Source of the DNA: an uncultured Candidatus Saccharibacteria bacterium
GTDB lineage: Bacteria; Patescibacteriota; Minisyncoccia; JACQLN01
Length of the DNA stretch: 64,000 nucleotides
Assembly (NCBI GenBank): GCA_964365305.1
Contig: CAYIPG010000001.1
Location: 2,214-66,213, forward strand
Direction: 5' to 3'
This document shows positions 1-64,000 of this stretch, in pieces. Positions within the stretch are counted from its first letter, which is position 1. Each line of letters opens with the position of its first letter. The notes under the pieces were generated by a model. That model saw only the letters and a program-made list of their open reading frames with translations, ran no database searches and was not told the DNA's origin. Position numbers and translations under genes: made by a program.

Positions 1-421
1 TTTCCAATCATCTTCATCTAAAAGAGGCCTCCAAACCAACTTTTGACTCTTACTGATATAAGGCGGGTTTGAAACCCTGAAATACGGCTGTTGCCAACAA
101 TTTATAAAAATAACTTTGGGTCCCCAAAATCTTCCTATTCGCTCAAGCATTTTGTAATCACTAATGTGTAGCTCTGGATTCCAACGAAATTTAACCTCAA
201 CAAAAACAGGTTTGCCTTTTCTATCAATAACTATAAAATCAGGTATGGCGCGAATTTTTTCCCCAACATCACTATAGCGATCAAACTTTTCCTCCAGCTG
301 AGTGAGGTTTTGAACAAGCGCCTCATAACCAAAACGATAAATTATATTGCCGGAATGACGCATCATTTCTTCAAACAATGTTTCAGCCATTCGGCCTTTT
401 AACATATTCTCTGGGTTCATA
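1..421 (-). CDS. Hypothetical protein, 5' partial at window edge. The segment IPDFIVIDRKGKPVFVEVKF resembles a PD-(D/E)xK nuclease-fold core (D...EVK).
   Basis: Read directly from the minus strand, not in the ORF track: open frame from the ATG at 421-419 (MNPENMLKGRMAETLFEEMMRH...) running off the window start. The fold assignment rests only on a motif-like D-x(n)-E-V-K pattern. Confidence 0.35.
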
Positions 422-429
422 TTAAATTA

Positions 430-475
430 TCTATTCTCTACTACCTTACTTCGAAGTAAGGTAGTAGAGAATAGA
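430..475. promoter_or_regulatory. 46-nt perfect palindrome (23-bp arms) tctattctctactaccttacttcgaagtaaggtagtagagaataga; candidate operator or structured element.
   Basis: Checked base by base; centre ttcgaa at 450-455. Lies between the stop of the TrpR-like gene (510) and the start of the minus-strand gene at 421. No T-tract follows on either strand, so it is not a classic terminator. Confidence 0.4.
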
Positions 476-509
476 GAGGTAGAGTAGAAAGGAGGTAGAA
501 AAATGGAAA

Positions 510-935
510 CTATTTTTTAGAAAGAAGATTAAACAATAAAAAATGCAAGGGGTATTTCTTTTTTAACCAATTAAAAGAATATGCTATATCTTCACTCTTA
601 TTTGACTTGATAAATCTTTTACTTAAAACCTTTTGAAAGTTCTTTATCGCATTTTCATAACCGCCTAAACCAGAAATTAACCAACGATGGACATTAGCTA
701 TTGTGCCTTGGCTGGCCTTAAGTTCAGCGGCAATCTCACTGTAACCCTTGCCAGCTAGCAGGTGTTGGGCAATCATAATTCTTCTTGCTAACATAACCGC
801 CTCGGTTTCGCTAAGCAGTTCCTTGAAAAAATTCTTAACTTCTTCTCTGGAACGCAATTCAGTAATGCTTGTCCATAAAAGATCAAGATAATGCATTCTA
901 ACTTTTGAATCTAATCTCCTAGGACTAACTCTCAT
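510..935 (-). CDS. TrpR-like / YerC-YecD family small DNA-binding protein.
   Basis: 141 aa. The segment LLSETEAVMLARRIMIAQHLLAGKGYSEIAAELKASQGTIANVHRW matches the helix-turn-helix pattern of the Trp-repressor-like YerC/YecD family. Confidence 0.55.
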   Translation of the reverse strand: MRVSPRRLDSKVRMHYLDLLWTSITELRSREEVKNFFKELLSETEAVMLARRIMIAQHLLAGKGYSEIAAELKASQGTIANVHRWLISGLGGYENAIKNFQKVLSKRFIKSNKSEDIAYSFNWLKKKYPLHFLLFNLLSKK

Positions 936-940
936 AGCTA

Positions 941-974
941 TAATTCTATCATACTTCGAAGTAAGATAGAAATA
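941..974. promoter_or_regulatory. Imperfect palindrome taattctatcatacttcgaagtaagatagaaata sharing the core TACTTCGAAGTA with the 430-475 palindrome; candidate autoregulatory operator.
   Basis: Two mismatches in 17-bp arms. Located 6-40 nt upstream of the start codon of the TrpR-like gene, on its promoter side. Confidence 0.35.
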
Positions 975-1105
975 CTTTTGTATTGATATAAATAACTCAT
1001 GTCCTGAACAAAACTAACAGGCAAGAGCGAAGAAATCACAAATACCGAGGGATGAAGAACGAAAATACGAAGAGAATAAAAATACCAAAAAATTTGCTTT
1101 ATAAT

Positions 1106-2494
1106 TTAGCGACCGAGGCAGGAGAGAACGATATTAACGGTTTTAAGAGTTATACCGACATCAAAAATCAGCGAACGATTTTTTAGATAATAAAAATCGT
1201 AGGATAGTTTTTCTTTAGTGTCTTCCACCGAAGAACCGTAAGTATAATTTATCTGCGCCCAGCCGGTTAAGCCCGGTTTAACCAGATATCTTTTTTCATA
1301 GAAAGGAATTTCTTTAACCAATAGTTCGTGAAACTCCGGGCGCTCGGCGCGCGGCCCCACAAAAGACATCTCACCCTTAAGAATATTTATCAACTGCGGC
1401 AGTTCGTCTAGACGAATTTTTCTAATAAACCGGCCGACTTTAGTAATGCGGTTATCATCTTGAACGGTCCATTGAACACCTGTGGCCTCGGCATCAATGC
1501 GCATGGTTCTAAATTTTATTAAAGTAAATAATTTGCCCCTATGGCCTATTCTTATTTGTTTATAAAATATCGGCCCCCGACCTTCCAGTTTGATAAAAAT
1601 TGCAATAACAACGCCTAAAACTATTGCCAAGGGAAAGAAAATTAAACTGGCCAAAAAATCAACAGATCTTTTGGCAAATTCATAGCCCAATCTTCGGCCC
1701 GAAGAAAAATTGTTTAAGAACCATAAATTATTTACTCCGCTTATATCAACCTTTCTCCAAACCCGTTCGTTAAATTTGGTTAGATTAGTAATTTCTACTC
1801 TGTCGATAAAATCAGAAAGTGATGTTACCAAAACATCTTTATTAAAAAACTTATCATCAATGATAAAGGCCTTTACTTTACTGCTCTGCACTAAATCAAA
1901 AATACTTATTTTTTTAGACGGATTTAAAAACTCCGGCCAAAATTTATTTGACTCTCCAACAGGCCTAGGACCAACAAAAAATACCACCCTATAACCGACC
2001 TGGGGGTTTTGGTTTAATTTTAAGGCCAGCCGGAAACCGCGATCGTCATCAGACATAACCACAGCGTTAACTAAAAACCTTCTCTTAAAAACATTATTAA
2101 CCTGCCCCCGCCACAGCAAAAATAAAAAAGAAAATATGGCAAAGTAGATAAATAGGTTTGTCTTAGGCGCTATTTCGGTTAAACTGGCAAAATAAAAGAA
2201 CAGCACCGCCGCAAAGAAATTGATCATCAATGACCTAGCTAAACCGCTGTAAAATTCTAAAGTGTTCTTGGCCGAAGTAATATCGTAAAGATTATGGATG
2301 TAGAAAATAATCAACCATAAAAATATTAAAGGAGAAAAAGCCCAAACATGCAAAAAGAAAAGTTGATAAGTGGTAAAATTGGTATGCGCCGGATCAATGT
2401 TGTTGTACCTAAGATAAACTGTCAAAAATAAAGACAGGTATATCACAACTACATCTCCAACCAAAAGTAATATTTTTTTGGAATTAGAATTCAT
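1106..2494 (-). CDS. Polyprenyl-phosphate sugar-1-phosphate transferase (bacterial sugar transferase, WbaP/WcaJ-like initiating enzyme).
   Basis: 462 aa with several N-terminal TM segments. The C-terminal domain carries FVGPRAERPEF...VKPGLTGWAQIN...SYDFYYLKNRSL, the diagnostic Bac_transf motifs. Confidence 0.8.
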   Translation of the reverse strand: MNSNSKKILLLVGDVVVIYLSLFLTVYLRYNNIDPAHTNFTTYQLFFLHVWAFSPLIFLWLIIFYIHNLYDITSAKNTLEFYSGLARSLMINFFAAVLFFYFASLTEIAPKTNLFIYFAIFSFLFLLWRGQVNNVFKRRFLVNAVVMSDDDRGFRLALKLNQNPQVGYRVVFFVGPRPVGESNKFWPEFLNPSKKISIFDLVQSSKVKAFIIDDKFFNKDVLVTSLSDFIDRVEITNLTKFNERVWRKVDISGVNNLWFLNNFSSGRRLGYEFAKRSVDFLASLIFFPLAIVLGVVIAIFIKLEGRGPIFYKQIRIGHRGKLFTLIKFRTMRIDAEATGVQWTVQDDNRITKVGRFIRKIRLDELPQLINILKGEMSFVGPRAERPEFHELLVKEIPFYEKRYLVKPGLTGWAQINYTYGSSVEDTKEKLSYDFYYLKNRSLIFDVGITLKTVNIVLSCLGR

Positions 2495-2503
2495 ACCTTA
2501 AAA

Positions 2504-3430
2504 TCAAGATAGATAAATCTTTTTTAGTTCAGCAATCCCTTCTTCTAGTGTTATCCTTGACTCCCACCTTAAAAGTTTTTTAGCTAAAGAAGTATCTCCT
2601 TGGCTATATTTTATTTCACCGCCTCGCTCGGGCAAATAAATAATCGGACCGCCGATTATTTTAGCGATTTCGTTGACGCTATATGCTTTCTCGGAACAAA
2701 TATTAATTACCTCGCCTTGGCCAACTTTGTTTGATTGCATAGCTAAAATATTGGCCCGCACCACATCTTTAACATTGGTGAACGAACGCGTTTGTTTGCC
2801 GTCACCTACAATAGTTAGCGGCTGACCCTTATTTTTTTGATTCAAAAAAACAGCGAAGACAGCCAAATAACTGCCTTTGTCCGACATGCCCGGGCCATAA
2901 ACATTAAAATATCTAAGCGCCACGGTTTTTAGGCCGTAAACAGAACTGAAAATTCGGCAATAATGTTCGCCTATATGTTTTTGCAATCCATATGGGCTTA
3001 ATGGCATGGCGCTAAAGTTTTCCTTGAGAGGCAATTTGGTTTGATTTCCATAAGCCGAAGAAGATGCTGAATAAATTAATTTTTCAACCTGGGCTTCTTG
3101 GGCCGCCATTAAAACATTCAAAGTACCGGTGACATTGATATTGTTCGTGGTAATAGGATCATCAATAGAAAGTTGAACTCGTGGCAAAGCCGCTAAATGA
3201 AAAACAAACTTTGCTTCTCTAAATATAGGTTTTATTTTTTTGAGATCAGTTATATCGGCTTTATGGAATATGGCGCCAGCAGGAATTTTATTTTTATTGC
3301 CAGTAGAAAGATTATCTATAATATGAACATTAAAACCCCGATCAATTAATTCTCGGCTCAAATTAGACCCGATAAACCCGGCGCCGCCGGTGACTATTAC
3401 CTTGATTTTATTATCCATTTTGTTCTTCAT
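2504..3430 (-). CDS. NAD-dependent nucleotide-sugar epimerase/dehydratase (UDP-hexose 4-epimerase-like SDR).
   Basis: N-terminal VIVTGGAGFIGSNL Rossmann motif; about 308 aa extended-SDR architecture. Confidence 0.8.
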   Translation of the reverse strand: MKNKMDNKIKVIVTGGAGFIGSNLSRELIDRGFNVHIIDNLSTGNKNKIPAGAIFHKADITDLKKIKPIFREAKFVFHLAALPRVQLSIDDPITTNNINVTGTLNVLMAAQEAQVEKLIYSASSSAYGNQTKLPLKENFSAMPLSPYGLQKHIGEHYCRIFSSVYGLKTVALRYFNVYGPGMSDKGSYLAVFAVFLNQKNKGQPLTIVGDGKQTRSFTNVKDVVRANILAMQSNKVGQGEVINICSEKAYSVNEIAKIIGGPIIYLPERGGEIKYSQGDTSLAKKLLRWESRITLEEGIAELKKIYLS

Positions 3431-3466
3431 AAATCATCTATTATATAACCAAAATTCTATCCGAAA

Positions 3467-3501
3467 GTAACCAAAAACTCCACCTTTTTAAGGGTGGAGT
3501 T
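3467..3501 (-). terminator. Rho-independent terminator for the 3525-4979 gene.
   Basis: 9-bp stem aactccacc/ggtggagtt at 3476-3501 with a tttttaa loop, immediately 3' of the stop. On the minus strand it is followed by TTTGGTTACTTT. Confidence 0.45.
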
Positions 3502-3524
3502 GGGCTTATCAAGTGAACCAACCA

Positions 3525-4979
3525 TTACTGCAACGCCTTGATTTGATCCTGTATGGCTTTTATCTGGGCCTCAATTTGTTTGGTTAAATCATCCGTAGAG
3601 GTTGTAGCCGGGGTGGGGGCGGTCTTGACTGGCGCAACCGGAACACTTGGAGCCGTCAGAGTGTTTATCTGTCCTTGAATGGCTTTGATTTGATCCTCTA
3701 TTTGCTTAGTCAGATCATTATTAGAAGTCGCTGGAGCAACCATTGGAGTAGATGGGGCTACCACTGGAGTTGATACACTGCCCAACACTTCGTTGATTTT
3801 AGCCATAGTAGCCGGACCGACTCGGCCAACAGTTGAAATTCCATACTTGGCCTGGAATTTTTTAACTGCCGCTGTGGTCTTAGAGCCATAGAATCCGCTG
3901 ACAGTACCTTCAGGATAAACCTCTGGATCCTTGGCCAATAATTTTTGTAAATCTATAACCTCATCACTGCGAGTGCCGGGGTTGAGTTCGGTATCAATCA
4001 TAACAGCGCCAATGGCTAACGGTGTCTGAACTGAAACTCCAGATGTTAAGGCCTGAATTTGGGATTGGATTGCTTGAATTTGAGCTTGAATCTGATCAGC
4101 GGCCGTAGCGGCGACAGAAGGTGTTGTTGGAGCAACGGCCGAAACCTGAGCGCCCAACACCTCATTGATCTTAGCCAGAGTAGCTGGACCGACACGACCA
4201 ACTTGAGGCAAACCATATTTGGCTTGGAATTTTCTAACAGCTACAACTGTTTTGGGGCCATAAAGACCACTGACTATGCCTTCGGGGTAAATAGATGGAT
4301 CTCTAGCTAATAGTTTCTGTAGATCCATAACATCACTACTGCGAGTGCCGGGATTGAGTTCTTTAGTTATTACAACAGTCGGAACAACCACTGCCGGCGC
4401 CGATACAACAGGCGCGCTGGTAACTGGAGCAACTGTAGTTGTTGGAGCCGGAGTCGCAACGGTGGTGGTAGTAGTCGTAGGAGTCGCAGTGGTAGCTGTA
4501 GTTGTTGTGGTGGTTGTAGTCGTGCTAGGAGTGGAAGATGTCGTGCTAGTGGTTGACGATGATGATGAAGAAGAACTTCCAGTGCCGGTAGAACCCGCTA
4601 CCACGCAAGTACTTGATGTGGGAGTAACACCCACGGTCTCTGTGGCACCCGTTGACAAAGCAAGTTGTAGCACAGATGACGAGCTATTGCATTCAAAACT
4701 CGCAGTGACCTTATCTACATTATAGGTAAAATTCCTCTTACCCGCGGAAGTTATGTCAATACTGGAACCAGCGGCAAGTGTTATATCCAAAACGGTCTCA
4801 TTAACAGTTATGCTTTGGATGACTCCGCTAGTTACCGTCAGGTCAACTATTGTGCCGCTAATCGTTGTACGAATCGTTGTACCCGAAGATAAATTTACAT
4901 CATTATACGCTCCCAACACAATCATCGGAACCATGATGACGCTAATCGCCCCCAAAATAACACTAATATTAAATTTCAT
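3525..4979 (-). CDS. Secreted protein with two peptidoglycan-binding (PG_binding_1-like) repeats and a long Thr/Ser-rich linker.
   Basis: N-terminal signal/TM segment. Poly-S/T tract SSSSSSSSTTSTTSSTPSTTTTTTTTTATTATPTTTTTT. Two about 65-aa repeats ELNPGTRS.DV.DLQKLLA.DP..YPEG.VSG.YG.KT..AV.KFQAKYG, typical of PG-binding domain 1, plus short QIxAIQxQI heptad repeats. Confidence 0.65.
   Translation of the reverse strand: MKFNISVILGAISVIMVPMIVLGAYNDVNLSSGTTIRTTISGTIVDLTVTSGVIQSITVNETVLDITLAAGSSIDITSAGKRNFTYNVDKVTASFECNSSSSVLQLALSTGATETVGVTPTSSTCVVAGSTGTGSSSSSSSSTTSTTSSTPSTTTTTTTTTATTATPTTTTTTVATPAPTTTVAPVTSAPVVSAPAVVVPTVVITKELNPGTRSSDVMDLQKLLARDPSIYPEGIVSGLYGPKTVVAVRKFQAKYGLPQVGRVGPATLAKINEVLGAQVSAVAPTTPSVAATAADQIQAQIQAIQSQIQALTSGVSVQTPLAIGAVMIDTELNPGTRSDEVIDLQKLLAKDPEVYPEGTVSGFYGSKTTAAVKKFQAKYGISTVGRVGPATMAKINEVLGSVSTPVVAPSTPMVAPATSNNDLTKQIEDQIKAIQGQINTLTAPSVPVAPVKTAPTPATTSTDDLTKQIEAQIKAIQDQIKALQ
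4380..4600. repeat. Low-complexity (ACN/GTN)n tract encoding the poly-Thr/Ser linker.
   Basis: Runs of ggtggtagtagtcgt / gttgttgtggtggttgtagtcgt on the plus strand. They generate a spurious antisense ORF (4345-4725). Confidence 0.6.
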
Positions 4980-5014
4980 AGAGGTTTAATAAGATAAATT
5001 AGTTATTCTGGTAA

Positions 5015-5755
5015 TTATCTTGGGCAAGCGACAACTCTTGCTGATAACAGCTTAGCGATATCTTGAGTGCTTGCGGTGTCAGTAAGTGGATCAAGCGCGC
5101 CTGTCGTCGCCATCAACGAAACACAATTATTGCCATCCGTTGATTTTAATAAAATCTCACCACCACTGGCACCACCCCCTGCTACATAAGCAGTTCCTGT
5201 CGCTTGGTAAGCAGGGCCCACTCCCGAAACTGTAAATGACGGAGTAACTGTAGTATTACCGATATCGCCAGAATTTGGCACAGTTGAAGTTCCAATAGTT
5301 ACGGCTCCAGAATTACCATCAACAAAAAGAGATGTGGTGGCAACTTGCAAACCAAACCGAACAGTTGAGGTTGCTGTCGTAGAAGTAGCGGTAAAGGAAG
5401 AAGTATAAATAAAATCACCGATAATTGCCCCTCCTTCAACCGCTAATCCACCATCGCCATTTAGAGTCAATGAAGGTGTAGTAGTTCCAATACCAACTCT
5501 GCCCTTAAACCAGGAAACGCCCGTGGTTGAAGTGGCATTAAAAACACTGGCAGTTACGAAATCCTCAGCGATTATGCCGCCCGTAGCGCCAATGATAGCG
5601 CCGGGCGTGGAGGTACCACTACCCAAACCGGTACTGCTGATGGTCATAGTCGCGCCGTAAGCAACCACCGCCACCATAAAAATTGATAATAAAGAAGAAA
5701 CCGCGGTTGCTAAAAAGTACCGCTTGGAAATGAGAGATTTCATATTTTTACTCAT
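5015..5755 (-). CDS. Gly/Thr/Ala-rich secreted protein, function unknown.
   Basis: N-terminal hydrophobic segment (LATAVSSLLSIFMVAVVAYGA) followed by low-complexity G/T/S/A-rich sequence; no recognisable catalytic motif. Confidence 0.45.
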   Translation of the reverse strand: MSKNMKSLISKRYFLATAVSSLLSIFMVAVVAYGATMTISSTGLGSGTSTPGAIIGATGGIIAEDFVTASVFNATSTTGVSWFKGRVGIGTTTPSLTLNGDGGLAVEGGAIIGDFIYTSSFTATSTTATSTVRFGLQVATTSLFVDGNSGAVTIGTSTVPNSGDIGNTTVTPSFTVSGVGPAYQATGTAYVAGGGASGGEILLKSTDGNNCVSLMATTGALDPLTDTASTQDIAKLLSARVVACPR

Positions 5756-5886
5756 TAAACTTATTATTTATTAAGACCCGCGCGTTCCACTAGAAACGCC
5801 CAAACAGATCTTTAGGTTATAATTTTCCTGACTAATATAACTATTGTACTATAAATCTTAAAAAACATAGCAAGTGGGGTTATCCA

Positions 5887-5925
5887 CAAACAAAAAGGGT
5901 TAGTGATATAGAATCACTAACCCAT
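5887..5925 (-). terminator. Rho-independent terminator for the 5960-8185 gene.
   Basis: Perfect 11-bp stem gggttagtgat/atcactaaccc (5897-5923) with loop ataga. On the minus strand it is followed by TTTTTGTTTG. Confidence 0.6.
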
Positions 5926-5959
5926 TGAAATAAATAGGCGGTTTAAAAATTTCCGGCGT

Positions 5960-8185
5960 TTACCTTTTTAGCTTGCCTTCTTTAATTTGTTTGATAAAAA
6001 CCTCTCCTTGTTGTTTAAAGTCGGGCGCCAGTTCTATGGCCTTTTCTAATTGTTCAATGGCTTTTTTATCTTGAAAGATCTTGACATAAGCCGAAGCCAA
6101 ACTTAAACGATACTGGGCGTCACTGGGATTTTGGGCCACCAGCTTTTCCCAAATCAAAGCCACTTTATCAAACTTACCCAAGGCAATATAGGCATTTATA
6201 TATTTTGGATTAGCCACCACCTCGGCGCCGAAATGTTTTTTAAGCAAGGCCTCGGCCTCTTGCGGTCGGCCGGAAAAAATAAGCACGATAGCATAGTTAT
6301 GGATAGCGTCGGGATATTCAGGCGCGAGTTCATAGGCCTGTTTTAAGGTGTCCATCGCCAAGTCCTCCTCGCTCGCCCTAAAATAGGCCTCGCCCAACAA
6401 GAAATAAAACTGCTGCCTTTGGGAAGACACGCCTAAACCTTGCCGGGCTGTGAGGATGGCGTTAGGATAATCACCCGCCGTGCCGTAAAGAGTTGTCAAA
6501 AATGCCAGCGCTCGAATGTCATATGGAAATGCTTCCGCTTGTATTTTCATTTGTTCCAAGGCAAACTCGGTAACATTTTTTTTCTCTTCGGCTGGAGTGG
6601 CCGGATCATCATTGATCTTTTCCGAATAAAGCGCGAGTTGTTCTCTAATTTCCGGCGTGCCAAAAGTATTATACTCTATGCCGCGTTTTAAGGCCTGCAT
6701 ACCCCCATCTAAATCGCGCGCGCGGCTGCCGTCCCGGGAATAAGTTACCATCTGTAAAGCATTGATAATGCTCTTGGAAGCCAAAATCGGTTTAACATTA
6801 AAAGAATACAGCGAAAAAATCACTATGACTCCAACAACAGCCGTGATAACAGATCTGGCAATTTTAGGCACGGCCACCGTCTCCGATAAATTATTGCCCG
6901 ACAAATCCTGGTCGGATTTAACATATAACCAGTGTAAATACCCTAAGACGGCAAAGAAAATCATATAACTGGTGAAGTTATCAAAAACAAAAATGTTGTG
7001 GATAAAGTAAGCCACTAACAAACCCGCCATTACCGCCACTAATTTGGCTGACAATGTTTTTGATTTAAAAAGTTTCCACAAAACAAAACTAGCGGCGGCA
7101 AACATACTTAAGTAAGTCAGTAGGCCAACTATGCCTGTGGCGGTAAGCCAGTCCAGAAAAACATTGTGAGCCCGATCAAACCAGGGTTCTTGGCGCCACA
7201 TTCTGGAATCATAATATTTAGAAAAAATATAAACAAAATTTTCCGGACCCCAACCCAAAATCGGCCTTTCCTTCCAGGCCTGATAAGCCATGTTCCAAAT
7301 AAGAAAACGGGATTGGGTAGTGGTCTCGCTTAGCGAGATACTGGCAAAGCGGGTTAACACATCGCTGTTTCTAATAAAAGAAGTATCTTTAAGAGCAAGA
7401 AAACTCCCCACCATCAGCGCTATAACCAATAAACCAGATAACGCTAACTTGCGAGCCAAACCGCGCCCATACACGACATTTATTACAGCCCCTATAAATA
7501 AACCGGCGATAAGGCCGAGAATAGCGCCGCGCGTGGCCGTTTTATAAACAATGAAAAATTCAAACACGGCCGCCGCCAGCAAAATCAATCTCAAAAAAAT
7601 ACTCCGACCTTGAGACCTCAAAAAGAACCACAATAAAAGAAAAATATGGAAAACAAGATAGATGGCCAAATAAGTGGCATTGCCCATGGTGGCGTCTATG
7701 CGATCATCACCCTGATGAATATCAAATGAACCCAGCAATTGCAACAAAGCATAGAAACTCACGGTCAAACTGACTACCAGTGATACTCCAAAAAATACAA
7801 CCCAGTCCCGTTCCTTCCTGAAAACACTGGTTAGCATCAGAAAATAAATAAAATAATGCCAATAACCCCAGAACCCCTCCATCCGCTCAAAACCGGACCA
7901 AAAACTCTTGTAGGGGGAAACGCTAAAAATAGTGGCTAGAAACAGAACCAATGTCCATGTCACCACACTATATAAAATAACCGAGGAGCGCGGCCGATAT
8001 TGGGAGTCGCTCATCATCAACCACAACCAGAACACAAAAATGATTTCTATTATAATCCTAAAAATAAAATTACGGCCGGTGATAAAAGGGAAAAACAAAG
8101 ACCGGGTTACCACCAGCGACAAAATCGGCACTGCCAAAAGACCTATTTTTACCACCCAGGCAAATAATTTCTTGGTATCAAGCAT
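5960..8185 (-). CDS. O-antigen ligase-like (Wzy_C-type) polytopic membrane protein fused to a C-terminal TPR-repeat domain.
   Basis: 741 aa. About 10-12 predicted TM helices in the first 430 aa, then a soluble domain with repeated A..Y/LG.AY TPR-like helical pairs (YELAPEYPDAIHNYAIVL..., LAPDFKQQGEVF). Confidence 0.55.
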   Translation of the reverse strand: MLDTKKLFAWVVKIGLLAVPILSLVVTRSLFFPFITGRNFIFRIIIEIIFVFWLWLMMSDSQYRPRSSVILYSVVTWTLVLFLATIFSVSPYKSFWSGFERMEGFWGYWHYFIYFLMLTSVFRKERDWVVFFGVSLVVSLTVSFYALLQLLGSFDIHQGDDRIDATMGNATYLAIYLVFHIFLLLWFFLRSQGRSIFLRLILLAAAVFEFFIVYKTATRGAILGLIAGLFIGAVINVVYGRGLARKLALSGLLVIALMVGSFLALKDTSFIRNSDVLTRFASISLSETTTQSRFLIWNMAYQAWKERPILGWGPENFVYIFSKYYDSRMWRQEPWFDRAHNVFLDWLTATGIVGLLTYLSMFAAASFVLWKLFKSKTLSAKLVAVMAGLLVAYFIHNIFVFDNFTSYMIFFAVLGYLHWLYVKSDQDLSGNNLSETVAVPKIARSVITAVVGVIVIFSLYSFNVKPILASKSIINALQMVTYSRDGSRARDLDGGMQALKRGIEYNTFGTPEIREQLALYSEKINDDPATPAEEKKNVTEFALEQMKIQAEAFPYDIRALAFLTTLYGTAGDYPNAILTARQGLGVSSQRQQFYFLLGEAYFRASEEDLAMDTLKQAYELAPEYPDAIHNYAIVLIFSGRPQEAEALLKKHFGAEVVANPKYINAYIALGKFDKVALIWEKLVAQNPSDAQYRLSLASAYVKIFQDKKAIEQLEKAIELAPDFKQQGEVFIKQIKEGKLKR

Positions 8186-8222
8186 TTATTTATAGCCGCA
8201 CCCTAGCACAAAAGAAACCAAG

Positions 8223-8948
8223 CTACAACTTTTGACTCCGTAATTTTTCTACAGCCAATTCGGCCAAGAACCAATCTTCAGGACCATCAATGTTAACACT
8301 GTATTTTTCGGCCATGGGATATAGCGCCACCTTGTCGCCGTAAAAATTAGGACTTTGGGGATCAAACAACATTTCTGGTTTAAAAACATAAATGGCGCCA
8401 TTGTGGTAATAATTTTTTTTAGGAAAACTTTGCCGGCGGGGTATGCGATTTTTTATCGGCTCGCCGATAAAAAGTTCACCCCAGCCATTTTCATTTTCCA
8501 CCACCGCCCAATAGGGGCTAAAATGTCCTGGGATTTCGGAAACGCTAACCACCGAATCGGCTAATTTATTTTTGAATAAGACCATGGCCTCTTGGATATG
8601 CCAGGTCTGCCTTAACGGCGCGGTGGGTTGTAACAGCGCCACCACATCGGGCTGATAGTTCTCGTTTTCTTTTAACCAAGATATGGCATGTTGAAGCACC
8701 GGCAAATGCGGCGTGCCGTCTTGAGCCAGTTCAGCGGGACGGATAAAAGGAACTTCCACATTATACTTTTTGGCCACATCGGCGATTTTTTGATCATCAG
8801 TGCTTAAAATTAAACGATCAAAAACACCCGACTCTTGGGCGGCTTTAATCGTGTAAGCAATTAGTGGCTGGCCACATAAGTCCTTTATATTTTTACCGGG
8901 AATACCCTTAGAGCCGCCGCGCGCGGTTATAATGCCAAGTATTTTCAT
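8223..8948 (-). CDS. Acylneuraminate cytidylyltransferase family (CMP-nonulosonic acid synthetase, NeuA/LegF/PseF-like).
   Basis: N-terminal ILGIITARGGSKGIPGKNIK and LILSTDD motifs of the CTP_transf_3 family. Its start overlaps the upstream NeuC-like stop by 4 nt (translational coupling). Confidence 0.75.
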   Translation of the reverse strand: MKILGIITARGGSKGIPGKNIKDLCGQPLIAYTIKAAQESGVFDRLILSTDDQKIADVAKKYNVEVPFIRPAELAQDGTPHLPVLQHAISWLKENENYQPDVVALLQPTAPLRQTWHIQEAMVLFKNKLADSVVSVSEIPGHFSPYWAVVENENGWGELFIGEPIKNRIPRRQSFPKKNYYHNGAIYVFKPEMLFDPQSPNFYGDKVALYPMAEKYSVNIDGPEDWFLAELAVEKLRSQKL

Positions 8949-10207
8949 AAAGATAGAGTATTAAAAGATTTTTGCGGATCTGGATTTACACTCGCTAAAA
9001 TATCGGCAATTTTATTTCCAGCGTTGCCGTTGCCAAACATGGTATTACGGGGATACTTTCCAATTTTCAACTGGCGCTTAACCGCTGTTATAATTTCGCT
9101 TGAATCCATTTTTGTTTCAATAACATTATCTCCACGCTCCCGACTGTTTTGACGAGAACCGACTAGCACCACCGGCGTGCCAAAATAAGCCCCTTCTCTT
9201 ATAAAACTAGATGAATTGCCGATAGCGCAAGAGGACTTATTCAAAAGTCTATAAAAATCATCGGGCGGCAAGTGTTTGGTGAAAAAAACTTTAAACTTCT
9301 TTTCTTGATTGGCCCACTCCTTGATTATTCTGCCAAGTTCAGCCGAACCGGCGTCTATGTTTGAGCCCAACAGAACAACATTCATACCTAGTTCGTCCAA
9401 CGACCTTATCAAAACATTGGCCATTGTTTTATTTTCCTCTTTAGAAGCGGTGGTCACTGGATGCATAAGAACCAATAAAAAATTTTCACCTACTTTATCA
9501 ATAATATCAATATCCGAGACGGTGTTTTTATTTAATCGACAAACGGCGTCTATCGCCGGCGAGCCGACATTAAAAACAAATTCGGGATTCTCGCCCATTT
9601 GAATCACCCGTTTTCGGCTGGCTTCGGTGGAAGTAAAATGGAGATGAGCTAATTTAGTAATGGCATGGCGAACGCTTTCGTCCAAAGTGCCGCTTAAATC
9701 GCCGCCTTCGTTGTGGGCTATGGGCACATTAAGATAAGAAGCCGCAACCGCCACCGCTATCATTTCAAAGCGGTCGGCGTTTACAAAAACGATATCCGGT
9801 TTTAATTGTTTGAGTTTGTCCACCAATTTTATAATTCCCAATCCGGCCGACTTGGCCATGGTTTCTGAATTGCCGCCATCCAGAAAAAAAGAAACATAAC
9901 CGTTTACACTAAAACCGTCTTTCAATAAACTTTTTGCCAAAAAATCATTTTTAAGAACATAATCTTTTCCCAGAAACGATCTAAGGCGCCCCAAAACATA
10001 CCATGGCAACGCTAAAAGCCACGATCGGGGCCGACTATGTTTGATATTGGCAAAAAAATTGTCGTAGGCCGCCGGCACGCCCACGATTATTTGAAGTTCC
10101 AAACCCGGATGATTTTTAATAGCGCTAAGAACCGTTCTTAAGCGGCCATAATGCGCTCGGTTAAAAATCGGCACCAGGATTTTTCTTTTCCCGACCAATG
10201 TTGTCAT
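8945..10207 (-). CDS. UDP-N-acetylglucosamine 2-epimerase, hydrolysing type (NeuC-like).
   Basis: 420 aa. IAHNEGGD...RHAITKLAHLHF...GSPAIDA pattern of Epimerase_2 / NeuC-type enzymes. Confidence 0.75.
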   Translation of the reverse strand: MTTLVGKRKILVPIFNRAHYGRLRTVLSAIKNHPGLELQIIVGVPAAYDNFFANIKHSRPRSWLLALPWYVLGRLRSFLGKDYVLKNDFLAKSLLKDGFSVNGYVSFFLDGGNSETMAKSAGLGIIKLVDKLKQLKPDIVFVNADRFEMIAVAVAASYLNVPIAHNEGGDLSGTLDESVRHAITKLAHLHFTSTEASRKRVIQMGENPEFVFNVGSPAIDAVCRLNKNTVSDIDIIDKVGENFLLVLMHPVTTASKEENKTMANVLIRSLDELGMNVVLLGSNIDAGSAELGRIIKEWANQEKKFKVFFTKHLPPDDFYRLLNKSSCAIGNSSSFIREGAYFGTPVVLVGSRQNSRERGDNVIETKMDSSEIITAVKRQLKIGKYPRNTMFGNGNAGNKIADILASVNPDPQKSFNTLSL

Positions 10208-11313
10208 GATATAAATTCAACCGGAATCGGTTCGCCTTTCTTTAAGTCCGCCGCGGCTTTTTGGCCCAAAATCTCTTCGTATTTTTCCGATGGCAAACCG
10301 GCCAGATAGGCCTGCGGCCGCATCGCCCATAATTTTTCGGAACTGATAACTTCCCCTTTTTTAATATCACAAGCGGCCGCTAAGGTTTTTCTAAAAAACG
10401 GCCGAAATTGTTCCTCGCCGCTTTGCAAAATTTTATCGACTTGTCCCAGGCCGGCTTTTACAACTTCTTTGTTTAGATATTCTTCTTTCAGGCGCGGATC
10501 TGTTTCTATTTTCCTGACACCATCAACCAAAAACTTCAACTCATCCGGCGTCAGGGCAACTTTATGATCCGAACCCCACAGATCGCGGCTTAGCGAAAAA
10601 TGTTTTTCTATTATAGTGGCGCCCAAAGCCACCGACGCCAAAGCCGAATCAATGCCAATAGAGTGATCCGAAAAACCAACCGGAACATTGTATCTTTGTT
10701 TAAAAAATTCCACAGTGCGTAAATTCAAATCCTCGGTGGGGCAGGGATATTTTGAAACGCAGTGCATCAAAGCCAATGGGGTGCCGCGCCGTTTTAAAAA
10801 ATCAACCGAATTGTCAACTTCTGCCAAAGTGCTCATACCGCCCGAAATTATTATGGGCTTTTTTGTTGAAGCCAAATAATCCAGCATCACAAAATCCAAA
10901 ATATCGCCCGAGCCGACTTTCCATAATTCCACGCCCACTTCTTCGTTCAAAAGTTTAGCCGCGCCGCGAGTCATCGGCGTGGAAAAAAATAAAATGCCGA
11001 TTTCGTCGCAATATTTTTTTAATTCCCGCCAAAACCAAACCGGCGTGGCCAAAGTATTGCGCTTGACCCAGTTGTATCGGTCGGCGCCCTTAAAATGCGG
11101 CGCGACCACACTGATGTTGGCCTGTTCATCCTCTACGGTGTGGGTTTGAAATTTAACGGCGTCGGCCCCGGCTTCTTTAGCCAATTTCGCCAATTCTTTA
11201 GCATTCCGCAGATATGTTTCAACCGTCTGATCCGCTTCCGTTTGAATAAACCCCTTGCCCACTTCGGCCACCACCAATACGCCTTTAGAAATTTTGTCCC
11301 AAAAATTGCTCAT
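10204..11313 (-). CDS. N-acylneuraminate (nonulosonic acid) synthase, NeuB family, with a C-terminal SAF domain.
   Basis: VKFQTH, HCVSKYPCP, GFSDHS and EKHF motifs, with a C-terminal KKGEVISSEKLWAMRP antifreeze-like SAF domain. Confidence 0.8.
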   Translation of the reverse strand: MSNFWDKISKGVLVVAEVGKGFIQTEADQTVETYLRNAKELAKLAKEAGADAVKFQTHTVEDEQANISVVAPHFKGADRYNWVKRNTLATPVWFWRELKKYCDEIGILFFSTPMTRGAAKLLNEEVGVELWKVGSGDILDFVMLDYLASTKKPIIISGGMSTLAEVDNSVDFLKRRGTPLALMHCVSKYPCPTEDLNLRTVEFFKQRYNVPVGFSDHSIGIDSALASVALGATIIEKHFSLSRDLWGSDHKVALTPDELKFLVDGVRKIETDPRLKEEYLNKEVVKAGLGQVDKILQSGEEQFRPFFRKTLAAACDIKKGEVISSEKLWAMRPQAYLAGLPSEKYEEILGQKAAADLKKGEPIPVEFIS

Positions 11314-12281
11314 GATATTTTTTTATCTTCCCAATTATAAACCCAGTCGTTATTTATCAAACTGGCGAAGCGGCCGCGATAATAATCGCGGTTCAACATT
11401 TCAGTATGAGTCATCTCCCTTTGGGGCAAACCGACCATTTCTTTCCAATCAGGAATTTCTTTTTCAACTATATTTTTTTGTTCCTCTTTTGATAATTTAG
11501 CAAAATCGGATAAGTCCTTTAACAACTCCGGCGTTATGGAAACCGGACCGTCCTTGGTTTTATCGGCCGGCAGAATCGTAAAATGCCTTTCAATATAATC
11601 CGCCCCTAACATTATCGCCGCTTTGGATACCTTAATACCATCGCGAGAAATCAGAGTATGGTCCGACCAACCAATGCGGGGAGTAAATTGACGCAACCAA
11701 TCCAGACGAGCTAAGTTAGCCATGGCCAGAGTATTGGGATAATTGGTAACGCAGTGTAAAAAAACAAAGTCCTTATTTTTTGATTTTAAGATCTCGGCGG
11801 TTTTTTTAATTTCCTCGTCAAACGAAGCGCCGGTGGAAATTATCAAATTATCAAAATTATCCGATAGTTCCGAAACCATAGCATGACTGCCGCAATCATA
11901 ACTGGCCACCTTAACCATTTTTTGACTGGCGTAGGGCAAAGCAGCGGCCAATGGAATTCTGTTTCTGGAAAAAACTGTAAGCATCGGCGCTACACCGACT
12001 TTATTGCATTCGTCCACAAAAAACTTGTAGTCATCTGCCGTTAAATCAACACCCCGCAATCTTTCCAGTTCGGCCTGATATGGCCGCTTGATAGTTGTGC
12101 GAACACCGTTGTTTTCTTCGTGGCCTTCTTCAAACCGTTCGCGGCAAGTTAGATCCTCCGAGAATATAATTTGCCCCTTAACAATATCGGCGCCGTTTTC
12201 TTTAGCGGCATAAATCATATCTCTCAAAATTTGACGGTCGCCGTTGTGATTTTGGCAAATTTCAACGATTATTTTAGGCAT
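11310..12281 (-). CDS. Second NeuB-family (PEP-sugar aldolase) paralog, shorter and without a clear SAF domain.
   Basis: IVEICQNHNGD, HCVTNYP, GWSDHT and ERHFT motifs of the NeuB fold. Overlaps the downstream NeuB by 4 nt. Confidence 0.65.
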   Translation of the reverse strand: MPKIIVEICQNHNGDRQILRDMIYAAKENGADIVKGQIIFSEDLTCRERFEEGHEENNGVRTTIKRPYQAELERLRGVDLTADDYKFFVDECNKVGVAPMLTVFSRNRIPLAAALPYASQKMVKVASYDCGSHAMVSELSDNFDNLIISTGASFDEEIKKTAEILKSKNKDFVFLHCVTNYPNTLAMANLARLDWLRQFTPRIGWSDHTLISRDGIKVSKAAIMLGADYIERHFTILPADKTKDGPVSITPELLKDLSDFAKLSKEEQKNIVEKEIPDWKEMVGLPQREMTHTEMLNRDYYRGRFASLINNDWVYNWEDKKIS

Positions 12282-12482
12282 GTAATTCTACTTTTTTTGT
12301 ATAATAATATAACCCTAAAACTAGCAAATTTGTATCCGCTAGGCAAACCCCGTAAAGCAACTTTGGCCAATCAAAATAGCTGCGCTAATGGTGATATAAT
12401 GTCTATTAAAAAATAAGATTTTCCAAGATATAATAGTCCTAATGAAGTTTGATTGAGAAAGCAGCTGCCAAAGTTGTCTGAC

Positions 12483-12530
12483 GGGGCAAACAAAAAACCG
12501 CCCCGGGCTGTTGGCGAGGGGCGGGTTAAG
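12483..12530 (-). terminator. Rho-independent terminator for the 12542-13723 gene.
   Basis: GC-rich stem aaccgcccc / ggggcgggtt (12496-12527, one bulged G). On the minus strand it is followed by TTTTGTTTG. Confidence 0.5.
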
Positions 12531-12541
12531 AAAATCCAAGG

Positions 12542-13723
12542 CTAAGCCTTGGATGTAAGTTTTTCGGCTATCAACTTAGCTGCGTAACGATTGCCGTCTA
12601 AAGTCCCAAATTTTTCTAATAGTTCCTGATTGAACGCGCGGATGGCTGGTTTCATTTTTTCTGCCTCTGCGATCATTTCCCCCAGACCTTGGCCGCGATA
12701 CACAATGCCCAAGCCCAGTTTTTCAACACAGCGATTGTTAAAATAAATTTCGGGATCATCCTTGGGATCAAAATCAGGCACCACTAAGGGCGTTCCGGAA
12801 AGTTGCGACAACCAAACCGAGCCCCAGCCCGAACGGGCAAACTGGAAAATTATTTTGGGGTTGGAAACAACATGCGGCAAAAGTTTTTCCGACCCCGGCA
12901 CTGTTTTGGGATCGTTGCTGTAAATTTTTAAGCCCAATTGTTCGGCTTCTTTATACAACCGCTCCAAACCGGGAATGCCGGTTATGGTCACATAGATGCC
13001 TTCGGCAATATCGTCGTTGTTTGGAACTGGGGGATAAATCGTTGGCGGGATCAAAACCTCTTTAGGATAGGGCTGACGATTGGCCATATAAGAAAAAGTT
13101 CCGGGATGAGCCAAACCGATAAATTGGTATTGGGATTCAATTTCTTCGGCCAGCGGAATGACTCTTTTAACCAATTCCCGATCTACCGCAATTTCCTCTT
13201 TGGAAATAGTCAGAGTATTTTTCAATATTTCGGAAATATGCCCAAAACTAACCCCGAAACAAACCGACAGACCATATTTGACCCGGCCGGAGCGGGAAAG
13301 TTCTAAAACAATATCCCCGCCCGAAACAACTTTTTTATGGCCAGCCAAATCCTCTACTTCAATTTCTCCTTTTAAGTAGTCAGTGGCCGCCGAATTAACT
13401 TCGTTAAATTTGTCGGCCCAGATTTCCAACGCTTGCTGATAGGTATTATCGCCGTAAAAAATGGTTTTTAAAATTTCTCCCAACCGAGAGCACAACAATA
13501 TCTCGCCGGGATATTGTTGATTGGCGGCGCTAAACTCCTCCAGCATAATCCGCTTTTGTTTTTCGCCATAAACCCACGGCGCGATAATGCCAAAGCGTTC
13601 CCGACCCTGCGATTCCAACTCCTCATTGATGGCCAAAACCAGTTCGGTGGTTCTTAAATACGGCCCGGTGCCATAAGCAAAATTGGTGACAATAAACTTA
13701 TTTATTCTTGAAACCTTTTTCAT
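12542..13723 (-). CDS. Hypothetical protein; the C-terminal region resembles the GT-B nucleotide-sugar-binding half (MurG/PseG-like).
   Basis: 393 aa. The segment ARSGWGSVWLSQLSGTPLVVPDFDPKDDPEIYFNNRCVEKLGLGIV resembles the G-rich loop plus acidic motif of MurG/UDP-glycosyltransferase C-terminal domains. No other motif was recognised. Confidence 0.3.
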   Translation of the reverse strand: MKKVSRINKFIVTNFAYGTGPYLRTTELVLAINEELESQGRERFGIIAPWVYGEKQKRIMLEEFSAANQQYPGEILLCSRLGEILKTIFYGDNTYQQALEIWADKFNEVNSAATDYLKGEIEVEDLAGHKKVVSGGDIVLELSRSGRVKYGLSVCFGVSFGHISEILKNTLTISKEEIAVDRELVKRVIPLAEEIESQYQFIGLAHPGTFSYMANRQPYPKEVLIPPTIYPPVPNNDDIAEGIYVTITGIPGLERLYKEAEQLGLKIYSNDPKTVPGSEKLLPHVVSNPKIIFQFARSGWGSVWLSQLSGTPLVVPDFDPKDDPEIYFNNRCVEKLGLGIVYRGQGLGEMIAEAEKMKPAIRAFNQELLEKFGTLDGNRYAAKLIAEKLTSKA

Positions 13724-13806
13724 ATGAATTGAATACAGATTGACCCATTTAAAACACTTATATATACTAACTGCAAACCCAAATTTTAATCAAGAAAAAT
13801 TGTTAA

Positions 13807-14589
13807 ATGAACCAGCGAGAATATTATAATCTTTATAAAGTTGAAAAATTTTATTGGTGGTTCGTCGGCCGGCGATTTATCATAAAAAACATAATAAATA
13901 AATATATCTCCAAAACAACCTGCCTTAGAATTCTTGATTATGGTTCTGGAACAGGCGGTAATTTTTCTTTACTAAATGAGTTTGGTAATACGGTCGGCGC
14001 AGAGGTGTCAACTGTGGCAATAGAACTTTCAAAACAAAACTTTCCTAGTAATAAAGTTTACACAATAAATAAGGATCAAGCATTGCCATTTCCAGACAAC
14101 CACTTTGATTTGATAACACTATTGGATGTTTTAGAACATGTTAAAGATGACATAAAATTACTAAGCGAAATAAAAAGACACTTAAAGCCAAATGGAAACA
14201 TGTTAATAACTGTGCCGGCTTACCAATTTTTGTGGTCGGAACATGATGAGGCCTTAGGCCATTTCAGAAGGTACACCTTAAAAAATCTAACTAAAAAACT
14301 AGAAACTACTGGTTTCAAAGTTACCTACGCCACTTATACTATGTCTCTATTGTTTCCCCTAATGGTGTTTTACAGATTAATCCAGCAGTTAGTCAGTAAA
14401 AGTAAATCAACAGCACTTTTACACCCCACGGTTTCTTACCTCAATATTCCTACGCCTGTGAATTACCTATTAGTATCCATACTAAAACTGGAATCCTTGC
14501 TACTAGGGATTATGAAATTTCCTTTTGGGATGTCAGTTGCAATTTTAGCCCAAACACATAATGAACTGTCCAATTTGCCGCAGCGTTAA
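13807..14589 (+). CDS. Class I SAM-dependent methyltransferase.
   Basis: ILDYGSGTGGN motif I and LLDVLEHV motif; 260 aa. Confidence 0.7.
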   Translation: MNQREYYNLYKVEKFYWWFVGRRFIIKNIINKYISKTTCLRILDYGSGTGGNFSLLNEFGNTVGAEVSTVAIELSKQNFPSNKVYTINKDQALPFPDNHFDLITLLDVLEHVKDDIKLLSEIKRHLKPNGNMLITVPAYQFLWSEHDEALGHFRRYTLKNLTKKLETTGFKVTYATYTMSLLFPLMVFYRLIQQLVSKSKSTALLHPTVSYLNIPTPVNYLLVSILKLESLLLGIMKFPFGMSVAILAQTHNELSNLPQR

Positions 14590-15445
14590 AATAAGCAAAA
14601 AAAACCACATCCGCTATCGTAATTTATCAATCTGCCGACAATGCGGGGTTGTTTTTGTTTATCCTCAACCCCATAAAAAATCTATCGCCCAATTATACGA
14701 TTCTTCTTACTTTAAAAACGACCAATCACACCTGTGCGGGTATGAAAACTATGAAAAAGACAGAAAACTTATAATTAAAACGGCTCACCGACGATTAGAA
14801 TTTATAGAAAAAAACTGCCAACTCCGAGGTAAATTATTAGACATCGGTTGTTCTATGGGCTTCTTTCTAAAAGCAGCGGAGGATCGGGGCTGGAAAGTGC
14901 GCGGCATTGATATCTCAGAAAACGCTATAACAACCGCCCAAAAAGAGTTGATAGGTAAAGTCGCGGCAACCACTTTAGAAAAATCCAGCTTCCCCGACAA
15001 CCACTTCAACATAATCACGCTTTGGGATACTTTAGAACATGTCCCCGATCCAGTCCAAACAATATCTCAATGCTACCGCATTCTGAAACCTGGCGGGTGT
15101 TTGGTTCTGACCGTTCCCGCTATAAACAGCTGGCCTGCCAAAATAATGGGTACTAACTGGATGGGTTACAAAGACGAACATCTGTTCTATTTCACCAGTC
15201 GTTCCTTAAAAATACTTCTGTCTCAAGCTGGGTTTGAGGTAAAAAAAATCCGATATACCGGCAAGTATATTTATCTCAACATGTTCACTAAAAGATTATC
15301 TTTGTATAGTGTTCCTATGGCGGCTATTATACAAAAACTTATTAACCTCCTAAGATTAAACACTCACAGTATCTACATAAACCCATTGGATATTGTAATG
15401 GTCATGTCTCAAAAACAAATGCACACCGATAATCATTTGCAATAA
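14561..15445 (+). CDS. Class I SAM-dependent methyltransferase with an N-terminal Cys4 zinc-ribbon.
   Basis: CPICRS...CRQCG zinc-ribbon, then LLDIGCSMGFFL motif I and LWDTLEHV. Overlaps the previous methyltransferase by 29 nt. Confidence 0.65.
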   Translation: MNCPICRSVKISKKNHIRYRNLSICRQCGVVFVYPQPHKKSIAQLYDSSYFKNDQSHLCGYENYEKDRKLIIKTAHRRLEFIEKNCQLRGKLLDIGCSMGFFLKAAEDRGWKVRGIDISENAITTAQKELIGKVAATTLEKSSFPDNHFNIITLWDTLEHVPDPVQTISQCYRILKPGGCLVLTVPAINSWPAKIMGTNWMGYKDEHLFYFTSRSLKILLSQAGFEVKKIRYTGKYIYLNMFTKRLSLYSVPMAAIIQKLINLLRLNTHSIYINPLDIVMVMSQKQMHTDNHLQ

Positions 15446-15465
15446 AAAAACCTTCAGCCAAAAAA

Positions 15466-17868
15466 TCATCTAAAAAAATTGAGATCCGGCAAATAGTATG
15501 AATATTTAAAATCAACAATATGCTCACCCGGCGGAATAAAAACACCCATATAAACTGTGTTAACCTCATATATTTTTGCCTCTTTACCATCCACAAAAGC
15601 TTTCCAGCCGGGATAATTATTTTGAGAAAATATTAAAAACTGGTTATCGGCAGAATCTGTTTTGACTTTAAATAAAGTATTTTTCTTTTCCTGTAATTCA
15701 ATATTCCCCATCGCCGAAAAAACAGTAGAGTCACAATCGGCGCATTTTACAAAAATAGGATTTTCTTCCCCCGCCAATCCAGATTCTATGAAGTTTTGAA
15801 AAATATTATCATTATTCGCGCCGAAACCATTGATTTTTTTAACAAAATAAAACGTGGGTTTAGCGTCGCTGTTATCATATATTGATAATCCAACGGTTTC
15901 CCCAGTCTTCTTGCTTTGAACAAATGGTAAAATAAATGCCCGGCCCAGACCAAGGGGGCTAAAATCAACACTGCTAAGTATATAACGGACTCCCAGAAAA
16001 TTAAATATAAACAGACGCTTTTTTAGAATTTTTATCTTTTCATCAACAGCTATAGGCGCGGTGGCTAAATCGTAAGAAACAACCGAGGATAATCCGGAAT
16101 CCATTTCAAAAGATTTTATATCTTCTTTGGGATAGGGTGAAACAAAAAGTTCCCCGGACGGAACAAGAATCATCTTCCATAACCGACTAGTATTAAAACT
16201 AAGAAGCTTCTCATAATAACCGCCACTGTCTAATCCGTAAAAAAGATTCAAATTGGGTTTAATCCATAAAGTATTATTTTTTTCTTTTCTGATCTCATCA
16301 CCTCCCTCAGCTAACTGTTTATCTAATTCTTCGGGAAACAAAGTTATATAGCGCCCGGGATTTGCCCGCAAAAACCCTACGTTGGACAGTTCTTTGTATT
16401 TGTAAGATATGGGGTCATTCACATCAAACGAAAAAGCAGAAACCAAGACAAAATCAAAAACGGTAATAAAAATCAAAACCAGCAAGGGCAACCTGCTGTA
16501 TTTCTCTCCGTATAAAAACTTCATAGACAAATATCCTATAACCAAAAACAAAAAAGGAATCAGCATTTTCCCATAAACCACTACATTATTAAAATCCTTG
16601 ATGTACTTTATTCTAAAATAAAAAACAAACGCCAGTGTGACCAGAATGGCGCTAATCCCAATGACAGATAAAAGAATAAGTGCTGACTTCTTTTCGGGTT
16701 GTGATTCTTTTTTAATAAAAAAATCGGCAGCCAATCCTATTAGAATCGCTGAAGCAAAAGATCCTATTAGCATAAACCGGCTGGGAACTCTAAAAGCGTT
16801 AAGAATCGGGATTTTCGTTATTATCCAAAATAAGGGTGAATATTTAAGACCGATCGCAAGGGATGCCAAAAACAGCCACCGAAAAAATCTTAGAAAGGGA
16901 ACTCTGATAAAAAAAGAGGCTGCCAAAAACAAGAATGGAATGGCGCCCACATATAAGGACTCTTCAGACCCTTGGGTCGCGTTATCACGAGAAATATAAA
17001 TCGGCAGATCGGAATAGAAATCTGGGAGGAAAAAACGAGGCAGATCTACCGGACGAATTGAGTGCTCGGAAAGAAGATTATAAGGTATAGGCATCCCCCG
17101 TGAAGACATCTGCGCCACCCAGAAAGTTGGCCAGATTTGAACAGCCCCAATCATAATACCGACGATATTTATCAAAACAAAACTGAATAAAATCCTCTTT
17201 CTTTTTTCAGTATTTTTAATAGCCAAATAAATTGCAAAAAATCCAGCCGCGATAATTATCCAGAGAACAAAATGGGGCGTTATTGACAACCAACTTAAAC
17301 CTATTGCCAAGCCACCCCAAAAAACATACCACCGTGGACGCTCGGATTTATTTATTTTTAAAATTATTAGAAACAGCAGGGGTAAAAGAACTAATGAGTA
17401 AGCAACAGATGTTATGTGGCCAAAAAAGTATTGTTCACTGATAACAAAACTAAGACCACCAATAATAGAAGCATGGATGCCAAGTCCCAGTTCTTTTAAA
17501 AATAGAATAGTAAAAAATAGAGCAAAAACAGATGATAAGAAAATGAGCCAGTAGAAAGCCACCGTAGCAGAAAAAAAGATTATAAAAATCCAGTGTAGTG
17601 GAAAGAAAAAACCGCCTAAACTTGCGTAAATAGGAAACCCGCCAGCATTTTGAGGATTCCATAACATGCCAGAAAAAATATTCTCCTTCAAAAAATTCAG
17701 GTAAGGAATATTAAAAAGTAACGGATCACCACCTATTACCTTATCGGAAAATAAAAAAGGCCAATAGACCAGCATCATAATAAAAACAGATGCCGTCAAA
17801 CTACCCCACCATTTTTGCAAAAAATCCTCTAAAAACTTCATAGGTCGTCCTATTAGTTTATACACCAC
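15466..17868 (-). CDS. Large polytopic membrane protein, YfhO-like (putative extracytoplasmic GT-C-type glycosyltransferase).
   Basis: 800 aa. More than 12 TM helices over about 480 aa, followed by a large soluble C-terminal domain, which is the YfhO-family architecture. No sequence motif was confidently matched. Confidence 0.4.
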   Translation of the reverse strand: MVYKLIGRPMKFLEDFLQKWWGSLTASVFIMMLVYWPFLFSDKVIGGDPLLFNIPYLNFLKENIFSGMLWNPQNAGGFPIYASLGGFFFPLHWIFIIFFSATVAFYWLIFLSSVFALFFTILFLKELGLGIHASIIGGLSFVISEQYFFGHITSVAYSLVLLPLLFLIILKINKSERPRWYVFWGGLAIGLSWLSITPHFVLWIIIAAGFFAIYLAIKNTEKRKRILFSFVLINIVGIMIGAVQIWPTFWVAQMSSRGMPIPYNLLSEHSIRPVDLPRFFLPDFYSDLPIYISRDNATQGSEESLYVGAIPFLFLAASFFIRVPFLRFFRWLFLASLAIGLKYSPLFWIITKIPILNAFRVPSRFMLIGSFASAILIGLAADFFIKKESQPEKKSALILLSVIGISAILVTLAFVFYFRIKYIKDFNNVVVYGKMLIPFLFLVIGYLSMKFLYGEKYSRLPLLVLIFITVFDFVLVSAFSFDVNDPISYKYKELSNVGFLRANPGRYITLFPEELDKQLAEGGDEIRKEKNNTLWIKPNLNLFYGLDSGGYYEKLLSFNTSRLWKMILVPSGELFVSPYPKEDIKSFEMDSGLSSVVSYDLATAPIAVDEKIKILKKRLFIFNFLGVRYILSSVDFSPLGLGRAFILPFVQSKKTGETVGLSIYDNSDAKPTFYFVKKINGFGANNDNIFQNFIESGLAGEENPIFVKCADCDSTVFSAMGNIELQEKKNTLFKVKTDSADNQFLIFSQNNYPGWKAFVDGKEAKIYEVNTVYMGVFIPPGEHIVDFKYSYYLPDLNFFR

Positions 17869-17943
17869 TATTATATATCACTGCTACGATAGAAAAATCA
17901 AAGGAATATGGTAATTAATGAGCGTAAGGAAATAATTTTATAT

Positions 17944-18903
17944 CTATTTTTTTAGAAAATTAAAAACCGATTCAGCAATAAAATCTTGAGTAACTGCCAT
18001 CGCCTCATAAGTAGCGCCGCCGATATGGGGCGCGATGATTAAATTCTGATGAGTTTTGGTATATTTCCAAAGCTGGTCTTTTTTTAGATGACTACCATCA
18101 CTGCGTTCATCCCACATTACATCTATGCCCGCGCCGGCGATCCGTTTGTTTTTTAAGGCGTTATATAAAACATTTTTTTCTATCAACTCTGCCCGAGCGG
18201 TGTTTATCAAATAAGCCGATGGTTTCATGGAACGCAAATGTTTTTCTTTTATTAAATTTTGGGTTTGATCGGTTAGTAAAACATGAAGTGAAACAATATC
18301 TGATCTCTTAAATAGTCCATCCATATTAATCTTGACCACGCCCCGCGATTTCATAAACTTCTCTGAAACATTGGGGTCGCAGGCCATAACTTTCATATTA
18401 AAGGCCTTGGCGTAGCGAGCCATAATTTTGCCTAAACGACCGAAACCCAAAAGACCGACGCTTTTCCCTAAAAGTTGGTGCCCGCTCCAACTGGAACTGT
18501 TCCAACCACCTAATTTAACATCATCAAAAGCCGCGGGAATATTTCTAAGCAAAGATATTATCAATCCGAAAGTTAATTCGGCCGTTGAGGGAATATTTTT
18601 TAAAAAACTTTTTTGTCCGCGTAAAGAAATTATTTTTACGCCCTTAGCTTTGGCGTATTTTGTATCAATATGGTTAAGACCTGTGGTGGAAGTGGCGATA
18701 ATTTTTAGATTAGACATCTTGGCCATCAGTTCGCCGGAAACAGTAAGGCCAAGGCGCACAACCAAAATATTAATTTGAGGAAAAATTTTATTTTTTTCTT
18801 TAGAGCTTAAATTCTCCAAAAAATAAATCGACCCTAGTTTTTTATAAATAGCTAGGGCCTTAGACGAATAATTACTTTCGGCAATCAATATTTTTAATTT
18901 CAT
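17944..18903 (-). CDS. D-isomer-specific 2-hydroxyacid dehydrogenase family (NAD-binding).
   Basis: GLLGFGRLGKIMARYAKAFNMKV (GxGxxG) and the C-terminal HIGGAT motif typical of the family. Confidence 0.75.
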   Translation of the reverse strand: MKLKILIAESNYSSKALAIYKKLGSIYFLENLSSKEKNKIFPQINILVVRLGLTVSGELMAKMSNLKIIATSTTGLNHIDTKYAKAKGVKIISLRGQKSFLKNIPSTAELTFGLIISLLRNIPAAFDDVKLGGWNSSSWSGHQLLGKSVGLLGFGRLGKIMARYAKAFNMKVMACDPNVSEKFMKSRGVVKINMDGLFKRSDIVSLHVLLTDQTQNLIKEKHLRSMKPSAYLINTARAELIEKNVLYNALKNKRIAGAGIDVMWDERSDGSHLKKDQLWKYTKTHQNLIIAPHIGGATYEAMAVTQDFIAESVFNFLKK

Positions 18904-19622
18904 GATAACAACCCTTTAGAAATCATAAACTCGGCAAATTCCCAGTCCATAATAGAGTCAATATCAAAAACCTCGCCTTCCAAAAACAACGGCAAAATGT
19001 TTTCGCCGCACATGGATTTTTTATTCATTATGGTTTCGTAACGCGCCACATCTACTTGGCCATAATGATTATAGGCCTTCGGCAATTTTTGGCGCGGCCA
19101 ATTGAATATTTCTTTTTCGCCTTCAACAACCAAAATCGGTTTCAAAAAACCGGTCTCGCTGGCGTGAAACATTTTATAGGGAGTAACCGGCGGCTTACCC
19201 ACTGTCCAAACCGCGTCGGCGTCGGAATTATCGGCAATCATTTCAACCGCCTTATCAATATCGGCGGTTTTTCGAAACGGATGAGTGGGACGCAAATGAA
19301 CAATAAAATCTGGATGCCAATTATCGTTTTTTTCCAGCCACTCCAAGGCGTGAACAAAAACAGGATGGTCGAGCGTATCATCTTGGGCCAGTTCTTTCGG
19401 TCTGATAAAAGGAACTTCACAACCACACTCTCTGGCAACCTTAGCTATTTCTTCGTCGTCGGTAGATAAAATCAAGCGGTCAATATATTTGGCCGCTTTC
19501 GCCTTTTCTATGGTATGGGCGATTAAAGGTTTGCCGCCCAATAATTTGATGTTCTTTTTGGGAATTGATTTAGACCCGCCCCGGGCCATAATCAGGCCTA
19601 AAACTTTGTGATCTTTGTACAT
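18900..19622 (-). CDS. Second acylneuraminate cytidylyltransferase-family protein.
   Basis: VLGLIMARGGSKSIPKKNIK...LILSTDD; a paralog of the 8223-8948 gene. Overlaps the downstream dehydrogenase by 4 nt. Confidence 0.75.
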   Translation of the reverse strand: MYKDHKVLGLIMARGGSKSIPKKNIKLLGGKPLIAHTIEKAKAAKYIDRLILSTDDEEIAKVARECGCEVPFIRPKELAQDDTLDHPVFVHALEWLEKNDNWHPDFIVHLRPTHPFRKTADIDKAVEMIADNSDADAVWTVGKPPVTPYKMFHASETGFLKPILVVEGEKEIFNWPRQKLPKAYNHYGQVDVARYETIMNKKSMCGENILPLFLEGEVFDIDSIMDWEFAEFMISKGLLS

Positions 19623-21340
19623 TATAATCTTTTATATTCAACTCCTTTTATCTTTTTTATTTCGTCTTCTTTATATAAGCCCCAGGTGTCAAACAATAAA
19701 ACAGAATTATCAGCCAAAGCCAAAAGTTGACGCAGATTTAAATCCTCAAAAATAGGGTTGTTATTCATAACCACCACGGCGTCGGCGTTGGCAAAAGAAT
19801 CCTTCAAATCCTCTGTATATTTAACCCCTAAACGGGAAACCTCGTCACCATTAACCACCGGGTCGTGAACATGAATATTTTTTAGGCCGAATTTCTTTAA
19901 CCGGGCGATTAAACCGATTGTGGTTGAGCCCCTGATATCTGAAGTCGCGGGCCGACCCTTAAAAGCCGCGCCCAATATTAAGACCTTATTGTTATTTTTC
20001 TTTTTTGTTTTTAGAAAAGAATTAATTTCGTTCGCCACAAAATCAACCATGGTCTCGCTGATAGCCCGAGCGTTACTGGCCAACTTGGGAACATATTTTA
20101 CTTTCTTGGCGCTTTCAATAAATAAAAATGGATCTTTTTCCAAACAAATTCCGCCTACACCCGGACTGGGCAGAGGCACCTGGCCCCGTTCGTAACCCTT
20201 ATTGGCCGCCTCAATAACCCGGTGGGTGTTAATGCCGAATTTATGGCAGACCAACGAAAGCTCGTTGGCAAAAGCAAAAGTCACGTCGCGATAGACATTA
20301 TTTACCAACTTGACCATCTCGGCTTCCTCTAACGACTCCACCAAAACCACCGAGTGGGTTAAATGATTAAAAATACTGGCCACCAAATCCGCGCTGACCC
20401 AATTTATGCCGCCGACAACTTGAGGCAGTTTTTTTAGTTCTTCCAGCGCTTTGCCTTCTATTGTTCTTTCCGGCGCGAAAGCGACAAAAAAATCATCACC
20501 CGCTTTTAAGCCAGATTTTTTTTCTAAAATTGGAACAATAATTTCCCTGGTAGTACCTATCGGCACAGTTGATCTTAAGATAACTGCATCACCAGATTTA
20601 AGAACACTGCCAATATTTTCCGCCGCGAACTTGATATAACTTAAATCGGGCTTTTTGGTTTTTTTGTTTAAGGGCGTGCCAACGGCAATAAAATAAACAT
20701 CGCAATTGTTACCGTTCTTAAAATCATTGACGATATTTAGATTGGTTTTGAAATTATCTTTAAAAATTTGTTCCAAACCCTGCTCAAAAAAATGCGGGGC
20801 GCCCGAATTTAAAGAACTAACAACTTTAGCATCGGTATCATAACCGCACACCTTAAAACCAATATCGGCTAAAGTTACCGCCAGAGTCAAACCCACATAA
20901 CCCAACCCCACCACGCCAATTTGTTTGAACCTAACATCACTCTTTTGCCATAAATCGTAAAAAGAAACTAAATCAATCACTCGCCTATTTTTATCCACTA
21001 TAATAATTTTATTCAACCGATCTTTATGCCAATGTTCTTTTTTTATTTTTGAAGCAACTATGGATAAAATTTCATTAGAACTCTTGGGCCCTTCTATTAA
21101 AAAAGGATTTTTGTTCATCACTTTTTCAATAGGATCATCCAATGAAACCCCTTCGGATAAACCCCTCCGAATATCACCATCTGTGGCAATGCCCAACAAT
21201 TTATTTTTTGGATTTACAACCAAAATAACACCGGCGGGCAATAATGTTTGGCTTGATTTATTCAAAGTCAATAAAGACAAAGCCCGACCAATGCTTTCCT
21301 TTGGTTTTATAGAAATCTTTGAAAAATCTTTGATAATCAT
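19622..21340 (-). CDS. CBS-pair domain fused to a UDP-glucose/GDP-mannose dehydrogenase-family nucleotide-sugar dehydrogenase.
   Basis: The N-terminal ~130 aa contain two CBS-like motifs (GIATDGDIRRG, IIIVDKNRRVIDLVS). They are followed by IGVVGLGYVGLTLAV (NAD-binding), GGICLEKDP and GAAFKGRPATSDIRGS, which are characteristic of UDPG_MGDP_dh N, central and C domains. Confidence 0.75.
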   Translation of the reverse strand: MIIKDFSKISIKPKESIGRALSLLTLNKSSQTLLPAGVILVVNPKNKLLGIATDGDIRRGLSEGVSLDDPIEKVMNKNPFLIEGPKSSNEILSIVASKIKKEHWHKDRLNKIIIVDKNRRVIDLVSFYDLWQKSDVRFKQIGVVGLGYVGLTLAVTLADIGFKVCGYDTDAKVVSSLNSGAPHFFEQGLEQIFKDNFKTNLNIVNDFKNGNNCDVYFIAVGTPLNKKTKKPDLSYIKFAAENIGSVLKSGDAVILRSTVPIGTTREIIVPILEKKSGLKAGDDFFVAFAPERTIEGKALEELKKLPQVVGGINWVSADLVASIFNHLTHSVVLVESLEEAEMVKLVNNVYRDVTFAFANELSLVCHKFGINTHRVIEAANKGYERGQVPLPSPGVGGICLEKDPFLFIESAKKVKYVPKLASNARAISETMVDFVANEINSFLKTKKKNNNKVLILGAAFKGRPATSDIRGSTTIGLIARLKKFGLKNIHVHDPVVNGDEVSRLGVKYTEDLKDSFANADAVVVMNNNPIFEDLNLRQLLALADNSVLLFDTWGLYKEDEIKKIKGVEYKRL

Positions 21341-21343
21341 AAA

Positions 21344-22750
21344 TTAATTAAACTTGAACTTGCGCGCGGCAAACACAGTCATTTTTAGCAACAACCAGCC
21401 GTGTTTCCACCTTTGGATGTTGGTATTGCCGTAAGCGCGGGCGCCATAGCGTATTGGCATCTCAACAATTTTTAAATTTAGCTTGGCTGCCCCAAACAGT
21501 AAATCAAAATCGCCGAAAGGATCAAAATCACCAAAATAAGATCTATGGGCGGCTATCCTTTCATAGTCACTTTTAAACAACACCTTAGTGCCACATAAAG
21601 TATCTTTTAGACGCTGACCCAAAATCCAACTAAACATCATACTGAAAAATTTATTGCCTAAGATATTCAAAATCCTCATTGATTCTTTTTCCATCGGATA
21701 AACCAACCGTGAACCGTTTATAAATTCGCCCTTGCCAAAAACCAGGGCGCTATAGAACTTTGGCAAATCCTCTGGGGCTACCGTAAGATCAGCATCTAAA
21801 ATAATCAATACTTCTCCTTGGGCCATTTCAAAACCCAGTCGCACCGCATCCCCCTTGCCGGCCCCTTTCTGAACTGCGCAGCGAATATGGTTTTTATTGC
21901 TGTACTTATCTATAACCCGCCGAATCTCCTCTGGGGTACCGTCTTTAGAATGACCTTCAATAAAAATAATTTCTTGAGAACTTCCAAATTTCGGCAAACG
22001 CAAAATAGCATTTTCGATATTACCTTTTTCGTTTCTAGCTGGAATAATAATTGACACCGAATAGTCCTTTTCTTTTTGGGGCTGGGGTCGAGCCACTACA
22101 TAGTGAATCAAACCCAATTGTGAAAATATCGGCAAATTAGCAATAATTTTATTAAAAAAACTGGAAACTAAAGGTATCCAGATAGGTAAAAGCATTTTTT
22201 CGCCTTTCTTGATAACTTCAAAACCGGATAGATAAAGTAAATTTTCTATATCTTTTGGAGATAACCAATTCTGTATTGGCTGTCTGGCTTTTAGACCCAT
22301 AAATTCCGCCAAACGAAGAACGGGCTCCCACAAATAATTATAATAAGTAATAATAACTCTTGTTCGTTCATTGCTTACTTTTAGAAGGGCCGAAAAAGTT
22401 TTATGTACATCCTCTAAATAACCCAAAACATCGGACATAATTACATAATCAAACTTTTCTGTAACAAGCGTATTTTCAGCATCACCAACCCGCCATTCTA
22501 AATGAGGATATTTGGCTTGAGCAATTTCAATCATTTTAGAGCTGATGTCAATCCCGACACTGCACTTGGGTCTGAGCTCATTAAGCAAATCACCAGTTCC
22601 TGAACCTATTTCAACAACAGAACTATTTGGTGGAATGATAAATTTGCATAAATTTTCAACTACTTGGTGATAATACCAATTTATTTTTCTCCATTTATCC
22701 CGATCTTTGGCATGTTTATTAAAATAATCAATTAACTCGTGTTTGTTCAT
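21344..22750 (-). CDS. Bifunctional SAM-methyltransferase / family-2 glycosyltransferase fusion.
   Basis: N-terminal VVEIGSGTGDLLNEL methyltransferase motif I. C-terminal SIIIPARNEKGNIE...ILDADL GT2 (DPM1/GtrB-like) motifs with the DxD. Confidence 0.7.
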   Translation of the reverse strand: MNKHELIDYFNKHAKDRDKWRKINWYYHQVVENLCKFIIPPNSSVVEIGSGTGDLLNELRPKCSVGIDISSKMIEIAQAKYPHLEWRVGDAENTLVTEKFDYVIMSDVLGYLEDVHKTFSALLKVSNERTRVIITYYNYLWEPVLRLAEFMGLKARQPIQNWLSPKDIENLLYLSGFEVIKKGEKMLLPIWIPLVSSFFNKIIANLPIFSQLGLIHYVVARPQPQKEKDYSVSIIIPARNEKGNIENAILRLPKFGSSQEIIFIEGHSKDGTPEEIRRVIDKYSNKNHIRCAVQKGAGKGDAVRLGFEMAQGEVLIILDADLTVAPEDLPKFYSALVFGKGEFINGSRLVYPMEKESMRILNILGNKFFSMMFSWILGQRLKDTLCGTKVLFKSDYERIAAHRSYFGDFDPFGDFDLLFGAAKLNLKIVEMPIRYGARAYGNTNIQRWKHGWLLLKMTVFAARKFKFN

Positions 22751-22832
22751 ATAACATAGAGATAGTATACATAACTACAGTATAACCAATAAAAAAGAAG
22801 AGCTGTTTCAATAAATAACTCTTTTCTATTGA

Positions 22833-24710
22833 TTATTTGACAACTATTTTATAAATTTCCACGGATGGATTTTTATAGATTAATCTAAGATTTTTTTCTG
22901 CGCTAAAATTGGGATTGCTAAATTGTTTTTCTAATGGACCAAGATATACTAAACCGGAATTAAAATTCTCCCAATTTAATACAAGATTATTATAATTATC
23001 AATAGATTCCTTAAGGTTTTTATTAAAAACAAATTCTGAACGCCCAGCAGCGGTAAGATACCACATGCTTTTATCAAAATTTATTCCCGTATCTTTATAA
23101 CACTTTTCTTGACTGCAATCATATGGGATGATTGCCTTAAATCTTAAAGCCAGCATTTCTTTTGGTACATCAAATAACTTATTAACTATCAAAAATCTTC
23201 TTTCTAATTCTGAACTGGAAAGCGTAGACAAAAAACCGGTAGCCAAATATGGTCGAGATGAAGTATATGATCCAAGGTATAAAGAAGTCACTAAAGAATC
23301 AGAAATAACTGTGGATTCTGCAGATAAATTAGATTCAACCCACTTCCAGGAACTTATGATATCGCCCGGAAAAACATACGATATTATTTGGTCTTTGGGC
23401 GGGTACAGAAACCCAGAAAGATTCACAATGTGCTTTGTTACCAAAGAAACCGATAAAATAACAACAAACAAAATTATACCGCTCTTAAACATGGACTTGG
23501 TTGGAAAAAATGTCCTGAATAAATCGTAAAGCAAACTTGAAATTATAATAAAATAAACCAAACTAATCGGTTTGTTAAAATGAAAAAGGGCAAAACCAAA
23601 ACCGGTAATCATCGGTGTATACCAAACCAAAAAAGAAGTAACAATAAGGCCGATAAAGAAAACTCCTTTCTTTATTAAATCTGCCTGTTTTTTAAAATAA
23701 AATAAATAAACGGCAATTAATGTAATGAAATAAAATAAATAATTTACTAAAATGGTCCAGCCCATCGAAAAATTAGTTATATAGTCATTAACCAGGAACC
23801 TGCCAATTTCTTTGCCTAATCTAAGGGAGTAATCAGAACTGTAACCGGAAAAATTAAATCTTAGATAGTTAACGATATATGGTATTAAAACCAAAAAAAT
23901 AGTCGAGCATAATAAAAAAACTGGTTTAAATTTATAATCATTCGCAGTACGATTATATAAACTATAAATAAATACCAAACCGATAAAAACCATCATGAAC
24001 AACCAATAGTGTAAATAAACATAAGCCAACAGACCAATAGATAAACCGGCAAAAATAGCATTGATTTTGGTTGGTTTAATCCAAAATAAATAAGTTGTTA
24101 AAATAGCCAAGATCAAGAAACCTAGTGTAAGCATTGGATCATCTATCCTAGAAAAATACATCTTACTTATAGGAGTTCTGACCAAAGGAATAAACTTTTT
24201 TATAATCATTCCTAAATAATCATCATCAATATAACTATAACCAACCAACATTTGTGGAATTTGCGTTAAAGTGCCGACTAAACTAAAAAATAATGAGGGA
24301 ATCTTAGATCTAAGAAAAATCGTACCTAAATAATAAAAAAGAATAAAAAATATAATTGCGAATAAAAACTGCGCCGACAAATAAGCGATGTTTATATCAC
24401 CCCTAAATAATTTAATGAAAAAAGAAAACAATAATGGAGTAATAGGATTTAGTGGCGTAGGATTGTTGTCATTGGCATAAATACCACCAGGAGGAAAATG
24501 GCCATCATAAACTTCTCTGGCCCTAGGCATATATTGGAAAAACTCATCCCTATATACATTCTGCTGCATTAATAAAAAATCAGCGTTAGATTCATAAATA
24601 TTAATCCAAAGCAATATTTGCGGCATAACAAATAAAAAACCGACAAAAACGGCCAAAATAGCAACCATTAACCATATTTTATTATGTATATAAGAAATGA
24701 TGGGATTCAT
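22833..24710 (-). CDS. Large polytopic membrane protein of unknown family (paralog A).
   Basis: 625 aa, more than 12 TM helices. Shares the conserved motif MPRAREVYDGHFPP near the first extracytoplasmic loop and a conserved C-terminus (...EIYKI) with the 34053-36014 protein. Confidence 0.4.
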   Translation of the reverse strand: MNPIISYIHNKIWLMVAILAVFVGFLFVMPQILLWINIYESNADFLLMQQNVYRDEFFQYMPRAREVYDGHFPPGGIYANDNNPTPLNPITPLLFSFFIKLFRGDINIAYLSAQFLFAIIFFILFYYLGTIFLRSKIPSLFFSLVGTLTQIPQMLVGYSYIDDDYLGMIIKKFIPLVRTPISKMYFSRIDDPMLTLGFLILAILTTYLFWIKPTKINAIFAGLSIGLLAYVYLHYWLFMMVFIGLVFIYSLYNRTANDYKFKPVFLLCSTIFLVLIPYIVNYLRFNFSGYSSDYSLRLGKEIGRFLVNDYITNFSMGWTILVNYLFYFITLIAVYLFYFKKQADLIKKGVFFIGLIVTSFLVWYTPMITGFGFALFHFNKPISLVYFIIISSLLYDLFRTFFPTKSMFKSGIILFVVILSVSLVTKHIVNLSGFLYPPKDQIISYVFPGDIISSWKWVESNLSAESTVISDSLVTSLYLGSYTSSRPYLATGFLSTLSSSELERRFLIVNKLFDVPKEMLALRFKAIIPYDCSQEKCYKDTGINFDKSMWYLTAAGRSEFVFNKNLKESIDNYNNLVLNWENFNSGLVYLGPLEKQFSNPNFSAEKNLRLIYKNPSVEIYKIVVK

Positions 24711-24771
24711 TAAGATGTTAATTGAACTTAAATATTTTATAACTTATTAATTAAATATGCCAAATAAATGC

Positions 24772-26172
24772 TTACATATTAGACAATATAAAATTAGCCG
24801 TCCTTTCCCCCGCCCTGCCATCTAAAATAGAGCACTGTTCTTTAACTAACCTGGTTCTGGCATTTTCATCTATAGATGGATTCTCTAGATATTTATTAAT
24901 CCAACGAACCATCTCCTCCTTGTCGCTAACCAATTTTATTGCGCCGGTTTTTAACGCGTTTAAATAATGTGTCATTTTATAGAGTTCTGTGGGAGATCTA
25001 TATACCGATAAAGGTTCGGCTAATTCAAAATTAATATTTATTACCGGTTTGTTAAAAATAGAAGCATCAATGCACAAGCTAGAAGCGTAAGAAACTAAAA
25101 CATCGCAATGATATAAGCTATTTATAAGCATCTCTATATCTTTTGGGCTTAAATCCCAATCAATGCCGGCGCCTATCGGCATGTGATTTGAGAATCTTAT
25201 TCCAGGAATATCAAAAACTATGTTCTTTCTTTTTCTAACTTCGCCAATTTCGACAAAATCATTTGGCTGGAATCTCACAAACAACTGCGCGTTCTTAATA
25301 ACATTTTGTTCAATAAGCGCTTGTAAATAATCAATCATAAGCCATCTTGAGCTAATGAAACGTTTAGCCAAGGGAGCATAAAAAACAACTTTTTTGTTTG
25401 GATCTCCGCCTGTTTGTTTAAAAAAATCAGATCGACTTATTTTTTTCTGGTTAATATATTGATCATAATGGGGCACTCCGCCAATAAAAATATCCTTGCT
25501 TGGTAAATCTGCGTAATTAATAGCGTCTGTTTTTACCAAATCATTGTAGACAATTAATTTATCTGGCAATACCCTCAAAGCGCACCGACCGGTAATTTTA
25601 TCCCATGAATTTGCTAAAGCAAAAGTTTTAACGCCCCTTTTTCTAGCTTCCCTCAATAAAGACGCTTCTCTATCATCAAATGGATGGGCCGAGACGACGG
25701 CAATTGGCCTGTATTTATCAAAAAAAACATTGAATGCAGAATCATCAATCAGCAATATATCTAAAAAACGATACAATCTCCTAACAAGACGCCGGGCAAG
25801 TATACGATTCAGCAACCACCCGCCCCATAATCTAAAAAGATTTTTATGTGTTTCAAATGCCAACTTGCGTCTCCAATCTATGGTAGCTGTATTAATCATC
25901 TTAAATTTAAGGGAACCAAAAAACCGTTGCCATAAACTATGCTCGGTTTTGGAAACAATTTCATAAAATACTCTTGGATTGTTAAATTGCCGCTGATAAA
26001 AGTTTATTTTATTTTTTGTATTTACAAAAAAAACTATCTTAATAACCGGATTGGCAATCAGGGTTTTGAAAATATCCGTTCTTAAGATATTTTTAGCTTC
26101 CACTCCTTGAAAAATGGTTATAAATATGGTCTTAAAATCATTCATAAAAAACTGCGGAAAAATACCGCACAC
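24772..26172 (-). CDS. TagF-like CDP-alditol phosphotransferase family GT-B protein (paralog 1 of 4).
   Basis: VVFYAPLAKRF (cf. YAPTWR) and CDVLVSYASSLCIDASIFNKPVININFE...Y (cf. TagF DILITDYSS..FD...KP.IFY) motifs. 466 aa. Confidence 0.5.
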   Translation of the reverse strand: MCGIFPQFFMNDFKTIFITIFQGVEAKNILRTDIFKTLIANPVIKIVFFVNTKNKINFYQRQFNNPRVFYEIVSKTEHSLWQRFFGSLKFKMINTATIDWRRKLAFETHKNLFRLWGGWLLNRILARRLVRRLYRFLDILLIDDSAFNVFFDKYRPIAVVSAHPFDDREASLLREARKRGVKTFALANSWDKITGRCALRVLPDKLIVYNDLVKTDAINYADLPSKDIFIGGVPHYDQYINQKKISRSDFFKQTGGDPNKKVVFYAPLAKRFISSRWLMIDYLQALIEQNVIKNAQLFVRFQPNDFVEIGEVRKRKNIVFDIPGIRFSNHMPIGAGIDWDLSPKDIEMLINSLYHCDVLVSYASSLCIDASIFNKPVININFELAEPLSVYRSPTELYKMTHYLNALKTGAIKLVSDKEEMVRWINKYLENPSIDENARTRLVKEQCSILDGRAGERTANFILSNM

Positions 26173-26258
26173 TGAATAAATATGTATATTTTTATAACTT
26201 ACTGAATAATGGAGCGGTTTTATGGGTTAATGTTTATTCTAAAAAATACTTGGATAAA

Positions 26259-27458
26259 TCACCAACTTATTTGAATTGAAGTTGTTTTTTTATCATTAAG
26301 TTTAGTCAAAAAATCAGGATTTAATTTATAATAATCATTCTTTGTGTTCCATTCTAAAAAATTGGAGATATTAAAAAGAATTTTGCCCATAGTAACTTCT
26401 GTAGAATGCATCCCATCAAACATATAAAGATCGTTCAAACCTAAAGATGCTAAATCGGAATAATCAAAAAACTGAAACCCAAACTCATCAAATAATAATG
26501 GAATCCTGGCTTGAAAATTGTTAAATAAATCCCGCTGATAAACAGAACTTTTCAACTCTTTTATTACTTCTGATGAAAACGGCGTTGCTAAACCTACAAC
26601 TTTTATACCTTTTTTTTTGCTAATCTCTAGAAATTCAGCCAAAAGATTGAATCTATCTTCGCTAAAAAAACTACCCTGTTCAAATGGATCCGTACCATTA
26701 TTAATCCGATCCAAAACTTTTTCGCCGTCAATAAACTTAATTTCATTCGCCATCTCTTGAATATTGTGCCCATATTGATAACTGCCATCCGAACGAAAAC
26801 CGTCCCCAAACAACAACGCATTCAAACCGATAGCCGACTTACTTTCAATAGGTTCTTGCTCGTCAACTACTTTTTTAAAGATGTATATCGGATTTTTTGC
26901 TATTTGTAAAAACAAATACCTAGCAACATAAAGATGCGCTTTCCACTGATACGCTTCTTCTTTTTTACTTAAATCTTCCGATAATCCATAAATCAAGTCA
27001 TTTTTCTCGCCAAGCCAATAAAAATCAACACCTAAAATTATTGTCTTGGGTTTGGCTTCGTCTGGCAGTAATTTTATAAAATCAATCAGGTCAGCAATAT
27101 TATGAATTAAGCCGCCGGCATTATAGAATTTTTCACTGTCGTCAAACATTTCTTGGCGAATTTGCATAACGCGCGAAGAACCAAGAACTAAAACATCCGG
27201 CTTTTTTGATAAAATAGTTAAGTATTTATATGTCCTCAAAGATTGATCGGCTATTTTGCGACCAAAAAGAATATCCTGCCTACTCTTGGTCTGCAAACTA
27301 ATAACCCTTTTTATCGGCAAGAGTTCTCCCGAATAAAAAATAACCGCTTCAAGAATAAAAAAAATAATCACAAGCGGCAACCAAAACAAAAAGATATTTT
27401 TCAAAAAAAGTTTGAGAGTTTTCGGATATTTAGCCATAAACAAACCTCCGCACAACAA
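26259..27458 (-). CDS. DltD-like membrane-anchored SGNH-type acyl-transfer protein.
   Basis: 399 aa. An N-terminal TM helix is followed by VLVLGSSRVMQ, closely matching the DltD catalytic-serine motif LLVLGSSEL. Size and topology match DltD (about 390 aa). Confidence 0.55.
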   Translation of the reverse strand: MLCGGLFMAKYPKTLKLFLKNIFLFWLPLVIIFFILEAVIFYSGELLPIKRVISLQTKSRQDILFGRKIADQSLRTYKYLTILSKKPDVLVLGSSRVMQIRQEMFDDSEKFYNAGGLIHNIADLIDFIKLLPDEAKPKTIILGVDFYWLGEKNDLIYGLSEDLSKKEEAYQWKAHLYVARYLFLQIAKNPIYIFKKVVDEQEPIESKSAIGLNALLFGDGFRSDGSYQYGHNIQEMANEIKFIDGEKVLDRINNGTDPFEQGSFFSEDRFNLLAEFLEISKKKGIKVVGLATPFSSEVIKELKSSVYQRDLFNNFQARIPLLFDEFGFQFFDYSDLASLGLNDLYMFDGMHSTEVTMGKILFNISNFLEWNTKNDYYKLNPDFLTKLNDKKTTSIQISW

Positions 27459-27478
27459 ACTGTCGCGAAGTTATTAAA

Positions 27479-27886
27479 TTAAAATTGAAAATAAATAAAG
27501 GGATTATAATTATACACGCCGAACAATAAGATCACAGCAACAACAAGATAATAAATCAACCACCTAAGCCAAGATGGATAATCATCTATCTGTAAAGGAT
27601 GCTCTTTTCTTCTCTGTATCCATTCCACCACAATGAAACCCGCAATAATAAATAATCTTTTTGGATAAATTGTCCCGATATTAAATAGATTAAATTCCAA
27701 AGCTATTTTTTTTACCACATAAAACGCTTCATTTATTGTGTTGGCTCTGAAAAATATCCATCCAAACAAAACAAGAATAAATGTAAATAATATAGCTGGG
27801 ATATCTTTAAGCGAAGCAACGGTATTTGATTCAAATTTATTAATTAATTCTTCTGACTTTGACGCGGAATGTTTGTTTCCATCCAT
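27479..27886 (-). CDS. Small integral membrane protein (3 TM), possibly DltX-like.
   Basis: 135 aa. The C-terminus PFIYFQF resembles the conserved C-terminal aromatic FIYxQF-type motif I recall for DltX. This is weak evidence. Confidence 0.3.
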   Translation of the reverse strand: MDGNKHSASKSEELINKFESNTVASLKDIPAILFTFILVLFGWIFFRANTINEAFYVVKKIALEFNLFNIGTIYPKRLFIIAGFIVVEWIQRRKEHPLQIDDYPSWLRWLIYYLVVAVILLFGVYNYNPFIYFQF

Positions 27887-27925
27887 AATATTAAGTTAGT
27901 TATTTTAGTATTAAATTTATTATAT

Positions 27926-28690
27926 TCACATCATATGCAACCCACCGTCAATTGGAATATTCAAACCGGTAAGATATTCCGCATTGTCGCTTAATAAAAA
28001 TTTGGCTAAACAAGCCACATCCTTATTATTTACCAGCCGTTTTAATGGGGTTTGTGATTCTATCAATTTAATAAAGGTTTCTGGATATATCGTGGAAATA
28101 CCCTCTCCACTAACACCAGGAGATATCATATTAACCCTTATTTTTCTAGAAGCAAGCTCATTTGCTAAACAACGAACTAGACCAAATTGCCCATATTTTC
28201 CAACCGTGTAACTAAACAAACGGGCCGGAGGAACATTAAATAAACACGCTGAACCAATTACTAAAACACTTTTCAATGGATGGTCTTCCTCAATAAGCTT
28301 TGTAATTGTAAGCCATAAACCTTTTATCTGGACAGCAAACTGTATCTCAAAATTATTCCAATCGTCTTTATTGATTGTTCTAAATTCCGTTGAAACGCCG
28401 ACTGTGTAAACCAAGTTATTAAATTTTATTTGACTTGAACCAATAATTTTTTTAACTTGCGACTCATTGGTGATGTCTAATTGCGCGGTAATTAATGTGC
28501 TTTTTTTGGATTTTGATAATTTAATTAATTCTAAAAGACAACTTTCTTTTTCTTGACGAAAAAAAGTAAGAAATAGATTATGCCCGGCAAGCAGTAACTC
28601 ATGAGCTATTGTTTTGCCAAAAGTGCTGGTGCCGCCAATTATTAGTGTGTTGGGCTTGATCATAGTTTTAAATATATTTAACCTTGGCAA
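27926..28690 (-). CDS. Short-chain dehydrogenase/reductase (FabG-like ketoreductase).
   Basis: TLIIGGTSTFGKTIA glycine-rich NAD(P)-binding motif; 254 aa classical SDR length. Confidence 0.7.
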   Translation of the reverse strand: MPRLNIFKTMIKPNTLIIGGTSTFGKTIAHELLLAGHNLFLTFFRQEKESCLLELIKLSKSKKSTLITAQLDITNESQVKKIIGSSQIKFNNLVYTVGVSTEFRTINKDDWNNFEIQFAVQIKGLWLTITKLIEEDHPLKSVLVIGSACLFNVPPARLFSYTVGKYGQFGLVRCLANELASRKIRVNMISPGVSGEGISTIYPETFIKLIESQTPLKRLVNNKDVACLAKFLLSDNAEYLTGLNIPIDGGLHMM

Positions 28691-29096
28691 TACCGTTAAC
28701 CACTTCTTCGTTATTTTGATTTATGATGACAGTTTCAATTTCTAATAAATAAACCGAATTAATCTTATTTTTTATCTTACCCCTAACAGTGACAGTTTCA
28801 CCAATAAAAACCGGCTTTTTAAAATTAATATTTTGCGATAAATACAAATTATGATTTTTAAAAAACTTGCCTACTAAGGTTGAAAAAAATGCCGCTAAAA
28901 GCATCCCATGCACGACAGGTTCTAAAAAATCCTTACTTTTAGCAAATTTTTTATCGCGATGAAGTAAATTTTTATCTCCCGATAGAGAAATAAAATCCAT
29001 TACCTTGTTTTTACTAATAGTCGTTTTGAAAAACGCGACATCCCCGACTTTTATTTTTTCCCAAATATCTTTCTGGGGTATTTTTTTAACATACAT
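28668..29096 (-). CDS. MaoC-like hotdog-fold dehydratase/hydratase.
   Basis: 142 aa. SGDKNLLHRDKKFAKSKDFLEPVVHGML resembles the MaoC/(R)-hydratase hotdog active-site region (D/H...H-G). Confidence 0.6.
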   Translation of the reverse strand: MYVKKIPQKDIWEKIKVGDVAFFKTTISKNKVMDFISLSGDKNLLHRDKKFAKSKDFLEPVVHGMLLAAFFSTLVGKFFKNHNLYLSQNINFKKPVFIGETVTVRGKIKNKINSVYLLEIETVIINQNNEEVVNGIAKVKYI

Positions 29097-29325
29097 ATTT
29101 TACATTATATTTATCTAAAACTTTTTTAATATCTCCCACATTTTTAACCGCCATAAGATCATCCATATCAAATCTGACACCACTAGCTTTTTCCAGCTCA
29201 ACCATCATCATTATAGCATTAAAAGAATCCCATGTTGGCGTGTTGGTTGGAGAAATTTCATCATTTATTTTGTTGCTGGGGATTTCCAATATTTTTGCCA
29301 GTATATCGTATAATTTTTCTTTCAT
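29086..29325 (-). CDS. Acyl/peptidyl carrier protein (DltC/ACP-like).
   Basis: 79 aa. WDSFNAIMMMVELE contains the phosphopantetheine-attachment Ser in a DS(L/F) context followed by the helix-II acidic patch. Confidence 0.7.
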   Translation of the reverse strand: MKEKLYDILAKILEIPSNKINDEISPTNTPTWDSFNAIMMMVELEKASGVRFDMDDLMAVKNVGDIKKVLDKYNVKYVC

Positions 29326-29327
29326 AT

Positions 29328-31115
29328 TTAATGTTTATTGATTTCTATAAAACCATATTGATTAAACACATAATCATCCAAATCACGCTCCCAAATGTCT
29401 TCAGTTTCGGATGATTTTATTTTATGGAAATTAAAAATTTTATAAAAATCTTTAACCTGATTGTTTTTTAGCGTTGGTTTGTAACAGGCGCGTACTTTTT
29501 TCGGGTTTAATTTCTTAAGCTCGCTTAAGATAAACCCAAAAAACTGCTCTTCTACTTTCTTCCCCAAAACCCTACAACTAAGCAACATGGAATCTATCTC
29601 CCACCTATCCGGCATATCTTTGACCATACAAAATCCGGTAATACCGTATTCTCCAAATTTATCAACAACATCTAGCGCCCAAAGTTTATGGCCTGATTCA
29701 ATAAATTTTTTGATATCATCTTCTTGATAACGATGTGTGGTTAAATTAAATTGGTTTGTTTTTTGTGTTAATTGAGCGCTGCGCGGTATCAAAAAATCAT
29801 CAACTGCTTTTATCGAAATACATAAATTTAAATTATTTAAAAAAGTATCTAAATCTATAATTGCATCTTTATATTCTATTCTTTGTTTTTCTTGTAAATA
29901 CATCGCGCTCCGTTTCTTATCCTCTCCAGTAAACTCAAATGTATTGAATCCTTTATAATCCAGCAGAGTTTGGATATATTTCGTTGAATCGGTGGGCAAG
30001 TCCAAAACTGTGACATCCGGCAATGTTTGTTTTATTAACTCGCGGTTAGTCAGATCGTCATCAATAAACACCAAACTGTCCAAACCGACATTTAATTCTC
30101 TGGCTATTTCCTGCATATTCTTTGCTTTATTGTCCCAATTTATCTTGCTTACTATAATATCGTCTTTTCGCAAAACCATATACGGATGATGTAAAAATAC
30201 TTCTTCTACATCTTCTTGATTATTCTTGCTGTTAATCGCCAGCAATATGCCTCTTTTGCTTAAACTCAATAACAATTTCTGGAAATAATAAAACTGCTGC
30301 CCTTCGCCTGCTGGCGCTAATTTTATTCCGGCTAATCCATCTTCACCAATAACACCTCCCCATAATGTATTATCTAGATCAAGTACAATACATTTCTTCT
30401 TTTTGAAAGCCAGAGGCACAAGGTAAGATGTCAATTCTTCTGCTAACATTGGAATTGCTTCGGGAGATAATTTCATATCAGCCGTAAAAGAATATTTATC
30501 ATACCAAAAATCTTTTTTGCCTATGTATCCTAACCATTCATTAAAATTAAAAATGAAAACTTGTTTATCATTTTGATAAGTATTCAGTAAATTATTATTA
30601 TAGTCATCAATTATTCTATACCATCCATTATTGAGTTTGCTGTCAAAAATTCCAGTTACCGGCGGCCAAATTTTACTGGCATTGCTAATAATAATTTTTG
30701 CTTTAGTTTTACTTTTTATGTAACTTACAAGCTGTAATAATCCATCCTCCGTTTCATATTTAAATTTATTGAGTTCTTCATTAGTAATTTCATGGTGGCG
30801 ATATAAAATATCTTGATTTAAACCATGCAAATCGAGTAACAAAAAAATAATGTCTGGTTTAAATTCGTAAAGTTCACTACCCAGTATCTCTTGCTTCCAC
30901 TGTCCATATTTACCTTCGTAAACATCTAAAAAAATATCTTGAACAAATGATTTGGTTTTTAGGCATTCTGCCAATCCCTTAATAGTAAAGCTTGACAAAA
31001 GAGCTACATTTTTTGCTTCTTTATCTTTAGATATTTTATCAATTTCTTTGGCCCACCCAATGCATGATGCTATGGCATTTGACTCTAATTTTATTTTTTC
31101 TTTTGATATGTTCAT
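29328..31115 (-). CDS. FkbH-like HAD-superfamily (subfamily IIIC) protein, putative glyceryl-ACP-forming loading enzyme.
   Basis: 595 aa. The central CIVLDLDNTLWGG HAD motif I sits about 235 aa from the N-terminus with a downstream INSKNNQEDVEEVF (HAD IIIC). The C-terminal GNAT-like region (WEIDSMLLSCRVLGKKVEE) matches FkbH/OzmB-type domain order. Confidence 0.6.
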   Translation of the reverse strand: MNISKEKIKLESNAIASCIGWAKEIDKISKDKEAKNVALLSSFTIKGLAECLKTKSFVQDIFLDVYEGKYGQWKQEILGSELYEFKPDIIFLLLDLHGLNQDILYRHHEITNEELNKFKYETEDGLLQLVSYIKSKTKAKIIISNASKIWPPVTGIFDSKLNNGWYRIIDDYNNNLLNTYQNDKQVFIFNFNEWLGYIGKKDFWYDKYSFTADMKLSPEAIPMLAEELTSYLVPLAFKKKKCIVLDLDNTLWGGVIGEDGLAGIKLAPAGEGQQFYYFQKLLLSLSKRGILLAINSKNNQEDVEEVFLHHPYMVLRKDDIIVSKINWDNKAKNMQEIARELNVGLDSLVFIDDDLTNRELIKQTLPDVTVLDLPTDSTKYIQTLLDYKGFNTFEFTGEDKKRSAMYLQEKQRIEYKDAIIDLDTFLNNLNLCISIKAVDDFLIPRSAQLTQKTNQFNLTTHRYQEDDIKKFIESGHKLWALDVVDKFGEYGITGFCMVKDMPDRWEIDSMLLSCRVLGKKVEEQFFGFILSELKKLNPKKVRACYKPTLKNNQVKDFYKIFNFHKIKSSETEDIWERDLDDYVFNQYGFIEINKH

Positions 31116-31122
31116 ACTTAAA

Positions 31123-31461
31123 TTATCTCTTAAACGCTATAGCTATTCCAAAACTACTATCATGACTTATGCTTATTTGTATATCCTGTTTTGGCAAACC
31201 TTTTATTTTCACGCATGGCTGTCCACATACTTTATGCTTAATTTCAATTTGACCATGGTTATTTATTTCTTTTTTACCACATGCTTTAATCACAGCTTCT
31301 TTTGCGGCAAAAATTCCAGACAAATGTTCAGAAAATCTTACATTTGAAAAGCAATATTCCCATTCTTTCTTTGTATAAAATTTATCCCAAAATGGATAAT
31401 CTTTTTTCTTTATATTTTTAAACCTACTAATAGAGACAATATCTATTCCAATTCCAATCAT
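31123..31461 (-). CDS. acpS: Holo-ACP synthase (4'-phosphopantetheinyl transferase, AcpS type).
   Basis: 112 aa. MIGIGIDIVSISRF and AAKEAVIKA motifs of AcpS. Confidence 0.75.
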   Translation of the reverse strand: MIGIGIDIVSISRFKNIKKKDYPFWDKFYTKKEWEYCFSNVRFSEHLSGIFAAKEAVIKACGKKEINNHGQIEIKHKVCGQPCVKIKGLPKQDIQISISHDSSFGIAIAFKR

Positions 31462-31569
31462 AATTATTCCGCCTTAAAATAAACTACTTAACAATACCAT
31501 ACCATTATCAATCGGCTCTGTCAAAAAGCCAAGGTTTGGTTGCCATTCGTAGAAAAATATCTTGCTAAA

Positions 31570-32649
31570 CTAAAAAATTTTAATCTTTTTCCTAATATTT
31601 TTAATTATTGAACCCATGACTAAATAAAATCCAAATATGACTCCCATAAATATATAATTCCATCCAGCTCCATGCCATAAACCTATAAGCATAAAAGTAA
31701 TAAAGGTACTTGCATATATCCAGCTTTTTGTTTTGTTTTTCCGACTAAATACCAGGGGATAATAAAGATAATCTCTTAACCAAGTTGATAGTGAAATATG
31801 CCAGCGGCGCCAAAATTCTTCTATATTTCTTGAAAAGTAAGGATAGGAAAAATTTCTCATTAACTTAAAACCGAACAGTTTGGCCGTGCCAATCGCAATA
31901 TCAGAATATCCAGAAAAATCAGCATAAAGCTGGAAAGCAAAAAAGAAAGTGGCAATTAACAACTGATTGCCAGAAACATTTGATAAATTACTATATGTAT
32001 TATTTACAGCAATCGCTAACATGTCCGCTATAAATATTTTCTTAAAAAAACCCCATAGCATTTGCCGACAACCGTCAATAGCTTCTTCCATTTTAAATAC
32101 TCTTTCTCGCGCGAACTGCGTTAAAAAACTTTGCGCTCTATCTATTGGTCCAGCGATAAGTTGGGGAAAAAATGAAACAAATGCTAAAAACTCTGTAAAA
32201 TTACCGGCCGCAGGAATCTTGCGCCGATAAACATCAATGGCGTAACTTAATTCTTTAAAAGTATAAAAACTGATACCGACCGGTAAAATAATGTTAAGCG
32301 TAGTAACCGAAGTTAAAGCCATACCAGCAGACAAAAATAATCCCTGCAACGAACTAATAAAAAAGTTAAAGTATTTAAAAAAACCAAGGATGCCAAGGCT
32401 TGAAATTATAGTTATTGTTAAATAAATTTTGCGCCTTTGTGTATCGTCTGTGTTATGAATTTTCTTTCCCAAAAGAAAACTTATCGTGCTTGATATAAAA
32501 ATTAAAAATAGAAAACGCCAATCCCACCAACCATAAAAAATATAACTAACTATAAGAATAAATAAATTCTGCCTTGCTCTGTTCAATTTCCAGTAAATCA
32601 GGAAAACAAACGCTAAAAAAATTATAAATTCCAAAGAGTTAAAAAGCAT
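31570..32649 (-). CDS. MBOAT-family membrane-bound O-acyltransferase (DltB/AlgI-like).
   Basis: FWRRWHISLSTWLRDYLYYPL contains the invariant MBOAT His motif; multi-TM, 359 aa. Confidence 0.8.
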   Translation of the reverse strand: MLFNSLEFIIFLAFVFLIYWKLNRARQNLFILIVSYIFYGWWDWRFLFLIFISSTISFLLGKKIHNTDDTQRRKIYLTITIISSLGILGFFKYFNFFISSLQGLFLSAGMALTSVTTLNIILPVGISFYTFKELSYAIDVYRRKIPAAGNFTEFLAFVSFFPQLIAGPIDRAQSFLTQFARERVFKMEEAIDGCRQMLWGFFKKIFIADMLAIAVNNTYSNLSNVSGNQLLIATFFFAFQLYADFSGYSDIAIGTAKLFGFKLMRNFSYPYFSRNIEEFWRRWHISLSTWLRDYLYYPLVFSRKNKTKSWIYASTFITFMLIGLWHGAGWNYIFMGVIFGFYLVMGSIIKNIRKKIKIF

Positions 32650-32694
32650 TGTTTAAAATATAAAAATAATCTTGTGTTTCAAACAAATATGGCA

Positions 32695-34056
32695 TTATTG
32701 TAAAACCAGTTCGGATAACAAATCAGCTATCCTGGAAGCCGATTTACCATCCAGTTTCCCAATTTGTTCAACAACTAAACTATTACGCCCAGACCTATCC
32801 AGGCCAGAATCATTAAGATATATATTGATAGTGCGTATCATTTCGTCTGGGTCTTTAGCAACAAAACAAGCCCCAGTTTTAAGCATTTTCTTGGTATGCT
32901 CATAATATTCCGCAAAACGCGATACGCTTCCAAAAACAGGCTTTTGCTCTTGTCCGTCAAAAGATACCAGAACAATAGGTCTATCAAGCGCTGCCGCGTC
33001 AAGAACCAAACTGGAAGCATAAATAACAACCAAATCGCTATGATATAACGAATCAGCTAACGGTAAATCTTCATCCATGGTAACCTCCCAATCTGAATAA
33101 ATATCTTTTCTAAATGGAATGCCTGGTTTATATATAAAAAAATTATTATCCGGAGTAAAACCATCGAAAGAAACATAATCATTCGGCGGTAATCTTACTA
33201 AAAACTTAACACTGCCTGGTATTTTTTTATCCAAAAGAGACCTTTTCAATATATCCAGTAGCTGCCCATCTGTGTTGGCAAAACGCCGGCCAAGCGGACC
33301 GACAAAAATTAATCTGTCTGAAGGATTAAAACCAAGCTTTTTCAAAAAAATGTCTCTAGAACAATATTCTCTCCTGACATAATGATCCAGCTGAGGCAAT
33401 CCTGACACAAAAATGTTCCCCTCTTTCATGTCTTCATGCTCTAATGCCTCTTTTTTAATAACATTGTTTTGAACTATAAGTTTATCCGGCTTAATTCTAA
33501 AAAGGCCTTTGTTGGTAATGTTATCCCAAGATCTAACCATACCTACAGTTAGCACACCGCTTTTTTTGCTTGCGGCCAAAAGATAAACATCCATGTCATG
33601 AAAAATATCAGTGGAAAATAATAAAAATGGAGAATATTTGTTTAAATATTTCTCCATCAAACCGATATCCATAAAAATAAGATCCAACCAACGAACAAAC
33701 TTCTTAACAAAACCAAAATTGCCAAAAAACTTACCCAATATCCTTGAAAAATAAAAATGGATTGCGTTTTGGTCGGAAAGATACTTTTTCTTTTGATGAA
33801 AAAAACGAGTTGTGGTGTTTACTAATGACCCGCCCAGGTATCTAAATAAAATATCTTTTCTGCTTAATTTTAAACTCGGTATTCCTTCTATGACTATATT
33901 TCCAAACTCAAATTTTTTCTTAAAATATTCTTCCTTATAGTCCGGCACCAATACAACCACCCTAATTCCGCTATTGACCAATAAACTAGCGATCCCGGTT
34001 TCCAAAATATTTCTAGATATAAAAGGATTAAAACTTGTAATAAATATTGTTTTCAC
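32695..34056 (-). CDS. TagF-like CDP-alditol phosphotransferase family GT-B protein (paralog 2).
   Basis: LIFVGPLGRRF and DLVVIYASSLVLDAAALDRPIVLVSFD motifs. Overall colinear with the 24772, 41207 and 49603 proteins. Confidence 0.5.
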   Translation of the reverse strand: MKTIFITSFNPFISRNILETGIASLLVNSGIRVVVLVPDYKEEYFKKKFEFGNIVIEGIPSLKLSRKDILFRYLGGSLVNTTTRFFHQKKKYLSDQNAIHFYFSRILGKFFGNFGFVKKFVRWLDLIFMDIGLMEKYLNKYSPFLLFSTDIFHDMDVYLLAASKKSGVLTVGMVRSWDNITNKGLFRIKPDKLIVQNNVIKKEALEHEDMKEGNIFVSGLPQLDHYVRREYCSRDIFLKKLGFNPSDRLIFVGPLGRRFANTDGQLLDILKRSLLDKKIPGSVKFLVRLPPNDYVSFDGFTPDNNFFIYKPGIPFRKDIYSDWEVTMDEDLPLADSLYHSDLVVIYASSLVLDAAALDRPIVLVSFDGQEQKPVFGSVSRFAEYYEHTKKMLKTGACFVAKDPDEMIRTINIYLNDSGLDRSGRNSLVVEQIGKLDGKSASRIADLLSELVLQ

Positions 34057-36014
34057 GGTTTCGTTATTTTATAAATTTCCACTAAAGAGTTACGATAAAC
34101 CAAACTCAAATTTTTATCCGCCGCTAGATTAATCCGACTGCCCAATTGCCTTTCCCATGGGCCAAAATAGACATAATCAGACGGCATATTGCTTATAACG
34201 CCTATCGAGGTGCTATTATAACGCTCTGTAAGTTCGTCTATTTTGCCCATCGGCAAGCCGGTTTTGCCGTCAAAATACTCCGCGAATGTTTTTTTAAATC
34301 CATCTCCATAAAGTTGAAACTGTGTTTTATTCAAATTAATACTCATATCCGGGAAACAGCCGGCATCAAAACAATTTTGAGGCGCTTTACCTTCCAGTTG
34401 CTGTCTAAAAAGATCAGATGGGACATTGAATAGTTTCCGAGCTATAAGCAGCCGTTCTTCCAATTCAAAATTAGAAGCCAAAGAAAGATGCGCCCGAGGT
34501 AAGAAGGGGCGGGCCGAAGTATATGCCATTAAATAGATGGAGGTTACATAGGAAGGTGAAATAATTTTGGGTTCTGGCTCAAGATTATGATTAATCCAAT
34601 CCCAAGAATCAACAACTTCATTGGAGAATTTATAGTAAAGCAAGGTTTCTTTATTGGGACTTTTCCATAAAGAGACGGTGTTTATGGCGTATTTGGAAAA
34701 AACTAGCAGACCTAGCACAGCTACTCCAATTTTTATTACCTTCTTTATTCTAAACGAATTTCTAAAACTATAAATCCAATCAAACAACAGCGTTATCCAT
34801 ATAATATAAAGAGTAACCGCCACAGGATAACGCCATTTGCTTGGCACCGTTGACTGCCCGATAAACAGCTGTAAATTCCACACCAATATAGCCGCTATTA
34901 TAAATCCAAAAAACAATAAACCTTTTTTATATTTATTTGTGAATTTGCCATCAGCAACCACGGTGTTTCTAAAGTATGTCGCCCCAATAGCCAAAATGGT
35001 TATAAAATAAAACAAATAATCCAATAGGTTCTTTTTATGAAACCCCCAGTCCCGGCCGGTCAGCACCGCCGAGCGATAAGATATGTCTTCAGCGTCCGGC
35101 AACGCCTTAAACATGAAATAATTGATAAAATAGGGCAACAATAGAATACCAAAAACAACAAAAAGAACTCCGAAATTTTTAAGCAGTTGCCGGTCTTTCG
35201 GATAAAACAGCGCCGCGGCTATGGCCATAACAGCCATGACCGCTGTCCAATATATCCAAGTGGTAAAATAAATATAGGCCAATAGCGCCGCCGGCAAAGC
35301 CGCCGCTACGGCAAGAGAATATTTCGGCTTCATCCAAAACCGGATAAAAGTAATTATCGCCGTAAGATAAAATGGATAGACCAGTAAAGGATGGTCAATT
35401 CTGGCTATACGAAGTTTATCAATCTGGGTTCTGATGATTGGAATAAACTGCTTGAAGGTATAATCAAACAGTGTTTTGAGATCATTGCGGAAATCAAATG
35501 AAAAGACATTGGGAAGAATCGGGGTTAAAGCGCCGGTTGCGGCAAAAAATAATGACCAGCTTTTGGATTTGAACAACAACCGTCCAACTATATAAAGAAA
35601 AACAAATATAACCGCCGAGAATAAGAATTGAATAAATAAATATGCTGATGTAACATCGCCCTTAAAAAGAGTTATGGCCAACCCGAATACCAAAGAAGGC
35701 AGGGCGTTGCGGGGAGACGGCCTTTGTTGGTCCAAAGAAAGTTCGGTTGGAGGAAAATGCCCGTCATATACTTCCCGAGCCCGTGGCACATACATATAAA
35801 GCTCGTCGCGGTAGGTTTTTAGTTGAGCCAATACAAACCTATCTTCATGAATATTAAAATAATCCCTAATGGCTAAAGGCGGACCAATAAATAAAAAACC
35901 CACCGCGGCCGCGGCGCAGCTAATCAAAAGGAATTCCTTTCTTGAAAATCTTGAAAACAAATTGGCTATTTTATTTGTTGCGTAACCGAAAATCACCCTT
36001 AAACTGTTTTTCAT
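34053..36014 (-). CDS. Large polytopic membrane protein of unknown family (paralog B).
   Basis: 653 aa. Shares YVPRAREVYDGHFPP and the C-terminus ...LVEIYKI with the 22833-24710 protein. The 5' end overlaps the RmlB-like gene by 44 nt, so the true start may be an internal Met. Confidence 0.4.
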   Translation of the reverse strand: MKNSLRVIFGYATNKIANLFSRFSRKEFLLISCAAAAVGFLFIGPPLAIRDYFNIHEDRFVLAQLKTYRDELYMYVPRAREVYDGHFPPTELSLDQQRPSPRNALPSLVFGLAITLFKGDVTSAYLFIQFLFSAVIFVFLYIVGRLLFKSKSWSLFFAATGALTPILPNVFSFDFRNDLKTLFDYTFKQFIPIIRTQIDKLRIARIDHPLLVYPFYLTAIITFIRFWMKPKYSLAVAAALPAALLAYIYFTTWIYWTAVMAVMAIAAALFYPKDRQLLKNFGVLFVVFGILLLPYFINYFMFKALPDAEDISYRSAVLTGRDWGFHKKNLLDYLFYFITILAIGATYFRNTVVADGKFTNKYKKGLLFFGFIIAAILVWNLQLFIGQSTVPSKWRYPVAVTLYIIWITLLFDWIYSFRNSFRIKKVIKIGVAVLGLLVFSKYAINTVSLWKSPNKETLLYYKFSNEVVDSWDWINHNLEPEPKIISPSYVTSIYLMAYTSARPFLPRAHLSLASNFELEERLLIARKLFNVPSDLFRQQLEGKAPQNCFDAGCFPDMSINLNKTQFQLYGDGFKKTFAEYFDGKTGLPMGKIDELTERYNSTSIGVISNMPSDYVYFGPWERQLGSRINLAADKNLSLVYRNSLVEIYKITKP

Positions 36015-37035
36015 AATGGTTACGAAATTCTCGTTGAGATTTAATTTTTTGCCACCAACCCTTATTATCCAAATACCACTTTACTAGATCTTTTAACGAG
36101 TTATCAAATGAAATACTGCATTTCCAGCCAAGTTCCTTTTTAATCTTGGCGGAGTTGGGGGAGTAACGGGCATCAGAATAAGGACGGTCATTGATATATT
36201 TTATGTACTTTTCCGGCTTAACTCCCAATGTCTTGGCTAACAAGTAGATAACTTCCAAATTGCTTTTTTCCTCGCCATTAATGTTATAAATTTTAAAGTC
36301 CTCGGCTTTATGAATCATCACATCCACGGCCTTGCAAAAATCCAAAACATGCACCCAACTGCGAATTTGCTTGCCATCGCCGTGTATTGGAATTTTTTTG
36401 CCTTCAATAATACTGGTTATAATTACCGGAATTAATTTTTCCGGATATTGATAAGGCCCAAAATTATTAGAACTCCGAATAATCAAAGCCGGTGTCTTGT
36501 GTGTTTTTATGTAGGCCTGAACCATCACATCCGCCGCCGCCTTAGAAGCGGCATAGGGATTAGTCGGGCTAATCGGGTGGGACTCGGATGTTTTAACCCC
36601 CAACGGCACATCGCCATAAATTTCATCAGTGGAAATATAAACAAAGCGAGGCACCTTGCGCCGATGCGCGGCATCTAACAAAACATGAGCGGCCTTTATA
36701 TTGGTATCAATAAACCGGGAAGAATCAATAATAGAGCGATCCACATGGCTTTCGGCCGCAAAATTTATAACGACATCAAATTTATATTTTTTTAGAACCC
36801 TATTTATTAATTTACTATCGCCAATATCTCCGTGAATAAAATTATAACGCTTACTGGAATCCAAATCCGATAAATTATCCTTGTTGCCGGCATAGGTCAG
36901 CAAATCCAAATTAGCCAAATAATAATTTGGATACTTGTTATGCAAATATCGAACAAAATTAGAGCCCATAAAACCACTACCACCGCATATTAATATTTTT
37001 TTAGATATCTTCATAAACCAATCATATTTCAACAA
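35971..37035 (-). CDS. rfbB: dTDP-glucose 4,6-dehydratase-like (RmlB-type extended SDR).
   Basis: ILICGGSGFMGSNFV, DLLTYAGN (cf. DKLTYAGN) and YISTDEIYGD motifs. Confidence 0.75.
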   Translation of the reverse strand: MLKYDWFMKISKKILICGGSGFMGSNFVRYLHNKYPNYYLANLDLLTYAGNKDNLSDLDSSKRYNFIHGDIGDSKLINRVLKKYKFDVVINFAAESHVDRSIIDSSRFIDTNIKAAHVLLDAAHRRKVPRFVYISTDEIYGDVPLGVKTSESHPISPTNPYAASKAAADVMVQAYIKTHKTPALIIRSSNNFGPYQYPEKLIPVIITSIIEGKKIPIHGDGKQIRSWVHVLDFCKAVDVMIHKAEDFKIYNINGEEKSNLEVIYLLAKTLGVKPEKYIKYINDRPYSDARYSPNSAKIKKELGWKCSISFDNSLKDLVKWYLDNKGWWQKIKSQREFRNHYEKQFKGDFRLRNK

Positions 37036-37045
37036 TTAAACTGGA

Positions 37046-37729
37046 TTAACCAATAAAACGATACTTGATAGTGGTCCATAATATTATAAGGCCATGCTTC
37101 ATGTTGATTTTCTTGCCTTCTTTATAACTTCTGGGGTTATATTTAATCGGCACTTCCACGCTTTTGTAACCGCGTCCCCAGGCCTTGCAAACAAGTTCTG
37201 TGTCAAAATCAAAATCATCGGTCTTAACTTCAATGGCATCCGTCACCCTCTTGGAAAAAACTTTGTAACCACCCAGATATTCCTTAGCCCTGCGACCATA
37301 AAATAAGTTTGTTGTCCAAGTGATGAGATTATTACCAAGAAGATTTATTTGGTATACCGACCCAAACTTAGGCACATCCCGAACTCCCAAAACCATATCT
37401 ACTTTACCATCTATTATTGGCTTCATTAAGGCAGGATAATCTGTGGGACTGTATTCTAGATCAGCGTCTTGGATTATCATCATATCCCCGGTGGCAACTT
37501 TTAAGCCAGTTTTCATAGCACCGCCTTTGCCTTTGTTTTTCTCGTGATAAATAACCTTACAACTATCCTCCAGACCCTTTAAGATATCTCGCGTGCCATC
37601 GGTTGAGCCATCGTCCACAATAATAATTTCCTTTTCAATCAACCCCAAGTCAACGGCTTTAACCGTGTCAACAACCTGCTGAATTGTATTCTTCTCATTA
37701 AACGCGCAAATAATTATTGATAATTTCAT
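37046..37729 (-). CDS. Family-2 glycosyltransferase, polyprenyl-phosphate sugar synthase type (GtrB/ArnC/DPM1-like).
   Basis: LSIIICAFNE...IIVDDGSTDGT...QDAD motifs; 227 aa with no C-terminal TM domain. Confidence 0.75.
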   Translation of the reverse strand: MKLSIIICAFNEKNTIQQVVDTVKAVDLGLIEKEIIIVDDGSTDGTRDILKGLEDSCKVIYHEKNKGKGGAMKTGLKVATGDMMIIQDADLEYSPTDYPALMKPIIDGKVDMVLGVRDVPKFGSVYQINLLGNNLITWTTNLFYGRRAKEYLGGYKVFSKRVTDAIEVKTDDFDFDTELVCKAWGRGYKSVEVPIKYNPRSYKEGKKINMKHGLIILWTTIKYRFIG

Positions 37730-37906
37730 AAGTAAAAACGCTAAAACATATAATTTTATATAGTGATATTATACTATAACTTAGATAATCCCTTCTTGGC
37801 AACCACCACCAATATTAAAGTTTAGACGGAAACAATTTAAACGGCTATTCTTGAAAAAAAAACGCATAGATGGAATAATAAATGCTGTAACAATAAACTT
37901 TGATTT

Positions 37907-39118
37907 ATGATTAAAAACAATAAAACCCAATTAAGAGTCCCTTATGCCTTTACAGTTTTCGGAGAGGAAGAGCGTAAAGCCGTCGCTGAAGTATTAAAAT
38001 CGCCTCAAATTGTAGCAGGAAAAAGGGCGGAAGAATTTGAAACCAAAATTGCCGGTCTTTTCGGTAAAAAGTTCGGTCTTTTGGTAAATTCCGGCTCCTC
38101 GGCTAATCTGTTGGCTTTTGAGGTCTTGAATTTGCCAGCCGGTTCGGAGGTAATCACACCTGTTCTTACTTTTGCCACGACTGTGGCTCCTATTATCAAA
38201 AAAGGTCTAGTACCGGCTTTTGTTGATGTAGAGTTGGGAAAATATACTCTGGATATTGATCAAGTTGAAAAAATGATTAATTCCAAAACACGGGCTTTAA
38301 TGGTGCCATCGCTTTTTGGAAATGTGCCCGACTTGCCCCGACTTCAGCGCTTAGCCAAAAAACATAATTTATTTCTAGTGGAAGATTCCTGCGATACGCT
38401 CGGCGCCACAATAAATGGGAAACCCACTGGTGTTTATTCTGATATTTCCACAACCAGTTTTTACGCTTCCCATATTGTTACGGCCGCCGGCGAAGGCGGT
38501 ATGATCTGCCTGAATAATCCAGAGTGGTATAGGCGGGTTCGTGTTTTAAGCGGATGGGGTAGGCGTTCGGCTCTCAATGAATCCGAAGATATAGCCGTAA
38601 GATTTCAAACAAAACTCGACGGCCAACCCTATGATTCCAAATTTATTTTTGAGGAAATCGGCTATAACTTTAGAACCACTGATATCGCCGCGGCTTTCGC
38701 GTTGGCCCAGTTAAAAAAACTGGATAAGTTTTCCGAAATCAGAATAAAAAATTTCCAAGAACTGCTGGATTTTTTTCGGAATTACCAAAATTTTTTTATT
38801 CTACCCGAACAATTAAAAACAGTCCGAACCAATTGGCTTTCTTTCCCGCTGCTAATCAAAGACAGAGCGCCTTTTTCCCGAATGGAAATCGTGACCCATT
38901 TGGAAAAAAACAATATTCAAACCCGCCCGATGTTTACCGGAAATATTCTAAAACAACCCGGTTTTTTGAATATCAAAAAAAGAACAAGAAAAGGCGGATA
39001 TCCCAACGCTGATTTAATTATGAAAAATTCTTTCGTAATCGGTTGTCACCATGGTTTGGAAAAACGGCACTTGGATTATCTTAAAAAGATTTTCTCGGAT
39101 TTTTTGGGACGATTTTAA
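37907..39118 (+). CDS. DegT/DnrJ/EryC1/StrS-family PLP-dependent sugar aminotransferase/dehydratase.
   Basis: DSCDTLGATINGKPTGVYSDISTTSFYASHIVT; Lys-containing PLP region typical of the family. Confidence 0.8.
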   Translation: MIKNNKTQLRVPYAFTVFGEEERKAVAEVLKSPQIVAGKRAEEFETKIAGLFGKKFGLLVNSGSSANLLAFEVLNLPAGSEVITPVLTFATTVAPIIKKGLVPAFVDVELGKYTLDIDQVEKMINSKTRALMVPSLFGNVPDLPRLQRLAKKHNLFLVEDSCDTLGATINGKPTGVYSDISTTSFYASHIVTAAGEGGMICLNNPEWYRRVRVLSGWGRRSALNESEDIAVRFQTKLDGQPYDSKFIFEEIGYNFRTTDIAAAFALAQLKKLDKFSEIRIKNFQELLDFFRNYQNFFILPEQLKTVRTNWLSFPLLIKDRAPFSRMEIVTHLEKNNIQTRPMFTGNILKQPGFLNIKKRTRKGGYPNADLIMKNSFVIGCHHGLEKRHLDYLKKIFSDFLGRF

Positions 39119-39183
39119 TAACCCCAATAAAAAAGGGGGCGCTTACGCGGGCTCCCTCTGTGTAGAATAGCCAACTCAACCGG

Positions 39184-39993
39184 CTATTGTTTAAGTTTAA
39201 GCGTTTTCCCCACTACACGAAAAGTATGGGTCAATTCTTCTAGTTGCTGTTGCCGTTTCTCACGCATGATTTCAAAAAGTGTCGTCTCTTCTTCGGTCTT
39301 TTGCGCCGGCGGATATAAAAAATCAATCGGTACGGAAACTATTTTATAACCGGCGGCCATCACTTCTAAGCGTGCCGTGTCTTGAATATAGTTATCAGAA
39401 ACTCCAAATCGTTTAGCCGGATAACATTCCGCAAAATAAGAGAGTAATCCTCGCCTAAATGCCACCGGACCAAAAGCCACATCAAAACATTTACCGGTAG
39501 TATCAGCAAAAACAGCGTTGATCTGCTTTTCGGATTTTATCTGGAACATCGGGTAGCTGGCATAACTGGTTGGGGTGCGTTCAGGAATCACAAGATCGGC
39601 CTCACCGCGCTGAATCGGCGCGATGATTTGCGGAACCCAGCGAATTATATCCGCTTTCTCCGGTTCGGTCCAAAGAAAAATATCCGCTTTATTATCATCA
39701 TTGGCAACCATGCTGAATAATTCTCTCTTTTGATTACCCATACCCTTCTCACCCGCCTGTCGGTGAACCTTAGCTCCGACTTTGGCCAAGGCGCGGCTAA
39801 CAGTAGCATCAATTGATCCATCCACCACTACAACATCATAACCAACAGCTATAGCTTTCCCAATAAGCTGGCAAGCTAACTGGAAACGGGTCTCAGTGGT
39901 CCTTTTATATAAAGTTGCCGTGAGTATTGTGATATTGTTCATATTATTAGCTGTTTGTAGATAGAAATATAATTTTGAACAACTTTTTGCCAA
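39184..39993 (-). CDS. Putative GT-A-fold glycosyltransferase-like protein. The true start is probably the internal Met near 39942.
   Basis: ITILTATLYKR...YDVVVVDGSID...GEKGMGNQ resembles GT2/GT81-like N-terminal Rossmann plus acidic motif. The annotated 5' end overlaps the upstream GT4 by 55 nt. Confidence 0.35.
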   Translation of the reverse strand: MAKSCSKLYFYLQTANNMNNITILTATLYKRTTETRFQLACQLIGKAIAVGYDVVVVDGSIDATVSRALAKVGAKVHRQAGEKGMGNQKRELFSMVANDDNKADIFLWTEPEKADIIRWVPQIIAPIQRGEADLVIPERTPTSYASYPMFQIKSEKQINAVFADTTGKCFDVAFGPVAFRRGLLSYFAECYPAKRFGVSDNYIQDTARLEVMAAGYKIVSVPIDFLYPPAQKTEEETTLFEIMREKRQQQLEELTHTFRVVGKTLKLKQ

Positions 39994-41042
39994 TCCATAG
40001 TCCTGGCAAAATTTAAGGACTCTCGCGAAAATGACTCTCTTAACATACTATCGGACAAAATTTTCTCCATAGCATCGGCCGCCTCCAAATGATCTGATGG
40101 TGAAACCAGCGTACCATTTTCGCCATCCAAAACCGCATCTTCAGCACTAGTCCCGCGCGAAGAAACGATTGGCAATCCGCACGCCGCCGCTTCTAAAAAG
40201 ACCAGTCCGAAACCCTCTATATCTTTGTTAATATCTTGCGGCAACAAAATAAACAACTCGGCGTTTTTATACAGTCCAACCAGTTCCTCCTCGGATAAAT
40301 CTTTCAGAAATATTACCCGATCCTGCAATTTGAGATGTGAGATTTGTGACTTGAGATTTTGATATTCTGGACCACTGCCAACAATCACATACTTAAGATC
40401 GGGAAACTTCGGCGCGATTTGGGCAAACACCTTGATAGAGTATTCATAACCCTTGCGTTTTTTTAGTGTGCCCACGCTTAAAATATAGGGCTTAAGTTTT
40501 TGAACTTTAGCATCACTTTGATATTTGCCTGCCCCGTAGCGAGCTTGCTCTGCTTCGGGGATATTTGATATTTGATACTTATCAAAATCCACCCCATGGT
40601 TAATCACTTCAATCTTTAAATCAGGAATTACCCTTAGTATCTCTCTTTTTGTATTATTGCTGATAGCTGTAATTTGGTCGGCCTTTCGATAAGCCCAAAT
40701 CAAAAGTTGTTTTTTGATCGGTTGATATAACGGCTGAACCGCGCCAGTGCCAATAGTTGTTATTACAATCTTTTTGCCAAGACCCAAAGAAAAAACTGCG
40801 GCTATCACACCATATGGCCAACCATCTAAAGCGTGAACTATATCGCAACTCTTAAAAACCGACCTTATTTTAAATAATCGAAAAATAATCCTTAAAAAAC
40901 CTCCAGACAATAGATTATCCGAAGTTAAAATTTCATACTGATAATGGGATTCTGCTTTCTTTAAAGCGCTTGAAAACGACAAAAAAAACCGCCCTGATCC
41001 TGTATTCGATGATAAATCATTGTTCAAAAAGCACACTTTCAT
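39939..41042 (-). CDS. GT4-family (group 1) glycosyltransferase.
   Basis: GLVFLEAAACGLPIVSS...DGENG (EX7E region). Contains a 7-nt-periodic repeat tract at 40328-40362. Confidence 0.75.
   Translation of the reverse strand: MKVCFLNNDLSSNTGSGRFFLSFSSALKKAESHYQYEILTSDNLLSGGFLRIIFRLFKIRSVFKSCDIVHALDGWPYGVIAAVFSLGLGKKIVITTIGTGAVQPLYQPIKKQLLIWAYRKADQITAISNNTKREILRVIPDLKIEVINHGVDFDKYQISNIPEAEQARYGAGKYQSDAKVQKLKPYILSVGTLKKRKGYEYSIKVFAQIAPKFPDLKYVIVGSGPEYQNLKSQISHLKLQDRVIFLKDLSEEELVGLYKNAELFILLPQDINKDIEGFGLVFLEAAACGLPIVSSRGTSAEDAVLDGENGTLVSPSDHLEAADAMEKILSDSMLRESFSRESLNFARTMDWQKVVQNYISIYKQLII
40328..40362. repeat. Degenerate heptanucleotide tandem repeat (tttgaga/tgtgaga/tttgtga/cttgaga/ttttgat) inside the GT4 gene.
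   Basis: Read directly. Shares the 18-19-nt string tttgtgacttgagatttt with the repeat at 60508-60535 in another GT4 gene. Confidence 0.7.
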
Positions 41043-41206
41043 TTTTTATTTATAAGCACATAGACAATATTATATACCCAACGCTCGGCTAAATATGAAT
41101 ATTGTTTTTTGATGTTCCGTTCTTTCAATTGACTTAACAAATATTATATTATAACTTATTATCAATATATAAAGTTACACTAGAGTTGTCACTTTAATAT
41201 ACAAAA

Positions 41207-42562
41207 ATGAAAATGATATTTCTGTTTATACCGCATTATGTTTATACATCAGATTTGCTCCACACAAAATATATAAATCACCTGGCAAGCAAATATCGTG
41301 TAATGGTGTTCGGGCCAGTTTTTGATCCTGTCAACATAGAATCGTATCCTAAGTTAGACAATGTTGAGTATGTTTATATGGAAGCGCAACACCCCAATCT
41401 TTGGCTACTTTTTAACAAAACCTTACGTTTTTCCTTAATAAAAGAATTTGACAATCTGGAATACCATAAATTAATAGCCCGAACGGGCCGGAATTTAAAC
41501 TGGCAAAGAAAATTATTAAAAAATATAGCTGTGCTATTGCCTAATTTTCTTGTTAAAGTCAATAGCTTCACTAAGCTAGAAAGTATACTGTTAGACAACT
41601 CGGGACTGATTAAAGATTATATCGATAAATACCAGCCCGAACTTATTCTAACATCCACACCCGGTTTTACCGGCCTGGAGGCTGAAGCTGTGCTTATGGC
41701 CAAAAAAAATAATATAAAAACCGTGGCCATAAACTTTAGTTGGGACAACATTTTTAATACCGCTAAACAAATAAGAAAAACGGATTATTTAATAGTTTGG
41801 AACAATCGGGTCAAAAATGCCGCCTGTGAAATTCATGGCTATCTCCCAAAAAACATTTGTGTTTCCGGTACAATGAGATTTGATCATCATTTTAACGATG
41901 AATTTAAATCTAAGAACATGTCTGGACGCACAAGTTTTTTGACCGAGAAAAATTTGAACCCTAATCTAAAAACTATATTTTTCACCACTGTACCGCCGCA
42001 CACATATCCTTTCCAAACCAAGTTTTTAGAAAATTTGATAAACTTAAGGGATAACGGCGTATTTAAAGAGAACTTAAACATAATAACCCGATTGCATCCC
42101 CGAGATGAAATAGCTAACTACAAACATATTATTGGCGCAAAAAATCTTCATATAGAGGAAGCGGGTCAATTAAAAAATCAAAGACCGGGAGATTTGCATA
42201 AAATAGAAATGAATGAAAGCGATTTGGAAAATTTGCGGCGGTCTCTGCTTTACTCAAATGTAGCGGTCAATTTTCGCTCCAGTATGACTTTGGAAACATG
42301 CCTCTATGATCTACCCACCATAAACTTGGCTTACCACGATTACGATATTTATTACCAAATGGATCATTACATACCTATACTGGCATCAGGGGCGGTTAAA
42401 CTGGTTAAAAATCAGGAAGAGTTTATAAATGCGATGAAAAATTATTTAGCAAACCCTAGATTGGATAGCGAAAAAAGAACAAAAATATCTAAAGAACTCG
42501 TCCCTTTCCAAGACGGCCTAGCTTACAAAAGAAATGTTGATTTTCTAGAAAGAATTATCTAA
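41207..42562 (+). CDS. TagF-like CDP-alditol phosphotransferase family GT-B protein (paralog 3).
   Basis: FSWDNIFNTAKQIRKTDYLIVWN and SNVAVNFRSSMTLETCLYDLPTINLAYHDYD motifs, colinear with the other three paralogs. Confidence 0.5.
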   Translation: MKMIFLFIPHYVYTSDLLHTKYINHLASKYRVMVFGPVFDPVNIESYPKLDNVEYVYMEAQHPNLWLLFNKTLRFSLIKEFDNLEYHKLIARTGRNLNWQRKLLKNIAVLLPNFLVKVNSFTKLESILLDNSGLIKDYIDKYQPELILTSTPGFTGLEAEAVLMAKKNNIKTVAINFSWDNIFNTAKQIRKTDYLIVWNNRVKNAACEIHGYLPKNICVSGTMRFDHHFNDEFKSKNMSGRTSFLTEKNLNPNLKTIFFTTVPPHTYPFQTKFLENLINLRDNGVFKENLNIITRLHPRDEIANYKHIIGAKNLHIEEAGQLKNQRPGDLHKIEMNESDLENLRRSLLYSNVAVNFRSSMTLETCLYDLPTINLAYHDYDIYYQMDHYIPILASGAVKLVKNQEEFINAMKNYLANPRLDSEKRTKISKELVPFQDGLAYKRNVDFLERII

Positions 42563-43377
42563 TGAGAACGATACCCACAACAAAATCCGGTAATTATACA
42601 AGCGATGCCAACCTATTAAAAAGAAAAAAATTTGCCAAACTATTCCAACCAAAAATAAATCTGGTTAAAGAAATAGTTTTCTTGTTAAAATTGAAAGGTG
42701 GCGAATGTATTCTGGATGCGGGTTGTGGTAATGGCGATTTGCTTATAGAGATAAGAAATAAGTACAAACACCGTGGTGATTTATATGGTGTGGATATTGC
42801 CGAAGGAATATTGCAACAAGCTATCTTTTTAAATAAGAAAACGAAATCAAAAATAAACTTTCAGAGAGCGGATGTCAAAAACTTAAAACTGCCTTCCGAG
42901 CATTTTGATATAGTGATACTCAAACATGTCCTTCATAATGTAGCTAAACCCACACAGGCAATTGAGGAGTGCCGCCGAGTTCTTAAAACAAATGGCCGAT
43001 TGGTTATAGTTGTAACCGGCAAAAAATCAAGATTGCTATTAAGACAGCTAAAACAAAAAATTGCCGCCATTCTTGGCTTAGATTTTTTCCCAGACGCCGA
43101 GAAAGATATTAACCTGGAGAGTATTTCCGACTATCTGAAATCTTCACTTTGGAACTTTAGAATTAAACAACTTAAAAGCGTCCTGCGCTTAAAAAATCCC
43201 AAGCCATACGTTGATTATGTGGATAGTGGCCGGGATTTTTGGGCTAGCGGAATAAAAGATGAGAAATGGCAGGAAATATTAAGTTTTTCTCAAAAATATT
43301 TTGATCAGATCATTAAAAAGAAAGGACAGATATCAGATCAAAGCATTTTAGGAATTGTGATTGCCATTAAAAAATAA
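42562..43377 (+). CDS. Class I SAM-dependent methyltransferase.
   Basis: ILDAGCGNGDLL motif I and VILKHVLHNV motif. Confidence 0.65.
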   Translation: MRTIPTTKSGNYTSDANLLKRKKFAKLFQPKINLVKEIVFLLKLKGGECILDAGCGNGDLLIEIRNKYKHRGDLYGVDIAEGILQQAIFLNKKTKSKINFQRADVKNLKLPSEHFDIVILKHVLHNVAKPTQAIEECRRVLKTNGRLVIVVTGKKSRLLLRQLKQKIAAILGLDFFPDAEKDINLESISDYLKSSLWNFRIKQLKSVLRLKNPKPYVDYVDSGRDFWASGIKDEKWQEILSFSQKYFDQIIKKKGQISDQSILGIVIAIKK

Positions 43378-43386
43378 TTTATAGGT

Positions 43387-44310
43387 TTATAGGTTTCTAT
43401 CTTTCAACCAATTTAGATATATCCGCGCCACCTTTTCATTGCCACGCAAAATCATCCCCACATGGGAAAAGCCCTTTACATATTTTACCGAAACATCTTT
43501 TTGATACTTCTTAAGCCAATTTATTAATATTTTTTCTTTGGCTGGTTGATGGCCTTGATCCCGCGCGCCGTTAACTAATAATATAGGCGGCATTTTTTTT
43601 GGATTTTTTATTGTAAGCAACTTCCAATATTTTTTAACAATCGGATGTTTTGATTGAATAGCCGCCATCAAGGACGAGAAGAGAACTAAATATTCTCGCA
43701 TATACTTTTTTAGATATTTTTTAGGAAAAAAAGGAGAGTCGGAAATTCTTAAAACCGCCTCTCGCGATATTTCGAGAGGTTTGTTCAAATCAATGGGTTT
43801 CCGTATTTGATCTGACTGTGGTTCAAAACAATTTAATGGTCCAGTGGCGCCATAGCCCGAAATAGCAACAGTGCGTTTGGGCATAATATCCGTCGCCAAC
43901 TTAAAAACCTGGGGCCCACCCATACTCCATCCCAAAAAAACCACTTTGCGATTTTTATCCGTAACTTTTTCAATGACTTTTTTAATAAGCTTCATGTTTT
44001 CTTCTTGAGTCAACCGGCACAATTCTTGAGCTGAACATCTATAAACATCACCTGAATTACAAGCCCATTCCACCGTAATAACTTCTCGTCCTTTTTCGGC
44101 AAACAATGGCGCCCAGCCCTTTCTGCCATCTGGCGTAATTTCCCAAATTTTCATCAAATGCCCGCCGCCGCCAATAAGCGCAATAACTGCCTCACCCGAT
44201 AATTTAGCCGGTATATAATGCTTGTACTTCATGTGGTAGGGTTGGCGACCTACTACACCCTCTTTGGTGTTATAATTTGTGGTCTTGGATTTATTTATAT
44301 TGACGCCCAT
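43387..44310 (-). CDS. Alpha/beta-hydrolase fold protein (esterase-like).
   Basis: VVFLGWSMGG nucleophile-elbow (GxSxG); 307 aa. Confidence 0.5.
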   Translation of the reverse strand: MGVNINKSKTTNYNTKEGVVGRQPYHMKYKHYIPAKLSGEAVIALIGGGGHLMKIWEITPDGRKGWAPLFAEKGREVITVEWACNSGDVYRCSAQELCRLTQEENMKLIKKVIEKVTDKNRKVVFLGWSMGGPQVFKLATDIMPKRTVAISGYGATGPLNCFEPQSDQIRKPIDLNKPLEISREAVLRISDSPFFPKKYLKKYMREYLVLFSSLMAAIQSKHPIVKKYWKLLTIKNPKKMPPILLVNGARDQGHQPAKEKILINWLKKYQKDVSVKYVKGFSHVGMILRGNEKVARIYLNWLKDRNL

Positions 44311-44400
44311 GATTTAATGTTTTAGAATAAAGACGAAGCAAATCTGTTCTTTGATATCAAAACATATTGTATCTGGTAAATCCAGAAAGGAGATGTTGCC

Positions 44401-45939
44401 GTGATCAATGATTTTCGAGTGCTGATGCTCTATCCCAACTATCAACACGAGATGATGGTACCGCCGGCCTTGGCGTTATTTTCCTCTCTGTTGAAGTGGG
44501 AGGGCTTTAAGGTGGATCTGTTTGACACCACCAATTACAAGATTGACACCGGTGGGGTGGATTCGGAGAAAAGTAAAATGGCCAACTTAACGGTGCGGCC
44601 GTTTAAGTCGACAACCTTGATCAAAAAGGATGATGTCTACACTGATTTTCGCCAAAAGATCAACTCCTTCAGCCCCGATCTACTTTTGGTAACCGCTACC
44701 GAAAACATGTTTTTGGTGGCCATGAAGTTGCTCAACTCGGTTGAGGACACTGGCGTGCCTGTTGTTCTAGGCGGGGTTTTTGCTACTTTCGCCCCGGACT
44801 TAGCCATGCGCTGGCGGGAAGTGGACATGTTGTGCGTGGGCGAGGGAGAGCAGGTCATTGTGGAATTATGCCGCCGCATGAACCGGGGTGAGGATTCTTC
44901 CAGCATTCCCGGACTCTGGGTTAGAGGAAAAGATGGCCTGATTAAAAAAAATCCCCTGGGTCCTCGAGTGAATATGGATGAAAACCCGTTGCCCGATTTT
45001 ACTCTTTTTGAGGATTCTAGATTCTACCGTCCTATGGCCGGTAAGATTTTGAGAATCTTTCCCGCAGAAACTCATCGGGGCTGTCCCTTTACTTGCGCTT
45101 TTTGCAATTCGCCCGATCAGGACAGATTATACGGTCAAGCCACCGGGCAAAAATTCTTTCGCAAGAAAAGGTTTGATAAGATTCACGAGGAACTTTTGTT
45201 TTGCCGCGATGTCTGGCGGGCCCAGTATATCTTTTTCTGGGCGGATACTTTTTTCGCCTGGAGCGAAGAAGAGTTCGATCAGTTCTGCGAAATGTACGCC
45301 GACATCAAACTGCCTTTCTGGTGTCAAACCCGACCCGAAACAGTAGTGGAGCGCCGCATCAAAAAACTAAAAGATGTTGGCATTCACAGAATGGGTTTTG
45401 GCATTGAGCATGGCAACTTTCAATTCAGAAAGGATGTGGTTGATCGCCGCTATACTAATGAACTGGTGATAGCAAGAATGAGAATTCTGGTGGAGCAGGG
45501 TGTTGAATTTAGCGTCAATAACATCATCGGCTTCCCCGACGAAACGCGGGAATTGTCTTTTGATACTATTGAACTAAATCGGCATATTCCGAGCGACACC
45601 ATGAGCTGTTCAATCTTTGTTCCTTTTCATGGGACAAGATTGAGGGAATTGTGTGTCGAAAAGGGCTACATCCATCCTGATGTTATCTGCCCCACCAACT
45701 CCGACGATACGGTTTTAATTATGCCGCCGCCTTTTATGAGCAAAGAACAAATGAAGGGTTTGCGGCGGGTGTTCGCCATGTATGTTAAATTCCCCAAAGA
45801 ACGCTGGCCAGAAATTCGGCAGGCCGAAGAGCTGACTCCTGAGGGGGATGAGGTTTGGGAGAAGTTAAGAAAGGAGTTTGTTAAAACCTTCTTTGCTCCG
45901 CCCGAAACCGACATCGAAAAGATCAATAATGCTGTTTAA
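44401..45939 (+). CDS. B12 (cobalamin)-binding radical SAM protein, putative class B radical-SAM methyltransferase.
   Basis: GTG start. N-terminal B12-binding-like domain (RVLMLYPNYQ...), then CPFTCAFC (CxxxCxxC) radical-SAM cluster motif; 512 aa. Confidence 0.8.
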   Translation: MINDFRVLMLYPNYQHEMMVPPALALFSSLLKWEGFKVDLFDTTNYKIDTGGVDSEKSKMANLTVRPFKSTTLIKKDDVYTDFRQKINSFSPDLLLVTATENMFLVAMKLLNSVEDTGVPVVLGGVFATFAPDLAMRWREVDMLCVGEGEQVIVELCRRMNRGEDSSSIPGLWVRGKDGLIKKNPLGPRVNMDENPLPDFTLFEDSRFYRPMAGKILRIFPAETHRGCPFTCAFCNSPDQDRLYGQATGQKFFRKKRFDKIHEELLFCRDVWRAQYIFFWADTFFAWSEEEFDQFCEMYADIKLPFWCQTRPETVVERRIKKLKDVGIHRMGFGIEHGNFQFRKDVVDRRYTNELVIARMRILVEQGVEFSVNNIIGFPDETRELSFDTIELNRHIPSDTMSCSIFVPFHGTRLRELCVEKGYIHPDVICPTNSDDTVLIMPPPFMSKEQMKGLRRVFAMYVKFPKERWPEIRQAEELTPEGDEVWEKLRKEFVKTFFAPPETDIEKINNAV

Positions 45940-45948
45940 CAGCTTCAC

Positions 45949-45980
45949 AAGCCACCCTCAAGGGTGGCTCTTTTTTTGTT
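45949..45980 (+). terminator. Rho-independent terminator after the radical-SAM gene.
   Basis: Stem agccaccct/agggtggct followed directly by CTTTTTTTGTTT. Confidence 0.7.
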
Positions 45981-46048
45981 TGGACCATAATTTGGATCTC
46001 AAAAAAATAAGGTTTCATTATATCGTGGTTTAAAAAACAAATTTTCAT

Positions 46049-46786
46049 CTATTTCCCAAGGACATAAACTATTTTAGATCCCCATCTCTTCCTAAGTTTA
46101 CCATCCAATCCGAATCCGGAAGCTAAATTTAATATAAATCTTCTGGCTCTGCCTTTTACACCCATAAAAATCCCCTCATTTACAAAATATTTTTTATCAA
46201 TCAACTTGAAATATTTAAGTACGGTCTTATTGAAAATAGCGGGAGTAAAAATTGAGATATGATTATTTTTTTCATGGAAACCAGAAATCTCGCCATATTT
46301 ATAAAAATACCTCCGACTCAAAAAAGAATCAGTATTAACTAAAGTAAAAATAAATATTCCTCGTTTTTTTAATATTCTATGCACTTCCCTTATAAAATTA
46401 TGGGGATTCTCCAAGTGAGGCAGAACGCACCACGCTGTAATAATGTCAAAAAAAGAATCGCCATGCGGGATTTTGTCGTAATTTAGGTCAACAATTTTAA
46501 AATCTTTTAAAAAACGGCGATTCTCATCATTAATATAATCATCAACATCCAAACCATAAACATTTTTTATACCAACATCTACAACTAATTGCCTAATAAA
46601 ATCGCCGCTGGCCGTCCCGCAATCTAAAACATTTACATCACCGCTGTTTCCAAAAAAAAACCTCTTATAATCAAAAACTATGCCTGAACAAAACTTATTC
46701 CTAACAGTCGGCCCTTTATAAGTCCTGAGCCTGTCTTTTAAAACTTGGTCGGAACGTATTTCTTCCGTGGTTAAATATTTGGCCAT
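46049..46786 (-). CDS. Class I SAM-dependent methyltransferase (paralog of 48879-49619).
   Basis: VLDCGTASGDF motif I and ITAWCVLPHLENP, shared with the paralog. Confidence 0.55.
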   Translation of the reverse strand: MAKYLTTEEIRSDQVLKDRLRTYKGPTVRNKFCSGIVFDYKRFFFGNSGDVNVLDCGTASGDFIRQLVVDVGIKNVYGLDVDDYINDENRRFLKDFKIVDLNYDKIPHGDSFFDIITAWCVLPHLENPHNFIREVHRILKKRGIFIFTLVNTDSFLSRRYFYKYGEISGFHEKNNHISIFTPAIFNKTVLKYFKLIDKKYFVNEGIFMGVKGRARRFILNLASGFGLDGKLRKRWGSKIVYVLGK

Positions 46787-46789
46787 AGA

Positions 46790-47842
46790 TTAATATAAAT
46801 CCTCAAGTTTTATTTGTTCATCCTCTTCTATCATTTTTCTGATTTTTTTGCCAACCACCCTATCAATCATGGCGGGAGACAAACCGCCCTTGCCCGGCCG
46901 CTTAAAATCTATCATGTCTTTTTTCAAAACTGTGCCGACAGAGAGATCGCGGTTTGCCACGATACTCTGACCAGCCCAATTCCTGCCTTTCTCTAAGGTC
47001 TTTATTCTTTTTTTTTCAGTGTGTTGCTTTAAGGCAGTCTCGATATCCCTTATTTGTTTGACCATCAGTTTAAACTCTTGAGGCAACAACGCGCCTGGAT
47101 TATCCAAAGATCGGGGATCTGTTTTATCAAAAGTCAAATGCTTTTCTACTATACAAGCTCCCCTGGCCACGGCGGCTAGCGGTATATGCCAACCAACGCT
47201 GTGATCCGAAATACCGACCGGAACATTATACTTATCCCTAAAATATTCCATTCTTTTTAGGTTGGCGTGCTCATACGGGGTGGGATAAATAGAAACACAA
47301 TGTAGTATGATAATATCCTTAACACCATTTTTTCGTAAAGTATTAATGGCCTTATCAACTTCTTCGTTGGTCTGCACGCCAAAAGATATAATCACCGGCT
47401 TTTTTCTTTTGGCGATATTCTTTAAAAACTCATAGTTATGCGCCTCGCCCGAACCAACTTTAAAGTAAGGTTGCTTGATGATGTTGTCCAGAAAATCCAA
47501 GCTTTCGTTGTCATGCGCGGTTGCAAAAACTGGAATACCGATATTCTGGGCGTGGTTAAAAATTTTTTCCATCTGAACATCCGAAAATTCTTTATACTTC
47601 ATTCGCTCAAACCAATTATAACCAAGCTCTTTCTCTAACCTGTTGCTAACCTTTTTGCTCACCAATTTTTCGGTTTTGGTCGCTTGAAATTTAACTATAT
47701 CCGCTCCGGCTTCAAAAGCGGCTTCAATTTGTTTTTTAGCTAAATCAATCTGACCATAATTAGTGACTCCACCCTCGCAAATTATAAAACATGGCTTACC
47801 TTCTCCAACAATCATCTTGCCTAATTTTATTTTATTTTCCAT
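46790..47842 (-). CDS. Third NeuB-family nonulosonic acid synthase, with SAF domain.
   Basis: VKFQA, LHCVSIYPTP, GISDHS and EKHLT motifs, with C-terminal GTVLKKDMIDFKRPG. Confidence 0.8.
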   Translation of the reverse strand: MENKIKLGKMIVGEGKPCFIICEGGVTNYGQIDLAKKQIEAAFEAGADIVKFQATKTEKLVSKKVSNRLEKELGYNWFERMKYKEFSDVQMEKIFNHAQNIGIPVFATAHDNESLDFLDNIIKQPYFKVGSGEAHNYEFLKNIAKRKKPVIISFGVQTNEEVDKAINTLRKNGVKDIIILHCVSIYPTPYEHANLKRMEYFRDKYNVPVGISDHSVGWHIPLAAVARGACIVEKHLTFDKTDPRSLDNPGALLPQEFKLMVKQIRDIETALKQHTEKKRIKTLEKGRNWAGQSIVANRDLSVGTVLKKDMIDFKRPGKGGLSPAMIDRVVGKKIRKMIEEDEQIKLEDLY

Positions 47843-48810
47843 TTTTTTATTTCTTTTAACACTAATTCGCTTATATATACTTGCGTTCTCTCATTAGCTT
47901 CCTTGGTTGAACCGCCAAGATGAGGAACTATTATCAAATTACTGTTTTTCTTGGCGTACTCAACCAAGGGATTACTTCTTATATGGCCGCCATCCGGCAT
48001 TTCATTGCTTAGAGTGTCCAGAGCCGCGCCGGCTATACCCCCATCATTTAACGCATTAAACAGAGCCGCTTCGTCCGTAATTTCTCCCCGGGCAGTATTT
48101 ATAAAAATAGCGCTCGGCTTCATCATTTTAAAATGTTTTTCTTTAATCATCCCGAAAGTTGAATCATTGTAAACCGAGTGCAAGGAAACAATATCTGATT
48201 TTCTCAAAACATCCGCCAAACCCGCCTTACGAACACCATATTCTTTCATCTCCTTGCGACTAATAAAAGGGTCGTGGGCTAAAACCTTCATACCAAAGGC
48301 CATGCTGTATTTAGACACCATTTTACCCAAACGGCCAAAACCGATAAGACCGATAGTTTTGTTATAAAGTTCAACCCCGGCATATTTTTTTCTATCCCAT
48401 TCGCCTTTTTTAATTGAGTCAAAAGCTGCCGGTATATTCCTTAACAGAGCCAACACCAAAGCAATAGTTTCCTCGGCTGTGGAGTAAGTTTTTTTAAGAA
48501 CGGGAGAACCGGCCTTAATATTAATTATATTAATACCTCTCCTGCGACATTCATCCAAATCAATATAACGCAGTTGTGTTGTCCTGGAACCCACCAATTT
48601 CAAGTTGATGGCTTTGTCCAAAACATCCTTACTAAGCTTAACTTCAAGCCCGGTGACTAATACATCAGCTGATGCGAGATTACTAAAAAATGTTTTATTT
48701 GAAACAAAATCAATAACCCTGCCTCCTTTGGCAAGAATGTTTTTAGCTCTTAAATTGAAATCTTTTTCAGCAATTAGTATTGTAAGCATGGCCCATGTAT
48801 AATTTCTCAT
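47827..48810 (-). CDS. D-isomer-specific 2-hydroxyacid dehydrogenase family (second copy).
   Basis: IGLIGFGRLGKMVSKYSMAFGMKV and HLGGST motifs. Confidence 0.75.
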   Translation of the reverse strand: MRNYTWAMLTILIAEKDFNLRAKNILAKGGRVIDFVSNKTFFSNLASADVLVTGLEVKLSKDVLDKAINLKLVGSRTTQLRYIDLDECRRRGINIINIKAGSPVLKKTYSTAEETIALVLALLRNIPAAFDSIKKGEWDRKKYAGVELYNKTIGLIGFGRLGKMVSKYSMAFGMKVLAHDPFISRKEMKEYGVRKAGLADVLRKSDIVSLHSVYNDSTFGMIKEKHFKMMKPSAIFINTARGEITDEAALFNALNDGGIAGAALDTLSNEMPDGGHIRSNPLVEYAKKNSNLIIVPHLGGSTKEANERTQVYISELVLKEIKKWKIK

Positions 48811-48878
48811 ATACTATAACATCTAGCAACCATGTCTTGTTTTTGGATGTTATAGTAATAGATTAACATAAAATAAAA

Positions 48879-49619
48879 ATGCGCTATTTTACAGCTGATG
48901 AAATAAAAAACACAAATAGAAAAGAGGTCACAGAAGTATTAAAAGGGTGCGCCGGAAAAAATGTAAAATATTATTTTGGAATAAAGGTGTTTAAAAAATA
49001 CTCCGATTTTGCATTGATAACGCACGATGCCAAAATATTAGACCTCGGAACAGCCAGCGGAGCTTTTACAAAACAGCTATACAATTTGGGCTATAAAAAT
49101 ATATTCGCGCACGATATAGACAATTACCTCCCTAATGAGGTGAAAGAAATTGTGAAAGAATACAAACTATCGGATCTAAGCACAGAAAAAAACCCTTGGG
49201 ATGATAACTTTTTTGACGCTATAACCGCTTGGTGTGTTTTACCGCATTTAGAAAATCCGTTCCATTGCGCTAGAGAGCTCTGGCGTGTTCTAAAACCCGG
49301 TGGAATATTTATGTTCACAACTCCTCATATTCTTTCAAAACCAAGCATGGCTTTCTTTCTAAAAAAGAAATATTTCGCGGGGTACAGACCAACCAATAAC
49401 CATATAGCGTTGCTTCCTTTAAGTATTTTGGAGAAAACTATTTTTAGAGGTTTTGAGCTTATTGGAATAGAATATCTGGTTACACCAAAAGTAAACCGGG
49501 GCGCTAAGGGTAAATTAAGGAAATTACTGATTGACTTAAGTAAGTATAATAAATGGCTAAAAAAATTTCTTGAAAAAAGATGGGCTTATAATATCTGCTA
49601 TATCATACGCAAAATTTAA
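48879..49619 (+). CDS. Class I SAM-dependent methyltransferase (paralog of 46049-46786).
   Basis: ILDLGTASGAF and ITAWCVLPHLENP. Confidence 0.55.
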   Translation: MRYFTADEIKNTNRKEVTEVLKGCAGKNVKYYFGIKVFKKYSDFALITHDAKILDLGTASGAFTKQLYNLGYKNIFAHDIDNYLPNEVKEIVKEYKLSDLSTEKNPWDDNFFDAITAWCVLPHLENPFHCARELWRVLKPGGIFMFTTPHILSKPSMAFFLKKKYFAGYRPTNNHIALLPLSILEKTIFRGFELIGIEYLVTPKVNRGAKGKLRKLLIDLSKYNKWLKKFLEKRWAYNICYIIRKI

Positions 49620-50973
49620 GCATGATTTTAGCCAATCTTTCGGCCGATTTTCCATCCCTTTTCCAGCAAATATCCTCGGCAACTTTTTTTCTTTCATCCA
49701 TGTCTAAATCAGGATCTGAAAGATAACCCTTTAGATATTGGGATAACTCGTTTTCGTTATAAGCAATTTTAACTCCCTTACTTTTTATTAACGGCTGTAA
49801 GTGTTCCAGTTTAAAGAATTTTCTAATACTTTCCTTCTCACTAACACTTTTTATCTTATCAAAACCTATAAGAATGACGGGTTTATCAAAAAATAACGCG
49901 TCCATAGCTATGGTTGATGGACCAGGCAACACAACATCGCTATTACAAATTAAATTCATAAGATGTTGATCCGCGTTTTTATCAAGCTCGCCCTTGCCAA
50001 AAAGCGTCTTTGGATAATCTAACTTAAAATTAGAAGGGAGTTTCAAACTACTTATATCTACTTGACCTATCACGGGCAATCTGATTAAAACTTGAACTTT
50101 GTTCGGATCCAAACATCTCAATAATTCAAGAACATACTCATTATAACTAACACTGTCTTTGCTAAATTGTTTCTGTAAGAAACTATCGGCAATAGTTATA
50201 AACAGTACGGTTTTTTTGCTTGGATCCAGACCAATTTTATTAAAAAAAACATCTCGAGGTGTTACCGCTATATTCAAGTAGTTATCATAGTGGGGAATAC
50301 CAACTATTTCTATGTTTTTCTCTGCTACTCTATTGTATTTTTCGCATTCCTCTTTCATAATCTCATTCTGTACAATAATCCTATCTGGAATTTCCCTAAT
50401 TATTCCCCGTCCGGTCAAATTATCCCACGATCTGACCATACCTACGACAAAAATACCTCTTTTTTTGGACTCTCTGATTAAGTCCAGATCGCTTTCCCCC
50501 TCGCTCCTATCAGTTATATCGGTTGAGAAAACTAAAACTGGATTATACTGGTCAAAATAAACGCCAAACCGGTTTTTAGGCAGAAAACAATAATCCAAAG
50601 TCCTTAGCGCGCCCTTAGCTAACTTAGAATTACCGAATAAGACCGTTAAAACACGGCTCATAAAATACTGAACCATTCCAGAAAATGTGTTTAGTTTTAA
50701 TCTTAATCTAAGAAAAATTTTAACAGTGTTGGTATTGAGTAAAGCGCGAGACAAAAAACCAAAAAAAATCTTAACCGTGGATAATGGCGGAACTATTACT
50801 CCTTCAATAATTAGATTGGCATGCCCAAAATTTTTCTCTAAGTAATTTTTTTCGCTCACCGGCGCCAATATCACTATCCTGACACTCCCAGAAGAGAGAA
50901 TCTTTAAAAAATCGGTGGCCAAGATATTTCTGACCACGAAATTAGAAAAAACGCTAACAAAAACTGTTTTCAT
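49603..50973 (-). CDS. TagF-like CDP-alditol phosphotransferase family GT-B protein (paralog 4).
   Basis: RSWDNLTGRGIIREIPDRIIVQN and SDVVLPGPSTIAMDALFFDKPVILIGFD motifs. Confidence 0.5.
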   Translation of the reverse strand: MKTVFVSVFSNFVVRNILATDFLKILSSGSVRIVILAPVSEKNYLEKNFGHANLIIEGVIVPPLSTVKIFFGFLSRALLNTNTVKIFLRLRLKLNTFSGMVQYFMSRVLTVLFGNSKLAKGALRTLDYCFLPKNRFGVYFDQYNPVLVFSTDITDRSEGESDLDLIRESKKRGIFVVGMVRSWDNLTGRGIIREIPDRIIVQNEIMKEECEKYNRVAEKNIEIVGIPHYDNYLNIAVTPRDVFFNKIGLDPSKKTVLFITIADSFLQKQFSKDSVSYNEYVLELLRCLDPNKVQVLIRLPVIGQVDISSLKLPSNFKLDYPKTLFGKGELDKNADQHLMNLICNSDVVLPGPSTIAMDALFFDKPVILIGFDKIKSVSEKESIRKFFKLEHLQPLIKSKGVKIAYNENELSQYLKGYLSDPDLDMDERKKVAEDICWKRDGKSAERLAKIMLKFCV

Positions 50974-50980
50974 TGGTTAG

Positions 50981-51691
50981 TTATAGTATTAGGAATGATC
51001 GGGCGATTTCCAAGTCAAAGGGATCGTTTATATCATGAGCGCTTTTCGTGTCTATCTCAAAACCCACCGCTTGGCCTAATTCAATCTTTTTTTCCTTCAA
51101 AAACAAATCTCGTTTAAACCACCATAAATTACCATGAGCGTATCTTTTAGGATCAAGTTGCCTGCTGGGATGAGCATAATGCAATTCTGGATTATCAAAT
51201 CGTAAATAACCGTTAGAATCAATATGACGAACATGGTAAGGATGAAAAACACGGGGCACGGCTATAACAGTTTTTCCCGAATCCGCCTTTTTGGATATAA
51301 TTAAGTCAAGTGTTTTATCTATTTGTTCAGGTTTTATAAAAGGAGTGGTAGGTTCAATCAGTAGAATATATTCAGGTTTATAATTCTGGTTTTGTTCTAA
51401 CCATAAAAGAGCGTGCTCAATAACCGGTATGGTCGGCGTGTTGTCTTGGGCTAATTCCTGGGGGCGCAGGAATGGTATTTCGGCTCCCCACTGCTGGGCC
51501 ACATCAGCAATTTCTTTATCATCGGTGGTAACAATTAATCGTTTAACCGAATTACTGCTCTTTATCGCTTCGAGACAATACGCCATCAGCGGCTTTCCGC
51601 CAAGATCCGCGATGTTTTTACGGGGGATGGATTTGGATCCGCCTCTAGCGGGAACAATCGCTAATGTTTCAATTTTATTATAAACATTCAT
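50981..51691 (-). CDS. Third acylneuraminate cytidylyltransferase-family protein.
   Basis: LAIVPARGGSKSIPRKNI...LIVTTDD. The track ORF extends to 51805. I place the start at the internal ATG (51691-51689, MNVYNKIETLAIV) by comparison with the paralogs and to avoid overlapping the sqdB-like stop. Confidence 0.7.
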   Translation of the reverse strand: MNVYNKIETLAIVPARGGSKSIPRKNIADLGGKPLMAYCLEAIKSSNSVKRLIVTTDDKEIADVAQQWGAEIPFLRPQELAQDNTPTIPVIEHALLWLEQNQNYKPEYILLIEPTTPFIKPEQIDKTLDLIISKKADSGKTVIAVPRVFHPYHVRHIDSNGYLRFDNPELHYAHPSRQLDPKRYAHGNLWWFKRDLFLKEKKIELGQAVGFEIDTKSAHDINDPFDLEIARSFLIL

Positions 51692-51761
51692 AGATAAAAC
51701 TATATATAATTGTAACCCAAAAATAAAGCCGGCGGTTTTTTGCCGATGGCTGTGTGTGATC

Positions 51762-53000
51762 CTATACAAAACGAACTTTTTCCCTACGCCCATCCCACTG
51801 GACATCGGGGATCAATACATCCTTTTTGGCCTCAATGCGATCTCGGCACTTCATTAGATCTAGAAGCATAACCTCCATCTCGGTTTCTATGTCATGGGTG
51901 GGTCGGTATCCCAAATCAAGAAGATGTCTATGGTCGGGGTTGTAATAATGTTCCTCCATTTCTTTGCGCGGATTCTCGAGATTGCGCACTTCCACCGGCA
52001 ATCCCAACCCACCGGCCACTTTCTTGATTTTCAGAGCCAACTCGGTGATATCATAGACCTCCTCGAACTGGTTGAAAACCCGATACTCACCGTTCCTAGA
52101 TGGGTTCTCAAGCGCGAGAGTCAGACACTGCATGGAATCCCGCAGGGGAAGGAAACCTCTTTTCTGATGTCCCTTCCCAAACGGCGTCAGCGGGTGTCCA
52201 ATGACGGCCTGACAGCAGAAACGGTTGATGGCTGTACCGAAGGCCTGATCAAAGTCCAGTCGTGTCAACAACTGTTTGTCATTGCCCATGGCATCGATGC
52301 GAGTACCAAAAACAACGCCCTGCATAATATCCGTGGCCCGCAGGCCCCAGATTTTGCAGGCAAACATAATGTTGTTAGAACTATGAACTTTGCTCCAGTG
52401 GTACCAACTTCCCGCTTGTCGTGGAAAAACCGCCTTGGGATATTTCTTCCCACGAAATTCGGCATCAAAGAAACCCTCTGGGATATCAACCGGTGGCGTG
52501 CCGTACTCACCCATTGTCCCCAACTTGACCAGATGGGCCTGTGGGCAAATATCCCGCATAGCAAAGATCAAATTGAGAGTTCCAACAATGTTGTTGGTCT
52601 GGACGAACGCAGCGTGTTTGGCGCTCATCATAGAATACGGCGCCGATGGGCATTCACCCAAATGCACCACAGCATCGGGTTGGAACTCGCGAAAAACCCG
52701 TTCAACCAGATCGTAATCACGGAGATCCCCTTCCCAAAAACGCAATTCTCTCCCAAAACGCTTTTTGAAAGCTGGTAATCGTTCTTTCATTAAACAGATA
52801 GGTATGGCACTCCAGGAACCCATTTCTTCCACCCACACCCGGCGGGAAAAATTATCCACCCCCGCCACCTTATGACCTCTAGCCGTTAAATGCTGCGCCA
52901 AAGACCAACCTAAATACCCGTCCACTCCAGCAATCAAAATTTTCATTTTATGGTCTCCTTTTTTAGAGATTGATGAAGGTTGCTTGATCGTTTTTTTCAT
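51762..53000 (-). CDS. sqdB: UDP-sulfoquinovose synthase (SQD1/SqdB).
   Basis: Near-colinear match to remembered SQD1 signature blocks: HLVKLGTMGEYGTP, WYHWSKVHSSNNIMFACKIWGLRATD, QGVVFG, RLDFDQAFGTAINRFCCQAVIGHPLT.FGKGHQKRG, RVFNQFEE and EEHYYNPDH. The gene is visibly more GC-rich than its neighbours. Confidence 0.85.
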   Translation of the reverse strand: MKKTIKQPSSISKKGDHKMKILIAGVDGYLGWSLAQHLTARGHKVAGVDNFSRRVWVEEMGSWSAIPICLMKERLPAFKKRFGRELRFWEGDLRDYDLVERVFREFQPDAVVHLGECPSAPYSMMSAKHAAFVQTNNIVGTLNLIFAMRDICPQAHLVKLGTMGEYGTPPVDIPEGFFDAEFRGKKYPKAVFPRQAGSWYHWSKVHSSNNIMFACKIWGLRATDIMQGVVFGTRIDAMGNDKQLLTRLDFDQAFGTAINRFCCQAVIGHPLTPFGKGHQKRGFLPLRDSMQCLTLALENPSRNGEYRVFNQFEEVYDITELALKIKKVAGGLGLPVEVRNLENPRKEMEEHYYNPDHRHLLDLGYRPTHDIETEMEVMLLDLMKCRDRIEAKKDVLIPDVQWDGRREKVRFV

Positions 53001-53049
53001 AAAAAGAGCAAAAATAACCTTAACATTTGTATAAACTTAAGTAAAGACA

Positions 53050-53730
53050 TCAAATTTTGGTGTGCAAACCGCATTCACCGCCAATATGGGCTGTGCCGCT
53101 AAATCGACCTGCTCTTTCAAATTGTCCTTGTCTACCGCCACCCTCTCGGGTTTTACCAGATGTAGTGCATGGCTTACAACCCAAGGAAAGGTAACCTTGA
53201 CCGTAAAGAGGGTGGTGTCTTAAATTATTTTCTTTTATGTATTGCCACACATCCTCTTTAGTCCAAAAAGCAATTGGATTTATCTTGGCAATTTTACCAT
53301 CTTCAACCAGTGGAGTATTTTTTCTGTATTCTGTTTCATCCCTCCGCAATCCAGTAATCCATGCATCATAATTACCCAAAACAGCATTTATTGCTGGTAT
53401 CTTCATTTCACAACATTTATACTGATCATTTTTTATGAAAGAAGCGCCATAATACTCATTTATTTTTTTCTCGTCCTCTTCACTGGGACGAGTCCATTTA
53501 AAATTCATCTTTAAGTCGCTCACTAGAGAAGCGGCGAAAGATAGGGTTTCTTCAAACTCGTATCCCGTATCTATACCCACAAACTGAAAATCCGGATTTA
53601 TCTGCCTTACCAAATCCACTATAACTACCGAGTCCTTACCAAAAGAGCAGGCCGCAAAAATATGTGGATACGCTTTGGCCGCCAATGTTATTAGGCCTTT
53701 GGAAACATCTGTTTTCTCTTTGAGAGTCAT
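53050..53730 (-). CDS. cysH: Assimilatory APS/PAPS reductase (CysH family, Fe-S type).
   Basis: SFGKDSVV (PP-loop, cf. SGGKDS), KCCEMK (CC pair), SLGCKPCT (CxxC) and the C-terminal ECGLH motif. Confidence 0.8.
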   Translation of the reverse strand: MTLKEKTDVSKGLITLAAKAYPHIFAACSFGKDSVVIVDLVRQINPDFQFVGIDTGYEFEETLSFAASLVSDLKMNFKWTRPSEEDEKKINEYYGASFIKNDQYKCCEMKIPAINAVLGNYDAWITGLRRDETEYRKNTPLVEDGKIAKINPIAFWTKEDVWQYIKENNLRHHPLYGQGYLSLGCKPCTTSGKTREGGGRQGQFERAGRFSGTAHIGGECGLHTKI

Positions 53731-53763
53731 ATAGATTTAATTATTTGGTTAATTATAATATTT

Positions 53764-54921
53764 TTAACTCAACCTTTTCTCCAAAAGTTTCCTGTTTATT
53801 TTTACTGACTTTAAAATCTTCACTATCCTTTCCGAAGCCCGACCATCGCCCAAATGCGGCTTGATATTTTTAAGTTTTTGCCTAAAAATCTTATTTGCCA
53901 AAACATATCTTATCTTTTCGATTACATCGGTTTTATTATGATTTGAATCAACCACATTACTGGATCTAGATCGGCCGGTTTGACGATGACCGATATTCAC
54001 CGCCGGCAATTTTAGGTAAGGGGCTTCTACCAAAGCTCCAGAGGAATTACCAATCATAGCTTTAGCCGCGGCCATCAAACCCAAAAAATCCAAATTTTCT
54101 ATATTCTTATAAATTTTGAAATTAGAGTCGTGATCAACTTCATGGATGGCCTTGATAATTCCTTCGTAACCCGGATCGGAACAAGGATAAAGCAGAACTG
54201 ATTTAAAATCTAACGATTTGATCGCGCCAAGAATTAACTTCATATCTTCATAGTTCTCTCGGCTAGTTTTCATTGTTTCAGGATGGTAAATGGTAATAAA
54301 AAAATCTTCACCGGGCCAAGCGTATTTAGCCGCAGCCGCCTTAGGAACAGTAAATATTCTCTTAATAATACGATCTATATAAACCGAACCGACTGTGTGA
54401 ATGCGCCACGACTCTTCGCCCAACGACCTAACAATTTGGGCCGCTCTTTTAGTTTCCGGAAAATGAATGTGAGCTAACTTAGTAATAGCGTGCCGTTGAA
54501 CATCGTCTACATTACCGGACGACTCACCACCTTGGGTGTGAGCAATGGGTATATTCAAAGACAAAGCCGCAAAGGCAATCATCAAATGTTCCCCGCGGTC
54601 GGCGTGCACCAAAACAATATCAGGCCTTAATTTATTAAGAACCGACACGCTCCTAGTCAGACACAAACCCAAATTCTCGGCCCTGATGACCGCCGAATCT
54701 CCACGGCCAGTGCCTATATCAATAACCTCTATTTTTGACTTTGGGAAAAGATTATTTGCCTCGTCGACAGTTTTTCCAAACTGCGGTGAGGCATGCATAT
54801 CAGAAAGAAGAAGCTGTAATTCCAAACCCGGGTCTTTTTCAATTAGTTTTATAAGTTCAGAATAAGCGCCTAGGCCACCCCTCTTGCCCGAAAAAACACA
54901 GATTTTTCTTTTTTTTTTCAT
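53764..54921 (-). CDS. Second UDP-N-acetylglucosamine 2-epimerase, hydrolysing type (NeuC-like).
   Basis: IAHTQGGE...RHAITKLAHIHF...VGSVYIDR, colinear with the 8945-10207 protein. Confidence 0.75.
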   Translation of the reverse strand: MKKKRKICVFSGKRGGLGAYSELIKLIEKDPGLELQLLLSDMHASPQFGKTVDEANNLFPKSKIEVIDIGTGRGDSAVIRAENLGLCLTRSVSVLNKLRPDIVLVHADRGEHLMIAFAALSLNIPIAHTQGGESSGNVDDVQRHAITKLAHIHFPETKRAAQIVRSLGEESWRIHTVGSVYIDRIIKRIFTVPKAAAAKYAWPGEDFFITIYHPETMKTSRENYEDMKLILGAIKSLDFKSVLLYPCSDPGYEGIIKAIHEVDHDSNFKIYKNIENLDFLGLMAAAKAMIGNSSGALVEAPYLKLPAVNIGHRQTGRSRSSNVVDSNHNKTDVIEKIRYVLANKIFRQKLKNIKPHLGDGRASERIVKILKSVKINRKLLEKRLS

Positions 54922-54927
54922 TATTTT

Positions 54928-56328
54928 TTATTTATATAACTTTAATTTAAAAAGATAATCTTTAAAGAGAATTATGATATTTTTATAAAGGCCGACTGCA
55001 AAAAAAACATCATCGCGATTAAATACAAAAATCTCTTTAACTCTTATTTTTAAATAAGGACGCGCCTTAACTAACCAGTAATAAAACAGGATCGTTGTAA
55101 TAGCATAGGTTATAACATACTCTAACGCCGCGCCCCACACTCCAAGAATAGGCAAAAGCAAAGCCAATAAGCCAATAGATAAAAAAGTATTATCAAATGA
55201 GCGAATAAATAATATGCGCTGTTCTTGTAAAGCTATTATCATCATACGCAAAACCTTGTAAAAACCATACAAGAAAAAAACAACTGACATGAGCTTAATG
55301 AGGGATACCGCCTCGCTATATTTTGGGAAAAAGTAATGTATAACCATAGGCACAAAAATAAAAAAACAGATACCCAGTAAAAGACCCAAAAAAGAAGAAT
55401 ATTTCAACATTCTAGCAAAAATATGCCTTAATCTTTTATGATCATCTAACTCTCTAGGCAATAAAAGACCCATGGTTCCTATCGGAAATAAAGTAATTAT
55501 AAAGGCCAGCGCAGATCTGGCTAAACTGTATATAGCCACGGCCTCTGTGTTCAGAAAAAACTTTACTAGCCATAACCTGGTGCTACTGGATAACTTAGAT
55601 AAAATATTTCTAAGCAACACCCATAAACCATGTGCTTTTACAAGCGGCCATAAAATGCCATTACTTGCAAGCGCTGATTGAGCGAAAAGTTTAAAGTAGG
55701 CCTTTATAAAATAAAAACTGGAAAATGCCAAAGCGCAGAATTGAGAAACAATGTGAATAATTAAAACAGTTTTTATGTTTAAACCCTGCTTGGTAATAAA
55801 CAGAGTGACTATAATTAAAGTTTTTACAAGCTCACCCGCTAATGGAACCGATAAATTTAAAAAAGAAATTTTAGATCTAAAAAAAGAATCCTGCACCGAC
55901 TGCATGCTCTCAATAAGTATCATTATGCTGGCGATTTTAATATAAATCCCCAGACCCTGGCTATAATAGTTAGAAATAATATCTGCTCCCAAAAAAACCA
56001 AAATCGCAAGTATTACCCCCAAAACCGTTTTAGCTCCAGCATATTCCAAAAACAACCGTTTAGCTGACCTTATATTTAACTGTCCAATAAACCTGCTTAA
56101 GCTAACTTCCACAATAGAATCTATTCCACCCGAAGTCAGACTGCTGGCTATGGTTATAAAAGAAATCACTAGCTGATATAAACCAAAATCATAAACGGTC
56201 AGCAAAGTCAAAATCATGGCGGAATTTATCAAAACAACAAATTTTACGGATAAATTCCAAAAACCGGAAATGACTTCCCCTTCTATCAAATTTCTTGCCA
56301 AAGAATGTCCTTTTATTTCCATATTCAA
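54928..56328 (-). CDS. Wzx-like polysaccharide flippase (MOP superfamily).
   Basis: 466 aa, about 12-14 TM helices, no soluble domain; sits in the operon between glycosyltransferases and NeuC. Confidence 0.5.
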   Translation of the reverse strand: MNMEIKGHSLARNLIEGEVISGFWNLSVKFVVLINSAMILTLLTVYDFGLYQLVISFITIASSLTSGGIDSIVEVSLSRFIGQLNIRSAKRLFLEYAGAKTVLGVILAILVFLGADIISNYYSQGLGIYIKIASIMILIESMQSVQDSFFRSKISFLNLSVPLAGELVKTLIIVTLFITKQGLNIKTVLIIHIVSQFCALAFSSFYFIKAYFKLFAQSALASNGILWPLVKAHGLWVLLRNILSKLSSSTRLWLVKFFLNTEAVAIYSLARSALAFIITLFPIGTMGLLLPRELDDHKRLRHIFARMLKYSSFLGLLLGICFFIFVPMVIHYFFPKYSEAVSLIKLMSVVFFLYGFYKVLRMMIIALQEQRILFIRSFDNTFLSIGLLALLLPILGVWGAALEYVITYAITTILFYYWLVKARPYLKIRVKEIFVFNRDDVFFAVGLYKNIIILFKDYLFKLKLYK

Positions 56329-57378
56329 CTAAAAAGCGAGAGCGATACTTAATTTCTCCATCAAATAGTTTAAGCTATGGTGGTTAACAACAATATCTCT
56401 TAACTCACTTGTTAATCTAATCTCCTCGTTGCTTTCCAATTTTAGCAAATTAATTATCTTTGACCCTAAATTATCAGAATCCCCTTCATTAAAAATAAAA
56501 AGGTTGACCAATTTTGAGGGTAAGATATCTTTATAAGATAAATTAGAAACTAATATCATGGTTTCGCAGGACATTGCTTCCAAAGTAGTTTTATCTAAAC
56601 TTCCGGTTGGGGTTAAATTTATGAAAATACGGCTCTCATTGTAAGCTAAAACCGCCTCTGAATTTGGAATAGATGATCTAAAAATTATTTTACCGTCTTT
56701 TATTAATTTTAGAGACATGGTCTTCAACTTATTCTTGTAAAATTCATCAGCTCTAGAAGAGGGAGAACCAATAATATAAATTTGAAAATCAATTTTCTGC
56801 CTATCTAGTAACTCAGCCGCCGAGATTAGCACTTCTATTTTTTTAATGGGCGAGATACGGCCTAGAAATAAAATTTGATTATGATTTTTTGCGACAGGGA
56901 CCTTCTTAAAAAGATCAACATCAATTCCAGCCGGCATTAAATTTGTTTTGCTAAACTTGGCCGCAAAAGAATATTTTGAGGTGCAAAAAACTCTACCTGA
57001 AAAAAAAATCCCTACTCTATCTATAACATTACCCATAGGATGGTTATACCACAATGAAGTTTTCTTATCATAAAGTTTCCAAAATAAACCGCCCAGCACA
57101 ATATAGATAGGATTCATATGCACAAACACTACATCATAATCATGCCTTAATTTCCAAATATACTTATAAAAATTAAATATATATTTGAGCCGAGACGGAC
57201 CTGATTCTTTGCCTAACGAAAAAACCCCGACATTGTTTGGCAATTCGGTTTTACCTTGATAGAGACAGACCACCGAGATCTTAGTGAATTTTTGAGCTAA
57301 TTTGCTTATCCAACTATGATAAACGCCCAAAATATCATCATCCAGGTCTACTTTTTGAGTTATAAACAAAAGTTTCAT
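56329..57378 (-). CDS. GT4-family glycosyltransferase (divergent).
   Basis: C-terminal LEAMSCETMILVSN (EX7E-like region); 349 aa GT-B size. Confidence 0.5.
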   Translation of the reverse strand: MKLLFITQKVDLDDDILGVYHSWISKLAQKFTKISVVCLYQGKTELPNNVGVFSLGKESGPSRLKYIFNFYKYIWKLRHDYDVVFVHMNPIYIVLGGLFWKLYDKKTSLWYNHPMGNVIDRVGIFFSGRVFCTSKYSFAAKFSKTNLMPAGIDVDLFKKVPVAKNHNQILFLGRISPIKKIEVLISAAELLDRQKIDFQIYIIGSPSSRADEFYKNKLKTMSLKLIKDGKIIFRSSIPNSEAVLAYNESRIFINLTPTGSLDKTTLEAMSCETMILVSNLSYKDILPSKLVNLFIFNEGDSDNLGSKIINLLKLESNEEIRLTSELRDIVVNHHSLNYLMEKLSIALAF

Positions 57379-57412
57379 GTGGTTTCTGTATCTTCTACTT
57401 CTAAAAAGGAGC

Positions 57413-58282
57413 TTAGATAAGCTCCTTGTAGTGTTCCTTGTACCAATCCACCGTTCGTTTCATGCCTACTTCTATAGGAGTAAATTCAAACTTCCCTAAC
57501 CAGCGTTCTAGAGTTGAGATGTCACCCTGAATAACCGCTTTCGATGTTTCACCTGGGCGCATAGGTAAAAACTCTATTTTTGCTCCCAACATATCCGCTA
57601 TCAACTTGGCCACTTTAATCAAGGGTTCACCCCTGCCACTGCCGGAATCAATTACTTCTGTAGCGACTTTGTCCAACTCCAAAGCCCGAACTAGAATCTC
57701 TGCCGTATCGCCAGCGTAAACCAAATCAACTAATTGGCTACCATCACCATAAACCTGTAGCGGTTGGCCCTGTAGGGCTCTGATGATAAAACTGGGAGCA
57801 AACTTTCTAACCGGTTTGAATTTCTGGCCTTCGCCATAAACATTAAACCCTCTAACAACATTTATATGAGTGCTAAATTCTTTATTGTACAAAAAAGCAA
57901 AGTCCTTGGCTGTTCTTTTGGTTAAAGCATAGGGGTTGTACCAAACATCCGGCAGTGTTATATAAACGCATTTCTTGTTATATTTTTTAACTGCCTCAAA
58001 AACATTAAGCGTGCCCAATATATTGACCTCGTTGGTCTCAATAATATGCTGAAGGGTTTCCGCTGTGCCAAGAATACCGGCTAAGTGGATAACCCCATCG
58101 CATTCAAAAACGGCCTGGTCCACAGCATTCTTATCGCGAATATCGGCTGTAAAACTTTTAACTCCTGGCACCGGATCAATCATACGACGATCAAAACTTA
58201 AAACCTGATGCCCATGAGACAAAAGCGTTTTTATCACATGACCGCCAATAAAACCCTGCCCGCCAGTTACTAAAACTTTCAT
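57413..58282 (-). CDS. NAD-dependent nucleotide-sugar epimerase/dehydratase/reductase.
   Basis: VLVTGGQGFIGGHV Rossmann motif; 289 aa. Confidence 0.75.
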   Translation of the reverse strand: MKVLVTGGQGFIGGHVIKTLLSHGHQVLSFDRRMIDPVPGVKSFTADIRDKNAVDQAVFECDGVIHLAGILGTAETLQHIIETNEVNILGTLNVFEAVKKYNKKCVYITLPDVWYNPYALTKRTAKDFAFLYNKEFSTHINVVRGFNVYGEGQKFKPVRKFAPSFIIRALQGQPLQVYGDGSQLVDLVYAGDTAEILVRALELDKVATEVIDSGSGRGEPLIKVAKLIADMLGAKIEFLPMRPGETSKAVIQGDISTLERWLGKFEFTPIEVGMKRTVDWYKEHYKELI

Positions 58283-58335
58283 ATTTTTACTTATTTTATT
58301 TATATATAAATTAACACTTGTTTATTAAGACAATA

Positions 58336-59505
58336 TTAAAATATAACATTAATTAAGGCAATTTTGTAACGTTCTATATATTCTTTTTTGGATATAAAAT
58401 TCTGGGATGTCTCTAAAGCATTTTGGGCGAATTCTTTACATTTTTTTTTGTCAATAATTAATTCAATCATTCTACTGGCAAGTATATGACTATTGCCTAC
58501 AGGCACAACAAACCCGTTAATATTATTAATCACTATTTCGTTTGCCGGAGCAACATCCGTCATAATGACAGGCAGTCCGGAAGCGATGGCCTCTGAAGGA
58601 GACCGCGCGCCGCCCTCATAGTTGGATGTTAAAATAAAAAAATCAGCTGTTTTGTAATACGATATTATATCGTTGGTCCATGATTCAAAAATAACATAAT
58701 TTTGTAACTTGTAACTTGTAACTTGTAACTTTAAACCATCCAATTCGGGGCCGTCACCAACAATAAGCAATAATGTTTTTGGATAATCAGTAATTATATC
58801 TTTCATGGCCTTGATAGCCATACCAACATTTTTTTCTTTAGTTAGGCGAGAGGCCATTAATATAATAGGTTCATGTTTTTTATATTTTGTATGGAGATTT
58901 ATTTTGACAGAACCATTTGTAAAACGATCCATATCATATACTATAGGCAAAACAGTAATAGGGTTTAGGGTATGGGGTTTAGGGTATAGCGACAATAAAG
59001 AGTTTTTAATTCGTTCGGAAACTACCCGAAGACAATTTGCTTTCTTTACTAATCGTTGAGCCATTAAAACACGGACTTTATTCTTCAATGATTCTCGCCA
59101 AAAATACGGGCTTAAAAAATCGGTGTGGATCTGGATTTGCAGTGGTAATTTAAATTTTTTCTTTAATAGATAACCCACCCAACCGGTTTCAAAAGGATCC
59201 TGGGTGGTGATTACACAATTTCTAATTTCCCCACCTTCGCTAAAACTTCGGCGGGCGAGTAATTTTAAATTTCTAAGTATACCGCTAGAAATTTTGTAAG
59301 CGTCCCAAAAGTAAAATAGGTTGATCTTGGTATTGGTGGGATATAAAAAAACATTACTAAAGTTTTGCGTTTTTAGTTTTGCGTTTTTAGTTTTTATTAC
59401 TATATGTAGCTCTTCCACCAAACCGCCATAGTCCGCCATTCTTTGGCGGACTTCTGATCCTTCAACAAATATATTCTTATCAGTAGACAACATTAAGACC
59501 TTCAT
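58336..59505 (-). CDS. GT4-family glycosyltransferase carrying several in-gene tandem repeats.
   Basis: GGARSPSEAIASGLPVIMTD...NGFVVP (EX7E). Repeats at 58702-58729, 58962-58988 and 59362-59391. Confidence 0.75.
   Translation of the reverse strand: MKVLMLSTDKNIFVEGSEVRQRMADYGGLVEELHIVIKTKNAKLKTQNFSNVFLYPTNTKINLFYFWDAYKISSGILRNLKLLARRSFSEGGEIRNCVITTQDPFETGWVGYLLKKKFKLPLQIQIHTDFLSPYFWRESLKNKVRVLMAQRLVKKANCLRVVSERIKNSLLSLYPKPHTLNPITVLPIVYDMDRFTNGSVKINLHTKYKKHEPIILMASRLTKEKNVGMAIKAMKDIITDYPKTLLLIVGDGPELDGLKLQVTSYKLQNYVIFESWTNDIISYYKTADFFILTSNYEGGARSPSEAIASGLPVIMTDVAPANEIVINNINGFVVPVGNSHILASRMIELIIDKKKCKEFAQNALETSQNFISKKEYIERYKIALINVIF
58702..58729. repeat. (ttgtaac)x4 heptanucleotide tandem repeat inside the GT4 coding sequence.
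   Basis: Counted base by base. It encodes the duplicated KLQVTSYKLQ in the protein. Confidence 0.85.
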
Positions 59506-60140
59506 TTTTCTAAAATAAAAAACAATCTATAACCATCCAAAACCGGCCGTATTTTTTTAACCGATTTAAAATTATTTTTTAAAATTTTTACTATTCTACC
59601 CAGCCGATATTTATAACCGTCTATTTCCCAGTAATGTTGGCCAGAACTGGCAAAACCCCTAAAAAACCAAGGAAATCTAAGGAAAAACACCAAAAAATTA
59701 CTTTTAAAAATTGTTCTAATTCCAGGAAACTTAAAAACAAATTCAAAACCGGAAGAACGGTAGGGTAAAGAAATAATTACATTTTTTTTACTGACCCTTT
59801 TTAATTCCATAAGAGTTCTCTCAAAGTCCTCCCACGGCAAATGTTCAAGAACTTCAAAAGTAGTCACAACATCAAAACTACTGCTTTCAAACGGCAAGTT
59901 TCTAACATCCGCGATAACATCTGAATTCAAATCTTTGTCTATATCGCAAGTAATAACTTCCAAACCAGTGGATTTTAAATAAGCCGAAGTGATATTTACC
60001 CCAACTCCAACTTCTAAAACTTTACCAGAATTTCCAACCAAATCGGACACTAAACTGGTCTGATAATAATACGAAATAAATCTTTCCAAAGAGTTATATT
60101 TTTTTCTAAAATAGTGTGACTTTTTAACTTGTGTGTCCAT
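59502..60140 (-). CDS. Class I SAM-dependent methyltransferase.
   Basis: VLEVGVGVNITSAYL motif I-like and FEVLEHLP; 212 aa. Confidence 0.5.
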   Translation of the reverse strand: MDTQVKKSHYFRKKYNSLERFISYYYQTSLVSDLVGNSGKVLEVGVGVNITSAYLKSTGLEVITCDIDKDLNSDVIADVRNLPFESSSFDVVTTFEVLEHLPWEDFERTLMELKRVSKKNVIISLPYRSSGFEFVFKFPGIRTIFKSNFLVFFLRFPWFFRGFASSGQHYWEIDGYKYRLGRIVKILKNNFKSVKKIRPVLDGYRLFFILEK

Positions 60141-60141
60141 C

Positions 60142-62370
60142 TTATTTATTTAATATCTCTAGCAAATTACTAATAGTTCTTTCTATGGAAAAATCTCTGG
60201 ATCTAACCAAGGCATTCTGGGACAATTTCTCTCTTAAAAAATTGTTCTCGTTTATCTTTTTAATAGCGTCCACAAACTCTTCTTTATTATTTGGAGCAAG
60301 TAATATCCCATCAAAACCGTTAGTGATGATTTCTGATATGTTGCCGATATTAGTGGTTACAACCGGCAAACCCAGACCCATCGCCTCTACTATTTGAAAC
60401 GAAAAACTCTCAAAAGAAGTATTGAGAACAAATATGCTGGTCTGTTCTAAATACTCTAAAACTTTTTCTCTAGGAACTGCCCCTGTGAGTTCAACACGGT
60501 TCTCCAATTTGTGACTTGAGATTTGTGACTTGAGATTTTCATGCTCTGGTCCATCTCCGATAATTATCAACTTCCACTCCGGCAGATCCAGCATCATGCT
60601 TATAACCATATCAAACCCCTTCCACGGCACAAGCCGACCAACTGAAACAATGATCTTGTTCTCTCGATGATTTGAGGTTTGAGATTTGAGGTTTGAGGTT
60701 TTCACGCCATTGTATATCGTTATTACTTTGTCTGGATTCTTGACCCAACCCGATACTAGTTTTCTAAAATACTGGCTCGGGGTAATAACCGTGTCGGCGT
60801 GACCAACCACAAATTTCTGAACCTTTCTTAAAAATTCAACCCTAAAACCATATTTATTTTTTTGAAAATCATCAATGGAGTCATTTACACCAAAACGCTG
60901 AACCGATTGCTCCCACACATAATCGCCCGGCACGCGAATAATGAATTTCTTTCGCGCTAATCTGGTTGCAACAAGAGCCGGCAAGCCGGCGCTGATAGTA
61001 TCTTGCGCCAAAATAACATCGCTAATCAAGGCCTTTTTGAAGCATACCCAAAAATAAACTAGATGCCGTATCCCCTTAGGCAGACCCCTAGAGACCCCAG
61101 ACGGGCCATAAGTGACCACCTTAACCCCCACACCGCGCCGGGGTAACTCTTTAACCAATAGCGAAGCATATGTGGCTGGACCGCCGATATCGGGCGGATA
61201 AATTCCGGTGGCCAAAAGCAGACGAATATCAAAAATTTGTGATTTTAAAAGTTCGCCCATTCTTTTGGAAATACTGTTCCAAGAATAGTTCGAGATAACC
61301 AATTCCCGACCATTTTTAGAAAGTTTCTCCGATAAACCAACATCTGATAATAAAAGTTTTATCTTTTCCGCAAGATCGTTATGATTTTCAATCTCGCAAA
61401 ACAAACCGGTCTCGCCGTCTTTTAGAAAGTCAGTTATACCTCCTACCGGCGTGCCAATGACCGGCAACCCCGCCGCCATGGCTTCTAAAAAAGAGTTGCC
61501 TAAACCTTCGGAACGGGATGGCCGAACAAATATATCGGCTTGAGACAAGTATTGAGGAATTAAGTCGGGGTCAACATGGCCGATAAATTTGACTCTGTCG
61601 GCAACACCTAAGTCAGTGACCAATTTTTCTAGTTTAGACCTGTCGGGACCGTCGCCAATAATTTGTAATTTGTAATTTGTAATTTGTAATTTAGCGCAGG
61701 CCCGAATCAGAATATCAACACCGTTTTTATAAACCAACCGCGAAGTCGTAATAACCGTATAAGCCCCATTGGACTTATAGGTCTTATTGGACTTATAGGC
61801 ATCTAAATTGACTCCATTCGGCACCACTTCTATTGGACATCTAGCGCCGTGCCGTTTAGCAAAATCAACTAGGTGATTGCTGATGGCTTGTATATAATCG
61901 GCTTTCTTGAATATCATCTTCCAGAACGGATAAAATATCCCAATTTTTTTTAGTATATGTTTTTCCGAATCTCCTTCCTGCAAAGTCAACAACATCGGCA
62001 CTCGTGGATACAACAATTTAAAAAACAAAACCCCCAAACCAGCGTAAGCGGCCATGATAGACCACGAAATTTTATATTGATTTTTTCTGTGCAACTTCCC
62101 AGCTAAAAATGCCGATTTAATCGGGAAGGATATTTTACTGCCATCAATTCTAAAAATGCGGACTCTGCCCATAGTTTCTCTGGAGAGGCGGCTCTTATCA
62201 AAACGCAAGGTTATCAAATCAAAATCAAAAGAATCACCCAGACGATCGGTGATTTCTTTAACAGCTATTTCCGCCCCGCCCACCAACGGAAAATAGGCCA
62301 GAGAAAAAATTAAAACCCGCGGCTTTTTTGCCATACCTATAAAACTCTTAGGTCGCGGATTAGATAACAT
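60142..62370 (-). CDS. Tandem double GT4 glycosyltransferase (two complete GT-B modules in one 742-aa protein).
   Basis: Two EX7E regions: LEAMAAGLPVIGTPVGGITDFLKDGETG in the N-terminal half and VEAMGLGLPVVTTNIGNISEIITNGFDG in the C-terminal half. Several in-gene repeat tracts. Confidence 0.8.
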   Translation of the reverse strand: MLSNPRPKSFIGMAKKPRVLIFSLAYFPLVGGAEIAVKEITDRLGDSFDFDLITLRFDKSRLSRETMGRVRIFRIDGSKISFPIKSAFLAGKLHRKNQYKISWSIMAAYAGLGVLFFKLLYPRVPMLLTLQEGDSEKHILKKIGIFYPFWKMIFKKADYIQAISNHLVDFAKRHGARCPIEVVPNGVNLDAYKSNKTYKSNGAYTVITTSRLVYKNGVDILIRACAKLQITNYKLQIIGDGPDRSKLEKLVTDLGVADRVKFIGHVDPDLIPQYLSQADIFVRPSRSEGLGNSFLEAMAAGLPVIGTPVGGITDFLKDGETGLFCEIENHNDLAEKIKLLLSDVGLSEKLSKNGRELVISNYSWNSISKRMGELLKSQIFDIRLLLATGIYPPDIGGPATYASLLVKELPRRGVGVKVVTYGPSGVSRGLPKGIRHLVYFWVCFKKALISDVILAQDTISAGLPALVATRLARKKFIIRVPGDYVWEQSVQRFGVNDSIDDFQKNKYGFRVEFLRKVQKFVVGHADTVITPSQYFRKLVSGWVKNPDKVITIYNGVKTSNLKSQTSNHRENKIIVSVGRLVPWKGFDMVISMMLDLPEWKLIIIGDGPEHENLKSQISSHKLENRVELTGAVPREKVLEYLEQTSIFVLNTSFESFSFQIVEAMGLGLPVVTTNIGNISEIITNGFDGILLAPNNKEEFVDAIKKINENNFLREKLSQNALVRSRDFSIERTISNLLEILNK
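60508..60535. repeat. (tttgtgacttgaga)x2 tandem repeat in the double-GT4 gene.
   Basis: Shares tttgtgacttgagatttt with 40342-40362. Confidence 0.8.
60671..60698. repeat. (tttgagg/tttgaga)x4 heptanucleotide repeat in the double-GT4 gene.
   Basis: tttgagg tttgaga tttgagg tttgagg, counted directly. Confidence 0.85.
61659..61692. repeat. (taatttg)x4.8 heptanucleotide repeat in the double-GT4 gene.
   Basis: It encodes KLQITNYKLQI at the junction region of the N-terminal GT4 module. A second 18-nt in-frame duplication (attggacttatagg...) lies at 61769-61800. Confidence 0.85.
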
Positions 62371-62379
62371 TCCAAAAAG

Positions 62380-63177
62380 CTATTTTAAGCGGTCTATTTC
62401 TGCCTGTATACCGGCCTGATCGGGCGCTATTTTTAGAACTTCTTGGTAGTACTTTAAAGCATTGGTTTTATCACCTTCATCGCGGTAATAAGAGGCCAGA
62501 TAAAGAACTAAATTAACATCTTTGATTATGTTCATACCCTCCAATAAAACCTTGGGCGTTTCTGATTTTTTGGCCATATAAACATTCTTATAAAAATCAG
62601 CTAATCCCAAGTAATAACCCGGCTGATAAGCATCATTGCTTATGGCTTTTTTAAAACTTGCCTCGGCTTTTTCATTATCATGCAAATAAAAGCCGTAGAG
62701 ATTGCCCAAATTAGCAAAAGATAGACCATTGGAAGGATATAAAATATTGGCATACTCCCAGGCGTCCCGCGCGCCTTCGTAATCGTTAAATGATTTTTTA
62801 ATAACTCCCACCGCGATCCAGTTATCCACCCCGCCAACGCTTATTGGATTTTTATTTAAAACAGAATCCAAAAGAGCCAGGTCTTTTTTTTGCTTGGCAA
62901 TATATTCCTCGGGAGCGCTAAAACCCTGGCCAAAACGAACTTCACCAATGGGGCGGCCGGCGTATCTAGGCAAATCAGGTCCATTGTAGGCGGCAGGGGC
63001 CTGTTGTTTATTGTTTTGATTTAGTTCTTTTTCGTTCGTCGCAGACGCGTCTTTGGAGTTAGGCCCGGAATTCGGAATCGGCGGTGATTTTTTAAATATC
63101 AAGTCCAAAAAAATAATAATCAACACAACCAATATTAATCCAATTCCAATAACAATCTTTTTATTTAATCTAAACAT
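62380..63177 (-). CDS. Membrane-anchored TPR-repeat protein.
   Basis: N-terminal TM (IVIGIGLILVVLIIIFL), then TPR-like helical repeats (ALKYYQEVLKIAPD, AEASFKKAISNDAYQPGYYLGLADFY). The start is placed at ATG 63177 (MFRLNKK) because the longer track ORF (to 63204) would begin inside the upstream gene's terminator T-tract. Confidence 0.55.
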   Translation of the reverse strand: MFRLNKKIVIGIGLILVVLIIIFLDLIFKKSPPIPNSGPNSKDASATNEKELNQNNKQQAPAAYNGPDLPRYAGRPIGEVRFGQGFSAPEEYIAKQKKDLALLDSVLNKNPISVGGVDNWIAVGVIKKSFNDYEGARDAWEYANILYPSNGLSFANLGNLYGFYLHDNEKAEASFKKAISNDAYQPGYYLGLADFYKNVYMAKKSETPKVLLEGMNIIKDVNLVLYLASYYRDEGDKTNALKYYQEVLKIAPDQAGIQAEIDRLK

Positions 63178-63196
63178 GGAATCAATAATAACAAAC

Positions 63197-63237
63197 ATGA
63201 CCAAAAAAACAACCCCGCCTCTTAAAGAGGCGGGGTT
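63197..63237 (-). terminator. Rho-independent terminator for the 63288-63986 gene.
   Basis: Perfect 11-bp stem aaccccgcctc / gaggcggggtt (63211-63237) with loop ttaaa. On the minus strand it is followed by GTTTTTTTGG. Confidence 0.6.
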
Positions 63238-63287
63238 GTCCTAACCCTCCGACCGAAGCATCGCATCGGAGCACAAGGTGGTTAGAT

Positions 63288-63986
63288 TTAGTTACTTAAG
63301 GTTAAGGTTTCAGTCACACTAGAGTCCGAATTGGACAGACCCGGGACCAAGAAACCATTAAACCAGTCAATGGCCTGCACACTCATAGCGGTATTGGTCG
63401 CGTTATCAGACCAAATAAAGTCGTCGTCGTCCCAAGCATCCACATTGGCCGCCGTGGTAGCAAACACATAGTTTTTGCCACCGGTCCAGTTATCGCCCGC
63501 CGTCGCTTGCGAAATTGCTGTGTCAGCAGAAGCTGACTGATTCTCGCCATCCTCCGCATTATTCAAACTAGCAAACTGCGCATCGCCCTGCATCTTCACA
63601 GTAATAGCTGGTGTGGAACTAGCTCCCGTAATATCGCCTTTTAACACAAAGTATCTGGTTACACCTGCCGGAATAGATATGGATTCAGTCGTAGCGCTGG
63701 TGGGATTAGTTGGGTTAAAGGTAATGCGAACTTCTTGATCATTCGTGTTGTCTGCCGTGGTGCTGGCGATAGAGGAGAAATCAGACACACCCGAATCATT
63801 CAACAAACCGGAGTTATTGGCATTGCCGCATGAGGCGCTGCTAAAGAGAGCATCGTCGTAGCAGTAGACCTGATAGTTAGATACCCTGAAATCCGATACT
63901 AATGGATCACTCTCACTAATACCATTCTGGAATTCTTGCAGATAACCGCTCACAGATGTTGAAACCAAGAAAGTGAACTTATACAA
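63288..63986 (-). CDS. Ser/Thr/Asn/Asp-rich hypothetical secreted or surface protein; may extend beyond the window end.
   Basis: The track ORF has a low-complexity S/T/N/D-rich composition (SASADTAISQATAGDNWTGG...) and no recognisable domain. The first Met is 14 nt from the window edge, so the 5' end is uncertain. Confidence 0.35.
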   Translation of the reverse strand: MYKFTFLVSTSVSGYLQEFQNGISESDPLVSDFRVSNYQVYCYDDALFSSASCGNANNSGLLNDSGVSDFSSIASTTADNTNDQEVRITFNPTNPTSATTESISIPAGVTRYFVLKGDITGASSTPAITVKMQGDAQFASLNNAEDGENQSASADTAISQATAGDNWTGGKNYVFATTAANVDAWDDDDFIWSDNATNTAMSVQAIDWFNGFLVPGLSNSDSSVTETLTLSN

Positions 63987-64000
63987 GCTAATGCCATTCG

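Follow-up and report, generated by a model that had tools for sequence, protein, structure and literature searches.

The four-gene block at positions 8223 to 12281 of the window, the 64,000-nucleotide stretch of DNA analysed here, probably consists of two independent sugar-acid modules, both distributed across the CPR, that lie head to tail in one composite transcription unit. On this reading two sugar-acid pathways, each conserved widely among the tiny CPR/Patescibacteria bacteria of groundwater, would be joined end to end: an ordinary-looking sialic-acid-type pathway of three genes and, in front of it, the synthase of another pathway that has its partner genes further upstream. The host is a MAG confirmed as Patescibacteria, in keeping with the type of host assumed in the first-pass annotation.

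Structure and boundaries of the transcription unit

The block contains four intact open reading frames, in this order:

11310..12281, minus strand: NeuB-S, 323 aa, NeuB-family PEP-condensing synthase without SAF, heading the unit
10204..11313, minus strand: NeuB-L1, 369 aa, synthase with NeuB and SAF, opening module II
8945..10207, minus strand: NeuC1, 420 aa, hydrolysing UDP-GlcNAc 2-epimerase type with a clade-specific insertion of ~35 aa
8223..8948, minus strand: CMPT1, 241 aa, CMP-nonulosonate synthetase (NeuA-like), PF02348

Pfam assigns to them, respectively, NeuB only (no SAF), NeuB plus SAF, Epimerase_2 and CTP_transf_3. All three junctions read ...ATGA..., so that the stop TGA overlaps the following ATG by 4 nt, and the gene positions and coupling first annotated for the block are thereby borne out. 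Overlaps of 4 nt occur at 6 of the 44 same-strand junctions of the window, three consecutive ones being those of the block; such a run is typical of a tight operon and is nothing exotic. The four-gene arrangement has been assembled independently in at least four Hainich groundwater metagenome assemblies, which excludes an assembly artefact. Three NeuB, two NeuC and three CMP-transferase paralogues are present in the window, the NeuB and NeuC counts being those given originally.

The following features mark the limits of the unit:

12492..12554, minus strand: two hairpins directly past the stop of the upstream gene, unk393
5960..8185, minus strand: Wzy_C/TPR membrane protein (Wzy_C at 8.9e-21 and many TPR models)
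5897..5923, minus strand: strong terminator-like hairpin, an 11-bp stem then a T-run, closing the unit after Wzy_C/TPR

The second of the upstream hairpins (CCGCCCC...GGGGCGG, then U6) is intrinsic-terminator-like, and the element, with a fold of -30.5 kcal/mol (z = -5.4; 0 of 200 shuffles as good), separates the unk393 gene from the four-gene block. Promoter-like hexamers are present in the 260-nt spacer below it (12282-12541), and a promoter-like site at 12459-12430 was found by the scan together with the first hairpin. The operon had originally been closed at 8223. The gene for Wzy_C/TPR, an O-antigen-ligase-like protein with a C-terminal TPR domain, starts 37 nt past CMPT1 and the scan found no terminator between the two, so the transcription unit probably extends beyond 8223, with Wzy_C/TPR probably as its fifth gene.

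NeuB-S and its conserved partners

The genes that we assign to module I with NeuB-S, and the segment that interrupts them, are:

12542..13723, minus strand: unk393, 393 aa, no Pfam match, GT-B fold, GT1-like, directly upstream of NeuB-S
13807..17868: lineage-specific insertion that carries a YfhO-like membrane protein and, on the plus strand, two SAM methyltransferases
17944..18903, minus strand: 2HADH-a, D-isomer 2-hydroxyacid dehydrogenase, PGDH-like, frequent in module I
18900..19622, minus strand: CMPT2, second CMP-transferase, PF02348, travelling with NeuB-S
19622..21340, minus strand: CBS-DH, NDP-sugar (NDP-HexNAc) 6-dehydrogenase with a CBS-like N-terminal extension of ~135 aa

We surveyed 84 distinct NeuB-S loci and took 8-kb counts from the 22 that were well covered. 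Within 8 kb of NeuB-S, unk393 was found in 22 of 22 loci, a CMP-transferase in 21, CBS-DH in 18, 2HADH and NeuB-L in nine each, and NeuC in only four, neighbours being called by BLAST against the window proteins at E<=1e-8, so that very divergent epimerases could be missed. The unk393 gene lies immediately upstream of NeuB-S in 43 of 54 loci, and a CMP-transferase is the next gene downstream in 16 of 51. Distant lineages have the order CBS-DH, unk393, NeuB-S, CMPT, followed by 2HADH in two loci (L075, L092), and in L086 a methyltransferase stands between NeuB-S-CMPT and 2HADH. The gene order of the window is limited to seven loci of close relatives (L009-L011, L021, L027, L029, L032), and only in this clade does NeuB-S adjoin a Neu-type operon. 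A HAD phosphatase near NeuB-S in only four loci argues against a sugar-phosphate route. Given constant partners other than NeuC, which is so seldom nearby, NeuB-S appears to act as the synthase in another CMP-ulosonic-acid pathway.

The first-pass annotation, whose interpretation is supported in part, had described one pathway with a duplicated synthase. This description is not supported, since NeuB-S and NeuB-L1 share 27% identity, group in distinct, deeply branching clades of a rough NJ tree (no support values, one characterised reference sequence) and have different module partners across the CPR; judged by sequence, NeuB-S is not a duplicate of NeuB-L1. The accompanying guess that the SAF-less NeuB has a second condensing activity does go in the right direction. 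We consider it unlikely that both NeuB proteins serve one CMP-Neu5Ac-type pathway, drawing on the same ManNAc supply from NeuC1 and the same CMPT1, with the SAF-less NeuB as a specialised duplicate that makes a variant product. Such a pathway would agree with the adjacency of the ATGA-joined genes in one transcription unit behind a terminator, with the conservation of their order in the seven related loci, and with NeuC directly after NeuB-S in L019 and L053. It is opposed by the divergence of the two synthases, by the rarity of NeuC and NeuB-L near NeuB-S compared with unk393 and its own CMP-transferase, by the three synthases and three CMP-transferases of the window, and by the occurrence of module II without NeuB-S. 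Because NeuB-S is co-transcribed and coupled with module II, and is followed by NeuC in L019 and L053, it could nevertheless also use ManNAc.

Under the two-module reading, we infer for module I that CBS-DH would provide a UDP-HexNAc-uronic acid, that unk393 would release the free sugar, that NeuB-S would condense this sugar with PEP, and that CMPT2 would form the CMP-sugar. CBS-DH has all three UDPG_MGDP_dh domains and the catalytic-Cys motif GVGGICLEKDP; it scores 385.9 against TIGR03026, its nearest specific models are UDP-ManNAc dehydrogenases and its top PDB match is the P. horikoshii UDP-ManNAc dehydrogenase 4r16 (222 bits). CMPT2 matches NeuA-like PDB entries. For unk393 we propose a role as the NDP-sugar hydrolase (a PseG/NeuC-like step) or as a glycosyltransferase of module I, and the product of the module might, speculatively, be a uronic-acid-derived nine-carbon diacid. 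In the clade of the window, translational coupling would have tied NeuB-S to module II, and here the terminator and the 4-kb insertion would cut it off from its old partners. This insertion, which splits module I between 2HADH-a and unk393, is absent in the closest relatives (L009-L011); its GC content is 0.35-0.39, compared with 0.45 on the unk393 side and only 0.375 on the 2HADH-a side.

Module II and the type of its product

Genes 2 to 4 and Wzy_C/TPR appear to form a conserved Patescibacteria module that would be sufficient for a CMP-Neu5Ac-type sugar. Wzy_C/TPR is syntenic with NeuB-L1, NeuC and CMPT1 in L009-L011, L029 and L111-L113, and in the last three of these loci the four genes occur together with NeuB-S absent within 10 kb. 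CMPT1 orthologues (61-78% identity) always co-occur with NeuB-L1 and NeuC. The earlier suggestion that NeuC1, NeuB-L1 and the CMP-transferase are a self-sufficient Neu5Ac-type trio is supported. We infer that NeuC1 would convert UDP-GlcNAc to free ManNAc and UDP, that NeuB-L1 would condense ManNAc with PEP to a Neu5Ac-type nonulosonic acid, and that CMPT1 would activate this acid with CTP. The glycan that bears the module II sugar would then be ligated or polymerised at the cell surface by Wzy_C/TPR, a candidate polymerase or ligase/oligosaccharyltransferase.

NeuC1 scores 330.2 bits against TIGR03568 (the NeuC/NnaA equivalog), over the cut-off of 235.9, and retains the motifs DRFE, EGGD, GTLDES and RHAITKLAH; its ~35-aa insertion is conserved among orthologues. 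NeuB-L1 matches PF03102 (2.5e-71) and SAF (4.2e-9), and scores 275.9 against TIGR03569, under the cut-off of 399.65. Its clade, sister to N. meningitidis NeuB in the same rough NJ tree (no support values, one characterised reference sequence), has GK(G/N)FIQTE plus ~9 residues instead of the usual xNH loop past the catalytic Glu, and the motif is kept in every orthologue examined. As this otherwise universal loop is missing, and as NeuB-L1 scores almost equally with NeuB, SpsE and PseI in the PDB, its substrate could differ from ManNAc.

A trio of legionaminic-acid type (or another 5,7-diamino type), with NeuC1 acting as LegG on a diacetamido-trideoxyhexose supplied by genes elsewhere, seems improbable. 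TIGR03568 is matched by both LegG and NeuC, and LegG gives 183 bits with NeuC1; NeuB-L1 is nearly equidistant from N. meningitidis NeuB (its top PDB match, 161 bits), SpsE and PseI (149 each); and the top NCBIfam model of CMPT1 is PseF (169.2, under the cut-off of 205.7). However, the top PDB matches of CMPT1 are the CMP-Neu5Ac synthetases 6ifd (129 bits), 9ftb and 1eyr, NeuC1 scores higher with the human GNE epimerase domain (210.6 bits; N. meningitidis SiaA, 32.6) than with LegG, the reverse of its paralogue NeuC2, and the NeuB-L1 clade stands apart in the tree from NeuBs beside DegT/dehydratase genes. In the 64-kb island we found no equivalents of LegB/LegC/LegH or PseB/PseC/PseH/PseG and, among the ORFs scanned, no acetyltransferase domain. 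The sole DegT in the window is RfbH-like (359 bits, against 180 for LegC and 191 for PseC), and the sole 4,6-dehydratase is RmlB, passing the RmlB cut-off. Leg/Pse precursor genes could lie outside the 64 kb. With no Leg/Pse-specific genes found in this stretch and NeuC1 scoring higher against GNE than against LegG, the original reading of the trio as Neu5Ac-type is supported.

Catalytic residues and possible pairing of the two synthases

Taking the roles of the NeuB catalytic residues as summarised in PMC8208679, the metal-binding His and the catalytic Glu and Lys are intact in both NeuB-S and NeuB-L1. The structure model of NeuB-S is confident and has a NeuB-type barrel, and NeuB-S is predicted to be a catalytically competent synthase. 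It lacks SAF and R314, an equivalent of which is retained by NeuB-L1. NeuB is a dimer in which SAF supplies substrate-binding residues, R314 being the conserved one (PMC8208679), and a hetero-oligomer in which the SAF of NeuB-L1 gives the NeuB-S active site an R314-type contact would explain the translational coupling, the ATGA overlap favouring stoichiometric co-production. We regard such a complex as very doubtful. NeuB-L is absent within 8 kb of NeuB-S in 13 of 22 loci, NeuB-L1 occurs without NeuB-S in L111-L113, the overlap of the two genes is not conserved in L009/L011, and an Arg-rich C-terminal tail of its own is invariant in the NeuB-S family. SAF-less NeuB homologues are moreover common, at ~30% of UniProt NulO synthases (PMC8208679).

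Decay of one copy to a non-catalytic remnant, which the missing SAF of NeuB-S, the missing xNH loop of NeuB-L1 and scores under the equivalog cut-offs for both might suggest, is largely refuted and scarcely credible, and neither NeuB is a degenerate pseudogene: both are full-length with catalytic residues kept, and they belong to families strongly conserved across many CPR lineages (60-89% identity for the deep NeuB-S family, 61-89% for NeuB-L1) whose odd features are conserved throughout each clade.

Comparison with known systems

Neu5Ac genes of the type neuC-neuB-neuA are found in the E. coli K1 neu cluster, as siaA/B/C in N. meningitidis and as neuC1/B1/A1 in Campylobacter. In these operons, as predicted for module II, three enzyme families in one operon suffice to lead from UDP-GlcNAc to CMP-Neu5Ac, and the likeness extends to the SAF and R314 equivalent of NeuB-L1, the NeuC/NnaA-level score of NeuC1 and the match of CMPT1 to solved CMP-Neu5Ac synthetases. 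Unlike them, module II has the altered loop and below-cut-off score of NeuB-L1 and the insertion in NeuC1, is tied to Wzy_C/TPR and not to a GT38/GT42/GT52/GT80-type sialyltransferase, and belongs to a Patescibacteria MAG.

The legionaminic pathway (LegG/LegI/LegF) likewise runs through a hydrolysing 2-epimerase of the NeuC family, a synthase of the NeuB family and a CMP-transferase. It requires LegB/LegC/LegH (or PglF/E/D), none of which turned up in the window, and it is NeuC2 that leans to LegG while NeuC1 leans to GNE.

The PseG-PseI-PseF order of GT-B nucleotide-sugar enzyme, NeuB-family synthase and CTP_transf_3 is mirrored in module I, and in both a UDP-sugar-modifying enzyme precedes, here CBS-DH before unk393, NeuB-S and CMPT2. 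Module I differs in being without PseB/PseC/PseH, in having a 6-dehydrogenase as the modifying enzyme, in the absence of SAF from NeuB-S, and in that the hydrolase would be unk393.

For members of the SAF-less NeuB class we found no documented product in the searchable literature. Compared with the SAF-less "environmental" NeuB proteins (group I, PMC8208679; Leptospira 6ncs), NeuB-S matches 6ncs no better than N. meningitidis NeuB (62 versus 64 bits), and it constitutes a separate CPR clade marked by the conserved Arg-rich tail and a fixed gene neighbourhood.

Organization of the four-gene block

The four genes of the block are all read on the minus strand.

11310-12281, minus strand: NeuB-S, a synthase of 323 aa with the Pfam domain NeuB only
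10204-11313, minus strand: NeuB-L1, a synthase of 369 aa with the Pfam domains NeuB and SAF
8945-10207, minus strand: NeuC1, a hydrolysing 2-epimerase of 420 aa, Pfam Epimerase_2
8223-8948, minus strand: CMPT1, a CMP-transferase of 241 aa, Pfam CTP_transf_3

ATGA was present at all three junctions in the minus-strand reading, and these junctions make up three of the six 4-nt overlaps found among the 44 same-strand junctions of the window. All-against-all BLAST of the window ORFs gave three NeuB, two NeuC and three CMP-transferase paralogues. Several Hainich groundwater samples had been independently assembled with the gene order of the block, and a protein from a 'Patescibacteria group bacterium' MAG was 100% identical to the upstream protein. 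The ATGA-coupled block described in the first-pass annotation is thus confirmed by ORF coordinates, junctions, Pfam domains, paralogue BLAST and independent assemblies. It is a tightly packed operon, as is often seen in small genomes, and nothing exotic.

Three further features bear on its transcription.

Stop at 12542, minus strand: two hairpins directly 3' of the stop of the upstream gene, unk393, fold z = -5.4
5960-8185, minus strand: Wzy_C and TPR membrane protein, 741 aa, starting 37 nt past CMPT1
5923-5897, minus strand: terminator-like hairpin with an 11-bp stem followed by a T-run

The second hairpin after unk393 consists of CCGCCCC/GGGGCGG and then U6, the classic shape of an intrinsic terminator, and the 260-nt spacer that follows carries promoter-like hexamers. 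No terminator-like site was seen between CMPT1 and the Wzy_C/TPR gene. Because of the upstream hairpins, this clear 37-nt gap and the hairpin at 5923-5897, the predicted transcription unit likely comprises five genes, from 12281 down to 5960. Scanning the window for tRNAs and Rfam families gave no hit, and therefore no riboswitch or RNA element was recognized in the 260-nt leader.

Nearly all genes of the window lie on the minus strand, and GC between neighbouring genes spans 0.30 to 0.47 (window 1-64000). The island resembles a modular mosaic. At its edge, a Trp-repressor-family protein (510-935, minus strand, 141 aa) lies beside the Bac_transf initiating transferase.

Synteny of the two modules

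We gathered 106 related loci, with ORFs labelled by BLAST against the window proteins, among which there were 84 distinct NeuB-S loci. The gene unk393, which encodes a Pfam-less protein, lies directly upstream of NeuB-S in 43 of the 54 loci with enough sequence. Neighbours were counted in the 22 NeuB-S loci flanked by 8 kb or more on each side: within 8 kb, unk393 was present in all 22, a CMP-transferase in 21, and CBS-DH (a CBS-fused NDP-HexNAc 6-dehydrogenase) in 18, followed by TagF-like genes (10/22), a 2-hydroxyacid dehydrogenase (9/22) and a SAF-containing NeuB (9/22), with NeuC in only four. The order CBS-DH, unk393, NeuB-S, CMP-transferase was found in distant lineages (L020, L071, L075, L092 and L100), and in L075 and L092 a D-2-hydroxyacid dehydrogenase comes next after the CMP-transferase. 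We call this set module I. Clustering of the unlabelled neighbours yielded no further recurrent family (maximum 8 of the 84 loci).

NeuB-L1 has different company. On long contigs of distant Patescibacteria (CPR), its orthologues (65-66% identity) are clustered with NeuC, CMPT1 (65-67%) and the Wzy_C/TPR protein (45-47%), a set that we call module II, and no NeuB-S was found within 10 kb of these clusters. The order NeuB-S, NeuB-L1, NeuC1, CMPT1, Wzy_C/TPR occurs only in close relatives (L009-L011, L021, L027, L029 and L032). This series is preceded in L009-L011 by MT-GT2, CBS-DH, CMPT2 (the CMP-transferase of module I), the dehydrogenase 2HADH and unk393, which have the following counterparts in the window.

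21344-22750: MT-GT2
19622-21340: CBS-DH
18900-19622: CMPT2
17944-18903, minus strand: 2HADH-a, a D-2-hydroxyacid dehydrogenase
13807-17868: insertion relative to L009-L011, between 2HADH-a and unk393, with two plus-strand SAM methyltransferases and a YfhO-like membrane gene
12542-13723: unk393, 393 aa

GC of the insertion is 0.35-0.39, with unk393 at 0.45 on one side and 2HADH-a at 0.375 on the other. As these differences are modest, horizontal transfer judged from composition was dropped as evidence, and it is synteny with L009-L011 that carries the case for an insertion.

From the synteny of both modules, therefore, the four-gene block is made up of the last gene of module I followed by the first three of module II. 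NeuB-S serves as synthase in a second CMP-ulosonic-acid module, one that is CPR-wide and uncharacterised. The first-pass annotation had read the block as one complete CMP-nonulosonic acid pathway with a duplicated synthase; completeness stands for genes 2-4, gene 1 belonging to another module, and the duplication has to be given up, since NeuB-S and NeuB-L1 share only 27% identity over the barrel and synteny places NeuB-S in a separate module.

The surroundings of NeuB-L1 vary among the more distant CPR genomes. A GFO/IDH/MocA oxidoreductase and an SDR precede it in L111 and L113 (about 6200-9900 of L111-L113), separated in L111 only by an APH-type kinase and a HAD hydrolase; in L112 a 2-hydroxyacid dehydrogenase precedes it instead. 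All three loci have an opposite-strand Pfam-less gene of 320-370 aa between NeuC and CMPT1. The window has neither these extra neighbours nor the opposite-strand gene.

Residues and families of the two synthases

The NeuB TIM-barrel domain (PF03102) gave a significant match, and Pfam found no SAF match in NeuB-S, whose C-terminal end in a structure model is a short two-strand stub. Residues were compared in the numbering of N. meningitidis NeuB, in which K53, Q55, K129, H215, H236 and D247 are, we assume from the 2005 structure, catalytic or metal-binding. The equivalents of all six, and of E25 and E234, are kept in NeuB-S, NeuB-L1 and the third synthase of the window, NeuB-L3; that of S132 is also kept in NeuB-S. 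E134 is kept in NeuB-L3 and replaced by Asp in NeuB-S and NeuB-L1, and F288 is replaced by Trp in NeuB-S. Because the SAF domain is missing, NeuB-S has no equivalent of R314, whereas NeuB-L1 has the canonical arrangement (SAF 37.3 bits, R314 equivalent kept). The roles of E25, E134, E234, R314 and F288 are summarised in PMC8208679, where the change of E134 to Asp is found in 29% of environmental NeuBs.

None of the synthases reached the cut-off of TIGR03569 (N-acetylneuraminate synthase; 399.65 bits), with 134.6 for NeuB-S, 275.9 for NeuB-L1 and 300.5 for NeuB-L3, nor did NeuB-S (111.7) or NeuB-L1 (228.8) reach that of TIGR03586 (pseudaminic acid synthase; 340.25 bits). Both belong to conserved families. 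That of NeuB-S spans Yanofsky-, Giovannoni-, Sung-, Kaiser- and Nomurabacteria as well as 'Minisyncoccia' at 60-89% identity, and an alignment of 35 of its sequences has 88 invariant columns, including the QNH loop, the two metal-binding His and an Arg-rich C-terminal tail (R288, R298, R302, R304, W313, W317). NeuB-L1 belongs to a CPR family of 61-89% identity, every orthologue of which carries GK(G/N)FIQTE and about nine further residues behind the catalytic Glu, where the xNH loop, universal elsewhere, would be. This altered loop covers residues ~17-35 of NeuB-L1; it is the SAF-less NeuB-S that retains the canonical QNH. With conserved families and kept catalytic residues, neither NeuB is a pseudogene; that reading we rate low, as we do a heteromer of NeuB-S and NeuB-L1.

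Product of module II

From what is established about such pathways, a CMP-Neu5Ac-type sugar needs no more than a hydrolysing NeuC-type epimerase, a SAF-bearing NeuB and a NeuA-like cytidylyltransferase. Assignment to the Neu, legionaminic (Leg) or pseudaminic (Pse) type was made from bit-score comparisons, with one PDB reference per type, and a context-labelled NJ tree. NeuC1 passes TIGR03568 (NeuC/NnaA; 330.2 against a cut-off of 235.9 bits), a model that does not distinguish NeuC from LegG. Its DRFE, EGGD, GTLDES and RHAITKLAH motifs align with GNE, and it scored higher against the human GNE epimerase domain (210.6 bits) than against Acinetobacter LegG (183), the opposite of the second epimerase, NeuC2 (158 versus 189 bits). 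For CMPT1 (PF02348, 85.1 bits) the best matches were solved CMP-Neu5Ac synthetases (103-129 bits), with KdsB at 39 or less, and it fell below the PseF equivalog cut-off (169.2 < 205.7). In a rough NJ tree without support values, the NeuB-L1 clade adjoins N. meningitidis NeuB and stands apart from CPR NeuBs flanked by DegT/dehydratase genes.

The first-pass annotation had also taken the aminotransferase and acetyltransferase steps of Leg/Pse synthesis to be missing, and this was upheld: within the 64 kb, scores stayed below the cut-offs for LegB (at most 128, cut-off 475), PseB (46, 407.75), LegC (180, 420) and PseC (191, 423.5), and no ORF scanned had an acetyltransferase domain (the LegH/PseH step). 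The 4,6-dehydratase and the DegT enzyme of the window are the following.

35971-37035, minus strand: RmlB-type dTDP-glucose 4,6-dehydratase, 390 bits, above cut-off
37907-39118, plus strand: RfbH-like PLP (DegT) enzyme, 359 bits

This pair suggests a branch leading to a dideoxyhexose, not to Leg/Pse precursors. Because NeuC1 leans to GNE, and given the CMPT1 matches, the NJ position and a window without Leg/Pse precursor enzymes, we provisionally favour, from sequence comparison, a Neu-type over a Leg/Pse-type product. Caution comes from the unsupported tree, the altered active-site loop, the nearly equidistant scores of NeuB-L1 to NeuB, SpsE and PseI (161/149/149 bits) and an insertion in NeuC1. 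We rate the chance that the product is Neu5Ac or a close analogue as about even. The insertion (about 35 aa, residues ~52-90, …SRPRSWxxALPWYVLARLRSFLGK…) is conserved, and confined to the NeuC clade encoded after NeuB-L1 in close relatives of the window; NeuC2 and other CPR NeuCs lack it. It may be amphipathic or membrane-associating.

Two more genes bear on the glycan.

1106-2494: Bac_transf initiating transferase
54928-56328: Wzx-like flippase

Together with the conserved Wzy_C/TPR partner, they lead us to infer an undecaprenyl-phosphate-linked glycan, ligated or polymerised outside the membrane.

Proposed chemistry of module I

CBS-DH, whose N-terminal extension is CBS-like, is nearest to UDP-ManNAc dehydrogenases (4r16, 222 bits), which are also its best specific NCBIfam models. 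With its catalytic Cys motif intact it should make a uronic acid, which may equally be supplied as a separate residue. NeuB enzymes require a free aldose. From this requirement, the usual absence of NeuC and the gene order in distant lineages, we speculate that a Pse-like four-step logic is the most economical hypothesis. The UDP-sugar would be modified by C6 oxidation, unk393 (GT-B by fold comparison against the PDB) would free the sugar from the nucleotide, NeuB-S would condense it with PEP, and CMPT2 would activate the product. This product would be a nine-carbon diacid, and its 2-hydroxy-acid terminus would offer the recurring D-2-hydroxyacid dehydrogenase a natural site of action. As to the second step, unk393 may equally be a transferase instead of a hydrolase. 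A route through sugar phosphates, of the Neu5Ac-9-P or Kdn-9-P kind, was rejected as a general explanation for NeuB-S because a HAD phosphatase occurs in only 4 of the 84 loci and no other unlabelled family in more than 8.

In its fullest form, to which we give only a small probability, the four-step proposal would have module I make a CMP-activated 3-deoxy-non-2-ulosaric (C9 dicarboxylic) acid from PEP and a free hexuronic or HexNAc-uronic acid. This would be a sugar class not yet described and a Patescibacteria-wide surface sugar. The new GT-B family unk393 would then represent nucleotide-sugar hydrolases of a new type, and in NeuB-S the Arg-rich tail would stand in for SAF and hold the extra carboxylate. 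Among the papers searched, 'ulosaric acid' was found only in those on plant Dha.

Patescibacteria cells live attached to other microbes, and to our knowledge almost nothing is known of their surface chemistry; among the papers searched, we found none joining CPR, Patescibacteria or Parcubacteria with nonulosonic or sialic acids. The window is a glycan island of about 60 kb with three NeuB-type synthases and three CMP-transferases, and proteins of modules I and II keep 60-89% identity in many CPR lineages. Such conservation implies a core role for these acidic sugars in CPR life, as opposed to strain-level decoration. The 'duplicated NeuB' is resolved into two testable units, a Neu5Ac-type pathway tied to Wzy_C/TPR and the uncharacterised pathway of module I. 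There is some chance that the latter yields something chemically new; if so, the nonulosonic acid family would be extended and CPR cells would have a chemical marker.

Other genes of the island

Within the third nonulosonic acid module (NeuC2, CMPT3, NeuB-L3), the gene at 51762-53000 (minus strand) reached 547.5 bits, against a cut-off of 575, with the model for UDP-sulfoquinovose synthase and adjoins a PAPS-reductase-domain gene (53050-53730, minus strand); from this pair, a CPR surface glycan may contain a sulfo-sugar. Five minus-strand genes at 27926-32649 (SDR, MaoC dehydratase, FkbH-like loader at 29328-31115, 4'-phosphopantetheinyl transferase and MBOAT acyltransferase) look like a carrier-protein-based acyl/glyceryl tailoring set, and an FkbH/ACPS pair is near NeuB-S in L013 too.

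Four TagF-like (Glyphos_transf) paralogues are present, at 24772-26172, 32695-34056 and 49603-50973 on the minus strand and 41207-42562 on the plus strand. As no classical sialyltransferase family was found, they are candidate CMP-sugar transferases; among the papers searched, none dealt with TagF-like Pse/Leg transferases. Two paralogues of 625 and 653 aa, 35% identical (22833-24710 and 34053-36014, minus strand), each adjoin a TagF-like gene and have no Pfam match even at E = 10.

A B12-binding radical SAM enzyme is encoded at 44401-45939 (plus strand), and L018 has radical-SAM ORFs with 60-72% identity to this enzyme immediately after NeuB-S/CMPT2 (12837-17511), neighbours that hint at C-methylation or similar tailoring of the sugar. 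The two PGDH-like D-2-hydroxyacid dehydrogenases (17944-18903 and 47827-48810, minus strand) are 43% identical. The first abuts CMPT2, the second abuts NeuB-L3, and homologues precede NeuB-L1 in L112; this dehydrogenase is a recurrent partner of CPR nonulosonic acid modules.

Follow-up and report, generated by a model that had tools for sequence, protein, structure and literature searches.

Two paralogous membrane proteins encoded in the window, a 64-kb stretch of DNA that is the nonulosonic-acid glycan island of a Patescibacteria MAG, are best read as GT-C enzymes (GT-C_A type) acting on the outer face of the membrane in a three-component, polyprenyl-phosphate-sugar-dependent glycosylation system of the GtrB/GtrA/GtrC or Arn type. 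We give this reading a probability of about 0.7. It draws on homology, predicted fold, topology, residue conservation, gene neighborhood and domain fusions; what we infer is a lipid-phosphate donor, catalysis by D70 and the nature of the acceptor. The window also encodes three CMP-nonulosonate-type cytidylyltransferases, three NeuB proteins and the features listed in Table 1.

Table 1. Features of the window discussed in the text (positions in the 64-kb stretch; TM, transmembrane).
Feature	Position	Strand	Description
Ser/Thr-rich secreted proteins	3525-4979; 5015-5755; 63288-63986		24-28% Ser+Thr
Wzy_C/PglL-type + TPR protein	5960-8185		Next to Ser/Thr-rich genes
SAM-methyltransferase + AglJ-like GT2 fusion	21344-22750	-	468 aa; 82 bp downstream of paralog 1; Pfam Methyltransf_23 + GT2
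Paralog 1	22833-24710	-	625 aa; same family as paralog 2, more divergent
Loop-1 motif, paralog 1	24483-24548	-	DEFFQYMPRAREVYDGHFPPGG, residues 55-76 (translation)
TagF-like GT-B transferase	24772-26172	-	Upstream of paralog 1, 61-bp gap; Pfam Glyphos_transf 41.1 bits
TagF-like GT-B transferase	32695-34056	-	Downstream of paralog 2; 4-bp overlap with paralog 2 stop
Paralog 2	34053-36014	-	653 aa; predicted GT-C-fold glycosyltransferase, 11 TM helices, N-terminus in
Loop-1 motif, paralog 2	35742-35807	-	DELYMYVPRAREVYDGHFPPTE, residues 70-91 (translation)
NDP-hexose 4,6-dehydratase (RmlB-like)	35971-37035	-	Between GT2 and paralog 2; NCBIfam TIGR01181 390 bits, above the 365.1 cut-off
GT2, DPM1/AglJ/ArnC-like	37046-37729	-	227 aa; Pfam GT2 2e-34
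DegT/RfbH-like PLP enzyme	37907-39118	+	Divergent from GT2 operon; Pfam DegT 7e-82; NCBIfam RfbH 359 bits, below the 423 cut-off
Wzx flippase	54928-56328		Sole flippase noted in the window

Both open reading frames lie exactly where the initial annotation had placed them and have the lengths it gave. Its claim of paralogy, with a common motif and an EIYKI C-terminus, is borne out by a full-length alignment (35% identity, E 4e-108): both proteins carry the motif DE..Y.PRAREVYDGHFPP and both terminate in ...VEIYKI.. residues. Because the two align from end to end, the loop-1 motif that they have in common reflects homology and not chance. A word-indexed search returned 13 homologs and an exhaustive profile search 1,303 representatives at 50% identity; these are labeled ‘hypothetical protein’ in the databases, and the organisms, wherever the source names them, are almost always Patescibacteria (CPR).

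At the sequence level, the family stands apart from described GT-C enzymes. Neither paralog matched Pfam or NCBIfam, and PDB sequence searches with single sequences and with 14- and 42-sequence profiles were empty or at noise level, a bacteriorhodopsin match at E>0.1 being due to TM composition. Among 42 family members searched against Pfam, two gave sub-threshold PMT_2 matches (best E 7.8e-5) and five gave DUF6798; one homolog (P0139) showed a faint Dpy19 match (E 0.009). No described GT-C sequence family (Pfam PMT, PMT_2, STT3, YfhO, ArnT-type and Dpy19; NCBIfam) was matched above its curated threshold, and when the family profile was compared by hhalign with the YfhO encoded in the window, itself an established GT-C protein, no relationship emerged (probability 0.4%). 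A literature search found no account of a Patescibacteria GT-C enzyme, of nonulosonic acid in Saccharibacteria or of DUF6798. The remote-homology search proposed earlier yielded no sequence-level link to known GT-C families; it was the fold search with a predicted model that gave GT-C.

Structurally, the top matches of the paralog 2 model, which is of moderate confidence (mean pLDDT 76.5), are GT-C enzymes only, and TM1-TM7 of the model form the conserved GT-C_A module. As hallmarks, GT-C_A enzymes have a long first extracytoplasmic loop joining TM1 to TM2, two juxtamembrane helices (JM1 and JM2) within it and a conserved, essential catalytic Asp at the tip of JM1 (PMC12041299). In the predicted model, helices 66-83 and 104-116 lie between TM1 (25-55) and TM2 (121-148), and TM3 is kinked at Pro165. 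Helix 66-83 carries D70 within its first turns. In an alignment of 139 homologs, no two of which exceed 50% identity, this position is D in 90% and D or E in 95%, G85 is found in 92% and position 91 is acidic in 94%. This makes D70, near the start of the putative first juxtamembrane helix, the candidate catalytic Asp in the modeled fold.

The topology agrees with this picture. Across 129 near-full-length homologs, the density of Lys and Arg is 0.26-0.41 in the six predicted cytoplasmic segments versus 0-0.12 outside; this gives 11 TM helices, an N-terminus on the inside and a C-terminus on the outside, and the C-terminal domain of paralog 2 (~200 aa) is predicted to be extracytoplasmic. The initial annotation was right to call the proteins polytopic, but its count of more than 12 TM helices is better replaced by 11 TM helices plus the two juxtamembrane helices of loop 1. 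Family members with N-terminal fusions have exactly one TM segment between the cytoplasmic GT2, GT4 or SAM-methyltransferase domain and the loop-1 motif, and this, together with the positive-inside statistics, places loop 1 outside. Of the families between which the initial annotation could not choose, GT-C is the one favored by the fold matches, the extracytoplasmic motif and the conserved D70. No assignment to a transporter family emerged, and the motif is not cytoplasmic and holds a conserved acidic residue.

Paralog 1 retains D70/E71 (its D55/E56), R314 and W473, and lacks four otherwise near-invariant residues (E91 to G, N380 to Y, Q382 to P and Y614 to L, by residue mapping in paralog 2 numbering). 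N380 and Q382 are kept in ~95% of the family, and their absence may point to an altered or reduced activity of this copy.

Genomic neighborhood analysis reveals that the conserved partner of the family is a DPM1/AglJ/ArnC-like GT2 and not a TagF-like gene: a DPM1-like GT2 lies within 2.1 kb of 19 of the 25 family genes, the distant members L021-L023 included, versus 8 of 25 for TagF-like genes. N-terminal fusions tell the same story, with a DPM1-like GT2 in eight homologs, a GtrA flippase domain in one (P0106), a methyltransferase in two, a GT4 in one and a TagF-like domain in none. In the window, the 227-aa GT2 matches Pyrococcus Dol-P-Man synthase (9.5e-17) and ArnC (2.5e-11) best in the PDB, over nearly its whole length, and is 46% identical to the GT2 domain fused to the family protein in P0012. 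Its best NCBIfam matches are AglJ, Dol-P-hexose transferase, PpgS and ArnC. The fusion protein beside paralog 1 matches AglJ (1.4e-29) over residues 232-461 and is 32% identical to the 227-aa GT2. Both GT2s lack TM helices and fall under every NCBIfam equivalog cut-off. From sequence, the 227-aa GT2 is predicted to be a polyprenyl-phosphate sugar synthase supplying paralog 2, and the fusion protein the lipid-sugar synthase for paralog 1; both are GT2s of the DPM1/GtrB/ArnC type encoded with a GT-C protein. The RmlB-like enzyme probably shapes the donor sugar, homologous SDR genes flanking family genes in L002, L003, L005-L007, L009, L015, L021 and L023, and the DegT/RfbH-like enzyme possibly tailors it further. 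No GtrA flippase was found in the window or in L001-L019 by tblastn with the GtrA domain of P0106, nor an EamA flippase in the window by Pfam scans; candidates in relatives are the GtrA fused in P0106, a GtrA neighbor in L023 and EamA neighbors in L021 and L023.

These associations suggest the following pathway. In the cytoplasm, the sugar would be tailored by the RmlB-like 4,6-dehydratase and the DegT/RfbH-like enzyme (paralog 2) or by the fused methyltransferase (paralog 1), and the adjacent GT2, the 227-aa protein for paralog 2 and the methyltransferase-GT2 for paralog 1, would load it onto polyprenyl (undecaprenyl) monophosphate. A polyprenyl-phosphate-linked donor is what we infer from the fusion to, or adjacency of, DPM1/ArnC-like GT2s and from the GtrA fusion. 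A flippase, for which GtrA or EamA proteins are candidates in relatives, would then carry the lipid-linked sugar across the membrane, where the GT-C enzyme would hand it to an outer-face acceptor with Asp70 as catalytic residue, while R314, N380/Q382, W473 and other conserved outward-facing residues would join the C-terminal domain in binding lipid phosphate and acceptor. Most likely, the acceptor is the surface glycan, rich in nonulosonic acids, that the remaining genes of the island produce.

Since fold similarity alone is insufficient to assign an acceptor, the same fold and lipid-phosphate-sugar donor could also serve PMT/Ppm1- or OST-like glycosylation of the Ser/Thr-rich secreted proteins, which are real, as the initial annotation had noted. 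We consider this unlikely. The family lacks a MIR domain and a Pfam PMT match above threshold; the WWDYG motif of the C-terminal outside domain is absent, with no D-Y-G, and in its place the family has S470-[WFY]471-x-W473, of which W473 alone is invariant. Family genes lie within polysaccharide clusters and not beside Ser/Thr-rich genes, which adjoin instead the Wzy_C/PglL-type protein, a more obvious candidate O-oligosaccharyltransferase or ligase. Less probable again, at long odds, is a CPR-specific, OST-like transferase that would move a nonulosonate-capped oligosaccharide ‘en bloc’ onto Ser/Thr-rich surface proteins. Here the AglJ-like GT2 would first prime undecaprenyl monophosphate. On this monophosphate lipid the glycan would be extended by cytoplasmic enzymes, among them the TagF-like (perhaps nonulosonic-acid) transferase, which is translationally coupled, and after flipping the GT-C enzyme would transfer the whole oligosaccharide. 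Bacteria would then have their own equivalent of the haloarchaeal AglJ...AglB pathway, which is Dol-P-based. If true, this would explain why TagF-like genes abut both paralogs.

That adjacency, in opposite gene order, was correctly observed in the initial annotation, which took it as a sign of a duplicated two-gene module. On that reading the membrane protein would be dedicated to the TagF-like enzyme and would export, polymerize or ligate its polymer (Wzy/WaaL/transporter-like). One pair even overlaps, and TagF-like genes occur somewhere in the available sequence of 13 of 19 longer loci; such a partnership is nevertheless very improbable. No transporter, Wzy, WaaL or SEDS structure is among the significant fold matches, so that we reject Wzy, WaaL, flippase and transporter roles, and the island already has a Wzx and a Wzy_C protein. 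The co-occurrence of the family with TagF-like genes, a check proposed earlier, is lower than with GT2 (8 versus 19 of 25), no TagF-like gene was found in the examined flanks of L022, L016 and L017, and no TagF-family fusion is seen. By identity, the two membrane proteins are old paralogs, because they share 35% whereas paralog 2 is 47-82% identical to proteins of other genomes, and the TagF-like pair shares only 31%; these identities and the neighborhood counts speak against a recent tandem duplication of the pair.

The TagF-like proteins themselves more likely belong with the island's three CMP-nonulosonic-acid pathways. Among NCBIfam models they match best the Tannerella Pse/Leg-transferase family BFO_1060, under its cut-off (7e-14 for the protein beside paralog 1, whose Glyphos_transf (PF04464) match covers the C-terminal part of the profile only), and no TagD or TarI/J-type gene for CDP-glycerol or CDP-ribitol supply was found in the window. 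The catalytic His residues are H444/H584 in TagF and H300 in TarL (cf. the title of PDB 8va1). In the TagF-like alignment (A3, 41 sequences), S176-W177-D178-N179 is conserved and no His is among the invariant or at least 90% conserved columns; on sequence grounds, these are generic GT-B enzymes without a conserved His.

A non-enzymatic role, as a scaffold or substrate-binding subunit like PIG-U/GAB1, whose non-enzymatic GT-C folds are among the fold matches, or a catalytically degenerate copy in the case of paralog 1 only, would be surprising. D70 and the outward-facing R314, N380, Q382, W473, T499, R521 and E621 are 90-100% conserved in more than 150 divergent homologs, the fusions to a lipid-sugar synthase suggest that its product is used, and the acidic pair, R314 and W473 persist in paralog 1.

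Patescibacteria (CPR) make up a large share of bacterial diversity and are host-attached, and how they build their surfaces is almost unstudied. The preferred three-component reading gives a family of ~1,300 ‘hypothetical protein’ representatives a predicted fold and topology, a candidate for the catalytic residue and a probable route to its donor. A demonstration of activity would probably earn the family a CAZy GT number of its own, as happened for the Citrobacter enzyme with GT136, and would offer a handle on nonulosonic-acid-rich surface glycans, through which episymbiont and host may make contact. Biochemical and structural work on how lipid-sugar synthesis is coupled to use could profit from the naturally occurring GT2-GT-C single-chain fusions.

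What defines a three-component system is a lipid-linked donor together with a GT-C enzyme (PMC11127046), as in GtrB-GtrA-GtrC of Shigella/Salmonella, CsbB/GtcA/YfhO of Firmicutes and the GT136 system of Citrobacter (PMC11127046, PMC7389260). Like these, the family pairs a DPM1/GtrB-type GT2, adjoining or fused, with a polytopic GT-C-fold enzyme whose predicted active site faces outward, its genes lie in a glycan cluster, and one relative has a fused and another an adjacent GtrA. Unlike them, it has no sequence similarity to GtrC, YfhO, GT136 or any Pfam family, the window's GT2 is short and lacks TM helices, the window has no GtrA, and the family has single-chain fusions and is named nearly always from CPR.

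Further systems differ in donor, acceptor or motifs. To our knowledge, lipid A is not expected in Patescibacteria. Unlike in the ArnC/ArnT (Und-P-L-Ara4N) pathway and Francisella FlmF2/NaxD/FlmK, the window's SDR passes the dTDP-glucose 4,6-dehydratase model and not the ArnA model; ArnE/F genes are also absent from the window. The mycobacterial arabinofuranosyltransferases AftA/AftB share the GT-C_A type with 11 TM helices and have a periplasmic cap domain; identity over the aligned residues is only 8-10%, the C-terminal domains have unrelated sequences, and their donor comes from a PRPP-based DPA route in place of a DPM1-like GT2. With AglB/STT3/PglB and PMT, the family has in common high fold scores, an acidic pair in loop 1 and a partner GT2 whose best NCBIfam match is AglJ; unlike them, it has no WWDYG, DK/MI motif, MIR domain or Pfam STT3 or PMT match, and its donor is probably a monophosphate-linked monosaccharide. 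Thus, the family is new at the sequence level and of an already known kind, with a familiar mechanism.

The two polytopic membrane proteins, paralog 1 and paralog 2, are encoded where the initial annotation had placed them and align over their full length (BLASTP, 35% identity, 53% positives, E 4e-108). They are true homologs, so the strings they were reported to have in common, namely the loop-1 motif DE..Y.PRAREVYDGHFPP (coding positions 24483-24548 and 35742-35807) and the C-terminal end VEIYKI, need no chance explanation. Neither paralog matches any entry in Pfam, NCBIfam or the PDB sequences, and PDB searches with profiles of two family alignments, A1 (14 sequences) and A2 (42 sequences), returned only noise. 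The AF2 model of paralog 2, built from A1, has a mean pLDDT of 76.5 (most TM blocks 85-95) and a pTM of 0.82. Its top Foldseek matches are PglB, STT3, DPY19, AftA and ArnT (E 5e-6 to 2e-4, TM-score ~0.4-0.5); none of the significant hits in the fold search was a transporter, Wzy, WaaL or SEDS structure. Judged from this model, the family very probably adopts a GT-C fold, as had been suggested among other options. GT-C_A enzymes share TM1-7, JM1 and JM2, a kinked TM3 and, at the JM1 tip, an essential Asp (PMC12041299). The paralog 2 model shows two loop helices, a TM3 break at Pro165 and D70 within the opening turns of helix 66-83 (paralog 2 numbering throughout), and D70 would be equivalent to the GT-C_A catalytic Asp.

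Topology was assessed by taking segments from the AF2 model and counting Lys and Arg across an alignment of 129 near-full-length homologs to the family HMM. K+R density is 0.26-0.41 in the six predicted cytoplasmic segments versus 0-0.12 in the outside segments, which argues for 11 TM helices, with the N-terminus inside and the C-terminus outside. Loop 1 (residues 51-120) is modeled with two non-spanning helices, 66-83 and 104-116, and both the model and the K+R counts place a C-terminal domain of ~200 residues outside. Fusion proteins provide independent support: homologs with an N-terminal GT2, GT4 or SAM-methyltransferase domain, all of which use cytoplasmic substrates, contain exactly one hydrophobic segment of TM length between the fused domain and the loop-1 motif. 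A cytoplasmic location of the motif, which would have spoken against a GT-C role, is thus contradicted by the K+R statistics and the fusion layout alike.

Conservation analysis of 161 sequences (representatives ≤50% identical to one another) reveals a set of near-invariant positions: D70 (D in 90%, D/E in 95%), G85 (92%), position 91 (acidic in 94%), R314 (96%), N380 (95%), Q382 (93%), G386 (97%), W473 (100%), T499 (97%), R521 (95%), G618 (94%) and E621 (96%). Every one maps to the side predicted to face outward. In its exact form, PRAREVYDGHFPP marks a subfamily; the core shared by the family as a whole is D70…G85…[DE]91. Residue mapping to the family alignment indicates that paralog 1 keeps the equivalents of D70/E71 (its own D55/E56), R314 and W473, and carries replacements at the acidic position 91 (G), N380 (Y), Q382 (P) and Y614 (L), positions ~94-95% conserved family-wide. 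On sequence grounds, paralog 1 may differ in specificity, or be less active or partly degenerate. Clusters with 2-3 family copies also occur in other CPR genomes (L006/L013, CAZJFE010000001.1; L007/L019, JBBTRE010000012.1), so that multiplicity is a family trait rather than a peculiarity of the window; at L013, a single GT2 lies between two family copies.

Gene fusion and neighborhood data connect the family to DPM1-like GT2 enzymes. A GT2 domain is fused to the N-terminus of eight homologs (P0006, P0008, P0010, P0012, P0021, P0085, P0098, P0099); other N-terminal fusions involve a SAM-methyltransferase (P0110, P0139), a GtrA flippase domain (P0106) and a GT4 (P0100). All the pieces are tied by fusions: methyltransferase-GT2 in the window, GT2-family and methyltransferase-family proteins in relatives, and GtrA-family in P0106. 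Among solved structures, the free-standing GT2 in the window is closest to Pyrococcus Dol-P-Man synthase (E 9.5e-17) and ArnC; among NCBIfam models it scores best against AglJ, Dol-P-hexose transferase, PpgS, PgfS and ArnC, in each case under the equivalog cut-off. The neighborhood counts cover 25 family genes, two of them in the window, 19 at loci L001-L019 and four at L020-L023. For 19 of the 25, a DPM1-like GT2 is found within 2.1 kb, often at 30-200 bp; for 8, a TagF-like gene is found within that distance. Distant members at L020-L023 retain the GT2: together with a Polysacc_deac_1 gene and a GtrA fusion (L020), with two SDR genes and EamA (L021), on both sides of the family gene and with no TagF-like gene within 6 kb (L022), or with an NTP-transferase, two SDR genes, GtrA and EamA (L023).

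Features of the window around the two paralogs
Feature	Coordinates	Strand	Remarks
Initiating phosphoglycosyltransferase	1106-2494
Wzy_C + TPR protein	5960-8185	-	O-antigen ligase/PglL-type
NeuB	10204-11313		full gene
NeuB	11310-12281		weaker
YfhO protein	15466-17868
Methyltransferase-GT2 fusion	21344-22750		82 bp downstream of paralog 1; GT2 type as 37046-37729
Paralog 1	22833-24710	-	625 aa
TagF-like	24772-26172		61 bp upstream of paralog 1
399-aa protein	26259-27458	-	acylation cassette; N-terminal TM, 'VLVLGSSRV', no Pfam match
Membrane ORF, 135 aa	27479-27886	-	acylation cassette; '...GWIFFRAN' resembles C-terminal piece of AlgI/DltB-type MBOAT
ACP, 79 aa	29086-29325	-	acylation cassette; PP-binding 28.4 bits
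FkbH-like loader	29328-31115	-	acylation cassette
Phosphopantetheinyl transferase	31123-31461	-	acylation cassette
MBOAT	31570-32649	-	acylation cassette
MaoC dehydratase + SDR	within 26259-32649	-	acylation cassette
TagF-like	32695-34056		4-bp overlap with paralog 2 stop
Paralog 2	34053-36014	-	653 aa
RmlB-like 4,6-dehydratase	35971-37035		TIGR01181, 390 bits vs 365 cut-off; between GT2 and paralog 2
Free-standing GT2	37046-37729		227 aa; 46% identical to fused GT2 domain of P0012
NeuB	46790-47842		full gene
Wzx flippase	54928-56328
GT4 glycosyltransferases			several in window
NeuC-like epimerases			two in window
CMP-sugar cytidylyltransferases			three in window

Each paralog does abut a gene that weakly matches Pfam Glyphos_transf (TagF-type), in opposite order, as initially described. 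The four TagF-like paralogs of the window (starting at 24772, 32695, 41207 and 49603) share 23-31% identity; one, encoded at 32695-34056, is 100% identical to P0160, an NCBI ‘Patescibacteria group bacterium’ MAG entry. Their alignments to the Pfam profile PF04464 start at position 127-157 of 367, so that just its C-terminal part is covered, and the gene adjoining paralog 2 scores below the PF04464 threshold. No His is conserved at ≥90% in their 41-sequence alignment (A3), and the window contains no CDP-glycerol or CDP-ribitol genes and three CMP-nonulosonate sets. The best NCBIfam model, below cut-off, is the BFO_1060 family, whose Tannerella members are needed to add pseudaminic/legionaminic acid derivatives to the O-glycan (PMC5420450). 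We read the TagF-like proteins as putative cytoplasmic transferases of CMP-nonulosonic acids (or related donors) building the island glycan, tied to the GT-C family at the gene-cluster level rather than as its dedicated partners.

The entire 64-kb window is a single glycan-biosynthesis island, which appears to make several distinct nonulosonic acids. The corresponding regions (8223-12281, 17944-19622 and 46790-54921) hold two 2-hydroxyacid dehydrogenases besides NeuB, NeuC, cytidylyltransferase and TagF-like genes. Between the paralogs lies a Dlt-like MBOAT/ACP/FkbH cassette (26259-32649, minus strand), whose gene content suggests that an extracellular glycan is O-acylated in an ACP-dependent manner, perhaps with glyceroyl or hydroxyacyl groups; its 399-aa protein is possibly DltD/SGNH-like. 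At 51762-53730 (minus strand), a PAPS-reductase-family gene adjoins one resembling UDP-sulfoquinovose synthase (NCBIfam NF041015, 547 bits vs 575 cut-off), a hint that a Patescibacteria surface glycan may carry a sulfo-sugar. The island also encodes a B12-binding radical-SAM enzyme (44401-45939, plus strand), which may C-methylate a sugar or modify it in some other unusual way.

We propose that a tailored NDP-sugar would be synthesized in the cytoplasm, that the DPM1-like GT2 would convert it to Und-P-sugar (for paralog 1 possibly with methylation), that a putative flippase would move this across the membrane, and that the GT-C enzyme, whose candidate catalytic residue is D70, would pass the sugar to an acceptor on the outside. 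We assign this full three-component reading a probability of about 0.7. A glycan side-branch is the likeliest acceptor, because for main-chain synthesis the island already encodes a phosphoglycosyltransferase, Wzx and Wzy_C. The Ser/Thr-rich secreted proteins put forward as glycosylation targets do exist (3525-4979, 5015-5755 and 63288-63986; 24-28% Ser+Thr), the first (minus strand) combining a long poly-Ser/Thr linker with two PG_binding_1 domains. Their direct, PMT-like O-glycosylation by the GT-C family is a less probable but serious alternative. The Wzy_C/TPR protein directly adjoins two of them (5015-5755 and 3525-4979) and is a competing candidate for protein glycosylation: it could be an O-oligosaccharyltransferase or ligase with these neighbors as substrates, independent of the GT-C family.

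The family is far larger than a word-indexed search, with 13 homologs, indicates: exhaustive profile searching recovers 1,303 representatives at 50% identity (E≤1e-3), 266 of them with E≤1e-30. A motif-based genome scan yields 19 loci, nearly all in Saccharibacteria, Harrisonbacteria, Yanofskybacteria, Sungbacteria and other Patescibacteria MAGs; two contigs, both short, had been assigned to the bin ‘Nanoarchaeota archaeon H32-bin010’ (L010, JBBSXY010000143.1; L018, JBBSXY010000057.1). Encoded on them are homologs of paralog 1 (73% identity) and of the TagF-like 41207-42562 (50% identity), and the contigs are probably mis-binned CPR DNA; CPR-DPANN gene transfer is the alternative. Source names for members are ‘hypothetical protein’ or describe the fused domain only, and our literature search found no paper on the family. 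No sequence relationship between it and described GT-C families is detectable. It is thus a new family of a known type, its named members nearly all from CPR and including natural GT2-GT-C fusions. The sequence family is unannotated; the fold and system type are well known, and the family neighborhoods share the arrangement of three-component lipid-phosphate-sugar-dependent glycosylation (PMC11127046) and likewise match that of the Arn pathway.

Follow-up and report, generated by a model that had tools for sequence, protein, structure and literature searches.

What do TagF-like proteins transfer at a locus that has no genes for making CDP-glycerol or CDP-ribitol? Four such proteins are encoded in a 64,000-nucleotide (nt) stretch of DNA from an uncultured Candidatus Saccharibacteria bacterium (here, the window). 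The host is a tiny groundwater bacterium, and the four genes lie inside a giant cluster of cell surface sugar genes. A first-pass annotation proposed two alternatives: either synthesis of the activated donors takes place elsewhere, or the enzymes accept another CMP- or CDP-linked donor, one possibility being a phosphodiester-linked or ulosonic acid donor supplied by adjacent pairs of NeuA-like and dehydrogenase genes.

The four colinear paralogous open reading frames (ORFs) described in that annotation are all present and encode proteins of 451 to 466 amino acids (aa). Paralog 1 (positions 24772 to 26172, minus strand; 466 aa as listed) carries S189-W190-D191, R300-F-Q302-P303, and H402; its true start is probably the ATG at 26145, giving 457 aa, with the 9-residue N-terminal extension found in no homolog. 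Paralogs 2 (32695 to 34056, minus strand; 453 aa) and 4 (49603 to 50973, minus strand; 456 aa) also have the S-W-D motif and read RLPP and RLPV, respectively, at the position of H433 in TarL. Paralog 3 (41207 to 42562, plus strand; 451 aa) reads RLHPRD there and is the only one of the four to keep H-P at the position of TarL H433-P434. Aligned end to end, paralogs 2 to 4 are 27 to 31% identical to paralog 1, with 39 invariant columns.

The sole Pfam match of the four proteins is Glyphos_transf (PF04464), with weak scores (41.1, 20.2, 29.0, and 33.2 bits for paralogs 1 to 4) that place paralogs 1, 3, and 4 above the gathering cutoff of 22.1 bits and paralog 2 just below it. The match spans the C-terminal half alone, from residues ~184 to 225 onward (profile positions ~127 to 367). 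Of the motifs first read as signatures of the CDP-alditol phosphotransferase family, the "YxSS...D...KP(I/V)(I/L)" block is found in all four paralogs; the YAPxxR-like motif is literal in paralog 1 (FYAPLAKRF), and the others read GPLGRR, TTVPPH, and ITIADS. Membership in that family was overstated, in that the nucleotide-binding C-terminal half is TagF-like and the rest is not recognizably so.

A profile search of the PDB picked up only TarL, over a stretch of 49 residues (E = 0.002). Comparison of the family with four canonical TagF/TarL/TarF proteins by hhalign aligned residues 181 to 464 (paralog 1 numbering) with TarL 305 to 561 at 96.8% probability (E = 2e-10). The GT-B fold is similar to the TagF/TarL catalytic domain, and generic GT-B enzymes match it equally well. 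With TagF, TagB, TarF, and TarL (PF04464; PDB 3L7I and 8VA1), the paralogs share a homologous C-terminal nucleotide-binding domain, including the SS, KP(V/I), and DG..R blocks and the cytosine-accommodating proline (TarL P395, aligned with P267 and kept in 122 of the 167 family members over which we counted residue conservation). A further common feature is an insertion of basic, amphipathic helices that would suit binding to the membrane (residues ~78 to 142; 9 to 14 Lys plus Arg versus 1 to 5 Asp plus Glu, about 47% hydrophobic). The polymerase-type N-terminal domain, in contrast, is missing from the family.

The catalytic residues differ as well. Two histidines are essential in TagB, TagF, and TarL: a catalytic base, preceded by Trp, in an N-domain loop (TagF H444; TarL W299-H300) and a second invariant His that contacts the alpha-phosphate (TagF H584; TarL H433) (PMC10901376). 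Comparison of these active-site residues did not bear out a TagF-like center. The catalytic base His was seen in none of the 167 family members examined, which have no invariant His in the N-terminal domain, and "WH" is found in none of the four paralogs. In its place is the S-W-D motif, with D191 in 167 of 167 members and W190 in 162. The proposed equivalence of S-W-D and W-H rests on strand order, the S-W-D loop coming after the counterpart of TarL strand beta15, which bears W299-H300; the hhalign register of this segment differs, and the base His position falls on D191 or A176 depending on the alignment. For the second His, hhalign pairs TarL H433-P434 with Q302-P303 of paralog 1, and the column is not conserved (Pro in 64, Gln in 45, and His in 37 of the 167 members; Q, P, H, and P in window paralogs 1 to 4). 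On balance, the paralogs appear to be remote relatives of TagF/TarL in which the cytidine nucleotide-binding C-terminal domain was kept and the phosphotransfer catalytic apparatus was replaced.

The reported lack of TagD, TarI, and TarJ held up. No ORF in the window has a CTP_transf_like (TagD), IspD (TarI), or Zn-ADH (TarJ) domain, and authentic TarI and TarJ probes found no match among its six-frame ORFs. Canonical CDP-alditol genes just outside the window would have told against the original reading, and none of the three genes lies in the ~10 kb of flanking contig (~3 kb and ~7.5 kb beyond the two ends). Across 80 related loci (1.33 Mb), the TarI and TarJ probes gave 0 matches, and TagD-like matches were limited to three ~150-aa HIGH-motif proteins and one domain fused between NeuA and NeuB domains. 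Of four canonical plasmid TagF-family loci that we inspected, two have TarI/TarJ-type genes directly upstream of the polymerase gene.

The neighbors of the S-W-D family are instead NeuA, NeuB, and NeuC genes, all on the minus strand in this window. The three NeuA-family genes of the first-pass annotation (8223 to 8948, 18900 to 19622, and 50981 to 51805) are real: each matches CTP_transf_3 (85 bits for the first) and has PseF as its best NCBIfam model, with full-length alignments to the PseF/NeuA model at 153 to 169 bits; the first scores 169 bits, below the model's cutoff of 205.7. Paralog 4 is directly downstream of the third. NeuB-type nonulosonate synthases are encoded at 10204 to 11313 (with a SAF domain) and 46790 to 47842, and a divergent NeuB-like protein without a SAF domain is encoded at 11310 to 12281. 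Both NeuC-type hydrolyzing UDP-sugar 2-epimerases (8945 to 10207 and 53764 to 54921) exceed the NeuC_NnaA cutoff of 235.9 bits, at 330 and 321 bits. As for the two proposed NeuA/dehydrogenase pairs, one is as described, a PGDH-like D-2-hydroxyacid dehydrogenase gene (17944 to 18903, minus strand) overlapping the second NeuA-like gene by 4 nt. The other dehydrogenase gene, also PGDH-like (47827 to 48810, minus strand), overlaps the NeuB gene at 46790 to 47842 and lies ~2.2 kb from the NeuA gene at 50981 to 51805.

The S-W-D family comprises 1,797 clusters at 50% identity (E ≤ 1e-30) and was found in Patescibacteria only. Using the window's own proteins as probes (phmmer, E ≤ 1e-5), we surveyed 80 loci from different Patescibacteria species, 39 of them full length. 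NeuA/B/C genes are carried by 65 of the 80 loci (NeuA-like in 53, NeuB in 48, and NeuC in 52), and 35 of the 39 full-length loci have at least one of the three no more than 10 kb from a family member. Since S-W-D genes are almost always beside genes for sialic acid-like sugars, these sugars, and not glycerol or ribitol phosphate, are most likely what their products transfer. Gene adjacency to nonulosonate genes does not prove transferase function, and a nonulosonate donor need not serve every paralog: 18 of the 39 full-length loci have three paralogs, commonly with one NeuA/NeuB/NeuC set.

The top NCBIfam model for all four paralogs is BFO_1060_trans (NF046086), at 51.6, 32.2, 71.1, and 51.9 bits, all far below its cutoff of 200 bits. 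Paralog 3 matches it best, over nearly its full length, and the best-matching stretch in paralogs 1 to 3 lies within or across the N-terminal S-W-D region. The founders of the BFO_1060 family, Tanf_01245 and TFUB4_00887 of Tannerella forsythia, are needed for addition of a pseudaminic (Pse) or legionaminic acid (Leg) derivative, and their genes are by the nonulosonate (NulO) locus, adjoining a methyltransferase gene. S-W-D genes have the same setting: in the window, one SAM methyltransferase gene (42562 to 43377, plus strand) is immediately downstream of paralog 3, and another (48879 to 49619, plus strand) is convergent with paralog 4, their 3' ends overlapping. Both families have a size of about 445 aa and a TagB-like GT-B domain. 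They differ in host (Patescibacteria versus Bacteroidota), in copy number (two to four S-W-D genes per locus), and in motifs: of the two motifs described for Tanf_01245, D/E-D/E-G and HP, [DE][DE]G is found in none of the four paralogs and HP, at the relevant position, in paralog 3 only. Function is genetically implicated for the BFO_1060 family and predicted for the S-W-D family.

A second parallel, by domain and gene context, is SpsB of Bacillus subtilis, a TagB-domain protein of the sps legionaminic acid operon that is likewise encoded beside genes of CMP-Leg synthesis, its host being monoderm; one S-W-D family member carries the JGI name "TagB/SpsB family." Unlike the role proposed here, SpsB is dispensable for legionaminic acid transfer, its deletion leaving Leg on the spores. 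We detected no sequence homology to the GT-B bacterial sialyltransferases (GT38 polysialyltransferase, GT52, and GT80), from which the paralogs also differ in lacking D/E-D/E-G and in having HP only in a subset. Identity with KpsC/KpsS (GT107), WbbB (GT99), or KpsS1 (GT118) was rejected, as the proteins do not show the combination of a Capsule_synth-type sequence signature and a modified GT-B fold with a reduced N-domain. A sialyltransferase or KpsC/S match, which the first-pass annotation had named as evidence against a TagF likeness, did not arise.

We therefore favor a CMP-linked donor of the ulosonic acid type, based on the NeuA/NeuB/NeuC linkage, the loss of both TagF catalytic histidines, and a nearest curated relative in the T. 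forsythia nonulosonate transferase family. We estimate a probability of roughly 0.55 that the four paralogs are CMP-nonulosonate glycosyltransferases. They would be ~450-aa GT-B peripheral membrane proteins. The NeuC/NeuB/NeuA sets, whose genes are present, would supply nonulosonic acids of a sialic or legionaminic acid type, activated with CMP and probably N-acyl and O-methyl modified. Each paralog would bind the CMP-sugar in its C-terminal domain, as the conserved TarL-like nucleotide site residues suggest; the invariant Asp of S-W-D may serve as general base toward a hydroxyl of the acceptor, an undecaprenyl phosphate-linked glycan held at the membrane by the basic amphipathic four-helix insertion. 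The nonulosonate would then be transferred and CMP released, with a combination of donor, acceptor, and linkage that may differ by paralog. A Wzx-type flippase (54928 to 56328, minus strand; Polysacc_synt_3) could flip the finished unit, to be handled by a Wzy_C O-antigen ligase/polymerase-like membrane protein with C-terminal TPR repeats (5960 to 8185, minus strand), which is found in 18 of the 80 related loci. The window also encodes a Bac_transf initiating phosphoglycosyltransferase (1106 to 2494, minus strand; domain match).

The paralogs might instead be ordinary GT-B glycosyltransferases using UDP-, GDP-, or dTDP-sugars made by the locus, with the nonulosonate genes merely sharing one surface glycan locus. 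This would fit the equally good fold match to generic GT-B enzymes, the excess of paralogs over Neu sets, Leg transfer proceeding without SpsB, and some loci in which a family member has, within 10 kb, an NTP_transferase and genes of the heptose type (GHMP kinase, SIS, and TAL) but no NeuA gene. We consider it unlikely, however: the only relatives recognizable by sequence, TagF/TarL and BFO_1060, use cytidine nucleotides, the cytosine pocket proline is largely kept, NeuA/B/C genes are near in 35 of 39 loci, and at least seven conventional GT2/GT4 enzymes already serve NDP-sugars in the window. Quite improbable, too, is the reading of the paralogs as true TagF-type CDP-alditol (or CDP-sugar-phosphate) phosphotransferases making a teichoic acid-like polymer, with the donor genes elsewhere in the genome. 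Three paralogs do pass the Glyphos_transf gathering score, the C-terminal "DG..S/G.R" and "SS...D...KP" blocks are retained, the locus has teichoic acid-style accessories (a YfhO protein and a Dlt-like MBOAT/ACP module), and the host is presumably monoderm, as we take Patescibacteria in general to be. Against this stand the loss of both essential histidines from the family (paralog 3 having the second only), the lack of authentic TagD, TarI, and TarJ in the window, its flanks, and the related loci, the presence of TarI/TarJ-type genes beside the polymerase gene in two of the four canonical loci, and export genes of the Wzx/Wzy type rather than a TagGH ABC transporter.

It also seems very unlikely that translationally coupled pairs of NeuA-like and D-2-hydroxyacid dehydrogenase genes make a cytidine-linked hydroxy acid or reduced ulosonate donor (e.g., CDP- or CMP-glycerate) from which the TagF-like enzymes would form phosphodiester-linked acid substituents. 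We know of no role for a 2-hydroxyacid dehydrogenase in any canonical nonulosonate pathway, the altered TagF-like catalytic site implies chemistry unlike that of canonical TagF, and the pairing is conserved, the two genes adjoining or overlapping each other in 19 of the 38 cases seen in related loci. Yet 45 of the 80 loci keep TagF-like genes and have no dehydrogenase, and all three cytidylyltransferases are of the full-length PseF/NeuA type, amid NeuB and NeuC genes as expected for CMP-nonulosonate synthetases, which leaves the phosphodiester-linked donor of the first-pass annotation unsupported. Such a CMP-O-alkyl hydroxy acid, having neither an activated anomeric center nor a pyrophosphate, would probably donate glycosyl or phosphoryl groups poorly. 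More simply, the dehydrogenase could supply the D-glycerate or D-lactate that goes into N-acyl groups, such as that of T. forsythia Pse5Am7Gra.

Very little is known of the enzymes that transfer bacterial sialic acid-like sugars such as legionaminic and pseudaminic acids: what is known of nonulosonate transferases is described as "scarce" in the work on T. forsythia, and the study of B. subtilis found no reports of a legionaminic acid transferase. CMP-nonulosonate transfer by these proteins, if true, would provide ~1,800 sequence clusters of candidate transferases with S-W-D in place of W-H as their signature, and an example of a phosphotransferase scaffold converted to glycosyl transfer. The annotation "CDP-glycerol glycerophosphotransferase family protein" on S-W-D genes is probably wrong about substrate. 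Ultrasmall Patescibacteria (CPR bacteria) would be devoting ~58 kb of their small genomes to a nonulosonate-rich surface glycan, an investment that bears on their attachment to host cells. More tentatively, the family could represent unrecognized Asp-based glycosyltransferases, derived from the TagF scaffold by exchange of its two catalytic histidines, whose multiple copies prime, extend, and cap, as do TagB and TagF, a phosphate-free, nonulosonate-rich anionic wall polymer resembling teichulosonic acids, a CPR counterpart of wall teichoic acid.

Two further genes adjoin the paralogs. A 625-aa membrane protein (22833 to 24710, minus strand) is encoded directly downstream of paralog 1, and a 653-aa membrane protein (34053 to 36014, minus strand) directly upstream of paralog 2, whose start overlaps it by 4 nt. 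Neither has a Pfam match; each has ~9 predicted transmembrane segments, and the two are paralogs of each other. A fusion of a TagF-like protein with a methyltransferase is known among relatives (P0304).

Four ORFs had been named in the first-pass annotation as colinear, TagF-like GT-B paralogs, and all four exist in that arrangement, with 27-31% identity to paralog 1 (paralogs 1 to 4: 24772-26172 (-), 32695-34056 (-), 41207-42562 (+) and 49603-50973 (-)). Their sole Pfam match is Glyphos_transf, which scored 41, 20, 29 and 33 bits, respectively, against a cut-off of 22.1 and matched the C-terminal half alone. A 58-sequence profile of their family recovered only a 49-residue stretch of TarL from the PDB (E = 0.002), and hhalign comparison of the family with a canonical TagF-family profile gave 96.8% probability over residues 181-464 (TarL 305-561). 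The canonical set comprised four full-length proteins taken from plasmid records: TarL and TarF of Staphylococcus epidermidis, a Listeria homolog and a Leuconostoc homolog. Taken together, the weak C-terminal Pfam match, the short TarL match and the hhalign result indicate, at the level of sequence, that homology to TagF is real but remote, and that it lies mainly in the nucleotide-binding domain. Used as a protein-database query, the 49-residue TarL fragment retrieved fragments alone, and a single-sequence PDB search with paralog 1 returned nothing meaningful. Four ORFs considered as further divergent paralogs (26259-27458, 12542-13723, 22833-24710 and 34053-36014) were ruled out by hhalign probabilities below 4%.

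TagB, TagF and TarL each require two invariant histidines, as described with the TarL cryo-EM structure (PMC10901376). The TarL base, H300 (equivalent to TagF H444), is in the loop that follows beta15, where it stacks on W299; H433 contacts the alpha-phosphate, and P395 gives space for cytosine N4 (PMC10901376). All four of these residues are invariant among the aligned canonical members. We counted the corresponding residues in 167 family members, 4 from the window and 163 from 80 other species. The first pass had assigned the paralogs to the CDP-alditol phosphotransferases by motif; compared with TagF at the active-site histidines, they lack the base His, and the second-His column is conserved in neither the paralogs nor the family. 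By hhalign, TarL H433-P434 aligns with Q302-P303, a column that holds P in 64, Q in 45 and H in 37 of the 167 members; among the four paralogs, His occurs there in paralog 3 alone (RLHPRD).

The N-terminal domain is without any invariant His across the 167 members and instead carries an S-W-D loop, with Asp in 167/167 and Trp in 162/167. This loop follows the strand preceding the two strands anchored by hhalign, and a back-count from the anchored 'G.P..D' linker equates that strand (182-186 in the model) with TarL beta15, so that S-W-D most likely occupies the W-H position, judging by strand order. While hhalign itself sets the S-W-D segment in another register, the catalytic His is missing whichever register is taken. 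A forced N-domain profile alignment (hhalign global, low-mact) was not relied on because it placed a TarL strand on a family helix at 21-46% probability. P267, aligned to the cytosine-pocket P395, is retained in 122/167 members; R300 is invariant and H402 near-invariant.

The top NCBIfam model for paralogs 1 to 4 is BFO_1060_trans, at 52, 32, 71 and 52 bits against a cut-off of 200, and for paralogs 1 to 3 its best stretch lies in or across the N-terminal S-W-D region. Deletion of the Tannerella forsythia genes BFO_1060, Tanf_01245 and TFUB4_00887, whose products contain a 'TagB' domain, costs the O-glycan its terminal pseudaminic- or legionaminic-acid derivative (PMC5420450). These genes adjoin the nonulosonate locus, with a methyltransferase between (PMC5420450). 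As in T. forsythia, methyltransferase genes adjoin paralogs 3 and 4, and one family member (P0304) is a fusion of a TagF-like domain with a SAM methyltransferase. Paralogs 1 to 4 lack sialyltransferase motifs.

The window also encodes three NeuA/PseF-type CMP-sugar synthetases (best NCBIfam model, PseF), three NeuB-type synthases, one of them divergent, two NeuC-type hydrolysing 2-epimerases, both above the NeuC_NnaA cut-off, and two PGDH-like 2-hydroxyacid dehydrogenases. Taking at most 10 kb on each side of a family member, we examined 80 related loci from different GTDB species (1.33 Mb total) by phmmer searches that used proteins encoded in the window as queries (E ≤ 1e-5). Of these loci, 53 had a NeuA-like gene, 48 NeuB, 52 NeuC and 35 the dehydrogenase, and at least one of NeuA, NeuB and NeuC was present in 35 of the 39 full-length loci. 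We infer, with a probability of roughly 0.55, that the paralogs are CMP-nonulosonate glycosyltransferases with a scaffold of the TagF type, and transfer would most probably be inverting. Homology, residue patterns and gene association are what the sequences show; the donor, the base and the acceptor are deduced.

That the paralogs are instead generic NDP-sugar GT-B enzymes seems unlikely; a Foldseek search against the PDB returned mostly UDP-GlcNAc 2-epimerases, a signal common to GT-B folds in general and hence not discriminating. More doubtful still is that they are genuine CDP-alditol phosphotransferases. YfhO and a Dlt-like MBOAT/ACP module in the locus keep a teichoic-acid-like polymer conceivable. 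The window is, as first noted, free of CDP-alditol synthases: no ORF has a TagD, TarI or TarJ-type domain, and authentic TarI/TarJ probes (from staphylococcal and Leuconostoc plasmids) gave zero matches in its six-frame ORFs. Canonical CDP-alditol genes, which might have lain just outside, are absent from the contig beyond either end (about 3 kb and 7.5 kb), and TarI/TarJ occurred in 0 of the 80 related loci; TarI/TarJ-type genes lay directly upstream of the polymerase in two of four canonical plasmid loci inspected. TagD and IspD probes served as a screen only, and the TagD-probe matches were rejected as evidence of CDP-glycerol synthesis, being HIGH-motif proteins of ~150 aa, in one case flanked by NeuA and NeuB domains in a fusion.

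The first pass suggested that NeuA-like and dehydrogenase pairs make an unusual CMP/CDP-linked donor; in the form of a novel cytidine-linked hydroxy acid, we regard this as the least probable reading. The coupling itself is genuine and conserved: in 19 of 38 occurrences across Patescibacteria loci the two genes lie side by side or overlap, often by 3-10 nt (window 17944-19622 (-); loci L008-L086). The pair is not known to take part in canonical nonulosonate pathways. More simply, the dehydrogenase could provide D-glycerate or D-lactate from which N-acyl groups are made; T. forsythia Pse5Am7Gra carries an N-glyceroyl group, and the FkbH/ACP module of the window also points to N-acyl supply.

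If the paralogs are CMP-nonulosonate glycosyltransferases, the C-terminal domain would bind the cytidine nucleotide, the invariant S-W-D Asp (D191) would be the general base, and R300 and H402 might handle the phosphate and the leaving group. A four-helix insertion (residues ~78-142) is basic and hydrophobic, with 9-14 K+R versus 1-5 D+E; on the membrane, it could give reach to a putative undecaprenyl-phosphate-linked acceptor. Bac_transf initiation, Wzx-like flipping and a Wzy_C-TPR protein would complete a Wzx/Wzy-type route. Because three paralogs commonly accompany one NeuABC set, donors of another kind may serve some of them, or more than one nonulosonate may be present in the glycan. Bacillus subtilis SpsB has a TagB domain and adjoins CMP-legionaminic-acid genes, yet is dispensable for spore Leg (PMC7439481).

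TagB-like proteins as nonulosonate transferases are an already published idea for T. forsythia (PMC5420450). New here are a large, distinct family for which Patescibacteria are the sole source found, a diagnostic His-to-Asp change in its catalytic loop and a quantified link to NeuABC genes. Literature searches found no papers linking 'glycerophosphotransferase' to nonulosonic acids and, for teichulosonic acid, no gene-level information on TagF-like genes. Clustered at 50% identity, the family comprises 1,797 clusters with a threshold of E ≤ 1e-30 and 4,746 with one of E ≤ 1e-10. Named relatives are Patescibacteria/Parcubacteria (Paceibacterota, Giovannoni-, Taylor-, Harrison- and Sungbacteria); others are labeled generically 'bacterium', and one MAG is titled 'Bdellovibrionales'. 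From these names, the window very probably belongs to a CPR bacterium. Members are usually multicopy, with three copies in 18 and two in 13 of the 39 full-length loci. P0258 joins a TagF-like domain to a polysaccharide deacetylase, and in P0246 and P0260, each about 900 aa long, two TagF-like units stand in tandem.

A single surface-glycan locus, mostly on the minus strand, fills nearly the whole window from ~1.1 kb to 62.4 kb (1106-62370), taking about 58 kb of what is presumably a ~1-Mb CPR genome. Besides YfhO, Wzx and Wzy_C-TPR, it encodes about nine methyltransferases and no fewer than seven conventional GT2/GT4 enzymes, and its G+C ranges from 0.31 to 0.46. The same sequence occurs in Hainich groundwater metagenomes (~70-kb contigs) and in MAG GCA_038055065.1. 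A B12-binding radical-SAM enzyme (44401-45939 (+)) and a PAPS_reduct (PP-loop) protein (53050-53730 (-)) lie within nonulosonate gene sets, each with relatives in 5/80 loci, and may act in C-methylation and acetamidino-type modification of sugars. Locus L053 encodes a 930-aa fusion (94-2886 (+)) of NeuA-like, HIGH-motif (TagD/RfaE-like) nucleotidyltransferase and NeuB-like domains with a cupin-like C terminus; free-standing ~150-aa relatives of its HIGH-motif domain occur in L070, L077 and L079.

The segment 26259-32649 (-) resembles a Dlt-type module for extracytoplasmic acylation, with an FkbH-type loader in place of the DltA adenylase. Its ORFs (26259-27458, 27926-28690, 28668-29096, 29086-29325, 29328-31115, 31123-31461 and 31570-32649, all (-)) include this loader, a 79-aa ACP, a PPTase, a MaoC dehydratase, an SDR and a DltB-like MBOAT, with a 399-aa single-TM protein without a Pfam match at the DltD position. 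FkbH makes glyceryl-ACP; it was found in 8/80 related loci, and other loci have an AMP-binding enzyme and ACP instead. A PDB search with 26259-27458 returned nothing.

Two paralogous membrane proteins of 625 and 653 aa (22833-24710 (-) and 34053-36014 (-)), with about 9 predicted TM segments and no Pfam or PDB-detectable relative, share a 'YRDE..Y.PRAREVYDGHFPP' motif. Each adjoins a TagF-like gene, and a role as GT-C-like transferase or polymerase alongside paralogs 1 and 2 is possible. A 393-aa ORF (12542-13723 (-)) adjoining the divergent second NeuB-like gene has no Pfam or PDB sequence match; by eye, its C terminus resembles GT28/MurG-type GT-B proteins, which could make the product a hydrolase of the PseG kind or a further transferase.
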